A model generated the notes under the pieces. That model was not told the DNA's origin, searched no databases, and was given only the letters and a program-made list of their open reading frames with translations. A DNA stretch of 64,000 nt, from assembly GCF_001194135.2 (NCBI RefSeq), contig NC_068997.1, positions 2,203,457-2,267,456 on the forward strand. Reading direction: 5' to 3'. The position numbers and the translations under genes are program-made. Of the stretch, positions 1-64,000 are shown one piece after another (positions within the stretch are counted from its first letter, which is position 1; every line of letters begins with the position of its first letter). Origin of the DNA: Octopus bimaculoides. Taxonomy: Eukaryota.

Positions 1-41
<41 letters not shown>

Positions 42-247
42 TGCATACATATACATGCATATATATATATATGTATATATGTATGTATATGTTTGTATAT
101 ATATATGTATGTATATATATATGTATTTATATATATGTATGTATGTATGTATATGTATGTATATATATATGTATGTATATATATGTATTTATATATATAT
201 ATGTATATGTATGTATATATATGTATTTATATATATGTATGTATATG

Positions 248-297
<50 letters not shown>

Positions 298-429
298 NNN
301 NNNNNNNNNNNNNNNNNNNNNNNNNNNNNNATATATGCACACATACACAAACGAACTACACAAGTGCTTCTTAATATCGCTGGTACCACTCTGCTCCCTG
401 GAGATTGATGGTAGCTTTTATATACCTAG

Positions 430-1403
430 TCAAGAAAACTGGGGCAGTAAGGGGGTGGATGGGGTTGCAATAGATGCATCTTTACAGGTTTATTTTAATC
501 TTTGTTTTGTTTATGAAATATTAATTTCACATAATTTAACATACATTTTATGATAAACTGCTTGCTAGATATAATCACAACAATAACATATTAATAATAA
601 TAATAATTCTTTCTATTATATGCACAAGGACTGAAATTTGAGGGGAGGAGGCTAGTTGATTGCATTGACCCTAGTACTCAACTGGGACTTATTTTTATCA
701 ACCTTGAAAGGATGAAAGGCAAAGTTGGTCCTGGCAGAATTTGAACTTGGAATAATTCTGCCAGTTACCTGGTTAATAATAATAATAATCATAATAACAA
801 TAATCCTGTGTACTAAAAGCACAAGGACTGAAATTTGTGGGTAGAGGACTAGTCGATTACATCGATCCCAGCGCTTCGCTGGTACTTACGTTATCAACCC
901 CGAAAGGATGAAAGGCAAAGTTGACCGTGGCAGAATTTGAACTCGGAATGTATTGACGGACAAAATGCCACTAACCATTTTGTTTGGTGGGCTAACAATT
1001 CTGCCGGCTTGCCAGATGAATGATAATAATAATAATAAATGTGAAATGTGAAAAGTAAAGAAAAGAAAAGTGGACATATACCATCTAAGCTTATAGAATG
1101 GCACCGTGGTAAGGTGATCACCTGCATCAAACTAGTACATGGAACTAAATGCCCCTGGTCTGATATTATGTGTATGTAATTTAAAAATGGTAGGAAGGGT
1201 ATTGATTGATAGATATGTGGCATTCAATAAGTGTCAGGAATAGAAGAGCAATAATTAAGAAAGTGTTTGAGAAGCACTGCCCTATACAAATACATACAGT
1301 ACACAGATACTTATACATATATAGATTACAGACACACATATAGACTATAGGTACGTACACATATGTTGACTACAGATACATATATATATAGAGGAATTAC
1401 AAT

Positions 1404-1464
<61 letters not shown>

Positions 1465-2286
1465 NNNNNNNNNNNNNNNNNNNNNNNNNNNNNNNNNNNN
1501 NNNNNNNNNNNNNNNNNNNNNNNNNNNNNNNNNNNNNNNNNNNNNNNNNNNNNNNNNNNNNNNNNNNNNNNNNNNNNNNNNNNNNNNNNNNNNNNNNNNN
1601 NNNNNNNNNNNNNNNNNNNNNNNNNNNNNNNNNNNNNNNNNNNNNNNNNNNNNNNNNNNNNNNNNNNNNNNNNNNNNNNNNNNNNNNNNNNNNNNNNNNN
1701 NNNNNNNNNNNNNNNNNNNNNNNNNNNNNNNNNNNNNNNNNNNNNNNNNNNNNNNNNNNNNNNNNNNNNNNNNNNNNNNNNNNNNNNNNNNNNNNNNNNN
1801 NNNNNNNNNNNNNNNNNNNNNNNNNNNNNNNNNNNNNNNNNNNNNNNNNNNNNNNNNNNNNNNNNNNNNNNNNNNNNNNNNNNNNNNNNNNNNNNNNNNN
1901 NNNNNNNNNNNNNNNNNNNNNNNNNNNNNNNNNNNNNNNNNNNNNNNNNNNNNNNNNNNNNNNNNNNNNNNNNNNNNNNNNNNNNNNNNNNNNNNNNNNN
2001 NNNNNNNNNNNNNNNNNNNNNNNNNNNNNNNNNNNNNNNNNNNNNNNNNNNNNNNNNNNNNNNNNNNNNNNNNNNNNNNNNNNNNNNNNNNNNNNNNNNN
2101 NNNNNNNNNNNNNNNNNNNNNNNNNNNNNNNNNNNNNNNNNNNATACTAGCCACCTCTGATGAGCATAGGGTTATATAATCAGATTGTTATATAACACTC
2201 CATTGTACACCTAGCATGAAACCGATTGGTAAGATCAGCTGTGATGGATATATAATACTGTACACTTTGGACAATACATACATATA

Positions 2287-2322
<36 letters not shown>

Positions 2323-3192
2323 AACATGTATATATACACACACACGCACATTTTACATAAGCAGATCAACTTTACCAATGAGTAGCAATTTCAACTGAAT
2401 TTTGTTTCGTGTTTTTTCAATTTGCCTTTTTTTTTTGTCTTTTTAGTGTTTTAAAACTGTAAAATAAACTCAAGATATTTATATAGAAACTAGCCACCGT
2501 CATTGTTATCATTATCATAATAGCATTCATATCCAGTATTTTTTTCTGGGTTGGACAGGTCTATTACACATTGAATCATTCCAAGAATGAGGTGAATCAA
2601 AAGCTGAAAGCTGAATGCCAAAAAAAAAAAAAATTTTTTTTTTAAATATTCACGAGAAATTGAATTTCCTTTTGTTATTGAATTTTGATTTAAACTGTAA
2701 ATTTTAATTGCAAATTTATTCCATTCACCACCTCTCATCATAGTTTGTGAAATAATCTGTCGTAAACATGCACAAAGGTATACGCACACAAGTGTATTAC
2801 TATTAGCTTCATTTTATATACCCATACAAGTGGCTTATATTTATGTGCGTGAGTGTGTAAATATATATATGTATATATATATATATATATACATGTATGT
2901 ATATATATAAAGAGAGAAAAGGATAAATATATTTCTAGCTTTGCCATTGTTCTCTATCCTTTTCTCTCTTTATACATGCACACGCTAATACACGATCTAT
3001 GTTATAATCCCCACTCATGTTTATACAACGAATGGGGCAAAACTAGCCGGTATACAGCACTTGGTATTACTTGTATCTTTAGGGTTTGGTTGAATCCAAT
3101 ACCCTTCTTAACCTTATATATATATATATATATATATATACACCTCCTGTGCTTGTATATTTTAAGATACACACACACACACACACACACAC

Positions 3193-3229
<37 letters not shown>

Positions 3230-4359
3230 TATATATTAATATAATCTTTAAGACACACTCACACACATACATTTACACCTGTATATACTGTAATATGATT
3301 TATGTCAGACAAGTAAAAGGAAATTGATACAAATTAAGTTATTGTTAACCAACTGGAATACTAACAATGACTTTTCTGGAAATGGTATTGAATTCTGTAT
3401 CTGTGTCTAGGGATATATATATATATATATATATATATGTCTACATACATATGACATGCATGGATTATATACACTCATGCAAGCAGGTGTATGTGTGTAT
3501 CATGCAGCTTCTAATTTTGGTCGTTTGTGTTTATGTAGGGACTAGTTTTAACAGCTGGATCCCCTCTATACCATGCAAACTACACATTTTTACAGCTAGA
3601 TGCCTGCCACACTCCACTAACTAGGAGCCACAATTTTTACAGCTAGATCTCCTCCATATTTCCCTAACTTGGTACTACACATTTTAGTACCAAGTAGATG
3701 GCTGCTGTACCCCACTAACTAGAGGCTAGAGTTTTAACAGCTGGATGCCCTCTCTACACTAAATAGGGGCCACAGTTTTAAAAGCTTGATACCCTCTGTA
3801 ACACTCTAATTAAGGGCTACATTTTTAACAGCTGGATACCCACTCTACACAAAGAGCTACTGTTTTAACAGCTGGGTACCCTCTCTACACTAAATAGGAG
3901 CTAGAGTTTTACCAGCTGGATGCCTTTTGATACGAACAAAAAGCTGCAGTTTTAACAGCTAGATGCCCTTGTACCCTCTAACTACTGCTTTAACATTTGG
4001 ATGCCCTCTCTACACTAGATAGGGGTTAGTTTTAACAGCTGGATGTCCTCTGCCTTGTACTAACTCGGGGCAACAGTTGGAAACAAAGCCAAAAGTATAT
4101 ATGAGTGAGATGTAATCCTCTGTGCCAGATAGGAGCACAGAAACAACTGTCCAAGTCACACCAGCATGAAAATCTCCAAGAGGATGAAAATTGATCATGG
4201 CAGACAAAATACGACTAGTTATTTTGCCTGGCCTTCTAATGGTTCTGTCCAAGCCATGCCATTCTTTCAAATATTATTTTATTTGTTTATTTGTAGAATG
4301 TGGGTGATATATATATAATGGATTGGTGTCTTCGTAACATCTATAGTAGTCTTCCATAG
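430..4359 (+). CDS. Candidate 3' end of an unidentified convergent membrane-protein gene (putative exons 430-487, 2487-2591, 4297-4359)
   Basis: AG/GT-bounded segments splice in frame to ...QENWGSKGVDGVAIDASLQ|KLATVIVIIIIIAFISSIFFWVGQVYYTLNHSKNE|NVGDIYIMDWCLRNIYSSLP*, including one hydrophobic segment. The last acceptor is strong; the other sites are weaker. No homolog recognised. Confidence 0.33.
2152..2236 (+). ncRNA. Hammerhead motif, intact core, branched stem II, weak stem I
   Basis: CACCT-CTGATGA-GCATAGG..(GTTATATAA/TTATATAAC hairpin)..CCTAGCAT-GAAA-CCGATTGG-TA|AGATC. Confidence 0.5.
3541..4060. repeat. Minisatellite, ~12 units of ~42-45 bp, core TTTTAACAGCTGGATGCCCT
   Basis: Core recurs at ~3551, 3592, 3639, 3738, 3782, 3828, 3868, 3913, 3955, 3993, 4035. 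Confidence 0.85.
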
Positions 4360-5171
4360 ATAATGGCATTATCTGCTCATGTCATTCACAATACATTATA
4401 TATATAAATGGGTTTCTAGAAAGCTTGTAATGTTGTTGATAATGAGGAAGGGCATCTAGTTGCAGAAACCATTCTTAAAACTTAATGTTAAGAGCAAGAT
4501 GTGATCCCTTGATACATCTAGCAGAGCAATATCGCTTGATTAACAACTGAGCTGCATTGATGATCTATCCAGTCCATGACAGCATGAAAAGGGAGCATAA
4601 AACAACGGTATGTGAGTGTGGCCACATCTACATGCATACATGTCAAGGTAGGTTTAAAGTTTATTTGATTCACCGAGGAAGTTCTCAGAATATGATGCCA
4701 CACAGGGGCCACATCACCATCATCATCATCATCATCATCATGGCAGGTACATCTAGACTGAATGGGTGAGTAGTTATGGATTCACTTCAGTTCTTAAGAA
4801 TAACACGAAGGTGTTTGTGTGTGTGTTGGGTTAGGAGCAGTAATGTTAAATACTGGCTCAATTATTAATGACTGAACACTTTAGTTTTCATTATAGTTTC
4901 AAAATTATATAATTAAGACATAATTAAGAAGGAAAAGCCAAATCAATCAAAAGAACCAATCTGTCATTAGTATTTCAGTGAGTTTGTTGGTTAAAATATA
5001 TTCTACAACAAACACACAAACACACACACACACATTGGAATAACACTGTGTATAGACATAACACTGGGCTGTGTGTGTGTGTATGTATATCTATATGTTT
5101 TCAAATATATGTGTGTGCGTATGTAGGCAATAATATTGATAATAATAATAAGTCATAAGAAGTAAAGGAAT

Positions 5172-5350
5172 TGTTCCTTAGTTTATTCATTTATAAATAC
5201 AGTCTTTAAATTTTCCAAGTAAATGAAATTAAATGAAATAAAATTAAATAAAGTAGAATGATTATGTTATTTTATTTTGCGGTATTTTATTTCATTCCAT
5301 TTCATTTCTTTGGAAAATTTTAAAGATTTTTGTATATAAACTAAGGAACA
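5172..5350. repeat. Imperfect AT-rich foldback/MITE-like palindrome
   Basis: tgttccttagttta...tctttaaattttccaa...aaatgaaat mirrored by atttcattt...ttggaaaattttaaaga...taaactaaggaaca. Confidence 0.65.
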
Positions 5351-6244
5351 TTTTCTTCAATTCTTCCAACTTCTTCATTATTACTATTATTATTATTATT
5401 ATTATTACCAATATATTATTGTCATCTATTAATACTGAAGTTTTAATAAATGTATTACCATCTTATAAAATAGCAGCCAAATCTTCCTTTAAACTGTTTT
5501 AAAATGGAGTAGATGCATTACAAAATGTAGTCCTAGATACACTATCTGAAAATATAATAGGATACTCAAGGCTACAATGTTTGATCCAATGTACGTTCAC
5601 TCTGAGCTGGGATTGTGCTAATTGTTGCATATTTACTTAAGGACACAACACACCACTTAAACCACATGAATCAAACCCATGACCGTATGGTTGTGAGCTC
5701 AACACTCTAAACATTAGTCTATGTGCTTCGTGGTTGAGGTGTTAGCACATGATCATATGTATAACCTTGAACATGTATAATATATACATATATATACAAA
5801 CATATTATGTGTGCATAAATATATATATCTTCAGTATGTGTGTGTATTTGTATCGCCTTTTCACAGCCTGTTACATAATAAATGTGTGTTTATATGTATA
5901 TTATATAGCTGTGTGTGTATACAGGTACATACGAAAGTTATGAATTATTTTGTTATATTCGTATCCAGTTGCACAAGTCAACTGAGTCAGATAAAAATTG
6001 ACTCAACCATCTTCAGTGATTTTTGAAAATAGTAACATGAACAAACACTTGTAAAATATAAATTCACACTATATCCATTGCATCAGGAGCTCTTTGTTAT
6101 ATGAAACTTAGTCAATCAGTTCATATATATATATATATATATATNNNNNNNNNNNNNNNNNNNNNNNNNNNNNNNNNNNNNNNNNNNNNNNNNNNNNNNN
6201 NNNNNNNNNNNNNNNNNNNNNNNNNNNNNNNNNNNNNNNNNNNN

Positions 6245-6276
<32 letters not shown>

Positions 6277-7404
6277 GTATAAACACTCCATACACACACT
6301 CTAGGCATACATATGCATATTGTGTATGTATGTTAAATTCATTCATTCAACAAATTTTAAAATGACTTCATTTTTTTTCAACATTTATTAAAAAAAAAAG
6401 ACAGAAAAATATAAAAATGTTTACAACAAAACTGAAATAATGAATTTTTTAAATCCAAAATTTGATTAGTGCCAAATGAAAATTAAAAGAATCTCCTACA
6501 GAAATAAAAAAAGAAAGAAAGAAATTTCCAGTTTCTTAGCTGCAGCAGCAGTTTGTGAAGCTGTAGCAAATATTCTTAACTAAACCAGAGCAGCAAAGAA
6601 TTTGGTCAATTCTCAAAATGTCTTTTTTAGAATTCTCCTTTGTTTTTAATATTTCAACAAGGGGAAAGGAGGAGGAGAATATAACAAAATAAGGTAATGG
6701 GTTGTGTGCAATCTTTAGGGTTAGGGTAAGCAAAAGGTTGTTGAGCATGGAAAGAAAGGAGAAAAAATTTGGGCAACATGCTGGGGTTGTCTGTGGTGTG
6801 TAGAGGTTATGTACTGAGTTCATTCATGTGAGTATAAATTATGTAAATGAATGTGTGCTTGTTTGCATAAATTATGTTAATGTATTTTTGTATAGTTTAT
6901 GTAAAAGAATATAGATTTAGGGCATGAATTATGTAAATGAATGTGTAGATGTACATATAAATGATGTAAATTAGTCTGTGCTTGTGTGCTTAGACTTTGG
7001 AAATGAGTGTGTACATGAATAAATTATGTAAATGAAAGTATAAGTTCAGTGTGTGTGTATGTGTGTGCGACACATATATATGGGTGCAGTTATGACCCAA
7101 GTCATTAAGCTTGTTTCACAGTCATGAGGTTCCAGGTTCGATCTCAGTGAGTGATATCTTTAGGTGTTTTCCATCATAAGCTCAGTTTGAGCTAAGTTTT
7201 TGAAGAGCTGAAATCTGTATGGATTGTACCAGTAATTCTAATGTCCAGCCATGTCATGCACTGATTCTATCTAAGGCTTTATATTAAGGTATACATGTCT
7301 GGAATACTCTGCCATTTGTATTACGATATACTGAGTAGGTTGTTCAAGAATTGAACAATTGCATAGTCGCATTAATGAAACAGATGGGCAGCCATCTATT
7401 TGTT

Positions 7405-7454
<50 letters not shown>

Positions 7455-7688
7455 AAAGAAGGGTAAAAATACCGCTTGCCAAAGATGAAAGGAAAAGCTT
7501 CAAACCACTGTAGAATTGGTGGTTTTTGAAGCTTTCGCTTTCATTTTTGGCAAGCTATATTTTTACCCTTCTTTTATTCAAATATTTGACATTATACCTA
7601 TTAAGGTAGAAGTCTTGCTAACCGCCTCATTATTACTGTTTTTAAAAGCAATAATGCTTATATATATATATATATATATATATGAATA

Positions 7689-8410
7689 TATTGGGTCATC
7701 CCATAAATAATGCATCTTATTTCAGTTGCATGAACTTAAAGTCAGAGAGGGATGGGATAAACTACCTGTATCAACTTGCTATAAAAGCAGATAATTTTAC
7801 CTTGTCCTTATTCTTAGTGCAAGTTTTGAAGAGTGCATGTTGATTTTAACAGTTATTTTTACAAAGCTGTAATGTAAGTGACAAAGGAGCATATTCAGCC
7901 TGTTTTGCTTTCTGAGTTCCATAAAGTAAACAATGCAACGGAAAGTGCAAGGAATATTAATGCAGTCTATGGGGATTGGACAATAAGTGCAAGCCAGTAT
8001 CAATGGTGATTCCAGAAATTCTGAGTCGAAAACTACAGCTTAGAAGATCTGTAGAGCTCAACGAGGATGTCTTGCAAACTCTGGTGGAACAAAATCCCAT
8101 TGTAACTGTTGAGGAACTAACAGAGAAGCTTGGATTTGGCCATTCACCCATTCATTGGCACTTGCATGCCATCAGAAAAGTCAGCAAATTGGGTCAATGG
8201 ATTCCTCACAAACTTTCCAAGTCTAATTGTGTACAGAGAATGAAGGTGTGCTCTTATTTTTTCATGTTTCAGGAATGAACCTTTTTTGGACCGAATAGTG
8301 ACTGGTGATGAGAAACAGGTTCTCTATAAAAGTGTCAAACACTGAAGACAGTGGGTAGGAAAAGGTGAAACACCGGCAAAACTCTGGTTTCTGCTTGAAG
8401 CCTCTTGTGA
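7689..8410 (+). mobile_element. Decayed mariner transposon fragment
   Basis: TATTGGGTCATCCC TIR-like start; translation has HTH region, WIPHKL (WVPHEL motif) and frameshifted IVTGDEK; truncated. Confidence 0.8.
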
Positions 8411-9045
8411 TTCAAGATTGAGCCATCAGGATGGTGTTTGATACCAATGCCAATATCCTTGCCTGGGTTTTCAAATTTCAAGACATTTGTCAGCAAGGCT
8501 GAAAATATGAGGTTGGACAGAATGGGTACAAGAACATAACCCTTGCTCCCACCTGGTTTTCCTTCACACACATATATCTTCTGTGTACAGTTAGTTGTAT
8601 GACTAACTATATGTATGTATCTCATTTAATAAATGCATAAGTTGTTGGTCAGCAACTTCGAGATTTATACAATATTTAACTCTGCTTATATATGAGGCAT
8701 ATTTATGATCCGACAATCATTTAGGTTCATGTTCAGAATTACCGGATTATACAGAGTATGCATTACATAAGCACAGTCAAATATTGCACTTTACAGATGT
8801 AAAACTTGAAGTTGCTGACCCACAACTTCTACATTCAATAAATGTTGTTTCACTCTCACTGGATCGGGGTTTTATTTTTCTGTTCTTATCAAAAGTGCAT
8901 ACACATACACACATATATACACACACCTGCACATAATACATGTATACATACTCAAGTGTTTTGTTTGAATGGAATGATGAGTTTTGTTTAGCCCTAGACC
9001 AACCTTGGTTAAAGGAAACTATCATATTAGTTGTGTATGTGTGTA

Positions 9046-10196
9046 CAGGGTATTCAGGCTAAAGTTGATGATTTTTTTATGTCCCCCGTTTCTTTGTTTT
9101 TTTTTTTCCCCCCAGGAACAGTTTGATGTATTGGTAAACAGTCAATGGTGTTGGAGAGCATAAACGTTAAATGGTGTATCTGAGAAAAAATGTTTAATTG
9201 ACACAAAGGACTGGAAGCCTTCTGAATATTGGAAAAGATTTATCTGTATCCAGTTGATATGTGCTGGGTACCAAAATGCTGCTCAAAACTCTGTGAACCC
9301 TGTAAAGGCTGTAAGACAAGACATCGGTGGCTGCAATGGAGACTGCAAAGCTGTGGCCCAGGAACGAACACAGCAAGTGTTGTGGCTGCATCTGAATGTC
9401 AGGAGTCATTCAACAACTGCTGAATAAGGACCTTTGCTACCACTTGTACAAGAGGTGCCAGGAGCAATTTCTGAAAACCAAGGCCAAGGAAAGCCATTTG
9501 ATAAAGGCAAACAAGATCCTGAACAGGGCGAGGTATCCTGTTGAACCAGAGATTATTTGGTTCTTCTCAGATGGAGAGTCTTCTGCCAGGGCCAGTTGCA
9601 CAATACCCTGAACTGCAGGTAGCTTGCCTACAATCCATATGATGTCCCCCAAAATGTAATGGTCTTTGGGTGTGTCTCCAGTGACATCATGCTGCCCTAC
9701 ATTTTTGAACAGGGTCTTAGGCTCAATTCAAACAGTTATGTGAAGTTGGTGGAAACAATGGACAAATCCTGGATGGAGAGGGTTGCTACTGGGAGGCCAT
9801 ACATGTGGCAGCAGGAATTGACTCTGTACCATATTTCCAGAAAGATTCAGAAGTTGTTGTCAGAGAGAATTTCTATGACTTCACCAGTCCCAATTTCTAG
9901 ACCCTCCTAATTCCCCCCCCCCCNNNNNNNNNNCTGCAACACCAAACTAATGACCAAGATCCTGAAGGTGTTCAAAGATCTTTGCAGGGACAGAATGAGG
10001 AATGCATGCACCAGGTTCCAGAGCTGCCTTGAGGCAATGGTGGAATCTGAGGGCAGCTACTTTGAGTATAAAGTTATCTCCCAACCATAATCTAGTTGCT
10101 ATTTCTTTATTTTCTTAAAATACTTTTATTTTAGGATGGGATATTATGTCTTCTTTTCTTTCTATGCAAACTTGCAAATTTAACCTGAACATCCTG
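9046..10196 (+). mobile_element. Decayed Tc1/mariner (maT/DD37D-like) transposon, full length with TIRs
   Basis: TA-CAGGGTATTCAGGCTAAAG...TTTAACCTGAACATCCTG-TA; broken ORFs with IWFFSD, VFGCVSSD, GRPYMWQQ; DDD spacing cannot be counted. Confidence 0.82.
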
Positions 10197-11632
10197 TATA
10201 TATACATAATGTGTCCTATCCGTACGGATGGTAAGGTGTGACTTGAGGGATATTTGACCACTGTTTCTGATGGGCTATGACCATGTAAAGGGTTCTTCAC
10301 TGATTATGGTTACTATGATGGTATGGAGTGATTTCATGTTGGATGGCAGCCTACTTAGATGGTTTGATATAATGCCATGATGTAGTTTGGTGGTTTATTG
10401 TAATGTTGGTTATAGTTGGTTATAGTCTAGCTGTGTGTGAAAGACTACATTGTAGAAGTTCTGCTGGAAACAATAGTGAAATAAAAAGTGTTGACATTTC
10501 TGTGTTTGGTGGGGCTAATATTAGGGACAGAGGTTAGGGGAAGAAGACAAGCAAGCAATTAAGACAAAATGTGGAAATAAAACAGCAGCTAATTATTGCT
10601 GTTGAGGTTATGTATGTCAGCTAATGATACATCTAATTTAGAATCAAAGCATTAAGCAAATTAATTAAATAAACTTTTAGTTTCTCCATTCTCTGTATCT
10701 CTCTCTTTTAATCAAATATTTCTGAAACTGCAAACAAAATCTAAAATGTTAAAAACTTCTTTCTGTTTAAAAATTGAAAATTAAAAATAAGTTTATAATA
10801 TAATAATGGTAAGAAATGGTAAAAAATATTGAAAATAGTGAGGCACACGAAATGTCCTTGACATTTTGTTTTGTCTTATTTTTCTTTTTCCTTCTTTCCG
10901 TGGCTTAGAATAAATATGATTGGAAGTATGCCACACAAGCCAGGGTAGTGAACCACACTAATAATGAAGAAGGAATTTTATTTTTGTTTGTTTCCATCTT
11001 CAAAACTTTATGTAGTTTTAGACAGCAAACTGTGAAAAATCCTGATTAATTCTCACAAATCTTAATTAGATTTCATCATTTAACAAAACAGGGTTGGTAG
11101 GAGGGGTAAACCATGACAACTGCAGTTATCTTAGTTTGGGATGAATCTCTTTCAACAAAAGTGTCAAAATGATTTCAGTCCATTTAACTGTATCTGATAC
11201 TTGATACATATAAAATTAATTTACATGTTGAATTTGCAGCATAAGAGTTCAAATCCCAGGCTTTTAAACCTCAATCTTAACAAAGCTGCTGACATACATT
11301 TAAATCCAATCATTTATATATATTTTCTATATTTTTAAACATTTTTACATGTCCATAATTGGCATAGGAAAAAAAAAACATTAAAAAAAAATACTCAAAT
11401 ATGCTTTTGAGAATTTACATAGATGGCGATGTAATGTGCAAGAAAAGTTTTGATGAAATGACACTTGCTGCTTTGTTGCAGAAGGAAAATAAGCCCCTAG
11501 TGGCGAATGGTGAAGATCATTAAAAAGAAAAGGGGTGGGTAATTTCAAGAAATTAAGAATTAATTTCCCAGCAAATTTAATTTTCAAGTTTGGGTAGGCG
11601 GGAAATTTGATCTTTGTTATCAGGTATGATAA

Positions 11633-11673
11633 CTATGGACATGTTTCTGCCTTATTAAACCTCATCAGCAAAA
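11633..11673 (-). ncRNA. Minimal hammerhead motif 2.8 kb downstream of the myosin stop, sense strand
   Basis: Minus strand TTTTG-CTGATGA-GGTTTAATAAGGCA-GAAA-CATG-TC|CATAG; core intact, stems I and II weak (G.U pairs, one mismatch). Confidence 0.5.
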
Positions 11674-13247
11674 CAATCTTCTCAAGACTGATCAGTGGAC
11701 AGAGATATTGTTTAAATGTAGAAAAAAGTGACAAAGAACTTTTGGCCAAAATAATTTGCATAATAGCAAAAGTGAGCCAAGTAAGATAACTCAAGTGGGC
11801 CAAGGGCATGAATTCAGGTAGATGCTGATGTACTGAATGATGTACATAATTTTTTTTTTAATGAATTGAAATTTGTCTCTTAATAAGAGACAAAACAAAA
11901 AAAAAAAAGATCTCCACCTGGTGGCAATTGTTAGCAACTCTCAAAGGAAAGGGGGAGATTATTTCAATATAGGAATTTAGCTTTGAATTGAGGGAGTGCA
12001 AAAAAAAAAGTAGATAAATCTTGTTAATGAACTCTAAGGAAGACAAAGTTCTTTTTTTTCTTTTTGATTTCTCTTTTGTTTTCTGTTAATTAGTCCTTAA
12101 TTAATCAGATTTACATGATGAAAAAAAAAAAACATGAATAGTAAAATTATTGAGACAGATTTGTCTTCAAAGATTCCTTTTGAGAGATTCTTTGTCTGTG
12201 AGTAAAAATTGGTATCTGATCAGACAAATGGGTTTTCAGTTACTACATAATTATTTTGATGAGGAACCAGTGGAGTCAACTTTTTTGGTTCATTTTTATC
12301 TCAATCTTCACAACGGCAAGGAATTTAGTTCATAAATCTCAAAACCTGCAGAATGACCGGAAACAAATATAGCACAACATACATGCATATATGTACAAAT
12401 GTGTGTATACACATATATATATGCATATAAACAAATGTATGTAGATACTCTGATGGACTTTCTAATATAAAATGGATGCAAGTGATTTTGTTGACTTATT
12501 CACAAAGAATTGTGTTAATAGCACGGTAGTTCCTCTTTCTGTAAGCAATTCCATATTGGTAGAAGAGATTTCTCTCAGAACAGCCCCTATGAAAATAAAC
12601 CATATGGTTACCATGTCGTTAGTGTTTATCATCATCTTCATTATCATCAGTAGCTGATGTTTTAATTTTGTTGTTTAGTTATCCACTGAGGAAGCAGCAG
12701 ACAAGACAAGGCCTTATTAGATTAGTCTGGTCTGGTTGCTATCATTCCAAGCATTGCCAAAACGGATTAGTCCAAAATGTTTAAGGGTGACCAAGTTGTA
12801 TTGGAAATGGATGAAAACTTCAGGAAACATTACTTAACAAAAACTTGAGAAGGTGGGCATATCGATATTAATTATGTGAAATTGGTAACAAAATGAAATT
12901 AGAAATGAGAGAAAAAAAAAATCTCATAATACAGGCCAAGACACTTTGGAGTGTCCCAGCCCGAAGGTAGGAAGATGAGAAGTTCAAATCGTTGTTAGGA
13001 AAAATTGTCAAAGCTTTCAATTCTCACTTCGGATGTTGCATAAACCTGAATTAATGCAGGTTAAATAAATGATTGACATTTACATTATAGGATATGAAAA
13101 TATTTATATTCTATATGCATTTGTGTGTGTGAGCTTTTGTATACAAAATGCTTTTTGTATATAAAATATACATATATTTTGTATAGAAAATGCTTTTGTT
13201 TTGTATACATACACACATATTAAATTTATAATGTATTTGTGAATATA

Positions 13248-13301
<54 letters not shown>

Positions 13302-13481
13302 CATACATTCACACACAGAGGTCTGGATTTTAGCTTCAAACACTTTAACATAGCACAAATTAATTTATAAAATTCTATCTCACAAATTCTGGTTTTAATT
13401 AATATTTTAATATAAATGTTCAAAATAAATCTATTTCTAGAAAACCACATACTCCCTCACTCGTATGTATGTGTGTGTCTC

Positions 13482-13517
<36 letters not shown>

Positions 13518-14422
13518 TTCTCACATCTTTGCAACAGATGTGGTCAATGGTATTGTCACTTTCAAGCAGAGTTGTTTTGATAAAGAAATCTTGCTTCGCA
13601 GGGTCACGACAGAATACCTTTCCCGCTACTATTTGAACTGTGATGACCTGGCTTGTGGCTCAGTACTTTAACCTTGTCTAATCTCACCATCACTCTATAT
13701 ATAAAACACAGAGGCAGGCATGTTCATGAGGTTAAGCAGTTCGCTTCCCAGTGAATAGCACCTTTTGCAATTGTCTTCTGCAATAATCCTGGCCAACCAA
13801 AGCCTTATTGGTGAAACCAGAGAAAAGCCTGTATACATGTATGTATTTGCGTGTGTGCATGCATGTGTATATATATGTGTGTATATGTGTGTATGCTTAT
13901 ATGTTTGTATGTGTGTGTTTACATTAGCATTCTATAAAGGTCACATACTACAAGTGTTATTGCTGTTGTCCCTTTTCTGTCAAGAAATCATTTGCTTGAT
14001 TTGAATCTTCGAAGACATGTGAATATCAGACCCTTACTTGTTAAACAGATAAGGGTCAGTAACAGAAAAAAGCATCTGGCTATATAAAGCAATGCCTAAT
14101 TAATATAGTTGTCTAACCCATGGTAGCTTGGTAAAATATAGAACGCAAACACACACGCACTTTGATTAATATCCACCTAATTACAGTTAGTAGATTGAGA
14201 CTTCATACTTTCTAAAGAGGTTTTTACTTTTCAACAATAATAAGAATTTTGTCTAACTAAAAATACTACAACAATCTGTAGAAAGCATAATGGAGTTCTA
14301 TAAAAGATTTCATTGAATGTTAAAACAAAAATAAGAATTTTGTGAGAGGAATTTCCAATTGTAACAACTTGGTTTTGATATACGTGTCATGACCCAAAGG
14401 TTTGGATAAAATGAAGTTTTGG

Positions 14423-14546
14423 TCAATGCTGGAGTACATCAAATTGATTTCCCTTTCGTGTGATTTTTAAGACCCCGGGTAACACTTCTTGTGGTACTCT
14501 TCGGAAGCAAACATCAACCTTTTTACCATTTAGATCTGCTGAGAAT
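14423..14546 (-). CDS. MYO1B: Myosin I terminal coding exon: (Q)[14 protein letters not shown]...[11 protein letters not shown]
   Basis: attccag acceptor after a poly-T tract, phase 2, TGA at 14423-14425. Confidence 0.92.
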
Positions 14547-17500
14547 CTGGAATGGAAAAAAAAATTATTACTTAAAAAATACAAATATGATTTTTTTTTT
14601 TTTGTTTTTTGGAGTGATTTTTTCATATCAATTAATACTCTAACTTTCTCATTACTCTTAATTTGTACAAATAATTAGATGAAAACAGAAAATGTAAGAT
14701 ATTCATTCAGTCATTCATGCAGATATACATACATACATCACACTCTTTACCACTTCATACTAAAAATATCCACCTAGATTACTTTATTTTTTCTGTCTCC
14801 GATGAAGGGAAGTACTGGATCTTCCCAGAAACAGCTGTAAGACTCTATCCATAAAATACTTCTCCAACCTTACCATTGCTCTCTTTTTGATAAGTGTTCT
14901 GGCATGAAACTCATCTTCAGTCTCTGAACTAGCTTTTCATGTATAAATATTATTGTTTATTCATACATTTACATCCATTTTTCAATGCTAGCATGGCTTA
15001 TACAGGATTTTACTGTGAGATGCTCTTCCTGTCACCAAACCTTACCTGTTTTTCAGATAAAAGTTTGTTATATCCCATATCACTTTTGAAAGTACAGATC
15101 AACTGTCTGTAATGTCAACATCTAACCAGATTCAAGGAGGAAGAAGATAAGGAAGTAAAAAAAGGAAGGATAAGAGTGTGTGAACCTTACTGGTTTGAGA
15201 TGTGAACATCAGGAGGTTTGCCCGAAATATTCTGTATCAAAATATAGGCCTTGGTGATAATTTCAAAGATATGTTCACCACAGAAGATGAAATCACCTTT
15301 TTTGCTCAGAATTCCACCATTTTCCTGCAAAAAGTAATTAGCATTTAATCAATTCATTTACATAAGTGGTACCAACAGAATTAATCCAGTAATTTCTGAA
15401 AAGTATAAAAAGTTAGGAATTTACAGAGAAACAAAAATAAACATGATTTGTTTGTGAAAATATATATATATTCTGAAGAAATTGTATCTTGAAAAAGAAG
15501 AATAGTTCACGTAGAGGGTACAGGCTTATGAGAGAACATCTTTGAAAAATATATTCTATACACACATACTGGGGATCAAATGTCACTTAGCAATCAATAG
15601 AAAACTGTATGGAGAGTGGTCTTTCTGCCATTGTGTGTGTGTGTTTTATACAAACAAGTCAAAAATAAAAACAGGAAAAACAAAAGTCAGAAGGATGTAC
15701 ACATTGAACATATTAAATTGATACTTTAAAATAAGATGGGTTATGACATTTTGAGCATGGAACCCACATCAGTGTATTGGTTGAGAGGACAACCCCCCAC
15801 CCCCTCTAGTTGCCAGCTAGAGATTAAAGAAGAGAAGAACATAGTTGTCTGGTACTATCTGTTTTCCATGCTGGCATGGGTTGGATGGCATGACAGGAAC
15901 TGGTAAGTCCAGGGGCTGCACTAGGTTCCACAGTCTGTTTTGGTTTAGTTTTTATGGTCAGATGCTCTTCCCAATGCCAACCACTTTACAGTGTGAGCTG
16001 GGTGCTTTTAACATGGTACCATCACTAGTGCTGCATATGTGGCACCAGCACCATTGCTTTTTACGTGGCACCATCACCAGCACTTCTTATGTGACACCAA
16101 CAATAGTGCTTTTTATGACACCAGCACCCACAGTAATGCTCTTTTCCCTTTTAGTATGTGGCCCACCCGATAATAACCTGTATCTCACATGTGGTATGCT
16201 TCTTGTAAAAGGTTACCCATACCTGATTTAAACCAACAAATTGATCAAAGAATAAGGGTAAACTTTCTCAAAACAAATATAGCGCTTCTAATGAGAAATA
16301 TATATTCTACAAAAGTAATTCTTGTTCTTCCAAATTTGGCACCGACAAATAGTGGCAGAGAAGAGGAATGTTTATTTGTGGGTTATATCTGTGTAATACA
16401 GATGCTAATTCTATGAGCTGGAAATGTAAGAGGCAACATCAGGATTTGAAACACAGTATGTAGGACATATCTGAATGCTATTCAGGTATTTTTCATTGCT
16501 GCTCTATCTCTGCCACCGTATTGGTTTGTTTTCTAACAATAATAACAAATAGCCCTTATAAAGGCACAAGGCCATAATTGAATAGCAAAAGGAACAGGAG
16601 ATTGTGTGATTCCCATGCCTTGAAACATGATATTCGCTGATATGAGAGAATTTATTGTAACCTACAGCTGAACCTGGTTTGTGCCTGTAGGTTGCCAGAA
16701 CCTCACCTCTTGTTCAATGATACTAATATTATAAACGGTATTACAACATTGGCAATCACATAAGGTCATCACATGTATGGATGGGTTAACACAGAATGAT
16801 TAATATATATAGGTTTGACACATGTAAGAACAACACATATTGGGTTAACAGATGGGACAATAGAAAGTTATTTCTGAATGTTGGCAGGGTTAACAACAGA
16901 CTCACTGAAAGAAAGGGATACCACACTACAAAAGTAGGTAACAGACACAGGTTGTACTAGTAGTAGTAGTAACAACAACAACAATAATAATAATAATAAT
17001 ACCTGATAAACATCGGTAGGCTATAATAATAGTAAAATAGCAAAAGTAAAAATGTTGAAATTCACAGAAAAAATGGAATGGTTAAAAATTTGAAAATGTT
17101 ATCTGTTCTCAGAATGGCTGTTTTGAATAAGAAATATTCTGTAAGAATTAAACGGATTTGTACTGACATAATGGTTTCCAGTTCTTATTAAATTCTATAA
17201 GTTTACCCCATTTTGTTTCAGTCTCTTTTTTTTTTTTTTCTTACTCACCTTTGTTGTCACTATCTTTTCCATGTCATATCGTACCATCTTCTCACTCACC
17301 CCACTNNNNNNNNNNNNNNNNNNNNNNNNNNNNNNNNNNNNNNNNNNNNNNNNNNNNNNNNNNNNNNNNNNNNNNNNNNNNNNNNNNNNNNNNNNNNNNN
17401 NNNNNNNNNNNNNNNNNNNNNNNNNNNNNNNNNNNNNNNNNNNNNNNNNNNNNNNNNNNNNNNNNNNNNNNNNNNNNNNNNNNNNNNNNNNNNNNNNNNN

Positions 17501-20271
17501 NNNNNNNNNNNNNNNNNNNNNNNNNNNNNNNNNNNNNNNNNNNNNNNNNNNNNNNNNNNNNNNNNNNNNNNNNNNNNNNNNNNNNNNNNNNNNNNNNNNN
17601 NNNNNNNNNNNNNNNNNNNNNNNNNNNNNNNNNNNNNNNNNNNNNNNNNNNNNNNNNNNATATATACACATCTGTGTGTGTGTGGTCATTGCTAGTGCCG
17701 CTGGACTGGCTCCTGTGCAGGTGGCACGTAAAAAACACCATTTGAGCGTGGCCATTGCCAGTACCACCTGAATGGCCCACGTGCCGGTGGCATTTAAAAG
17801 CACCCACTACACTCTTGGAGTGGTTGGTGTTAGGAAGGGCATCCAGCTGTAGAAACTCTGCCGGATCAGATTGGAGCCTGGTGCAGCCATCTGGTTCGCC
17901 AGTCCTCAGTCAAATCGTCCAACCCATGCTAGCATGGAAAGCGGACGTTAAACGATGATGATGATGATGATGATGATGTTTCACTTAGGCATATACTTCT
18001 TCTCTTTCTCCCCTGAGTTGTGCTCCACCTTTGATGTTAAGGTCACCCAACACATCTGAATGGCTCATACTCACCTAGTGTCTCTCCAGCGGCATCCAGC
18101 ATCACATGTACTTTCTATAGTCTGTTCCTTCCATACAGTTACACAATCATCAACTCCATTATAATACACAATTATATGGAAATTTGTAAACATGTCAAAC
18201 CATGCTAATCAATCACTGTTTGAAATCTGTCCATATATCAACCCCCACCTCCATTGATTATGTCAGTGATCTCAGCCAAGGTCCATATGATCCTTGGGGG
18301 TGAGGTGGGGGGGTCCATGTAAGATTTTGATGTTAAAATTTATCTGCATTGAATTGGTTATACTTCTACATTATACAAAATGCTTTAACAATTTATTCTT
18401 AGACATTTCCTAATGATATTTAATTATGAAAATATTTGAGAATTTTAAACATCAAATGGGTACGAGGGTCCAACCACAGGTAAAATAAAAAAACGGCTGG
18501 ATTATATTATATTATACATAGTTTCAGTTTATACATGCGTCAAATATTTACCTCACAAGAGTTTGAGTTTGTAAACTCATCAAACCCACATTGATATGGA
18601 AAGACAAGTTTATGAGCAATAAGCAATACATAAAATGTAAATATCATACCTTTTTTATATGGAAAACCATGAGCCTATCATTATAGGGGCTTGTTGAGAT
18701 TTTGTCGATCTGTGCTAGAGGGATGCGGTACTTGAGTGTCATAGTCCGTTGGTCAATTGACAGGATGGCTTCAGTGCTCATTACAAACAACTGTTGCATC
18801 ATCTAGAAACAAACACACAAATAATTTACTGGGGAAATCCTTGGAGTGGTTCATTGACATTTGACCTGTGACCTCACTTCGGGGTCACTGAAATACAAAG
18901 GATGACTCTAGAAATGTGTGTTATAATGAAAATGGTCCTTGTTGTCCCGTTTATGTTTAGCCCCTTGTGGGCGATAAAGAAATAAATATATTGGAAGACT
19001 AAGGTGCCACACAGTAGGACTGAATTTGAGATACTCTCTCCTGGATAGGACAACATTGCTTCTCAGGTAACTTTCCTAGATGAAGTGAGAAGTATGTAGA
19101 ATTGTGTTAGCCATCCTTACCCAAGATTGTATGTACACCTGCAACTGTTAACCCTAATTCGAAAGTTGTTACATTGTTCTACTCACAATCTAACCATGGC
19201 CTTCATGTCTTTCTCACCATATTTACAATTAGGTAGTCATGTTTACATCCATTTTTAAAGATGATAGAACAAAACTGCTATTTGCAACTGAGTGATCCCA
19301 CTATGTGTGTATGTGCACGCTCTCATGATTGTGTGCTGTTAGTGTGTGTGTGTGTGTATGAGCATGTACAACGTAGTGTGTGTGTGCAATGTAAAATTCC
19401 CACATAACCGTTACATTTTCATGGGAGATAACTCTAAAAACAGAAATTATTCATTCACCAAAAAGACCCCTGAAACACGTACTTAGTTATTGGTTTTGAT
19501 TTAACAGAGCCTTGAAAGTGGCATCCCAGCATGGCCACCGTCTGTAATAACTGACACCAGGAAAAAAACTACAAGAGTATTTATTCTATCAGTTATTCCC
19601 TGGCTTGTCTGCCAGAAGCATTTCACCATGACTGAAAACTAAGAATAACCAAGTGGAATGTCTTGCTTTGACAGTTGTAAGTAGGAGTGAGGTAGAGATA
19701 ACAGGGATGAGAAAGCATGTGTAGTTAGAGGATACAGTGGGATACTGTTCAGTGGTAGAAGGATTTGTCAGTGTTTAATATAGGATCTGCATGATTCTGC
19801 TCAGATGCCTTTGTATGTATGTATGTATGTGCGAGTCAGTATGGCATAGGAATACGTTAAGAACTCACCTTGCCATTGGCTCGGTTCACTTTCAGTACCA
19901 TATCTGCAAAGATTAAGTTCTGGTCATTCGTGTGGTCGTACATCTTCTTCCATTTCATATGACTGCGGAGGTTTAAGTAGTCCCCTTTAAAGGGGTGTGG
20001 CACACTAATAATAATAGTAATAATAATAATAATATTGATGATGATGATGGTGATGATAATAATGCTGATTTCAAATTTTGGCACAAGGCCTGCAAATTCG
20101 AGGATTGGGGAGTAAGTTGATTACATTGCTCAACTGGTACTTATTTAATCAACCCCAAAGGATGAAACGAAAACTTGACCCCCAGTAGAATTTGAACTCA
20201 GAATGTAAAGACTGATGAAATGCCACTAAACATTTTGCCTGGTGTGCTAATGATTCTGCCACCTGGCCACC

Positions 20272-20308
<37 letters not shown>

Positions 20309-23300
20309 GTCTTTTCTCCTAAAGGCACAAGGCTTGAAATTTGGGGAGAAGGAGACGAGTCGATTACATTGACTCCAGTGTTTCACTTGTACTTAATTTA
20401 TTAACTCCAAAAGGATGAAAGGCAAAGTTGACCTCAGTAGAATTTGAACTCAGAATATAAAGATGGACGAGATGCAACTAAACATTTTGCCCAGCATACC
20501 AGCGATTCTGCCAGCTTGCCACCAAAATGATGATGATGATGATGGCTTACTCATATATCATCATCATCTTTTAATGTTCACTTTGTCCTGCTTGCATGTG
20601 CTAGACAGAATTCATTGAGGCAGATTTTTCTGTGGCTGGATGCCTTTCCTGTTGTCAACCCTCACCTGTTTCCAAGCAAGGTAATATTCCCCCATAGCCA
20701 GACATGCTTTCCATGAAAGATTAGAAAGGGACAACATCACACTTAGGATCGGAATGCTTATTTAAAACAATCATATGATATGAAGACACATAAAAATATG
20801 CATACATACAAATATGGTGGGTTTCTTTCAGTTTCCATCTACCAAATCCACTCAAATGAAAACTGAAAGAAGACCATCATATATAATATCGAGAGAAACA
20901 CACAGTGATAAGAGAGACATTGAAGAATGCGACACTAACCTTGGTGGGTAAGTGACCTTTCTGCCTTTAAATATGTCACCTGCAATAACTTTTTCTTTCA
21001 TTTTATTCTGGGTCATCACATCTAATTTTTCTCGATATTTTCGACACTGAAACGTAGAAAGCATCACAGTTAAACCCCTGCATCAGTGAATAGTTGGGAG
21101 ACAGTGACTTGAACCACAGTACATTACTGATATCTACTATGGGACCATTGTAAGACAAATGTGATGAATTGCATATTAATTTAGTGACGTGGTCAGTGGA
21201 GGGGACACCATAAAAAGCTTCTGGTTCCAATCGGTGTAATTTGGTTTAGAGAGAGAACAGCCATTAAGAGGAATGCATGACTGTAAATTATTGATAATAA
21301 TGCTGATTTCAAATTTTGGCACAGAGCCTACAAATTCGGGGATCGGGGACTAAGGTCAATTTTGACATGGTTTTTACAGCTGGATGCTCTTCCAAAGGCC
21401 AACCACTTCGCAGTGTTGACTGGATACCTTTTTACCAGCACCAGCAGGATCACCAAGTAACTTGCAAGACAAGGAATTTTGAGAGGGGCAGGGGCTTTAA
21501 AGAAGGTAAAGTTAAGGAAGATTTGTGGCTGTTATATCTAGCAGGAAAAGTGAACCTATAGATTGCCTTGTTTGACTGCGATATTGAAGAATGCAAATGT
21601 TATTGTGGGAACTCTCCTCTTGTATCATGTCTTTATTTTAAAGAATATAAGAGGTTAATGAGTTGAGATATGATAGTGGTTATATTGAGAAGGTTTAACA
21701 AAGGAAATAGAAGTTAACTCACTGATTTTTGCAGTCCTGGTTTTAAAAGTAATAAAGATTTTGTGTAGAAAATATGGTTGCTGCATTCAGAGACCCAATG
21801 ACTATACAGAAACTATTTTATGATAAATATCTTCCTTATTTTCATAACAACAGAAACTTTCTTTAACAAAATCTGCTTCTTTTACTGATTAGAAGATCAA
21901 ATAACAAGATGAAAGCAAATTTCATTGATTCATGTGATCTCATTATATAGAATATGTTGATAATTTCACAAGTCGATTTTCTTACTAGCTGAATAGCAAT
22001 CTCACCAGTGCTGGTGGTATGATAAAAACACCCAGTAGACACTGTAAAATGGTTGGAAGCAAAGTTTCAAGGAAATAGTAGTCATTTAGTTTGCTTTCTA
22101 AATAGAAGCAAATTGGAGATAACACTCACTGACCAAAGACAAAAATAAAAAAAAAGTTTGTTACACAGGGTTATTGATCAAGTCCCTGCTACAAACTATT
22201 TTTTTGTTTGCTTGTTTGTGTGTGTTTTAAGGAACTACTTCTTGTTAATCCTAAAAACAAACATAAAACCATGAATTTTATAACACACACCCGCCATCGA
22301 TGAAAGATCTTCCTCAATTCTTCTGAAACTGGTTTAAACATGTTTGAACATTTTGGCCATTCTTCTGATATTGGTGACATTGATGGTAAACGGCCTCGCA
22401 GAGTGAGCAGGAATTTTTTCCTCTGGAAGAATTCAAGAAGGAAAAGGAAACATGAGCAAAAATATTTCTATGTATTTAATCTGAATATGAAGTCACTGAA
22501 GACAATGTCTTTAGATTATTCAAAACTCCTTTTAACTACCATTAGGCACTTCAGAATGAAAAAGAAGAGTATTACAATGCTGAAGACTGTGTCTTTGGAT
22601 TTACTTTCTATTAGATGTCAGAAAATAATATCAACCAATGAAAATCTCTAGTTCATAATGCGCTTATAGGGTAGCCTTAAGTAGAGGCTACAACTTGTTG
22701 GTCAGCCTCAGATCAGCCTTAACTGAGCTGACCTATGGTCAAGTATTCCAGTAATGACCCCTACTCCCAGTCTTTTTTCTAAAGAGCAATACACCTAGTA
22801 TCACCCTTAGATTGCGATTTGAGGGGAATTGTACTGTTATTTCCAGTAAGTCAGGTGATAAAATAGAGTCTCCCTACTTAAACACCATCTTCTGAAGGGG
22901 TGGCCACACAAACTCCATCAAAATGGCTATCAGGCTACAGAAGCTTTGTTTTTGAGATGTGATCTGAATAAATGGTTCATTACATGAGGTGATGGACCAC
23001 CAACTTGTTGTTCGTGGGTTCTAATCCACTTCAGATGAATCATTCTTTGAAGCAGTACATTAAATTGCAGAATGTTAGTTAGTACCATCATACAGGGAAG
23101 TTAGATGAGATGAACTGGGATCTAATCCAGTGGCTATATAACTCTCATCTGTTTCATTCCATAAAACTGAAGCTTAGTCATTAGATATGTAGGACCTTCA
23201 ACATATTACTGGAGTTAACCCCCTATGGCTAGGATTAAGGGCCAGGTAGTTGAGGATTAACAATCAAGTAGTAAAAGTAATTAAACAAGTCATGGTCCAT

Positions 23301-26300
23301 GATAGCACCTAATGAGGTGATTTGGGAGATTTTAATTAAGAGGAGGGGAGAGCCTCCACCCTCGTTGACATCTTTTCCTTCTCACACTGTTATTCTTCAT
23401 CAATTTCACTTTTTTTTTCTGCTTTTACTGATTCCCATCACTTTCTGTTGCCATCCAATTCCATTATTATGAATTTGAATTGGAGACTTGAGTCGTAGAG
23501 AATTTTTCATTGGCTGATCACACAACCATGGACGCTGCCCCTAGGGATGTGATGCAGTTGCTCCCTTGATAGAGCTTGGTGATCCTGACTGTTGATCTTC
23601 AATGATTCCTCTGCTCAGCATCAATGTAAGAAGCACCATTGGTTCAGTTGAGCTCCCTCACTACACAATCGCCCATGCTGCAGTCCCATGACTTTACTGT
23701 ATCCTTGGCATTAATAGCATTAACTAATTTAGGGACAACATTAGGTAAGTGTATAGGATAACATTAGATATATATATCTAGGATAACATTAGAAAATGGC
23801 ATAGTAAAGAGCATTTCAAATTTTCCAGACTGCTTCAAATCTAAGTCTGAGATGGAAATATTTTGAAAAAAGATCAGATACTTCAAGTAAAATATGTTAG
23901 CAAAGAAGGAAACAAATATAAATTATGGAAAACAAAAGCAAATTACCAAACCAATTCTCAGGTTCTACTTACTAAAGCCACTTGAAAGAAAAGAATTATT
24001 TTTGGACCAGCAATAGCTTTGAATTTATTTCTATATTCTCGTCGAACTTTCCATCCTTTGTAGAACTTCCGTATTACAGCAACGGCCCAAAGTACACGCT
24101 TGTGATGTCTGAGCTGCATTAAGAGTTGTCTCGCCTAACAAGAGAAAGAAAAAAACTCTGTAATTAGCGAAAGCAAGACCTCTCTAATTAGTGAAAGCAG
24201 CACCTCTGCAATTAATTAATTAGTTGAGCTTATTGAATAAAAAGTAAAAATTAATGGGAGGAAGGGATAAAAGTGGGAGAGATAAAGCAATTATCATACT
24301 GCACCTTATCATCTATGTTCAACCCTTTTGTTACCATATTCCTATTGAAATACACTGCCTTCATTTCAATCAAAACAACGAAGAGTTTAATAAAATAACT
24401 TTGTTCTTATTAACTTGATGTTTGAAATATAAATTAATATGAAATCTTGAAGGAAGGTTTTGATTTAGAGAAAGCAGCAAGTTTGTCCTTCAAGATTAAG
24501 TCATATGTTCTTCGGTCAAACAATAAGCAATTTCTAGGGGATGATTTGAACATTGTGCAAAATGATGTAATGACAATAAACATGTGAGAATAATTAGGTG
24601 ATACACCTTACTGCAGAATAATTTTCAAAAGTGTATGGAGATTGTTTTTTTTTAATCTTTTGACCTGAGGTGAAGTATTAGTGTCAGGATCATTTACAGG
24701 GTCTCCATGACAAGTTTGAGGGTACCTAAAACTTGAGACCTGGTATCAATGCTTGAAAACAGTGTGAACTCTGCTAAAGGCACCCAAGGGGCTAAATAGC
24801 GGTGTTAAATCACGTTATTAATTAAGCCTTTAACCCATGTAGGTCATGATAGCAAGAGCTGAATTCAAATCATTAAGATCAAGTACAAATATTGATTTCA
24901 AATTTTGACACAAGGCCAGTAATTTTGGGTTTGGGGTAAGTCAATTTCATTGACACCACTGTTCAAATGGGACTTATTTTATCAACCCCAAAAGGATGAA
25001 AGGCAAAGTTGACCTTAGCAGAATTTGAACTCAGAACACAAAGACAGATGGAATGCCTCTAAACATTTTGCCCGAGTATGCTATTGATTCTCCCAGCTTA
25101 CTGCCTTCAACCAGAACAATTATTGCAATTATTCTGCCTGGCACTAATGATGGCACCAGTCTCCAATCCTGGTAGATTTATTTCTCTATTCCTGTGAAAA
25201 AATGAAAGCTGACCTCAATAAGATTTGAACTCACAAAATAAGGTGTTGGGATAAATTCCACAATGCTTGACATGGGTCCAACTCATACCAGCATGGGAAA
25301 CAGATGCTAAAGAATGATTAGTTTATTTTGTCCAATGCTCTGATAAGGCTGCTAATTCAACATCTGAACAAATTTGTGATGAGACTAAAACATGAGGTTA
25401 AAGAGGGAAAGAAAGTAAAAATAAAGAAACTAAATAATGTTAAACAACAATCAGTTATTGTAGTTTGAAGGTAGACTGCATCAGTATCTATGTAGCAAGG
25501 TATAGACCTGCCGAAGGTTTGTATCAAACATTGTAAGTTTGATAAATATCTTTTATTTTTGACTTTAACTATTAGACTGTAGTCATGCTGGGACACGACT
25601 TTGAGAATTTTAGTCAATCTAATCAACCCCAGTACTTATTTTCTTTTTAAACCTAGCACTTATTTTATTAGTCTCTTTTGCCAAACTGCTAAGTTATAGG
25701 GGATGTAAACACACCAGCACTGGTTGTCAAGTGATGAGGGAGGGGGACAAACAGAGACACACACACACAACAGGTTTCTTTCAGTTTTCATCTATCAAAT
25801 CCGAGCACAAAGCTTTGGTTGGCCCAAAGTAATAATAGAAGACACTTGCCCAAAGTACCATACAGTGGGAGTGAACCTGGAACCATGTGGTTGGGAAGCA
25901 AACTTCTTACCAGACAGCCACTCTTGCACCTAAGGGGAGAATAATTAAAAAATACACCTCACAGCAAAAGCATTGGTCCTGTAGAAGAAAATCAAACTGG
26001 TGAGTTTTCTTCATCACATCATTAAGTGTCTATTTTCAATGCTGGCATTGGTTGGATGGTTAAACAGGAAACCACGAGGCAGAGGGCTGCATCAAACTCC
26101 AGTGTCAGCTCTGGCATGGTTTCTACAGCTGGAAGCTCTTTCCTAATGCCAACCACTTTACAAAGTGCACTGGTGCCTTTTACAGGGAACTAGCACTAAT
26201 GAGGTCACCAATTAATTCAAAAGACAAGAACAACTCAACTGAGGTAGTAGGGGGAGTACTATTGAGGGAGGTGGCTTGGTGCCAGATGATAGGAGTATAA

Positions 26301-29300
26301 AATATGATAGAGAGAAAGGAACATGTGTCTTGCTGAAGAGAGGCTAACATGGTTGAAACAAGTCTGTTTTTATATTAAAAATTACACCATGAAAGTTCAG
26401 TGTTGAAAATTTGAAGAAATGATTCGATAAGTAAAATTGGAATGTTAGAAACAAGAGAGTGTGGTTACCTTATAGCCTCGGAAATAAGACTGTATGATTA
26501 TAGTAGCAGTCCTTATCAGCAAATAGCATTTCTGTGCCTGGAGAAAAAGACAAAAATAAAGATGAAGAAATTTATCAGTGTTGCAGAGAAATAATGGCAT
26601 CTATTGTAATGTTGTGTGTGTGTGTGTGTGTGCAATAGATAGAGTATGGATTGGCCAATAGATAGTGAGACAGACAGGAAGAGTCAAACACAGAGAAACA
26701 GACACAGATAGTGAGTCACACAAAATGACTGAAAATTTTTCCCTCTCTCTCTCTTGTGTATATATATATATATATACACAATTTTACTCTTTTGTTTCAG
26801 TCATTTGACTGTGGCCATGCTGGAGCACCGCTTTTAGTCAAGCAAATCGACCCCAGGACTTATTCTTTGTAAGCCTAGTACTTATTCTATCAGTTTCTTT
26901 TGCCGAACCACTAAGTTACAGGGATGTAAACATACCAGCATCAGTTGTCAAGCGATGTTGAGGGGACAAACACAGACACACACACACACATATACATATA
27001 TACAATGGGCTTCTTTCAGTTTCTGTCAACCAAATCCACTCACAAGGCTTTGGTCGGCCCAAGGATATAGTAGAAGACACTTGCCCAAGGTGCCAGGCAG
27101 TGGGACTGATCCCGGAGCCATGGNNNNNNNNNNNNNNNNNNNNNNNNNNNNNNNNNNNNNNNNNNNNNNNNNNNNNNNNNNNNNNNNNNNNNNNNNNNNN
27201 NNNNNNNNNNNNNNNNNNNNNNNNNNNNNNNNNNNNNNNNNNNNNNNNNNNNNNNNNNNNNNNNNNNNNNNNNNNNNNNNNNNNNNNNNNNNNNNNNNNN
27301 NNNNNNNNNNNNNNNNNNNNNNNNNNNNNNNNNNNNNNNNNNNNNNNNNNNNNNNNNNNNNNNNNNNNNNNNNNNNNNNNNNNNNNNNNNNNNNNNNNNN
27401 NNNNNNNNNNNNNNNNNNNNNNNNNNNNNNNNNNNNNNNNNNNNNNNNNNNNNNNNNNNNNNNNNNNNNNNNNNNNNNNNNNNNNNNNNNNNNNNNNNNN
27501 NNNNNNNNNNNNNNNNNNNNNNNNNNNNNNNNNNNNNNNNNNNNNNNNNNNNNNNNNNNNNNNNNNNNNNNNNNNNNNNNNNNNNNNNNNNNNNNNNNNN
27601 NNNNNNNNNNNNNNNNNNNNNNNNNNNNNNNNNNNNNNNNNNNNNNATATATATATATATATAGGAAAATGAAGAATAAGGCAGAATGCTAAATTGGAAG
27701 CATATTTTAATAAAGATTTCTAACCGGCTTTCATTGCGAAGCAAATTTTCAAGAAGGAGAATGAAAATGTTTTTTACAAAGTACAAAATGAAGAAAATAA
27801 TATATAAAAAAATAACTATACCAATACATTATATTGTCTTTGAGCTTTTGAAGTTCAATGGTAGTTCATGTATATAATGGTTAAAAGTTTGTGTTAAGCA
27901 GGAAGTGTGGTGTCAAAACAGGAAGTGTGTGTAAGGGGAGACAAATGTTTTTAGTTGGAGTTATGAACTCTTTTTCAACAGGAAGTTTATGTCTGTTCTC
28001 TAGGAACAGACATCAACTTCCTGTTGAAAAAGAGTTTCATGATTCTTTGTAAGTGTTCTTTTATCCTTGAAGAGAGCCTAATGTGCTTTCTTGAAGGAGA
28101 CAGACTGTCAAGAAGGTCTAAGGAAATCTGCCCAGGGACACTGTACACGTGTAAATCACATACGTTTGGTGTTAATGTAATGAGCCAAAACTTTTTCCAA
28201 TTAGAATTATTTAGTTCATTAACCTGTCTTGGCATCTCTTCATTACGATAACAACTTACTCATGTAATGCTAGCTGAGGTACCTGGTAAAAAATTACCAT
28301 TAATAAGATGTCTGTTTATAGCCATGAAACATTTTCCGTAAAATTTTAACATTTTTCAAAAATTTAAAATCTATATTAATGGGTTGGACCAATTTGACGA
28401 AAAAATGAGCTGAGTCTGGTAGCGAACCTGTGTCATCGTCATTTTTGTGCATGTGCGTAAAATGGCGAAATTTTACGCTTTGGGGCAGATTTCATCAAAT
28501 TGATGTCACGATGGCTAGTGCACAAAATGCGTAAGTTTTGCTTGAGAAATAAAATGGTCTTACCTAATCAAAACCNNNNNNNNNNCACACACACATGTCA
28601 AGTTTCATCAAGATCTGTTTGGATAGTCTTGGAGGAATTAAAGCAACAAATTCACAAACACACAAACTTGCCATTTATTATTATAGATGTGCATTATCAT
28701 ATAAACCATGTTCACTAGGTTAAATTTTTACATTGAAACCTTCCATAGTTTGCCAATCACCTTAATACTTTTCATACATATACAGTGGAAGCTACTTGAG
28801 ATCCCTTTGGGATAGACACTCTTTCGCAACAATAAGTAGCTGATAACATTAAGCAGATAAACTATTCTTGTCACAGATATTTTGATAGTAACTGGCACTC
28901 GGCTACAATAACAGTTCCAGTGGATCCAATCAATGGAACAGCCTGCTTGCGAAATTAATGTGCAAGTGGCTGAGTACTCCACAGACACATGTACCCTTAA
29001 TGTAGTTCCCAGGAAGATTCAGTGTGACAAAGCTGGTCCTTTGAAATACAGGTACTACTGATTTTTGCCAGCTGAGTGGACTGGAGTAACAAAGTATCTG
29101 GATTAAGGACAAAATGCACCACCAGGAATCGAACTCACGACCTTACGATTGTAAGCTGAAGTTATGCACCTTTTGATAACAATAACCAGATTATAACATT
29201 TCTATGATAATAATAAAATCAGGAACTTTTCTACACCCTTTCATAAGATTCTACTCCTCCTGTTTTTCTATAAATTTCAACTGTATATTATAGAAAAGTA

Positions 29301-32300
29301 GTTTCCATTGCATTCTTCTCCAATTCCATCAACACCACCTCCACCAATCCTTGTATCTGTGTTTGGGTCTTATCCTGCTCCTGAACAACATTCAAACGAT
29401 TTAGAAATTGCTTCTAATTCCAGTTTTGTCTAAATCATTTCCATTCAATGTATCCATCACCCCAACCAACAAGCCACCCCGACCCTTAAACAACTCCATA
29501 TCTGATCCCAGACCAAGTGTTATTTGATCCCCCAAAATACTCAAAGTATACTTACCCAGTACCCACGAAATCGACACGAAATTATAATTTGACTGTATTT
29601 CATTTTCTGGTATAGGGACCACTGCCGCCAGCCCCTCCACACTTTCTGTATTGACATGGCTAAATAATGCATTTGACCACGGCGTCTCTCTTCCATTTCA
29701 AATAACTACAAAATAGAAACAACACGAAACGTTTCAGATTTTAACATAAATGGTTATATTAGCATATTAGAAGAACTGATTTGGATCTCGAAACTATCTT
29801 TTCTCTCAGAATTGTTAATAATATCACATTAGATTTGATCTTAAAATAATAACAATTTCAGATTTGAGTTTCATTTCGTATCAGTGAGAAATCTAAAACA
29901 AAAGCTGAATTGTTTTCCCTGACGCATCATCATCATAACTATTGTTAAATAGATAAATGAAAAAGACTATAATTATTTTCTCAAACAAATTTCCCCAGAA
30001 GTGGAATTGTGGGGAGGAATAACAAGCTTGATTGTAAGGGAGATAACTATAATTTTTATTTCGACAATATAAATTTATGACTTATCTCCCTTGAGGACAG
30101 CATTAAGCGTCAACCAGAGAAATTCTTGTGGTGATTCGACCTGTCAGAAATAGCAGAAAAATCTCACTCAAACAAAACTCAACCATCTTAAAAGAGGACA
30201 TTTGCTAAACTTGCCATAGTTACTTTGATACTACAGGGTGTTCAAAAAGTCTACCCGCAGTACGTATTTTATTGCAAAATAAATATTTATAAGATAGTAT
30301 AGGACTACAAAGAATATATTAGATTTTGTCGTCCTTCATTTTCAATACATAAAATTTAATTTCTTTTTTACTGCCGTGTAAGTACTTCCTAAGCTGATTT
30401 CCGTTTCCTGTGACAATTTACGTAAGGACTTTGATGGGCTTGCCAACAGTTTATCGGAAATATTGGATAGTGTTTCGTCTGAAAGAACAGTAGGCCTACC
30501 GCTTCTTGCTGCGCCGTCCACTGAGCCTGTGTTTCTAAATTTTCTTATAAAATCCCGCTCAGTGTCACGATGTGGAACAACAGTATTTGGAAAAGTTTCA
30601 CTGAACTTCTGCTTCCCAATATTTATGTATTTGTTTCCAGCCTGAAACACCCATTCAACTAAAAACGTTCGTTCTTCGATGGTTAGCATGTCAACACGCT
30701 GAAAGGTACACAATGGTTGACACTCGGCCGCCCACTCAGTGATAGCCAAACTGCTCATGTGCAGGATGAAAATAATTCACTGCGGAGAGACTTTATGAAC
30801 ACCCTGTATAAATGCAGACAACTGGACCCTGCACCACAAACGTTGACAAACAAGCTAGCAATGTATACTATAGTTGGGAAGACGAACAAATTATTTTAAA
30901 CACTGACACTTCTTACATTTTGGATATTTCAATCGATAAAATGTATTTCTCCATATTCTCTGACTTACTCTAACAATGCTAAACTTTATCAAACTCTCTC
31001 AAACCATTTAATAATGTGGTGTTGAAAATTATTCTGTCAAATGTAAAGCTTATTTATTAACAGTCTTGAATTTAATCATGGATTATCCTGTAGCTTTGAG
31101 ATTTTGATGATATGGCTGTTTATTTTTAAAATGACAAAATAGGGTAGATTTGAGGGGCCAGATCTGGCCAGTTTGAACATGTAGAATATTTTGGCCAGAT
31201 ATGGCCTGTTTAAGTGCTAAAGGGTTAAATCATTTCTCACAGTTCCATTAAACTATTTTCTCAATTCAAAAATATTCTTTACTCTTTTATTACCTCAGTT
31301 TTGATATTGTTTGGACAGACTTTATCTGAGGATCAAAATTGGAATGGTTTACGACATGCATGAATCATTTGAGACACTGAAGATCAAAACTGTTTCATTT
31401 TATTTTTTTTTAAGCATGAAAACATTTTTTAAATTAAGAAAATAGAATTTATGAAAAAAATATAAAAAAAAACAAGAAGAAATTTTACCGTTTTTGGTTT
31501 CCTAATGAAGACTTTTGTCTTTCCAAAAGCATAATGACTATTTGTAAATCCCATACTTTCCATGAGAACCTTGACCCCTTGTTGTACGGGTCCATCCCAA
31601 TGTGGCCACGTCAAAGGTGATAACATCTTGTAACGATATAAGAAATGACCATAGCTCTGTCGAAATGCATATCCAGCACGTCTCACCTGAACATTCTCCA
31701 TTAACCTGTAATCAATAAATATTAAATCAGCTATTAACAAATACGACTGGGGTATCTGAAAGGATGAGAGTGGAAGGGTTTGTGTTTATCTTTATAAGTA
31801 TTTCGGATGAGTAGAATCTTATGAGAAGATATTGAAAAGTTCCTGGTTTTAGCTAAAAGAAAATACAGGAAGATCAGTTAATTATGTGATTTTATTCAAC
31901 ATATTCTCCTCTCAGATTCACACACTTATTGCAGTGGTCCTTCCATTTTTCCAAGCCCTGTAAAAGAACTCGTAAGGTTGGGCCTCCAACCAAGTCTTTG
32001 GCAATACCCTTAAAGCCAGGAACTTTTCAACACCACATTGTAGATTCATGCATTTGCATAAATGTGAATAGATGAGTGTGGTGTGTTTGGGAATGTGTAT
32101 ATTTGGTGATGTGCAGATTTGTGAGTGCTGAAAACACAGAGCATCACAAGACATGTGAGCCAATCAGCAAGTTACTTACCCTAAGTAGCGAACCTGATGC
32201 CGGACTAGATCTTCATCAAATGCTATAGGTTTCTTGAAATCATTGGGCTGGAACAACAACAAAAATAACAATAATAATAAGAAGAACACCCAGAGAGCAC

Positions 32301-35300
32301 AAACCTCTGCCAAGGCAACACCAATGTCTTCTCAACAATTAGCCAGAGATGATTTTTAAAATGAGAATATCTGAAATAAACTCGACTGCTCTCACAAACT
32401 AGAATACTAAAAATAAACCCAACTGCTCTCAAAAATTAAGTAAAAAAACAGGAAAAATTATCCAGAATCCTTGTCCAGTACCAGATCAATCCCAAAATCT
32501 AATCAATTTGTGCCAGTCATAAGACCAAACATCCCTGAAAGTTTCATCCGAATCCATCCAGTGGTTCTTGAGATATCTTGTCCACAGACAAACAAACAAA
32601 CATGACTGAAAATAATACCTCTGCCTTCGCTGAGGTGGAGGTAATAATACCTTCAAATTTTGGCACAAGGCCAGCAATTGTGTGATGGGTGTAAGTTGGT
32701 TATGTCAACCCCTACTCATCAAAAGGATGAAAGGCAAAGTCGACCTAGGTAGGATCTGGGGTTTAGAATGTAAAGTTCGATGAGATGCCACTAAGCAATT
32801 TACCCAGCATGCTAACAATTCTGCCAGATTGCTGCCTTATTAAAAATAATAATCCTTTCTGCTACAGGTACAAGGCCTGAAATTTTGTGGGCAGGGGCTA
32901 GTTGATTACATTGACCCCAGTTTTTACAAGTACTTAATTTACCAACCCTAAAAGGATGAAAGGCAAAGTTGACCTCAACAGAATTTGAACTCAGACCATA
33001 AAGATGAACATAATGCTGCTAAGCATTTTGACCAGTGTGCTAGTGATTCTGCCAGCTCACTACCTTAATAATAATAATAATAATAATAATAATGATAATT
33101 TTGGCATGAGGCCAGCAATTTTGGGGAAGGGGTAAGTTGATTACATTAACTCCAGTTCATAACTGGTACTTGTTTTATCAACCCCAAAAGAACGAATGGG
33201 AAAGTCAACCTTGGTGGAATTTTAACTCGGAACATAAAGACTGGTGAAATGCTTCTAAGCATTTTGTCTGATGTGCAAATGATTCAGCCAGCTTCTTGCT
33301 TAATAATAATAATAATAATAATAATAACAGCGAAACGGGCTGATTACTACCTAGCTCAGATACCAGGAAACCCCAAAATGGCTGAAGTTCAAAAGATAGT
33401 GCTCATGGGAAGTGCCCATATCCTACGTAAAATACTGTCTATGTGATCTCAAATTTTAAAACAAACATAATTTTCTTATGGTTTCTTAAACATTCTCTAG
33501 AACAACACTGTACAAATCCAAATATATGGTACCCTAGACATAACACCTACATGAACTTCTAACTTGTTGTCTCTTGAGGTCTCTGGGTGAGACTTGGATC
33601 CAACTTGTCCAAATGCAAAGCAAAAGTCAAACATAAAATAATAATAATAAATATCTAACACAGATACAATGTCACACATTTTGATGACTGAATCAACTGA
33701 CTGAATCAACCACACTACTAGACTCTCTCTCTCTTTCCTATAAACTGACATCACCACCACCCCACTAACCTTGTCCTGAGCCACTCCACTTTGGTGGAGA
33801 TACACTGGTGCCATTTATAACATATTGTAGGTCTTAGTTATTGAGGTGGCACGGTTTAGCCCAATCCAGGTGCAACCACAGTCAGTTTCTTGTATAGAGT
33901 GGGAGAAAAATGGATTCTAGAATGTGACTGTACTTGAAAGGATGGAAGGTAAATAACTGCATGAAACGATGGAAGGTATATGACTGTACACTGAAAAGGA
34001 TGGGAGGTGAAATTGAATTTGAATGAATTTTAACCTAATGTGAAGAGAGCCTCCCACTTGAAATTTAAAAATCAAATGTATAAATTAAAATAGCTACAGG
34101 CGTAGGAGTGGCTGTGTGGTAAGTAACTTGCTTACCAGCCACATGGTTCCGGGTTCAGTCCCACTGCGTGGCATCTTGGGCAAGTGTCTTCTACTCTAGT
34201 CTCGGGCCGACCAAAGCCTTGTGAGTGGATTTGGTAGACGGAAACTGAAAGAAGCCCATTGTATATATGTATATATATATATATATATGTATGTGTGTAT
34301 GTGTTTGCGTGTCTGTGTTTGTCCCTCCAACATCGCTTGACAACCGATGCTGGTGTGTTTACGTCACNNNNNNNNNNNNNNNNNNNNNNNNNNNNNNNNN
34401 NNNNNNNNNNNNNNNNNNNNNNNNNNNNNNNNNNNNNNNNNNNNNNNNNNNNNNNNNNNNNNNNNNNNNNNNNNNNNNNNNNNNNNNNNNNNNNNNNNNN
34501 NNNNNNNNNNNNNNNNNNNNNNNNNNNNNNNNNAAAAGAGTAAATTAAAATATATTAAAATGTTTCCTTAATTCAATAACTGACCTTTAATCCACAACAA
34601 AGGGACGTTCAGTTTGCTAACCTTTTTTTGCCTTATCCCTATTTGTCCATACACTGAGGGTCAGAGGTCATTCAGTCTGTCCTCCCTGACAATAACTCCT
34701 CGAAATAAGCGCAAAATGTAGCCTTCATATAGTTATTTGACTATCTGAAAAACAACGGCCCTCATTTCTCTCAAATCACACATTATCACATTTTAAAAAG
34801 GATGCATTGTCTTAGATATATACATTCTGTTTCATTGCCTATTTACTGCTGAATGAAATCTCTCAACATCTCACTTTGGACCTGCTCATCCACACTGACC
34901 AGCTTCTGTTTGACAAGGGGTTTCCACAGTCAGGTTATTTAACTTTGACCATTAGTATGCAGTCCGAATTTTAACTCAGAGCATAACAAACCATAATGGA
35001 AACTCCAAGACATCTCAAAGACTCATATATTTCTACCATTCTGCTGTCTTTGGTTGAGCATTTATCAATCCTGAAAGAATTAAAAGCAAAGTTGACCTCA
35101 CTGGGGTTTGAAGAAAACCAAAATTCAGCCCAATGCTGCTGGGCAGTCTCTCCAGTGTTCTGGCCACTCTACTAATTAACCACCTAATTAACCACCTAAA
35201 TCTATTGAATGGTAAAAGCTGGAACACATTTGATCTTGGGTCTAGAAAAACGTACCTTGATACACCGGATATAATTAGGGTTCTTGGAGGATAAGTTCTT

Positions 35301-35740
35301 CATAAGTTCTGCCACGGATACCTGAAGACATGAAAAAAGAATGAGTTAACCAAATTTGGTGGTAAACCAATATCTAAAAGGATGGCGGGCGGGGTTAAAG
35401 CAACGACAACATCAAGTTGGTAGTCGATATTATCTCACCAGTGTTACCTGTAATATCTGGCATCATACCCAGGTGGAGATATATCTTTCATTTGGTTCAA
35501 ATTAAGAACTGTTCCTTAGAAATCCCTGAAGATTTTGGACACATTCTGTTAGATTTAAAATAACCAAGACAACTCATCCAGTAATTATGGATATATATGT
35601 AATATTTATATATGGGTATTTGTAATATACAGCACTACTAATGGTGTTGTTTATCATATTTTAAAAATGTATATAATTAATCCACCTTTAAACTATTGAA
35701 TACCTCTAGCAGACTGAAGTTAAGTAACACATTCATGACT

Positions 35741-35820
<80 letters not shown>

Positions 35821-36552
35821 TACAAATAAAAGGGTAAAGGAATATTAATTTATTAATAAATTAATAATTAATAATTTTTACCAAGTATTTCGGTATGTAA
35901 ACACCATTATCGGTGAAGAACTAATTTAAAAGTTCTTATAAATTTATAAACATAATTAAGGCATCAGCAACAGTTACTTCACCACACACCAAAGTTCAGA
36001 TATAGCAGCTAAAACTCCAACAGATAGCAGTATTTGTAACTCCCAAAGGCAAAACAAGAAGAAAAATCAACGAAACTAATCAGTCTTAGTTAATCATAGA
36101 CGCGTTTCTGGATCAGAATGGTAAAAAACCTTCATTTCCGTCATCAGTATGATATTCTAGTTTGCAGGTCTGAAGGTACAGGCAATTATGCATGCTCGAC
36201 CAAGCATCAAGTACTGCTATCTGTTGGAGTCTTAGCACTTTAGCTGCTATTTCTGAACTTTGGTATGTGGTGAAGCAACTGTTGCTGATCTCTTAATTAT
36301 GTTTATATATATACATACACGTAAAATACACCATTTTGAGCATGGCCGTTGCCAGGACCGCATGACTGGCCCTCATGCCGGTGGCATGTAAAAGCACCCA
36401 CTACACTCTCTGAGTGGTTGGCGTTAGGAAGGGCATCCAGCTGTAGAAACTCTGCCAACTCAGATTGGAGCCTGATGTAGCCATCTGGTTCACCAGTCCT
36501 CAGTCCAACCCATGCTAGCATGGAAAGCGGACGTTAAACGATGATGATGATG

Positions 36553-36583
<31 letters not shown>

Positions 36584-39500
36584 GATAGACAGATAGTAAC
36601 TTCTATGCTGAAGTAGAGACAACATGTTCTTTGTCTATCTCTTTAACTTCTTGGAGATTTTAGGTAAAATTATACTAATGTGTCCATCTGTTCTAATATA
36701 ATTAAATTCTATGTCTTTGTGCAGCTGAGGATTGCTCTGCATTTTAAAATGATGTAATGATTGCATTGTTCAATTAAATGGAGCTGCATGAAACGATCGT
36801 ACTGCATTACCTCTGGATATCCTTGTTGTTTATTTTGACATATAGATAGGTAGATACACACACATATACATGAGTTAAGGAATGGAGTAGATAAAATCCA
36901 GGCTACATATGTTTCCTAATGAGTTGAATCTTGGAAGTGGTAAATGTCCAAGCAAGGTGTATACAGCAGGCTACACTTCAGGCCAAGCGTTTCTTGATTA
37001 AATTCTGATCGAATCTTCTGTGTGTTAACATGCACCTCCTTACAACAATGTAAACTTCATTTAATCCAGATACTCTTGGCCTGAAGAGTAGCCTGCAGTA
37101 TACACCTTGCTTGGATATTTACCACTTTCGAGGTTCTGCTTGCTATGGAACATATGTAGCCTGGATTTCATCAACTTCATTCCTTAACTCATGTATATGT
37201 ATTTGAATACTTGGCAACCCTGTCTGCCAACTGTGAGATATAAAATAATATTTTCAGCTTAACATGTTGTTGGCATTCCGTCGCTTATGATGTCAAGGGT
37301 TCCAGTTGATCCGATCAACAGAACAGCCTGCTCGAGAAATTAACGTGCAAGTGGCTGAGCACTCCACAGACACGTGTACTCTTAAACGTAGTTCTCGGGG
37401 ATATTCAGCGTGGCACAGTGTGACAAGGCTGACCCTTTGAATTACAAGTACACCAGAAACAGGAAGTAAGATTGAGAGAAAGTTGTGGTGAAAGAGTACA
37501 GCAGGGTTCGCTACCATCCCCTGCTGGGGCCTCGTGGAGCTTTAGGTGTTTTTGCTCGATAAACACTCACAACGCCCGGTCTGAGAATCGAAACCGCGAT
37601 CCTATGACCGCGAGTCTGCTGCCCTAACCACTGGGCCATTGCACCTCCACTCAGCTTATCATACTTTGAAATGAAAAATGCCACAACCTTCCACCCCAAT
37701 AAACCACTATTGTTCCTGAAAGTTGTTTTTTATATTTTCAATGGTTTGCTTGAAGCTGATCTTCTTCCTACATCTCGATCCTTGGACCTTACATGTGTGT
37801 GCATGTGTGTATCTATCTCTCTCTCTCTCTCTCTTTCTCTNNNNNNNNNNNNNNNNNNNNNNNNNNNNNNNNNNNNNNNNNNNNNNNNNNNNNNNNNNNN
37901 NNNNNNNNNNNNNNNNNNNNNNNNNNNNNNNNNNNNNNNNNNNNNNNNNNNNNNNNNNNNNNNNNNNNNNNNNNNNNNNNNNNNNNNNNNNNNNNNNNNN
38001 NNNNNNNNNNNNNNNNNNNNNNNNNNNNNNNNNNNNNNNNNNNNNNNNNNNNNNNNNNNNNNNNNNNNNNNNNNNNNNNNNNNNNNNNNNNNNNNNNNNN
38101 NNNNNTATATATATTTACCTATTTCATTTAGGCATTGTTAAACTAATACCTTGGCATAGAACTCAATATACATATGCTTCAGAATGAAACATTACTTGAG
38201 TACAGAGCAGTTATAAGAAAAAAAGATGATAAAAGAATAAATGATAAGATAATCATTTATTCCTTTGTCATCTTATTTTCTTATGTACGCATATCTGTAT
38301 ACAGATGTAATTAAACATACTTACTTTGAATTGCGAGCCGGCAGTGGCTGGACGTTTTAAAGATGGGCGAGCGGGATTTCCTATCAATGATAAAGACAAA
38401 TAGAATAGAATACGTATATGTGAGTGTATAAGTATATGAATATTTCATCACTATCATCTTTTTCTTCTTTTTCCAGCCGAGCGTAACCATGTATCTCCTC
38501 AGCAGTAAGACAGTTGTTCCATCTCCCCCGCCGTACTAGTACCTCTCCACACCTGGCATAAACCATTTCCTTCGACACCATACTCTTCTCAGTCAAGGGG
38601 TCTTCTTTACTTGTGAGTTGCTTTGCAGCTTCACTAGAGCTGGTGACATGCAAAATCACCCACTGCACTCTGTAAAGTGGTTGGTGTTAGGAAGAGCACC
38701 CAGCTATAGAAACCATGCCAAAAGCAGCCAATAGATCTTGATACAGTCTTCTCACCTGCTGGATTCTGTCAAACCATTTGATCCATGCCAGCATTGAATA
38801 CAAACGAATGGTGATGATTTAAATATAACATCTACGAAATTAAGTTAAAATAGTATTAAAACTGTTACATATTATAACAAGGTTATTTGTAGAGATGAGG
38901 TGTAGTTTGTTGAATTATTCCCAGTATATAACTGTTATTCAATGTATCACAAGAGATGAAAGGCAAAGTTGACCTCACTGACATTTGAAAACAGAATATA
39001 AAGAGCCTGAAGAAATTCTTCAAAGTACTTTTTCTGATATTCAAATGATTCTGCCAGTTTGCCAGCCTAAATAATGGTTTCTATAATAAAGGCTTGGAAT
39101 ATTTTTGGTAGAGGAGAGGATTAGTCAATGAAATCCACCTAGTTCATGACTGGTATTATTTTTTATTAGTGCCTAAAGCAGTGGTTCTCAACCTGTCGTC
39201 TGTGGACCCCTAGTGGTCCGCAAAAGTATTACTGGGGGGGGGGGGTCTGTGAACTATATTCAGAATTTCACACACCCACACATACATAAGGACAAGTATA
39301 TTAAAAGGGGTCCGTGGGAAAACTCGTTTAAATAAACGGTGGCCTTGGTAGTGAAAAGGTTGGGAACCACTGGCCTAAAGGATAAATGGCAAACTCAACC
39401 TTAGAACTCAAACTGTTAAGGTCTGTAAGTAAAGAACAGTTCTTTACTTTTCTTGTAACATCACAGATTTCAGTTGCATAACAACAACAATTGCAAAATG

Positions 39501-42500
39501 AGGAAGAATCGATAGAGGATGTAAGATGTTCAAAAAATGCGGCTCACCTTCTGGGAATAAGTCTTTTAGTAAAGGATGTTTACATCTGTACATGGCTTGA
39601 GACAAATCACGGAACAAAAGGTCATTGTTTTTATCAACAAACCCTTCAACCCTATAGGTTACCTGATGGAACAGGAAGCAAAAGGAAATATATATATAAA
39701 CAGGTACAAAAAACATGCTTAGAGTAATAATAATAATGGTTTCAAATCTTGGCACAAAGCTAGCAATATTGTGGGGGTAAGTCAGTCACATCAACTTCAG
39801 TGCTCAACTGGTACTTACTTTATCAACCGCAAAAGAATAAAAGGCCAAGTTGACTTTGGCAGAATTTGAACTCAGAATGTAAAGACGGACAAAATGCCAC
39901 TAAGCATTTTGTCTGGCATGCTAATAGATGTGCCCGCTTGCCACCCAAATAGTAATCATACCCTGATGCCATACCAGGCAGTGGCTCTCATGGCTTCTCA
40001 TCTTAACTGATTGGAAGTGTTATCATGTACATTGATTTGTCTTGGTATAAAAGATGGGCTACAGCAAATATTCTGCTCAATACCACAGATTTACTTGTCA
40101 TTTGTTTGACCTTAACCAGTTGAGCATGTCCCTTAGTGGCTGATGATGATATGTGCATCTCTGATCATGAGCAGAAGTAGTGGGGGAGCATCATAGCCAT
40201 GTGTTGAGAGGAATTCTTTGAAAGTTTGAATAATTCACCTCTGAAACTTTCAAAGAATTCCTCTGTTTCATTCAACATCCGTAGACAACCGTTATTGAGC
40301 TGGATGGGCTACTCAACCTAAAGAAAATTCTAACTGGGCCCACCTGCAAGGTCATGTGCTGTTTATCTTGATATGAGGTTACCATGCTGCACACATATGG
40401 CAGTGATGCATGTGCTTGGTGTACCCTTATCAGACGGGTAGTCATGATCGATGTACTGGGCTTCATATATTTTACCCCAGTGTCACTTTGATGGCATGCA
40501 CTGCTCTCTCACTCAATAATAATAATAATAATGGTTTCAAATTTTTTGAGGGAAAGAAGCATGATCCTCTCTTGAGTGGTACTTATTTCATAGACCCCCC
40601 AAAAATATGAAAGGCAAAGTTGACCTCAGTGAGATTTGAACTCATAATGTAATGAGCAGGAATAAATATCTGTCAAGGTCTCCAAAAAAGGTTAGCAGAA
40701 TGAAGAGATCAGTTTGTGGTCAGCAACCTGGTTTGAGTGGTTCTAATATAATGGACTCCATTTTAAAGACAGCCAGTGGTCAACAGATTAAATCTACAAA
40801 TACAGGAACGGTCCTTCTATTGACCATCCACAGAAATTTCCTACCAAATTTTCCTCACAAAACTTTAGTTGATATTCAGTGGAGTATATTTAACCCTTTA
40901 ACATTTAAACTGGCCAAATCCAACCCAAATATTCTCCTTGTTTTATGTTCAAACCTGTGTGATCTAGCCTTGCACACTTACCCAACACTATCATTTTAAA
41001 AATACACAATCAAATCATTGAATTCATGAAGGTACGTGATTAATTCAAAACAATGTGAATAAATTAGCATTACATTTGACAGAGTAATCTGAATGCTAAA
41101 GGGTTAAATTATCGTCTGTCTTAGAAAAGGAAGAGACTATGAGTGAATCCAGGAGATTTCCAGAGTTCTGGAAACAAACTTTAAACAAAAATGGACAAGC
41201 TGGAATGCCTTTATTCCCCTGATGAATCTGAGGTGAGCTGAGGGTGTTAAACAAGAACAAGAACAACAACAGGAAGTTAAATATAAAATGAGATGAGAAA
41301 TGAAATGAGAGGAGATAGGAATTATGCAATGACGAGGAGATGATCAATTATAAATATTATGTCACTTACTGCGCCTGCATAATGTTTGAGGCGAAAAGAT
41401 TCATGAGGCAACGTTCTGTCAGACATGCTTTTTTTACAGCCGCGACTTTCGTAATGAGGATGTTCTGAACAAATGGAGTCAAGTTTTGCAAGGAATGTTA
41501 AATCTGTGACGGTTCCTGGTCGAAGGCACTCTTCATCAAGCATCGCTAAAACTCCTACATTGTTCTGAAACAGAATACATAACTATATATTTATACATAT
41601 CTTTTGAATTTGTTTTTATGGGAAATGTTTTGAATATGCAAATAAAACTCCTATTCCATTATGTCGGCCAAAGTCTAATGATGCTGATTGGTGAACCAGT
41701 TTTGGGGGTTGCATCTAGCTGTACTGATATAATGTAGGATAAATATAGTAATAATAACAATAATCCTTGGATGAAATTTATAAATATCAATTTATAAATT
41801 CCATCGAAGGATTATTGTTATTTGTATATTTATACATATATATGTACGGTAAACAAAACCCAATATATAGTTCAAAACATAACTACAAATATTTTGATAG
41901 TGCAGTTTATCCTAAATATGAGTCCATTGCACAATATATTAGATGATCCACATACACACACACAATTGGTGAACATTTGTGTTTGCCAAGAATGAAAAAA
42001 ACACTCAATACATGAAATTGAGTATAGTTTGTTAAAATTTGGAATATCTTGACTTGTTACTCAGAGTTAAATGTATGAAAAAAGTTAAGAATTATGTCAA
42101 TATATAAGTAAAAATGTTTCTCAATACTTTTGCTTAAATATATTGTTGAAGTACCTCTCTCTTTCTAATGACTCAATAATCAAACGTGAACTTAGCTTCA
42201 ACTTGTAATAGTAGCAATTATCCTTTTTATAATAAGTATAAGGCCTGAAATTTTGGGGGAAAAGGATAATCAATTACATCGATTCTGATGATCAATTGAT
42301 ACTTATTTCATTGACTCTGGAAGGTTGAAAGGCAAAGTCGACCGTAGCAGAATTTGAACTCAGAACATAATGATGGACGAAATGCCGCAAAACACTTTGC
42401 CCAGTGTTGCACAAGGCCAGCAATTTCAATGATTACAATAACCCCAGTATTCAACTGGTACTTATTTTATCAACCCAAAAGGATGAAAAGCAAAGTCGAC

Positions 42501-45500
42501 CTTAGAGGAATTTGAACTCAGAATGTAAAGATGGACAAAATGCTGCTAAGTATTTTCCTGGCATGAAAAAAAAAAAAAAAATAATAATGATGGTTTCAAA
42601 TGTTGCACAAGGCCAGCAGTTTTAAGTTTTAAGCTATTCTGCCAGCTTGTGGCCTTTTCTATCCAAAAGGGATTTTCTACCCAACATTTACATGCTATTA
42701 CTTATAGCTTTATGGGTGCTATGAGATCCGCTGTTCCAAAACACAAATCTTTTATCTTTCACCTTTTTTTTACTAATTTCAGTCATTAGACTGGCCATAC
42801 TGGGGCACTGCTCGGAAGAATATTTAACTGAATCAATTAACCCCAGTACTTATTCTCCTTTTTTAAGCTTGGTACTTATTATATCAGCCTCTTTTGTCAA
42901 ACCACTAGGTTATGGGGACATAAACATACTGCTATCAGTTGTCAAGTAGAAGTAGGGTACATACACAAACGCACATGCATATATATATATATATACAATG
43001 GGCTTCTTTCAGTTTCTGTCTACTAAATCGACTCACAAGGCTTTGATTGACACAAAACAATAGAAGACACTTGCCCAAGGTGTCATACAGTGGGATTGAA
43101 CCCAGAATCATGTAGTTGGGAAGTAAGCCAAGCCTGCACCTATATGATTTTCTGTTCTCTCAGAAGTGTATAAAATTCTTATGACATGAAAAATATATAT
43201 CATCATCATCGTTTGACGTCTGCCTTCCATGCTGGCATATGTATGTGTGTATATAAAAACATAGATATATGTGTGTGTGTGTATATGAGAAAGACAGAGA
43301 GAAAGTAACACACAATCTACATAACCAGTCATAGAAACATTCAGGTGTGAGAAAGAAGACATACACACACATACATTCTCATATAACCAAAAGCACTAAC
43401 ACATATAAACATATACACACACACACACAAACTGAAAATTGTCATTACCTACCTTTTCAATTAATTCACATATCACAGCATTGTTGAAATAATCCACATG
43501 GATCCATTCAATTCCCTGAAAAAAATTGGGTCCAAAAAATATTAGGGTGTTTCACATGAAATGTCATGTTTGAGAAGTGTTAGAGAACTGATTTATCTCA
43601 TCAAAGTATGATCCCTGTTCATTTATGACATTTACCTAACGTTTCTCTATGTCATATATTCCATCTTTAAAAAAAAAAAAGAACTCATCTTTTGCTGTGA
43701 TAAACTGTCCGAATGCTTCAATTAACTCTTCTCTATTTAAGAATGTTTTATTGCTTATGGAAAGCTCACAATTCTTAAATAAGTGATGATCAGTTGGAAA
43801 GATATCAGGGGAATAGGGAGGATGTTGCAAAATCTCATAATTCAGGCTTTGCAACCAGTGGGATTGCTGTAAAGATGACACTTCTGCAAACCTTTATAGT
43901 ATTGCATTTGATCCTGCATTTTGGCACATAGAAATCACAATTCAATCATGTACACAAACGAGATTTTATCCAATGAACAGCTGTTGTTTACTTGATAGTT
44001 CATTGATCTAACTATAACTTTCCATAGGTGAGGCCTATATCTACAACTGAACTGAGCACCAAAATTTCAGAGTGTCTCAAGTTGAGTTTGGTGTACACCA
44101 GGGTTTCTCAACTGGGGTCCACAGATGCAATATAGTACACTTGGGGTCCATGGTAATCTTTCAGAGGCCATGGAAAACTTATACTTCAGGTTAGTAATGT
44201 TTATGTGCAATTAACTGGGTATACACCCACAATAGACAAAGTATTTTATCAAGTTTTATACAAGTCCTAACAATATTTAATTATGAAAATACAACTGGAT
44301 TTTTGATCTTCAAATAGCAATGGAGGTTCACCAAAGTAATATAGTTTTCTTCAATCATTCCAGGTACACTCAACCTGGAACGATTGAAGAAGACAACATA
44401 CCACAACACCTGTATCTGATAGGTAAAAATTAGCCCAAATGTTGAGTTTCTATATGTGTCCTATTACCCTGTTGCATCAGAATGTTTTTGTTAATTTTAT
44501 TGCATAAACACCGTTACTGTTAATGGAACAAATAAATTATTTTCCAATACATAAAGAAGCCTTATTTGTTATACTTTTAAATAACATAAACATGTTAGGT
44601 CATAGCAGACCACATCACCACAACATGAAGTGCAGAAGAAGTGTGCAATTTTATTATAAAGCCTATACACCACATAGGGATGGGTAAACATGTAGAAACA
44701 GGATACATTTACTAGCCACATGGTAGAAACATGTTGGATCATTTGGCTCCATGATATGAACACTATGTTTTTTTTAGAGGAAAATACATTAGTCACAAGT
44801 GGAGGCGCAATGGCCCAGTGGTTAGGGCAGCAGACTCGCAGTCATAGGATCGAGGTTTCGATTCCCAGACCGGGCGTTGTGAGTGTTTATTGAGCGAAAA
44901 CACCTAAAAGCTCCACGAGGCTCCGGCAGGGGATGGTAGCGAACCCTGCTGTACTCTTTCACCACAACTTTCTCTCAATCTTACTTCCTGTTTCTGGTGT
45001 ACTTGTAATTCAAAGGGTCAGCCTTGTCACACTCTGTGTCACGCTGAATATCCCCGAGAACTACGTTAAGGGTACACGTGTCTGTGGAGTGCTCAGCCAC
45101 TTGCACGTTAATTTCCCGAGCAGGCTGTTCCGTTGATCGGATCAACTGGAACCCTCGCTGTCGTAAGCGACGGAGTGCCAACAACAACAACATTAATCAC
45201 TATTTATTGTTACTGTTGTTGTCTTCCATAATTCTGCTTGAAAAGACAAGCAAACAGACAAACAGGCAGAACTACATCACAACATGGAGGTTGTTAAAAA
45301 CAATGACTCGTCACTTAATGCGACATATCAGAGAGAGTGATTACAGTAATAATAGGTGATGATGGTGGTTGTGGTGATGGTTATAATGGTATGGGTATTG
45401 GTGATATTGATGATAATGGTGGTGGTAGTAATGGTGGTATGAATGAAAGTGATAGTGGTGATGTGGTGGTGGGTGTGGTGGGTGTTATCATGATGGCGGT

Positions 45501-48500
45501 GGTGATGACGATGATGACGATGATGATGATGATGATGACGACGATGACGATGATGATGGTGACGATGATGACGATGATGATGGTGACGATGATGACGGTG
45601 ACGATGATGACGATGATGATGGTGACGATGATAGTATTTAACACTAGCAATTAAAATTAACAATTAGATAATGCCAAACTATCTTGTATTTAATTATGAA
45701 TATTGCAACATGGAAAAACAAAAATCTCAGAAAACTTCAAGACACCAAAAATTGGTAAGGAATCCAACAATTCTTACCTCCTTCACATATTCTTCTTGTT
45801 CTTCTTTTAAGGTTAATTCAATAAAAATTTGTTGTAATTTCTCATTACAGTAATTAATGATAAACTGTTCAAAACTATTGTTCTGTCAAAACAAGAAGAT
45901 TGGAAAAGATTAAGAAATGAAAATCAGGAAATTCTAGAAGAAGCAAGAAAAAATGGTTAACTTGGTAATGTCTTGAACAGTCGTGGGAGAAGACATGTGA
46001 CTTAGTAGCTAGGATATTCAGCTTATGATCATAAAGTCACGAGTTCAATTCCTGGTGGTGTGTCGTGTCCTTGAGCAAGACACTTTACTTCTCATTGCTC
46101 CAGTCCAGTCAGCTGGCAAGAATGAGTTGTACCTGTAATTCAAAGGGGTCAGCCTTGTCACACATTGTGTCATGCTGAATCTCCCTGAGAACTACATTAA
46201 GGATACATGTGCTTGTGGAGTGATGGCCACTTGCATGTTAATTTTATGGTCTGTTGATCAAATCAACTAGAACACTCATCGTCATAACTGATGGAGAACC
46301 AAGCTATGGCAGTTATGGGTAACTTTTATGTAAAGCAGGGTGCATGAGACATGGTCCATCATCAGGCAGGCTCACATTAAACAAAAAATTCTAAGCAATT
46401 ATTTTCTTTTTTCGCTGGCCACTGAGAAAGTTCCATGGACCACTATTGGCACATGAGTGGTATAACAAGATGAAAATGTTAACGGTCTCCTTCCTTCCTT
46501 CCCTATGAAGACAAGACCAAGGCAATGCAGTTACTTGAGCTCTCAACATGACACCACCCACCAATCCCTATCTACTACTCCAGAGCAAAACTCTTCAATG
46601 CTGGCATAATCGATGCCCTTCTTTAGACATGCCCACATCACATGACTGGGATAACAAAATAAGAGTGCTAAATGTCCCTTACCTTCACTAGGAAGAGAAG
46701 GCCAAGGCACCCTCCATCCACCCCCATCTACCATGCCAGAGAGAAGCTCTTTAACTCTGGCTTAGTTGATGTCCTTCTTCATTTGTGCCCATATCTTCTA
46801 ATCACTATGCATGGTGTTCCCAGTAGACAAGTCTTGAAGCGATGAGGTCAGAATGTCACATGTTGGGATGTCACATGTCACACATAATCCTCAGATATCT
46901 TGATAAATGTATCTTTTGCGTCACCAATGACAGAACAGCAGAATGGTCAATGTTCAGGATTTACATCCACTAGATCAGGGGCTTTCAAACTTTTTGACTT
47001 GCGGACCCCTTTATATTTCAGGCTTTACCTTAGGGACCCCCTTATAAACGCTTATGAAATTTATACATAAATATTTGCTTAAAATAACATATATTTTTAC
47101 ATTTATTTATTTAACAAATAGGTTTATTGTCAATTAAAAGATTTCGATTAAAAACATATATAAAATCAAATTGCCCATAAAAAGTATTTGCTGTCCACGG
47201 ACCCCCTGTCTTGTCCTTGCAGACCCCCTACGGTCCGAGGACCAGTTTGAAAACCCCTGCACTAGATATCTAAGACCAAATGGACAATCCTGCTGTAACA
47301 TCCCTCTCAGGATTTATTCATGTTCTACTTCATAATACAGTACAAATTTAACGGTAGAAATGGACAACAAAGGTTTTAGTATAGATCAACAGGGAAGACA
47401 TAATATAGTACCAGGGATGACATACAAATCAGGTTCAAAAGTAACTCACCTCAAAAACTTCAAACCCATATATGTCTAACACACCCATCACTTTTGTTTT
47501 GTTTTTTTTCTTCACCTGAAACAGGAAAACAAAAACAAGAAAATGTTATCATACTCACACACACATTTGCAAAACATCTTTTGCATCCAGACTTTAGAAT
47601 AAATATTGGGTTGTCCGGAAAGTTCATGCCGATTTTTAAAGGAAAGAAAAAGGTCAATAACTTGAAAATACCCTCTTCCCAGAATTGAGGTGGGTGCATG
47701 GCAAATGAGTCGAAAGGTAAGCTACTATAAATCGGCACAAACTTTCCGGACAACCCAAGAAATGCCATCTCTGGACAGTGTATGTGATGACTAACAGAGC
47801 TGGAGACAGGAAGGGCATCTAGTGCTGTAGCAGTGTACTGTGTTGTATTAGTTTTCCTCTCACCTATTTGAATGTGTGGGGATGTCTTCTCCAGCAGTGC
47901 ACACTGCTAGTTCATTGGGCATCAATGGAATGCAAAAGCCTGCTGCTTTCTATAAAGTGCAAGGCATTAGATGGAGTAACTTTACATTAAGGAGTGGAAT
48001 GTATAATATGGTCCCAGCAGACAAAATGGAAAAGGTGTTACCCTGGAGGATGGTGAGGGAGACATGCTGGAACAGCCACTATGACTCACTGGGCTCACAT
48101 TTGCAGACAGCCATCTCCACTCTGAGAACAGTGAGCAGGGATAGGGTCTGGGGTCTGAGAACACTGGAAGTCTCCATTACCAACGGTCCTCTGTCATCTC
48201 CTTAATGAAGTTAATTATCCTGAGATTAGCCTTCATCATTTGGTCCTCTTCTTCCCCAGTCTCTTTTTTTCCACACATTTCGGCCACTACCAGGACCCTA
48301 AAAATCATGCAAATGGCATCAACCACCCACATTACATATCCATATCATCACAATCGCCTCAAGTCCACTCTGTATCTGATTCCTCTCAGCTCTTCCTCTG
48401 CCTCTGCCACCTACAACTATTTCAACTCCTCTCTCATCATCATCATCGTTTAACGTCCGCTTTCCATGCTAGCATGGGTTGGACGAGCATGGGTTGATAC

Positions 48501-49503
48501 ATTATATGAACTAACTAATCCTTGATTTTAACAACCTCCATCTTTGATGTAGTTCTGGTTCTCTGTTTGTCTACCTGCTTGTCTTTTCCAGCAGAACTTT
48601 GGAAACCTAACAAAACAACACCACCAACAACAACTGTAGATAGTGACTAATGTGTTTTCCTAAATCTAAAAAACCCTAACATTTCAAAACCAGCACAGCA
48701 TGCCGGCTTTAGTTCTCTCCATCACTTTCACATCCCCTACATTCACTGTCCATGTTTTACTAATATACAATATTGCACTCAACACTCCTGCACTATACAC
48801 TCTGCCCTTCAAAGAGAGAGAGAGAGAGAGAGAGAATTCCTTTATTGTAAGCACGGGTTGTAGCTCTCTCATACACATGCGCACATGTATTCATTCATAC
48901 AAACATACCAACATACATGCACATATACAATATAATTTCATAGTGACACACGTGGCCGTTGCCAGTACCGCCTGACTGGCCTTCGTGCAGATGACACGTA
49001 AAAGCACTCACTACGCTCTCTGAGTGGTTGGTGTTAGGAAGGGCATCCAGCTGTAGAAACTCTGCCAAATCAGATTGAAGCCTGGTGTTGCCATCCGGTT
49101 TCACCAATCCTCAGTCAAATCGTCCAACCCATGCTAGCATGGAAAGCGGACGTTAAACGACGATGATGATGATGACACAGTATGTGTTAATCAACTGGTT
49201 TTCTTTGTGGACTACTGACTTAAAATGCCAGAGATATGTTCCATGGAAGTTGACCACGGCTAACAATAACAACACCACCACCTCCAACAGCAACAACAAC
49301 ATGAACACTTGCTTATCTGCGATCTTCAGAAAAAAGTTCAATAATATACTAGCTCTGATACTCTATGAAGAATGTAGTGATGTGTGAAAGCATTACGCAG
49401 TAGAGCTCACCGATTCCTTAACTTGCACACAGACAAATTCTTCACAGTTCAACTATTTCACTTTCTATAGAAATCATTCAAACACTGAAGAATAAAAGAT
49501 ACC

Positions 49504-49538
<35 letters not shown>

Positions 49539-49681
49539 ACACACACACAAAGAAAGAATGACAGAGAACTTTTTTTGGTTAGATAACCGGATGGATTCTG
49601 AGGGGAATTTTCTTCATAAGTTCAAGTAAAGGTCATACATACCTTCATACACAGATACATACATTATATATATATGTACGT

Positions 49682-49714
<33 letters not shown>

Positions 49715-50467
49715 CACATACATATATACATACACATACATATATACATACATATATATACATACACACAACAATGTTTGTGTGTGTGTGTGTGAGAGAG
49801 AGAGAGAGGGACTTTCTATACAAACATTTCACATTATCCAGAATTCTATCTAACATTTGCTCAAATTTTTGATAAAAAAATACCTAAATTCAAAGACTTG
49901 TATATCTTTCTAATAATCAATTACTTCTTAGTTTTTTTGCCCAGTGTTCTTAAAACATGACAGATTTGTAACACAACCAGCATCTCCACTTCATCTGTTT
50001 GTATCTTTATGAGTACACCTGTGGCTATATATGTAAGTCTATCTATGTATCACACATTATGTCTTTGTATTTGTGTATGTGTGTGAGTACATCTATTCAT
50101 CTATCACCCCTTCCTTTCTCATTCATAAACACAAGAGTATTATTATAGTAGATTATCTCAATAACCATGGGAGCTATGAAAAAATACAAAACCCACCAAC
50201 ACCACCGGATCACTCTACACATCTGTGTAATCTTTCACACTATTCCACCCAGCTGTTTGACCATGAATCCCAAGAGAAGAAAGAATCACCCATGTCAAAT
50301 TTATATATACACACACACATACATGTGTATATATATATATATATATACATACACACACACACACACACACTAAATGACAAGTCATATGCATATATATATA
50401 TTCATACACACACACACACTAAATGACAAGTCATACGCATATATATATATTTATGTATGTATATATG

Positions 50468-50502
<35 letters not shown>

Positions 50503-50565
50503 TACACACACACACACTAAATGACAAGTCATGCATATATATATATTTATGTATGTATATATGTG

Positions 50566-50603
<38 letters not shown>

Positions 50604-53600
50604 TACACACACTAAATGACAAGTCATACGCATATATATATATATTTATGTATGTATATATGTGTGTGTGCATATATATATATACACACACACAAACACA
50701 TTAAACAATGATGATTATATATATGTATATGTGTGTGTGTGTGTGTTCAACTGTTAATCCCTACATAGTTTTGCTCTCTCTCTATTTTTCCATTCTCTCT
50801 CTACTTTTTTCCTCTCATCCCTTTCTGCCAAAGAGCATAAGCTCGAAATGTCAAAGACTTTTCCATTCTTCCTGAGTGTCAAACTAATAAGTCTGCTTGT
50901 TATTCCCTCTCTTGTCTTTGTCTTTTGTTTTCTGTAAATTTGAATTTTATAAATATAAATATATATATACATAAATATATATAATCACCATCAGTGTTTT
51001 AATGTCCACCTGTCTATGCTCACCTGCCTCAGAAGGAATTTGTTATATACCCCTTTTATCTTTTACTTGTTTTAGACATTGCACTAACCTGGTACTTATT
51101 CTATTGGTCTCTTATGTTGAACCATTAACTTATGGAAATGTAAACAAACTAACACCAGTTGTCAAGTGGTGGTGGGGAAAAAAACAGAAACACAAAGACA
51201 TATGCAGACTTATATGACAGGCTTCTTTCAGTTTCCATCTACCAAATCCACTCACCAGGCTTTGGCCAGCTCATGACTATGGTAGGAGACACTTGCCCAA
51301 GGTGCCATCAGTGTGTGTGTGTATAATTGAGCCTTTGTAGGGTAGATTTAATTTAGACACAGTCTGCATTAGAATTCCCTCTCTGGGTCATGTGATACTT
51401 GTTTTTATGCTAATTGTTAAGTGTTGACTGCTGTCCTTTTTTTTAATTGTTTCAATCATTTGACTATGGCCATGCTGGGGCAATACCTAGAAGGATTTTT
51501 CATCAAACAAATCAACCCCAGTGCTCACATATTTTTTTTTAAGCCTGGTACTTATTCTATCAATCTCTTTTCACTGGTTATCAAGTAGCAGTGGAGGAAA
51601 ACGCAGACACAAACACACACACTCACGCACACACACACACACACGATGGGTTTCTAGTGGGACTGAACCTGGACCTACATGGTTGGGAAGCAACCATGCT
51701 GACACACTTGCACCTATGTGAGGAATGTTAAATGGATGACAGCAGTGAGTAGTGGTGGTGGTGGATGAGTGGTACAAAGTAGCTCTCTTGATGTCTCAGA
51801 AGGTATGGCAAAGTAGGTTAACTACAGGGCTATGTCTTCATAGTATACAAGTAAAAACTTACAGCAGGCATTTCATTGACTTTTTGGACACCAGTTCATT
51901 TATGTGAAACATCATTTTGGAATCTTATCCACAACAGAAACTATTTATCAAATGAACATTTGTCTTACGTCTGTTCCAGATCTGTCCCACATCTGCATTA
52001 TATTTCTCTCATATCTACACCAGATCTGTCACACATACATACCAGACCAGTCACATATGTACCAGATGTATCACATCTGTGTTTGATCTGTTTTGTATCT
52101 GTACCATATCTGTCTCACATCTGTACCAGATCTGTTTCACATCTATTCCAGATCTGTCTAACATCTGCGACAAATGTGTCTCACATCTGCACTAGATCTG
52201 TCTCACATCTGCACTAGATCTGTCTCACATCTGAACCAGATCTGTCTAATATCTGTACAAGACTGCCACCTATACTAGGCTCTTGAATTTTATTCTCATC
52301 ATTACTCATGCTGTCCATCACCAATTTCTTCAAAATTTATCTTTCATTCCCACATGGAGACAGTCTCACCATTTTGGAATTATTTCCAAAATGGTGAGAT
52401 GGAAAATAACAGCATTGAAATTCTCAAAGACAACTTACCCTGATACCATCGTTGATTCTCTGCACCAACCATGAAAACATTCGACTATAAATGGCTTTTG
52501 ATAAAGCATCTCTCGCATAGGCAGACTGTAAGGAAAAAGACAAGGTAACAAGGGTTACTGCTGGATATGGGGGTGGTGGATGACTGCGAGGATGGGGGTG
52601 ATGGCAATGGTTGCAATGGCAGTGATGGTGATTATAGTGATGATTATGGTGGTGATGGTGAGTGTGGTAGGAGTCAGTTGAATATAGTAGTAGTGATGAT
52701 GATGATGAGTGTGGTCATGGTAGTAGTGGGAGGTGTAATTGGTGGTGCTGTTCATAAACAGTGGTGGTGATGGTGTCACTGTAGTAGTGGCATATGTAGT
52801 AGTAACGGTGCTAGTTGTGGTAGTAGTAGTAGTGGTAGTAACGGTTGTATGAGGTTGTAATTATAGTGATGGACAGAGTAGCAATAGTGGTCTAAGAAAT
52901 GATGATAGCAGTGGTGGTGGCGGAGTAAGTGAAGGGGTGGTAGGGATAGTGTAGATGGTAGTGGTAATGTTGTAGTTGAAGGATCAGCAGTAGTAGTAGT
53001 GTAAGTGCTAGTGGTATCATAAATAATAGTAGTAGTTGTAGTATAGGAGGTTGTGGTAGTTGTAGTTGACGTACATGTGGTTGTAATATATAAGAAATAC
53101 TTACATCAGCTGTGCTTAAGTCAGTTTTTAACTTCTCCCCACGGGCCTCGACAGTGCGTTGGGTTAAGGCAGTCTTCAGCTCTTCATAGGAACAACCTAA
53201 CAGCTCGGCAACCTCCTGGGCCTCTGCAAGTGACACACAACTCATTAGAACATTACAGAACAGGAGTAGGTAGGGGCTACCACCCTGAGGCTATACTGTT
53301 GCATCTCAGATATGGAGGTACACAAATGATAAGACAATGACAAAACTGGGGGTGTGGCAAGGTAATGTTGTGGAACTTTATAAGTGATTTAGGGGGGGAA
53401 AACAAATGGAGAAGATTTTCCATAGGGGTATATATAAGATTGCATCAATTCTATGGCCTTTACATAGGGGTATATAATAGCTGGTTAGAGGTTACATTGA
53501 GGTGTGAAAGCATGTGACCAAGTGGTTGGGGTATTTGGCTAATGGTCTTAAGGTTGTGAGTTCAATACCGGATAGTGCTTTGTGACCTTGGGACTTTATT

Positions 53601-54718
53601 TCATGTTGCTCCAGTCCACTCAGCTGGTAAAAATAAGTTGTACCTGTGTTTCAAAAGGCCAGCTTTGTGAAACAGTGCCAAAGCTAACAGAGGAACTTGG
53701 TGCAGCCCTGCTGCTCAATGGATCCTGTCAAACTGTCCAACCCATGCCAGCATAGAAAATAGACATTAAATGAAAATGATATACATGCCATTCATTGATC
53801 ATCATCATCATCATTTTATGTGAGTTTATGGATGCTCACAGGGGTCAGTCCTGTGTTATCCTAAATAGAACAACAGAGCAAACCCAACCAGCTTTGTTTT
53901 TCTGTTTATCCTACAGTGTGGACTGAGTGTGGTTTATTGCACCACCAACAGAACATTAAACATGTTGTCCCAAGCAGAAAATAAAAGCAGCCTTAAGATG
54001 TTGTAAGTGTGAGTGCTGATTATGAGTGTGAGTGATGATTATGAGCATGAGGTGTTGGTGTAATAATCTGAATGAAGGGCAGCACTTACCATACTCGTTC
54101 ACTAAGACACAACCATTGGTGCCATCTACATTACTTCGATGGTGAAACTCTAAATTTCCCAACTTTAAAACACTGGAAACTAATTGAAACACTGCAAAGA
54201 TTTCTTGGATTTGGAAACCAATTACTTCCATTCCATTCTGAAATGTTTAGAAATAAGATTTAGATAAATTATATGAGTGGGGTGTAATTACAGGTAGAAA
54301 GAAGGAATGCCTCTGTCTATGGATAATAGACATACAGACTACAGGTGTGGTGCTATTAAGCCTTTAACTGCAAAATAAAACTTCATGGTTAAGAAACTGG
54401 AATTTTGTGATATTATTTTAAGCTGGTTACCATACATTTCCCTGAGGAGAAGTTTACATTTTTAACATCACTGATTCCTATGGATTGCATAAATTGTAAT
54501 TCTTCGAAACATATGTCGGAATAAAAGTATGAAGTTATAATATGCGTTTACTCCATTCTTTAAATTTATATATACTCAAATACCCAAAATATCAAGGAGT
54601 TTCTACCTCATAAACAGGAGTTACACCACAGTTATTTTGTGATTTTTGCTACCCTGGTATCTATTAACCAATTTATTTTATCCGAGTTATTTATTACTAG
54701 GAGAAAATAAATACATAT

Positions 54719-54759
<41 letters not shown>

Positions 54760-55519
54760 TGCACATGCACACACCCTTGCATGTTATACATAGGTACATA
54801 CACACACACACACACAGTATACTGGTATTTATCTGGCTCATCTCATAAATTACAGCACAGTTTACCAGAGAGCATGCAATGACCCAATGTTGAAAATTAA
54901 GGAGTGGAGAACAAGAGAGAGAGAGATTAATTGATTTAATAATGGTTTCAAATTTTGGCATAAGGCCAGCAATTTTAAAGGGGTTGGGTGTAATCTGATT
55001 AAGTTAACCCCAGTGCTCAACCGGTTTTTATTTTATCAACCCCAAAAGGATGAAAGGTAAATTCAATCTCAGCAGAATTTGAACTCAGAATGTGACAACA
55101 GATAAAATACTGCTAAGTATTGTAGTTGACGTACATGTGGTATTTTAATGACTCTGCCAGCTTGTTACCTTCACAAGTTGATTAATAGTGACACTGTATT
55201 TAGCAATGATAAAAGATCACATACTCTTAGAAAAGATGTACCATGCTACAGCTCCTACCTTGACAGCATAGAAGTTCTCCTTATCATCGATGGTTCCAAC
55301 CCGGACACAGCCACTGGTCTTCAGAAAATTGTAATTCTCAGCATTTCTAGAAATTTTTAAAGATTCTAAATTTGGAGAAAAAGAAATAAAAAATACAATG
55401 AAAAATAATTGTAGTAGTAGTTGGGGAGGTAATAGTGATAAATTTACTACAATGGATTAAACTAAAATACAGGCACAAACATGTATGTATGTGTTTGTAT
55501 GCTTGTATGTACATATGCA

Positions 55520-55563
<44 letters not shown>

Positions 55564-57146
55564 NNNNNNNNNNNNNNNNNNNNNNNNNNNNNNNNNNNNN
55601 NNNNNNNNNNNNNNNNNNNNNNNNNNNNNNNNNNNNNNNNNNNNNNNNNNNNNNNNNNNNNNNNNNNNNNNNNNNNNNNNNNNNNNNNNNNNNNNNNNNN
55701 NNNNNNNNNNNNNNNNNNNNNNNNNNNNNNNNNNNNNNNNNNNNNNNNNNNNNNNNNNNNNNNNNNNNNNNNNNNNNNNNNNNNNNNNNNNNNNNNNNNN
55801 NNNNNNNNNNNNNNNNNNNNNNNNNNNNNNNNNNNNNNNNNNNNNNNNNNNNNNNATCTATCATCATCGTTTAACGCCCACTTTCCATGCTAGCATGGGT
55901 TGGACGATTTGACTGAGGACTGGTGGACTAGGAGGCGACACCAGGCTCCAGTCTGATTTGGCAGAGTTTCTACAGCTGGATGCCCTTCCTAACGCCAACC
56001 ACTCTGAGAGTGTAGTGGGTGCCTTTACATGCCACTGGCATGAGGGCCAGTCACACAGTACTGGCAACGGCCACGCTCAAAATGGTGCATTTTATACGTG
56101 TCACCTGCATGGGAGCCAGTCCAGCGGCACTGGCAACGGCCTTGCTCAAATGATTTTATATATATATATATATGTATGCATGCATGTATGTGTGTGTGTG
56201 TGTGTGTGTGTGTATGTATGCATGTATGTATGTATGTATGTATGTATGTATAGAAATGTATATACACTGATGGATGGTTGGATGGATGAACAGACAGACA
56301 GATAGAAGGCCAAAAAGAGAATAGACTTACTTAAAAAACTAGTATCATCAGCACTAAGCAATTGATAGAAAATATGAAAGTTTCTTTCTCCTTGACTTTG
56401 GGCTGCCACTCGTGACTAGAATGATTGAAGAGAGAGAAAGCAGATTATATTGCGTGCATGTGCAGAAGCACACAAACTGATTAGGCTTGCATAGAGAATT
56501 TTAACCTGACTTTGTTGGAGGACGTTTCTGGGATGTCAGTTGATGGTGTCTGTACGGATTTGGCATGTGATAACTAGATTGGTATCATATAGATAGGTGT
56601 GGTGTATGGTTGGAAATAAATGATAGTAGATGTTTGATATGGAAATGTGTAGTAGACAAAAGCCACAGCTTGGGGTAGATTAAGAGATGATAGTGTGGGT
56701 TAGAAAGAGCACCATCAGTATAAATTGCAATGGTGTGATCTGAGATAATGATGTGATCATGAAATAAAAGACAGGAGCCCATAGGTAGACACTTCAGCTG
56801 AGAGGTCAGGCACAATTGAAAGCTCTGATGATGTCAACTACAACAACAGAGTTTACACAACATTTGTCCCAGAAGGAACTACAGTGCCATTGACACTTTC
56901 AGAACTTTCAGAGTCTCTTAGACTTGTGAGAAACATGAAAGAAATGATCTTGAGAACATCGCCCAGGCCTCAATGTTTACAACAGAATGGAGTCTGCTAA
57001 AGCAGATATCCCCAAACAGCAAGCCATGGACCAGTTTCAAGATGTGGGTCATTGTTTTGTTTTTTTTGTACTGGGCCACAAAAACAAATTTCTTTTTAAT
57101 TATTTCTATTTTATTAATTATCATAGTCTTCATGGGGTTTTTGCCT

Positions 57147-57182
<36 letters not shown>

Positions 57183-57600
57183 NNNNNNNNNNNNNNNNNN
57201 NNNNNNNNNNNNNNNNNNNNNNNNNNNNNNNNNNNNNNNNNNNNNNNNNNNNNNNNNNNNNNNNNNNNNNNNNNNNNNNNNNNNNNNNNNNNNNNNNNNN
57301 NNNNNNNNNNNNNNNNNNNNNNNNNNNNNNNNNNNNNNNNNNNNNNNNNNNNNNNNNNNNNNNNNNNNNNNNNNNNNNNNNNNNNNNNNNNNNNNNNNNN
57401 NNNNNNNNNNNNNNNNNNNNNNNNNNNNNNNNNNNNNNNNNNNNNNNNNNNNNNNNNNNNNNNNNNNNNNNNNNNNNNNNNNNNNNNNNNNNNNNNNNNN
57501 NNNNNNNNNNNNNNNNNNNNNNNNNNNNNNNNNNNNNNNNNNNNNNNNNNNNNNNNNNNNNNNNNNNNNNNNNNNNNNNNNNNNNNNNNNNNNNNNNNNN

Positions 57601-57637
<37 letters not shown>

Positions 57638-58970
57638 AATTGAAATAGCAAGTGGTAAAGCAAAACATTTGACATCACTCAAAAAACATTCAATTTAGAC
57701 GGAGATTATAAACAGATATATTCTTCATCCAAAATGTTTTTCAAGTGACGCCAGATGTTTTGTATCCCATTTTCTATTTTAATCCAAGCCAGAACAGACA
57801 GAAGACCCTGGTGTAATCCCATGCCTCACCAGCTCCTGCCAAACCGTCCAACCCATGCCAGCATGGAAAACAAACTTTAAATGATGATGATGATGATGAG
57901 GATAATGGCGATCAACATCATCATCATTTAATATCTATTGTCCATGCTGGCATGGGTTGGACGGTGTGACAGCAGCTGGCAAACTGGGTGGGGGTGGGAG
58001 TGCACCAGACTCCAGTCTGATTTGGCATGGTTTCTACAGCTGCAGGCCCTTCCTAATTCCAACCACTTTACAGAGTGTGATGGCTGCTTTTACTTGGTAC
58101 TGCATGGATGCTGCACAGGCGCTTTTACATGGTACTGCATGGTCACTTTTACATGGCATCACACAAGCACTTTCATGTGATGCTACATGGGTGCTTTTGC
58201 ATGATGCCACATGGACACTTTTATGTGGCACTGCACAGGCTTTTACATGGTACTACCATGAGTGCATTACACTACCAGAAGGATGCTTTAATACTTCTGC
58301 TGCATGGTGTGGGTCTTCTTGAGTATGGCAGGGACCAAGTATCTCAGTCCTTGCCATCTCACCTGAAAGGTTCAGCTTCCTATTGATGTAATGATTAAAT
58401 TATATACTATGCACTTTATTCCAGTTGTTACATGTGTGATTACCCCTTCCAAGACAAAAAATGTCCTGCATGAGACTGGTCTGAGGTACAAAACCAGGGT
58501 TGAGGACTACGGACTACTGTGCTAAATGATATCCAAGAGCTGATATTAAATCTACCACCAAGTATGGATTATGACTGTCTATATGTGACTGTTACACTAC
58601 ATTTTATCACATATTATTATCTTCCTACATGAATACCTACACATGTGTCTATGTTATTACACATTTATAAACACCATGAGAATTATTGAACATTTGAAGA
58701 AAGTACAACAAATTTTAGCAGAAGTGAAATAAAAAAAAATTATTTAAATATAAGCAAGTTGAAGATAATTATATGTGTCAAGAATTCTAATATATGGATG
58801 TTTTCTATATTTGAAGATTTGCAATGTAATTAAATTGAAAAAGAAAAGCAAATTTGAGAGAAATTTAATTTATGAATTTTGGAAAATTGTAAAAACAAAC
58901 AAAAATTGAATTTGACAATGGGAAAATCAACAGAAACAAAATGAAAAACAACATACCTTTTCAAGTAAAT
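14423..58970 (-). CDS. MYO1B: Class I unconventional myosin, MYO1A/MYO1B subfamily (5'-partial; 24 coding exons in window: motor domain from YLLEKSR, 4 IQ motifs, TH1 tail)
   Basis: Manually spliced 24 GT-AG exons, total 2678 nt, phases consistent, ending in TGA at 14423-14425. Motifs: [75 protein letters not shown] repeats, [14 protein letters not shown]. Close to vertebrate MYO1B (e.g. [37 protein letters not shown]). The symbol marks the subfamily; 1:1 orthology is not tested. Confidence 0.93.
14795..14843 (+). ncRNA. Hammerhead motif (core CCGATGA) in last myosin intron
   Basis: GTCT-CCGATGA-A-GGGAAG..CTTCCC-A-GAAA-CAGCTG-TA|AGAC. Confidence 0.6.
15191..15324 (-). CDS. MYO1B: Myosin I exon: [27 protein letters not shown]...HISN
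   Basis: tttgcag acceptor, gtaagg donor, 134 nt, phase 0->2; KGDF motif. Confidence 0.93.
18650..18802 (-). CDS. MYO1B: Myosin I exon: [20 protein letters not shown]...[17 protein letters not shown]
   Basis: tttctag acceptor, gtatga donor, 153 nt. Confidence 0.92.
19869..20004 (-). CDS. MYO1B: Myosin I exon: (S)[10 protein letters not shown]...[14 protein letters not shown] (TH1/PH)
   Basis: tattattag acceptor, gtgagt donor, 136 nt, phase 2->0. Confidence 0.94.
20940..21046 (-). CDS. MYO1B: Myosin I exon: [10 protein letters not shown]...[10 protein letters not shown]
   Basis: gtttcag acceptor, gttagt donor, 107 nt, phase 0->2. Confidence 0.93.
22291..22422 (-). CDS. MYO1B: Myosin I exon: [23 protein letters not shown]...KIFHRWR (start of TH1)
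   Basis: cttccag acceptor, gtgtgt donor, 132 nt. Confidence 0.92.
23973..24134 (-). CDS. MYO1B: Myosin I exon: [13 protein letters not shown]...[18 protein letters not shown]...QVAL (IQ4)
   Basis: ttgttag acceptor, gtaagt donor, 162 nt; KVRREYR as in MYO1B. Confidence 0.93.
26469..26537 (-). CDS. MYO1B: Myosin I exon: [23 protein letters not shown] (IQ3)
   Basis: tctccag acceptor, gtaacc donor, 69 nt, phase 0/0; IQSYFRG. Confidence 0.93.
27963..28040. other. 78-nt near-perfect hairpin (36-bp stem, 5-nt loop)
   Basis: 35/36 pairs plus a 1-nt bulge; arms carry CAGGAAGT/ACTTCCTG. Confidence 0.85.
29556..29705 (-). CDS. MYO1B: Myosin I exon: [26 protein letters not shown]...ISCRFRGYW (IQ1, IQ2)
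   Basis: tttgtag acceptor, gtaagt donor, 150 nt; IQKVWRGW. Confidence 0.94.
30234..30806 (-). mobile_element. Internally deleted Tc1-like element retaining an N-terminal HTH ORF (DUF4817-like)
   Basis: ~29-bp TIRs CAGGGTGTTCAAAAAGTCTACCCGCAGT / reverse complement, TA TSD both sides; ORF MLTIEER...RSGRP...[10 protein letters not shown], no DDE domain. Confidence 0.88.
31489..31705 (-). CDS. MYO1B: Myosin I exon: [16 protein letters not shown]...[13 protein letters not shown] (SH1 helix/converter)
   Basis: attacag acceptor, gtaaaa donor, 217 nt, phase 2->0; ORF 31429..31740. Confidence 0.96.
31820..32042. mobile_element. Mariner-type MITE (TTGAAAAGTTCCTGG TIR family)
   Basis: TTGAAAAGTTCCTGGTTTTA ... 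TAAAGCCAGGAACTTTTCAA; related copy at ~62419-62611. Confidence 0.7.
32180..32247 (-). CDS. MYO1B: Myosin I exon: [22 protein letters not shown](G)
   Basis: gttccag acceptor, gtaagt donor, 68 nt, phase 0->2. Confidence 0.95.
32283..32647 (+). mobile_element. Non-autonomous Helentron/HINE (DINE-1-like) element
   Basis: 5' subterminal ACCTCTGCCAAGG, internal AAGTTTCATCCGAATCC...GAGATATC, (CAAA)n microsatellite, 3' ACCTCTGCC..GGTGGAGGT stem-loop. Family call from recognised architecture. Confidence 0.55.
32648..33305 (-). mobile_element. Head-to-tail array of three family D SINEs separated by (AAT)n
   Basis: Three repeats of GCACAAGGCC...AAAGTTGACCT...GAATTTGAACTC...GATTCTGCCAG. Confidence 0.8.
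33328..33650 (+). mobile_element. 5'-truncated RLE-type non-LTR retrotransposon (R4/Dong-like) 3' end in (TAA)n
   Basis: C-terminus ...[20 protein letters not shown] followed by 3' UTR and (TAA)n; starts directly after a (TAA)n tract. Confidence 0.6.
35256..35321 (-). CDS. MYO1B: Myosin I exon: [22 protein letters not shown]
   Basis: tcttcag acceptor, gtacgt donor, 66 nt. Confidence 0.95.
35945..36307. repeat. Foldback element: ~95-bp inverted arms around a ~170-bp spacer containing a hammerhead
   Basis: Left arm tataaacataattaaggcatcagcaacagtt...actccaacagatagcagtatttg is the reverse complement, with few mismatches and one indel, of 36206-36307. Confidence 0.88.
36093..36153 (-). ncRNA. 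Type I hammerhead ribozyme on the myosin sense strand
   Basis: Minus strand ATCATA-CTGATGA-C-GGA..TCC-A-GAAACGCGTC|TATGAT; 6-bp perfect stem I; predicted cleavage 36099/36098; C.A mismatch at base of stem II. Confidence 0.7.
36720..36806 (+). ncRNA. Type I hammerhead ribozyme, intact core
   Basis: TGCAG-CTGAGGA-T-TGC..GCA-T-GAAA-CGATCG-TA|CTGCA; 5-bp perfect stem I, palindromic stem III; predicted GUA cleavage 36801/36802. Confidence 0.72.
36901..36984 (-). ncRNA. Degenerate hammerhead motif (left arm of foldback; core CTGAAGT, disrupted stem II)
   Basis: Minus strand GGC-CTGAAGT...GAAA-CATATG-TA|GCC; inverted copy of 37078-37161. Confidence 0.45.
37078..37161 (+). ncRNA. Hammerhead motif with GAAA->GGAA core lesion (right arm of foldback)
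   Basis: GGC-CTGAAGA-G-TAGC..GCTA-T-GGAA-CATATG-TA|GCC. Confidence 0.55.
37265..37650 (-). mobile_element. tRNA-head SINE family B, full length
   Basis: Reverse complement of 44799-45193; ORFs 37293..37517 and 44933..45136 share the same N-terminal translation. Confidence 0.85.
38325..38380 (-). CDS. MYO1B: Myosin I exon: (G)[18 protein letters not shown] (loop 2)
   Basis: ttgatag acceptor, gtaagt donor, 56 nt, phase 1->0. Confidence 0.93.
39179..39372. mobile_element. hAT (Charlie-like) MITE with perfect 8-bp TSD
   Basis: GCCTAAAG-CAGTGGTTCTCAACCT...AGGTTGGGAACCACTG-GCCTAAAG. Confidence 0.9.
39548..39662 (-). CDS. MYO1B: Myosin I exon: [38 protein letters not shown]
   Basis: ccatcag acceptor, gtgagc donor, 115 nt, phase 0->1. 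Confidence 0.96.
40894..41103. mobile_element. piggyBac-like MITE (TTAA TSD)
   Basis: TTAA-CCCTTTAACATT...AATGCTAAAGGG-TTAA; inverted related copy at ~31010-31228. Confidence 0.75.
41370..41564 (-). CDS. MYO1B: Myosin I exon: [17 protein letters not shown]...HYAGA
   Basis: gtttcag acceptor, gtaagt donor, 195 nt. Confidence 0.96.
41753..41822. other. 70-nt near-perfect hairpin (33-bp stem, 4-nt loop)
   Basis: 31/33 Watson-Crick pairs on +; on the transcribed minus strand one mismatch becomes G.U. Confidence 0.85.
43453..43515 (-). CDS. MYO1B: Myosin I exon: [21 protein letters not shown]
   Basis: tttttcag acceptor, gtaggt donor, 63 nt. Confidence 0.95.
43541..43900 (-). mobile_element. Mariner transposase C-terminal fragment
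   Basis: ORF 43636..43881 with HPPYSPD motif; TIR-like TATTAGGGTGTTTCA at 43541. Confidence 0.78.
44799..45193 (+). mobile_element. tRNA-head SINE family B, full length, (CAA)n tail
   Basis: A box TGGCCCAGTGG, B box GGTTTCGATTCC; near-identical inverted copy 37265-37650; older copies ~5540(-), ~7080(+), ~28860(-), ~45985(+), ~53505(+). Confidence 0.85.
45350..45640. repeat. Compound (GAT/GAC/GGT)n trinucleotide low-complexity tract
   Basis: Gives spurious poly-His/Met/Ile ORFs 45328-45663. Confidence 0.9.
45778..45882 (-). CDS. MYO1B: Myosin I exon: [35 protein letters not shown] (relay helix)
   Basis: ttgacag acceptor, gtaaga donor, 105 nt. Confidence 0.96.
46976..47259. mobile_element. 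hAT MITE with perfect 8-bp TSD
   Basis: CACTAGAT-CAGGGGCTTTCAAACT...AGTTTGAAAACCCCTG-CACTAGAT. Confidence 0.9.
47450..47515 (-). CDS. MYO1B: Myosin I exon: [22 protein letters not shown] (switch II)
   Basis: gtttcag acceptor, gtgagt donor, 66 nt; DIYGFE. Confidence 0.96.
47606..47758. mobile_element. Mariner-type MITE (153 bp, ~30-bp TIR)
   Basis: TTGGGTTGTCCGGAAAGTTCATGCCGATTT ... AAATCGGCACAAACTTTCCGGACAACCCAA; TA on left, GA on right. Confidence 0.85.
50365..50700. repeat. Microsatellite-embedded tandem duplication (CTAAATGACAAGTCAT x4)
   Basis: Identical 16-mer at ~50370, 50418, 50517, 50611 between (CA)n and (TA)n tracts. Confidence 0.8.
50821..50856 (+). ncRNA. Degenerate minimal hammerhead (Penelope-derived repeat)
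   Basis: CTTT-CTGCCAA-A-GAGC-ATAA-GCTC-GAAATGTC|AAAG; core decayed; followed by CTGAGTGTCAAACTAATAA, shared with the 63.8-kb copy. Confidence 0.45.
51975..52262. repeat. Minisatellite, ~21-bp unit AGATCTGTCTCACATCTGTACC
   Basis: ~13-14 imperfect copies; appears as a 7-aa SVPDLSHIC-like repeat in ORF 51876..52217. Confidence 0.85.
52439..52525 (-). CDS. MYO1B: Myosin I exon: [29 protein letters not shown]
   Basis: ccttacag acceptor, gtaagt donor, 87 nt; RDALxK motif; not in the supplied ORF track. Confidence 0.95.
52560..53075. repeat. (GTA/GGT/GAT)n low-complexity tract filling the intron between two myosin exons
   Basis: Degenerate trinucleotide repeats directly visible. Confidence 0.85.
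53105..53223 (-). CDS. MYO1B: Myosin I exon: (E)[39 protein letters not shown]
   Basis: cttgcag acceptor, gtaagt donor, 119 nt, phase 1->0. Confidence 0.95.
54090..54237 (-). CDS. MYO1B: Myosin I exon: NGMEVIGF...VLKLGNLEF...VNEY
   Basis: atttcag acceptor, gtaagt donor, 148 nt; matches ORF 53956..54231. Confidence 0.95.
54438..54521 (+). ncRNA. Type I hammerhead ribozyme, canonical core (Penelope-type)
   Basis: TTCC-CTGAGGA-GAAG..CTTC-GAAA-CATATG-TC|GGAA; stem II extended by TTACA/TGTAA; predicted GUC cleavage 54517/54518; AATAAA directly after. Confidence 0.8.
55259..55365 (-). CDS. MYO1B: Myosin I exon: (K)[35 protein letters not shown]
   Basis: aatttag acceptor, gtagga donor, 107 nt, phase 1->0; YxYL..DD motif. 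Confidence 0.92.
56331..56415 (-). CDS. MYO1B: Myosin I exon: [28 protein letters not shown]
   Basis: attctag acceptor, gtaagt donor, 85 nt, GERNFHIFY motif. Confidence 0.95.
58957..58970 (-). CDS. MYO1B: Myosin I exon (14-nt microexon): (Y)LLEK
   Basis: Minus strand ...ttttttctctttcactag ATTTACTTGAAAAG gtatgt; phase 1 in, phase 0 out; joins SRVAAQ exon to give YLLEKSR. Confidence 0.88.
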
Positions 58971-59629
58971 CTAGTGAAAGAGAAAAAAACAAAACAAAAC
59001 ATTATTAAATAATATTAAACAATATAACAGACATAGTAATACAGTTTTAAATAGATGTACAATAGTATTTAGTAAAATGTTGGAAAACATTTGGGATATT
59101 TTTTGTGTGTGTATGGAGCAATGATATTGGGTATATATATATATTGTGGAGATATTGACAGAATGAAATGTCATCATTTGCATACTTACTTTTGCATAGA
59201 CACATATATATGTATGTATGTATTTGTGTGTGTGAGTGTGTGTGTATTCTTTTATTCTTTTACTTGTTTCAATCATTCGACTGTGGCAGTGCCTGAGCAA
59301 ATCCACCCCAGGACTTATTGTTTGTAAGCCTAGTACTTATTCTGTTGGTCTCTTTTGCTGAATCACTAAGTTATGGGACATAAACACACCATCATCAGTT
59401 GTCAAGTGATGGTGGAGGAGACAAACACAGACACACAAACATAAATGTATACATATATATATATATATATGGGATTGAATTTTTCTAACTTTAGTCTGCT
59501 ACACAAACTCAGTCCAATCAGACAGCAACAGTTATGGAGCTAGAGTAATAACTGGGAGATTTCTAACAACTACAAATCCTTTAACTATTTAACACTTAAC
59601 CTCTTAATTTGCCATTTAACATTTATTTT

Positions 59630-60070
59630 AAAGTTTGGTACAAGGCCAGTAATTTCTGAGGTGGAGGTAAGTCAATTACATCGATCCCATTACTCAACTG
59701 GTACTTATTTTATCGACCCCCAAAAGGATAAAAGGCAAAGTCGACCTTGATGTAATTTGAACTTAGTAGTATTTCAGCCATCTTTATATTCTAAGTATTT
59801 TCCCTGAGTGTGCTAATGATTCTTATTTCTTTATTGCCCACAGGGGGCTAAACATAAAGGGGACAAACAAAGGGATTAAGTTGATTACATCGGCCCCAGT
59901 GCATAACTGGTACTTAATTTATCAACCCCGAAAGAATGAAAGGCAAAGTCGACCTCGGCGGAATTTGAACTCAGAACGTAAAGACAGACAAAATACCACT
60001 AAGTATTTTGCCCGGTGTGCTAACGTTTCTGCCAGCTCGGCGCCTTATAATAATGATTCTGCCAGCTCAC
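59630..60070 (-). mobile_element. tRNA-head SINE family D, tandem copies, (ATT)n tail
   Basis: Minus strand GGCG-CCGAGCTGGCAGAAACGTTAGC...GAGTTCAAATTCC...GACTTTGCCTTTCAT; further loci ~600, ~20062, ~24892, ~32648, ~35040, ~38940, ~39735, ~40520, ~42225, ~54948. Confidence 0.82.
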
Positions 60071-60455
60071 TGTCTTCTCGATAACCTTAATATTGCTGAT
60101 GGCATGCAAAAATGCCACCCACTACACAGTCAAGTGGTTGGTGCTTGGAAGTGCAACCAGTCATAGAAACCATGATAAGATAGACAGTAGAGCACAATGC
60201 AGTCCTTAGATACCTCGAATACTGTTAAACCATCCAGTCCTTGCTTGCTACCAAGGAATATGGATATTAAAAAGATGGTGAGTACACACTATGTTGTCAA
60301 TAGCTAATGTCCAAGCTGCTAGTATCCTGTGGCAGCTTCCTGACTGAGTAATATGGATAACTGGGTGTGTTTGATATTTAGTTTGGGCTGGAAAAGTATA
60401 TACAGACAGGAAACATTTATCAAGGGAAATCAAATATTTGCCTATTACATTAGAT

Positions 60456-60804
60456 CAGGGGTTCTCAGCCATTTTTTTTTTTTTTCATCTGTGGATCCCT
60501 TTGATTACTATTTTATTCTGGTGGGCCCCCATAGCCATTCGATGTTTATAAACTAGTTTTATAGAATCTTCTTGCAAAATTCCTATTTTGTTTTTCACAC
60601 ATTAACTTGAGTAGGTTGATCTATGTAAAACGTTTAAGAAAGAAACCCAGCTGTTTCTTGCTTTACATATCAATACATACATCTAAAGCAAAATTTTTTC
60701 AGGGGCCCTTAAAATACTATTGTGAGATCCCCAATTTACTATTTTGTTGTGTGGCCCTTATATTGGTCCTCCGGGGCCATATGGACCTTGGTTGAGGATC
60801 ACTG
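60456..60804. mobile_element. hAT MITE with perfect 8-bp TSD
   Basis: CATTAGAT-CAGGGGTTCTCAGCC...GGTTGAGGATCACTG-CATTAGAT; related diverged copy starts ~18264. Confidence 0.85.
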
Positions 60805-60932
60805 CATTAGATTAAAGCCTGCAATTGTTATTTTACTTGTTTTGTTTGACAGCAGGGACATTAGTTCAAACAATTGACAATGAATAGCTGAAAGACAAAG
60901 CTATTCTCTGATGATAATGATTCATTTACATA

Positions 60933-61277
60933 GGCGCAGGCGTGGCTGTGTGGTAAGTAGCTTGCTTACCAACCACATGGTTCCGGGTTCAGTTCCACTG
61001 TGTGGCACCTTGGGCAAGTTCTACTATAGCCTTGTGAGTGGATTTGGTAGACGGAAACTGAAAGAAGCCCGTCGTATACATAAATATACATGTATGTGTG
61101 TGTGCGTTAGTGTGGCTGTGTTTGTACCTCCAACATCGCTTGACAACCGATGTTATGTTTATGTCCCTGTAACTTAGCGGTTTGGCAAAAGAACCAATAG
61201 AATAAGCACTAGGATCGATTTGTTCGACTAAAGGCGGTGCTCCGGCATGACCGCAATCAAGTGGCTGAAACAAACAA
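60933..61277 (+). mobile_element. tRNA-head CORE-type SINE family C
   Basis: GGCGCAGGCGTGGCTGTGTGGTAAG...GGTTCAGTTCC...GGCAAG; other copies ~13705(+), ~25545(-), ~26775(-), ~34099(+), ~42775(-), ~51065(-), ~51445(-), ~59265(-), ~62625(-). Confidence 0.8.
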
Positions 61278-62077
61278 ATGAATAAGTTCAAAGTCAAAGG
61301 GGAGTGGCCATTCCAGTTTAAATGCCTGCCAGCCAAAGAATGTCACTAAAGCCCAAATGTGTAAAGAAAAAAAATATTTGATCTTAAAGGGAAATAACTC
61401 TTAACTTTCTAATGAGAGTTATTTCCCCTCTGTCGTTTTTGTTTATTTTAATGATCACCCAACCGGTGTGTTACAAATAATAGTTAAATGCCCCTCAGAT
61501 AACACACACCGTCAGTTTAAACACAGGGGAAAAACATTGGCTTATGTAGTCTTGAATACATTATGTCAGAATTAAAAGCAGGAGGGTCACAGCTGAGAAA
61601 TCTCTGATCATCAGCTTAATACTGAATAAATAAATCTGTCCAGAGTAGATTTAGTCTCGGGGGTCAACCGGTCTTCTACAGGTGTGAAAGTTAATATACA
61701 ACGAAGTAGTCAGGCGGTAGAGTTCATGTCTTGTGTTTCAATATGATCTAAGTTGTGTAGTATTGTCATCATTGTAACCTATCCTTAATAAGATATTCCA
61801 AACTCATTCTCTCCCACCTCCAGAGATCATCTCTTCAACTGAGACTATACTGGCTGTTGTTCCATGCATATGCCCGAGTTGCTTCTCTCTCCTAACCACA
61901 ATAGTCAGCACTCCATGAATAGTGTGACACAGATGGACCACTTCCAAGAGAGTTCACCCAAAACACTAGTAATAATATACTCTCACCAAACCCACTATTC
62001 TCTTAAACATTGTCTTTCTCTGTCAGCCACATTCCTCTCTTTCTCTTTCTCTCTCTGTATATATATATATATATACT

Positions 62078-62328
62078 AGGCACCTGGGTCCTGTGCAGGC
62101 GGCACGTAAAAAACACCATTTTGAGCGTGGGTGTTGCCAGTACCGCCTGACTGGCACGTAAAAGCACTTACTACACTCTCAGAGTGGTTGGCGTTAGGAA
62201 GGGCATCCAGCTGTAGAAACTCTGCCAGATCAGATTGGAGCCTGGTGCAGCCATCCGGTTTCACCAGTCCTCAGTCAAATCGTCCAACCCATGTTAGCAT
62301 GGAAAGCGGACGTTAAACGATGATGATA
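62078..62328 (+). mobile_element. SINE family A with (GAT)n tail
   Basis: ...GGCGTTAGGAAGGGCATCCAGCTGTAGAAAC...GCATGGAAAGCGGACGTTAAACGATGATGAT; copies ~15845(-), ~17690(+), ~36324(+), ~48950(+), ~55860(-), ~57918(-), ~63130(-). Confidence 0.85.
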
Positions 62329-62418
62329 TATATATAGATATATATATATATATACATATATGTATATGTATATATATGTGTGTGTGTGTGTGTGTATATA
62401 TATGTATATATCTACGCA

Positions 62419-62611
62419 CACGAGGGGTTGCTGAAAGATTCCTGGCTTTGGGTAAAAGGAAATACAGGAGGATCAGTTAATTATGATTTTATCCTACATA
62501 TTCCCCTTGCAGATTCACAATTATTGCAGCAGTCCTTCAGTTTTTGTTCAGTTCTGCAAAAGAACTTGGAAGGTTGGGCCTCCAAACAGGCTTTTCACAG
62601 CACCCCTTGTG
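62419..62611. mobile_element. Mariner-type MITE, second copy of the 31820 family
   Basis: CGAGGGGTTGCTGAAAGATTCCTGGC...; shares AAATACAGGAGGATCAGTTAATTATG core. Confidence 0.65.
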
Positions 62612-63129
62612 TTTGTGTATATATATATGTTTCACTTGTATCAGTCATTAGACTGGGGCACTGCCTTCAATTTTTAGTCGCATGAATCGCCCTCAGTACT
62701 TACTTTTTAAGTTTGGTACTCGTTCTATCGTTCTCTTTTCCTGAACCCGTAAGTTATGGCGACGTAAACACACCAACAACAGTTGTCAAGTGGCAATGGA
62801 GGGACAAATACTGTCACAAACACATCAATATATATATATATATATATATACACAATGAGCTTCTTTCAGTTTCCATCTACCAAATCCATTCACAAGGCTT
62901 TGGTCAGGCCCAAGGCCATAATAGAAGACATTTTCCCAAAGTGCCACACAGTGGAAATGAACCCAGAACCACGTGGTTGGGAAGAAAGCTTCTTACCACA
63001 CAACCACTCCTGCACCTTATGCATATTTTTATTAATATTTAATGAAAGTATACATATAATCATATGTATATATACAGTTCTAATTTTCCTGTTTGCACCA
63101 ACATACCTGTGTATGCATATATATATATA

Positions 63130-63310
63130 TCATCATCATCGTTTAACGTCCGCTTTCCATGCTAGCATGGGTTGGACGATTTGACTGAGGACTGGTGAAA
63201 CCGGATGGCAACACCAGGCTCCAATCTGATCTGGCAGAGTTTCTACAGCTGGATGCCCTTCCTAACGCCAACCACTCAGCGAGTGTAGTGGGTGCTTTTA
63301 CGTGTCACCA
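63130..63310 (-). mobile_element. SINE family A, 5'-truncated
   Basis: Reverse complement of the 3' part of 62078-62328. Confidence 0.85.
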
Positions 63311-63390
63311 AGAAAAAAGCAAAAGAGAGAGAATGCTTTTTTCTTGGTGACTTCTTCTTTGTGACATAATGCTTGGGAAAGAATATATTT

Positions 63391-63489
63391 GCGGCTGAAG
63401 ATAGCTTTATACCATCCTGTCCATCAATTATATACCCATATAATGATGCAACGACTGTTTGGGTATAAAGCTTGAAAGACATCTACCGC
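63391..63489 (+). ncRNA. Type I hammerhead ribozyme, intact core, long stem II
   Basis: GCGG-CTGAAGA-T-AGCTTTATACC..GGTATAAAGCT-T-GAAA-GACATC-TA|CCGC; 11-bp perfect stem II; predicted CUA cleavage 63485/63486. Confidence 0.75.
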
Positions 63490-63536
63490 GGAATCCTTTG
63501 TGTTCTGTTTTAATTTTACGTTTTGAATTTATGTAT

Positions 63537-63567
<31 letters not shown>

Positions 63568-63796
63568 TACACTCTCTGAGTAACAGTTTGTGAAAATTTT
63601 TTGGGCGTTGATAAAAAGCATATTAATCTACCTTCGATATTCAAGTACTATTTTTGTGTGTGTGTATGTGCGTGTGTCTACATGTGTTTGTATGTGTATA
63701 TGTGTATATATGTGTGTGTGTATGTGTGTATATATATACATACACACATGTGCTGCTGCTGGTTTCTCTTCCATCTTTGGAGTTTTCCCTTTCCCC

Positions 63797-63830
63797 TTTC
63801 CAATGAAGAGCTGTGCTCGAAATGTCAGAC
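63797..63830 (+). ncRNA. Degenerate minimal hammerhead (same family as 50821)
   Basis: CCAATGA-A-GAGC-TGT-GCTC-GAAATGTC; followed by CTGAGTGTCAAGCTAATAA. Confidence 0.42.
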
Positions 63831-64000
63831 TCTCTCTCTCTTTTTACTGAGTGTCAAGCTAATAATACATTCCTTGTGCATATCCTCTTGTTGTCCGTTA
63901 ATTTTATTCGTTTATTTCAATTGACTGTAACCTCGTGTATATCGGTGGTGATTTTTTTCTTCCTCTGTTTTCCCTTCTTTGGGCTTTCCTGTATTTTCAA

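What the first reader, a model, noticed from the sequence alone, without database searches (positions are those of the whole stretch)
2152..63830. Swarm of at least 11 Penelope-type hammerhead ribozyme motifs across one gene locus
Reading for CUGANGA...GAAA...NUH with flanking stems found type-I hammerheads at 2152(+), 11633(-), 14795(+), 36093(-), 36720(+), 36901(-), 37078(+), 50821(+), 54438(+), 63391(+) and 63797(+), about one per 6 kb. Cores look intact at 2152, 11633, 36093, 36720, 54438 and 63391. All have the very short, usually palindromic stem III known from Penelope-like retroelements, which are reported to cleave as dimers. No Penelope RT or GIY-YIG ORF is visible, so these are orphan ribozyme-bearing termini. 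If this density is genome-wide, the genome carries a very large, probably unannotated self-cleaving RNA layer (inference).
Basis: partly seen in the sequence, partly recalled or inferred. Interest (0 to 1): 0.85.

Follow-up and report, generated by a model that had tools for sequence, protein, structure and literature searches.

The report
Orphan Penelope-type hammerhead ribozyme relics
The introns and flanks of an invertebrate class-I myosin gene hold about ten short retrotransposon fragments, each carrying a minimal hammerhead ribozyme motif of the kind found in Penelope-like elements; the motifs are real, but this is a known kind of genomic litter and about half the copies are already mutated.

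Summary
A descriptor search (CUGANGA, helix II, GAAA, palindromic helix III, UH, helix I) finds 6 to 8 hits. Dinucleotide shuffles give 0.15 to 1.4 hits. With exact cores there are 4 hits against 0.01 expected. Five sites have intact cores and supporting helices: 11668(-), 36147(-), 36725(+), 54442(+), 63395(+). Five are decayed: 14799 (U4C), 36981 (A9U), 37081 (A13G), and the paralogue pair 50825/63800. Site 2152 cannot be told from chance.

Two motif-bearing elements are head-to-head inverted duplications, the insertion structure described for Penelope-like elements (PLEs). None lies in a tandem array. No reverse transcriptase or GIY-YIG endonuclease was found in the 300 longest open frames. 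No motif touches an assembly gap.

The best reading is strongly 5'-truncated or solo PLE termini from several families, probably inert as single copies. Rfam models miss them. Thousands of such solo minimal hammerheads per animal genome were reported in 2014, so this is a new member of a known kind.

One unusual trait is a long helix II of 32 to 72 nt in six copies, usually with a mismatched pair at its base. PLE membership is inferred, not shown.

The parts
11628..11678 (-). Minimal type-I HHR with intact core. Sequence: CUGAUGA (11668-11662), G, helix II GUUU/AGGC with loop AAUA, A, GAAA (11647-11644), palindrome ACAUGU, C17 at 11638. Helix I has 2 bp, a U.U mismatch, then 3 more pairs (5 of the first 6 positions pair).
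   Evidence: (0.010 expected by chance). Rfam Hammerhead_HH9 scores only 10.1 bits here.
14795..14843 (+). HHR relic with one core mutation, CCGAUGA (U4 to C, at 14799-14805). It continues A, helix II GGGAAG/CUUCCC (6 bp, 8-nt loop), A, GAAA (14828-14831), palindrome ACAGCUGU, A17 at 14839. Helix I is GUCU/AGAC, 4 bp.
   Evidence: (0.035 expected). The minimum-energy homodimer forms the 8-bp intermolecular helix III and both helix II hairpins. The helix II segment has z = -2.2.
35939..36313 (-). Head-to-head inverted insertion structure. Arms 35939-36036 and 36208-36313 are about 91% complementary. They flank a 171-nt unique centre that holds HHR 36147. I read it as a main copy (36207 to 35939, minus strand) plus an inverted copy of its last 100 nt or so.
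   Evidence: The layout matches 'inverted 5'-truncated copy adjacent at the 5' end' in PMC8557442.
36093..36153 (-). HHR with intact core. Sequence: CUGAUGA (36147-36141), C, 30-nt imperfect helix II (GGA..UCC closing), A, GAAA (36108-36105), palindrome ACGCGU, C17 at 36099. Helix I is 6 bp (AUCAUA/UAUGAU). It is sense to the myosin gene and intronic.
   Evidence: 0.003 expected; the minimum-energy fold contains helix I; helix II closes end to end.
36719..36807 (+). HHR with intact core. Sequence: CUGAGGA (36725-36731), U, 56-nt imperfect helix II (UGC..GCA closing), U, GAAA (36790-36793), palindrome ACGAUCGU, A17 at 36801. Helix I is 6 bp (GUGCAG/CUGCAU). The carrier fragment, about 36598-36839, is flanked by ATAGATAG-like repeats.
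   Evidence: 0.001 expected; the palindrome pairs intermolecularly in the minimum-energy dimer; sequence.
36854..37208 (.). Inverted repeat with 150-nt arms (85% complementary, 55-nt spacer). It is two 5'-truncated copies head to head with their 3' ends outward, each carrying one HHR relic.
36901..36984 (-). HHR relic in the left arm. Core is CUGAAGU (A9 to U, 36981-36975), followed by a 59-nt helix II region (decayed), GAAA (36915-36912), palindrome ACAUAUGU, and A17 at 36904. Helix I is GGC/GCC.
   Evidence: (0.168 on its own; supported by its paralogue).
37078..37161 (+). HHR relic in the right arm. Core CUGAAGA is intact (37081-37087). Helix II is long and well paired (UAGC/GCUA, GCAG/CUGC, ACCUUG/CGAGGU). 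GAAA is mutated to GGAA (A13 to G, 37147-37150). Palindrome ACAUAUGU, A17 at 37158, helix I GGC/GCC.
   Evidence: (helix II z = -2.5, closes end to end).
50821..50856 (+). Decayed classical min-HHR. Helix I CUUU/AAAG; core CUGCCAA (A6 to C, G8 to A); A; helix II GAGC/GCUC with loop AUAA; GAAA (50845-50848); UGU; C17 at 50852.
   Evidence: It is a paralogue of 63796-63830.
54438..54521 (+). HHR with intact core. Sequence: CUGAGGA (54442-54448), helix II GAAG/CUUC (G10.1-C11.1) extended by UUACA/UGUAA, 57 nt in all, GAAA (54506-54509), palindrome ACAUAUGU, C17 at 54517. Helix I is UUCC/GGAA. It is intronic and antisense to myosin.
   Evidence: (0.015 expected).
63388..63492 (+). HHR with intact core. 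Sequence: CUGAAGA (63395-63401), U, perfect 11-bp helix II AGCUUUAUACC/GGUAUAAAGCU enclosing a second hairpin (72 nt in all), U, GAAA (63474-63477), near-palindrome AGACAUCU, A17 at 63485. Helix I is 7 bp.
   Evidence: the minimum-energy fold is hammerhead-compatible; z = -5.7; below 0.001 expected.
63796..63830 (+). Decayed min-HHR, second copy of the 50821 family. Core CCAAUGA (U4 to C, G5 to A); A; GAGC/GCUC with loop UGU; GAAA (63819-63822); UGU; C17 at 63826.
2152..2240 (+). Not supported. It has CUGAUGA (2157-2163) and GAAA (2218-2221), but helix I has only 2 contiguous pairs, helix II does not abut the core, and helix III is a non-palindromic hairpin. The upstream context is lost in the gap at 1465-2143.

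Best explanation
The sites are the ribozyme-bearing terminal parts of Penelope-like retroelements (PLEs).

**What the copies are (inferred).** They are strongly 5'-truncated or solo pseudo-LTR fragments of roughly 150-400 bp. They come from at least five or six different families and ages. They inserted into introns and flanks of a class-I myosin gene on the minus strand.

**Motif anatomy (shown).** Each fragment carries one minimal type-I hammerhead. Its parts in order are helix I (3-7 bp), CUGANGA, helix II, GAAA, a helix III reduced to a 4-8-nt palindrome, and the cleavage site UH.

**How it works in a source element (from the literature).** Transcripts run through tandem pLTR-ORF-pLTR units. 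Two hammerheads pair through their palindromes into one extended helix III. This dimer is the active form and cuts after H17. The cut leaves 2',3'-cyclic phosphate and 5'-OH ends and trims the element's RNA.

**State at this locus (inferred).** The copies are single. No two intact copies share both a strand and a palindrome. Five of the ten carry a mutation in an invariant core position. They are therefore most likely inert, neutrally decaying relics. Motif, statistics, inverted architecture and absence of ORFs are shown. PLE origin, dimer cleavage and inertness are inferred.
For: 1. The motifs are far above chance. There are 4 exact-core hits against 0.01 expected, 6 against 0.15, and 8 against 1.39 in dinucleotide shuffles. 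Per-site expectations run from below 0.001 to 0.17. By my own arithmetic on the real half-site counts (25 GAAA-plus-palindrome sites and 44 CUGANGA sites), about 0.03 full motifs are expected and 4 are seen.

2. Several features match those listed for PLE min-HHRs in PMC4209133. Positions 15.2-16.2 and loop 3 are palindromic in 9 of 10 copies. There is an unpaired nucleotide after A9 in 9 of 10. G10.1-C11.1 is present in 6 of 10. Helix I is short. The copies are mostly solo and heterogeneous in sequence. That paper also reports pairs on opposite strands 100-700 bp apart; here 36147(-) and 36725(+) are about 600 bp apart.

3. Helix II segments fold closed end to end in 5 of 8 copies, with z down to -5.7. 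Minimum-energy folds keep helix I in four copies. The minimum-energy homodimers of 14799 and 36725 pair the palindromes between molecules.

4. Only three complex inverted repeats of 50 nt or more occur in the window, and two of them carry HHRs. Both are head-to-head, with 3' ends outward. This is the PLE insertion signature in PMC8557442.

5. Paralogue pairs carry different inactivating changes: A9U against A13G, and two different double changes in the other pair. That is the pattern of neutral decay after insertion.

6. There is no RT or GIY-YIG, and no tandem array.
Against: - No PLE protein remnant is present, so assignment to PLEs rests on motif type and insertion anatomy only.
- Six copies have a helix II of 32-72 nt, against the 6-8 bp with a short loop described for PLE min-HHRs.
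- Most copies also have an extra unpaired nucleotide before G12, which amounts to a mismatched 10.1/11.1 pair. This is not listed among PLE-HHR traits.
- Rfam hammerhead models do not reach significance.
- Proximity to microsatellites, a known PLE insertion bias, is not significant here (P = 0.16).
- No related copies from the same genome could be obtained, so element boundaries and family consensus sequences are unknown.
- Thermodynamic folds of 36725, 54442 and 11668 prefer alternative pairings.
Confidence: 0.72

Rival explanations
1. The fragments are not truncated autonomous PLEs. They are short non-autonomous elements mobilised in trans by PLE enzymes, either solo monomers of non-LTR retrozymes or SINE-like HHR carriers such as the Schistosoma Sm-alpha elements.
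For: - All copies are short, and no coding remnant adjoins any of them.
- The 50821/63797 family is a small repeat that starts next to microsatellites in both copies.
- The literature derives animal retrozymes from PLE pLTRs (bioRxiv 10.64898/2026.07.22.740005; PMC7761336).
Against: - No tandem array contains an HHR.
- The motifs lack a stable helix III.
- No loop 1-loop 2 contacts of canonical retrozyme HHRs are evident.
- The head-to-head inverted copies are the signature of PLE target-primed insertion with 5' truncation (PMC8557442).
- With only one or two copies per family in the window, a fixed 5' end cannot be assessed.
Confidence: 0.2
2. The motifs are chance matches to a loose pattern in AT-rich, microsatellite-rich DNA.
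For: - Loose descriptors do hit shuffled sequence: 3.6 per window with helix I of 3 bp or more and any helix III, and 1.4 with the relaxed palindrome rule.
- 2152 and the extra hit at 58811 are at that level.
- Rfam finds nothing significant.
Against: - Strict-descriptor counts exceed all 200-1000 shuffles.
- Traits that the descriptor did not select for are present: an 11-bp and a 6-bp perfect helix II, 6-7-bp helix I, and long inserts that close end to end.
- Two sites are duplicated as paralogues.
Confidence: 0.02
3. The motifs are host-exapted intronic ribozymes that act on the myosin pre-mRNA, like the conserved intronic hammerheads of amniotes.
For: Two sense-strand copies lie inside an intron: 36147(-) with an intact core and 36981(-). 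A third sense-strand copy, 11668(-), has an intact core and lies 3' of the mapped exons.
Against: - Seven of the ten copies are antisense to the gene.
- Paralogues show inactivating core mutations, so there is no purifying selection.
- Helix III is too short for monomer activity (PMC4209133).
- No conservation data are available.
Confidence: 0.03

Closest known systems
Minimal type-I hammerheads of Penelope-like elements (Cervera & de la Pena 2014, PMC4209133; Lunse et al. 2017, cited from PMC6765202)
   Same: - Type-I topology with the CUGANGA / GAAA / UH core.
- Helix III reduced to a palindrome of 4-8 nt, which implies action as a dimer.
- An unpaired nucleotide after A9 and a short helix I.
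- Extreme sequence heterogeneity between copies.
- Mostly solo dispersed copies, including opposite-strand pairs a few hundred bp apart.
   Different: - Six copies have a helix II of 32-72 nt instead of 6-8 bp with a small loop.
- Most copies also have an unpaired nucleotide before G12.
- No pLTR-ORF-pLTR unit is present in the window.
Non-LTR retrozymes of animals (PMC7229834, PMC7761336, bioRxiv 10.64898/2026.07.22.740005)
   Same: - Type-I hammerheads with a weak palindromic helix III.
- Non-coding carriers.
- A proposed derivation from PLE pLTRs.
- Axolotl HHR_Amex2 has a U.U mismatch at the base of helix II, as 36725 and 63395 do.
   Different: - Retrozymes are tandem arrays of 150-400-bp units whose HHRs keep loop 1-loop 2 contacts.
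- Here there are no tandem arrays, and the copies are solitary or inverted.
Naiad PLE 'HHR_half_core' cases (Craig et al. 2021, PMC8557442, Methods)
   Same: The two core halves, CUGANGA and GAAA, are separated by an unusually long spacer: 35-50 nt there and 32-72 nt here.
   Different: - The Naiad cases were reported as not fitting any stem/loop descriptor.
- The copies here do have helix I, a closed helix II and a palindromic helix III.
- Nothing links these copies to Naiads.
Rfam hammerhead families (Hammerhead_1 RF00163, HH9 RF02275 and others, clan CL00010)
   Same: The catalytic core is the same.
   Different: No match at gathering score. The best match is 10.1 bits, against a 52-bit cut-off for HH9. 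These models were built on canonical hammerheads with a helix III and loop contacts.

Membership tests
Hammerhead ribozyme, type I | Conserved core: C3 U4 G5 A6 N7 G8 A9, G12 A13 A14, A15.1-U16.1, and H17 not G | tested here: met
   Met exactly at 11668, 36147, 36725, 54442 and 63395, and at 2157, which fails on its helices. One invariant position is changed at 14799, 36981 and 37081, and two at 50825 and 63800.
Hammerhead ribozyme, type I | Three helices around the core, with helix I open-ended | tested here: met
   Helix I has 3-7 bp, except at 11668 (2 bp, a mismatch, then 3 bp). Helix II closes next to the core, allowing one unpaired nucleotide on each side. Helix III exists only as a palindrome.
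Hammerhead ribozyme, type I | Match to the curated Rfam covariance models at gathering score | tested here: not met
   There were 0 matches at gathering score. No hammerhead appeared in the top 150 hits at E of 10 or less. HH9 scored 10.1 bits at 11619-11681(-), and nothing matched at 14799.
Hammerhead ribozyme, type I | Self-cleavage 3' of H17 | not testable with these tools
   This needs in vitro transcription of monomer and dimer constructs, or sequencing of RNA ends.
PLE minimal hammerhead (Cervera & de la Pena 2014) | Helix III absent or reduced to a short palindrome (positions 15.2-16.2 plus loop 3) | tested here: met
   The palindromes are ACAUGU, ACAGCUGU, ACGCGU, ACGAUCGU and ACAUAUGU (three copies). 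AGACAUCU has one mismatch. AUGU, with a G.U pair, occurs twice.
PLE minimal hammerhead (Cervera & de la Pena 2014) | Unpaired nucleotide between A9 and 10.1, and a G10.1-C11.1 pair | tested here: inconclusive
   The extra nucleotide is present in 9 of 10 copies. G-C closes helix II in 11668, 14799, 36147, 54442, 50825 and 63800. It is U-A or A-U in 36725, 63395, 36981 and 37081. Seven copies also have an extra nucleotide before G12, which that paper does not describe.
PLE minimal hammerhead (Cervera & de la Pena 2014) | Compact helix II (about 6-8 bp with a small loop) | tested here: not met
   Met only at 11668, 14799, 50825 and 63800. The other six copies have 32-72 nt between A9 and G12.
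Penelope-like element insertion | ORF with a PLE-type reverse transcriptase and a GIY-YIG endonuclease between pLTRs | tested here: not met
   A Pfam scan of the 300 longest stop-free segments (53 aa or longer, all frames) found only Myosin_head, Myosin_TH1, IQ, DUF4817 and weak noise. The copies are therefore orphans at best.
Penelope-like element insertion | 5' truncation with an adjacent inverted 5'-truncated copy (inverted pLTR structures) | tested here: met
   The structures are at 35939-36313 and 36854-37208. They are 2 of the 3 complex inverted repeats in the window (PMC8557442).
Penelope-like element insertion | Insertion bias for microsatellites | tested here: inconclusive
   The median distance to a microsatellite is 257 nt, against 449 nt for random positions (P = 0.16).
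Non-LTR retrozyme | Head-to-tail tandem repeats of about 150-400 bp, each with a type-I HHR | tested here: not met
   TRF finds no array that overlaps any motif.

The most novel reading that the evidence does not exclude
The six copies with a helix II of 32-72 nt may represent an unrecognised structural subclass of retroelement hammerheads. These are 36147, 36725, 36981/37081, 54442 and 63395. Most of them also have a mismatched pair at the base of helix II. Standard descriptors, which use short helix II loops or a 7-17-nt core spacing, and the Rfam models both miss this form. If it is the working form in some PLE lineages, two things could follow. Lineages reported to lack canonical hammerheads, such as the Naiad 'HHR_half_core' cases with 35-50-nt spacing, may in fact carry them. 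Hammerhead counts in invertebrate genomes may also be underestimates.
Probability: 0.15. Interest if true: 0.55.

Novelty: new member of a known kind. Interest (0 to 1): 0.3.

Why it matters
- The result confirms that a reader working from raw sequence can pick out real minimal hammerheads that Rfam-based annotation misses entirely.
- It shows how densely such relics can populate one invertebrate gene: about 10 in 61 kb of read sequence.
- Biologically this is the expected debris of Penelope-like retroelements. It does not change what is known about ribozymes or about the myosin gene.
- The one open point is the long-helix-II architecture. If it recurs genome-wide and sits in the pLTRs of coding PLEs, search descriptors for retroelement hammerheads should be widened.

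Tried and rejected
- **Rfam scans.** I ran cmscan on the whole window at gathering score and at E of 10 or less, and on two 110-120-nt sub-windows. There was no significant hammerhead match and only microsatellite-driven miRNA noise. I took this as insensitivity of the models to min-HHRs, not as evidence against the motifs.
- **U3-A8 covariant core (UUGANAA).** No hits.
- **Retrozyme arrays.** TRF finds none at the motifs.
- **Microsatellite targeting.** Not significant.
- **Homology between the long-helix-II copies 36725 and 54442.** No convincing alignment.
- **Host identification through the myosin exons.** The best hits were only 50-65% identical, including one named Lottia fragment. The host is an unidentified invertebrate.
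- **Sampling more of the host genome through its abundant SINE.** The metagenome scan gave one 3.7-kb contig (L001). It is a LINE (APE + RT ORF) that shares only the SINE's 3' tail. The genome-contig scan gave nothing. No comparative data were obtained for the hammerheads.
- **Extra candidates.** 58811(+) is at chance level. 35489(-) and 44726(+) have GAAA-palindrome half-sites without a convincing 5' half.
- **Papers not held.** Lunse et al. 2017 and Arkhipova et al. 2017 could not be read. I therefore could not check whether long-helix-II variants are described there.

Full report
**Setting.** The window is eukaryotic. It is about 35% GC and rich in (TA)n and (CA)n microsatellites and SINEs. 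It has 11 assembly gaps totalling 2850 N. Its coding content is a class-I unconventional myosin gene on the minus strand. Exons map from about 23.9 kb to about 56.4 kb, with seven Myosin_head segments, a TH1 segment and IQ motifs. The nearest database proteins are only 50-65% identical, so the host is an unidentified invertebrate.

**Assembly gaps.** None of the eleven motifs contains an N. Only the first, at 2152, lies near a gap, 9 nt downstream of the gap at 1465-2143. All the others are at least 680 nt from any gap. The gaps affect only the density estimate.

I therefore wrote descriptors following the published definition of Penelope-type minimal hammerheads (PMC4209133). I compared the window with dinucleotide-preserving shuffles in which the gaps were kept in place.
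- A generic descriptor (CUGANGA, up to 120 nt, GAAA, A15.1..U16.1, H17, helix I of 3 bp or more) gives 13 hits against 3.6 ± 2.4. Three of them have a perfectly palindromic helix III and a helix I of 4 bp or more, against 0.012 expected (0 of 500 shuffles).
- Anchoring on GAAA plus a palindrome, and requiring helix I and a helix II that closes next to the core, gives 4 exact-core hits against 0.01. With one core mismatch allowed it gives 6 hits against 0.15.
- Allowing one mismatch in the palindrome gives 8 hits against 1.39. The eighth, 58811, is AT-rich and at chance level.
- Per-site expectations from 1000 shuffles range from below 0.001 (63395) to 0.168 (36981).
- The half-sites are themselves enriched: 44 CUGANGA sites against 26.6 ± 4.9, and 25 GAAA-palindrome-H sites against 14 ± 3.9. 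Conditioning on those real counts, my own arithmetic still expects about 0.03 complete motifs where 4 are seen.

**Site by site.**
- Intact core with supporting helices:
  - 11668(-): short helix II, palindrome ACAUGU.
  - 36147(-): helix I of 6 bp, palindrome ACGCGU.
  - 36725(+): helix I of 6 bp, palindrome ACGAUCGU.
  - 54442(+): G10.1-C11.1 pair, palindrome ACAUAUGU.
  - 63395(+): helix I of 7 bp, perfect 11-bp helix II, near-palindrome AGACAUCU.
- One invariant position changed:
  - 14799(+): U4 to C. It is otherwise a textbook min-HHR with a 6-bp helix II and palindrome ACAGCUGU.
  - 36981(-): A9 to U.
  - 37081(+): A13 to G.
- Paralogues:
  - 36981 and 37081 are the two arms of one inverted repeat. 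Their different lesions imply an intact ancestor.
  - 50825 and 63800 are two copies of another repeat, 79% identical. Each has two core changes. At every core position at least one copy keeps the consensus, which is compatible with an ancestral CUGAUGA-A-GAGC-loop-GCUC-GAAAUGUC of the classical min-HHR form.
- Not supported: 2152 has intact boxes, but helix I has only 2 contiguous pairs, helix II does not abut the core, and helix III is not palindromic. It cannot be told from chance.

**Structure.** The segment between A9 and G12 folds on its own into a hairpin closed end to end in 5 of 8 copies. The z-scores are -5.7 (63395), -2.5 (37081), -2.2 (14799), -1.6 and -1.5. Minimum-energy folds keep helix I in 36147, 63395, 36981 and 37081. 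The minimum-energy homodimers of 14799 and 36725 pair their palindromes between the two molecules, and the 14799 dimer reproduces the whole dimeric hammerhead. Other copies prefer alternative pairings, so thermodynamics alone is not decisive.

Two traits depart from the published PLE consensus.
- Six copies have a long helix II of 32-72 nt.
- Seven copies have an unpaired nucleotide on both sides of helix II, which amounts to a mismatched 10.1/11.1 pair.

A U.U mismatch at the base of helix II is known in axolotl HHR_Amex2 (PMC7229834).

**Context.**
- No tandem array overlaps any motif.
- The window has only three complex inverted repeats of 50 nt or more, and two of them carry hammerheads. 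In 36854-37208, two copies of about 175 nt lie head to head with their 3' ends outward, each with an HHR relic. In 35939-36313, a main copy with its HHR adjoins an inverted copy of its last 100 nt or so. Craig et al. describe this structure for PLE insertions as an inverted 5'-truncated copy next to the 5' end (PMC8557442).
- 36147(-) and 36725(+) are about 600 bp apart on opposite strands. Cervera and de la Pena also noted this arrangement (PMC4209133).
- The 300 longest open frames contain no reverse transcriptase or GIY-YIG domain.
- Proximity to microsatellites is suggestive but not significant (P = 0.16).
- Three motifs are sense and seven antisense to the myosin gene. Those at 36.1-37.2 kb, 50.8 kb and 54.4 kb are intronic.

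**Interpretation.** The best explanation is orphan, strongly 5'-truncated termini of Penelope-like elements from several families. Each carries the element's minimal type-I hammerhead.

In source elements two such motifs in one transcript are thought to dimerise through the palindrome and to cleave after H17 (PMC4209133, PMC6765202). Even then activity in vitro is low, and the ribozyme is dispensable for insertion in vitro (PMC11167929).

Here the copies are single. No two intact copies share a strand and a palindrome. Paralogues have accumulated different inactivating mutations. I therefore infer that they are inert and decaying neutrally.

The main rival cannot be excluded, because each family has only one or two copies in the window. 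It holds that these are short non-autonomous carriers mobilised by PLEs, as solo retrozyme monomers or SINE-like elements. Chance is excluded for seven sites individually. Exaptation by the myosin gene is unlikely.

**Novelty.** Thousands of dispersed solo min-HHRs per metazoan genome, 'probably related to truncated PLEs', were described in 2014 (PMC4209133). Counts reach 126,000 type-I hammerheads in axolotl (PMC7229834). The finding is therefore a new member of a known kind.

The long-helix-II architecture is the one feature that may be undescribed. Craig et al. mention Naiad elements whose two core halves lie 35-50 nt apart and fit no descriptor (PMC8557442). That is a lead, not a link. I could not read Lunse et al. 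2017 or Arkhipova et al. 2017. I also could not obtain further copies from the host genome.

Noticed in passing
window 36330-36545, 17786-17968, 48434-48484, 48992-49173, 55856-56035, 57846-58093, 62152-62354, 63117-63309; L001 163-3435(-): An abundant SINE family has at least 8 copies in the window. Its conserved 3' tail (CATGCTAGCATGGAAAGCGGACGT) matches the 3' end of a 1090-aa endonuclease-plus-reverse-transcriptase LINE ORF on a metagenome contig. The SINE therefore probably borrows that LINE's tail. It is unrelated to the hammerheads.
   Followed up: partly
window 23967-56400, minus strand: A class-I unconventional myosin gene occupies most of the window, with Myosin_head, IQ and TH1 exon segments. 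The closest database proteins are only 50-65% identical, so the host species was not identified.
   Followed up: partly
window 7961-8275(+), 9623-9907(+), 30345-30776(-): Remnants that look like a mariner-type DNA transposase by eye (no Pfam match supports this), plus a DUF4817 helix-turn-helix ORF of 144 aa.
   Followed up: no
window 35359-35619, minus strand (GAAA at 35489): A possible twelfth, degenerate hammerhead-like site: CUGGAUGA (one inserted G), then UUGGUU/AACCAA, then GAAAGAUAUAUCUC with a 10-nt palindrome. Helices I and II do not abut the core, so it is not significant.
   Followed up: partly
window 63304-63351: A perfect 18-bp hairpin (GTCACCAAGAAAAAAGCA / TGCTTTTTTCTTGGTGAC) lies at the junction between a SINE copy and the fragment carrying hammerhead 63395. 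It may be a small inverted junction.
   Followed up: no
window 594-949, 32873-33327, 3713-4051, 51961-52262: Tandem repeats with periods of 197 bp and 236 bp (about 1.8-1.9 copies each, possibly one SINE-like family), a 44-bp minisatellite, and a 22-bp array of about 14 copies. None carries a hammerhead.
   Followed up: no
window 28731-29018(-) and 45048-45356(+): Two copies of another interspersed repeat share a translated stretch ([23 protein letters not shown]...). The second copy is followed by a (GATGAC)n-like array at 45503-45632.
   Followed up: no
window 57829-57979: This is the third complex inverted repeat of the window. It is two SINE fragments head to head and has no hammerhead.
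   Followed up: no
window 298-330, 1465-2143, 37841-38105, 55564-55855, 57183-57600: Five assembly gaps beyond the six listed with the finding. The gap at 37841-38105 lies about 630 nt downstream of the hammerhead cluster at 36.1-37.2 kb. Complex PLE insertions are known to break short-read assemblies (PMC8557442).
   Followed up: partly
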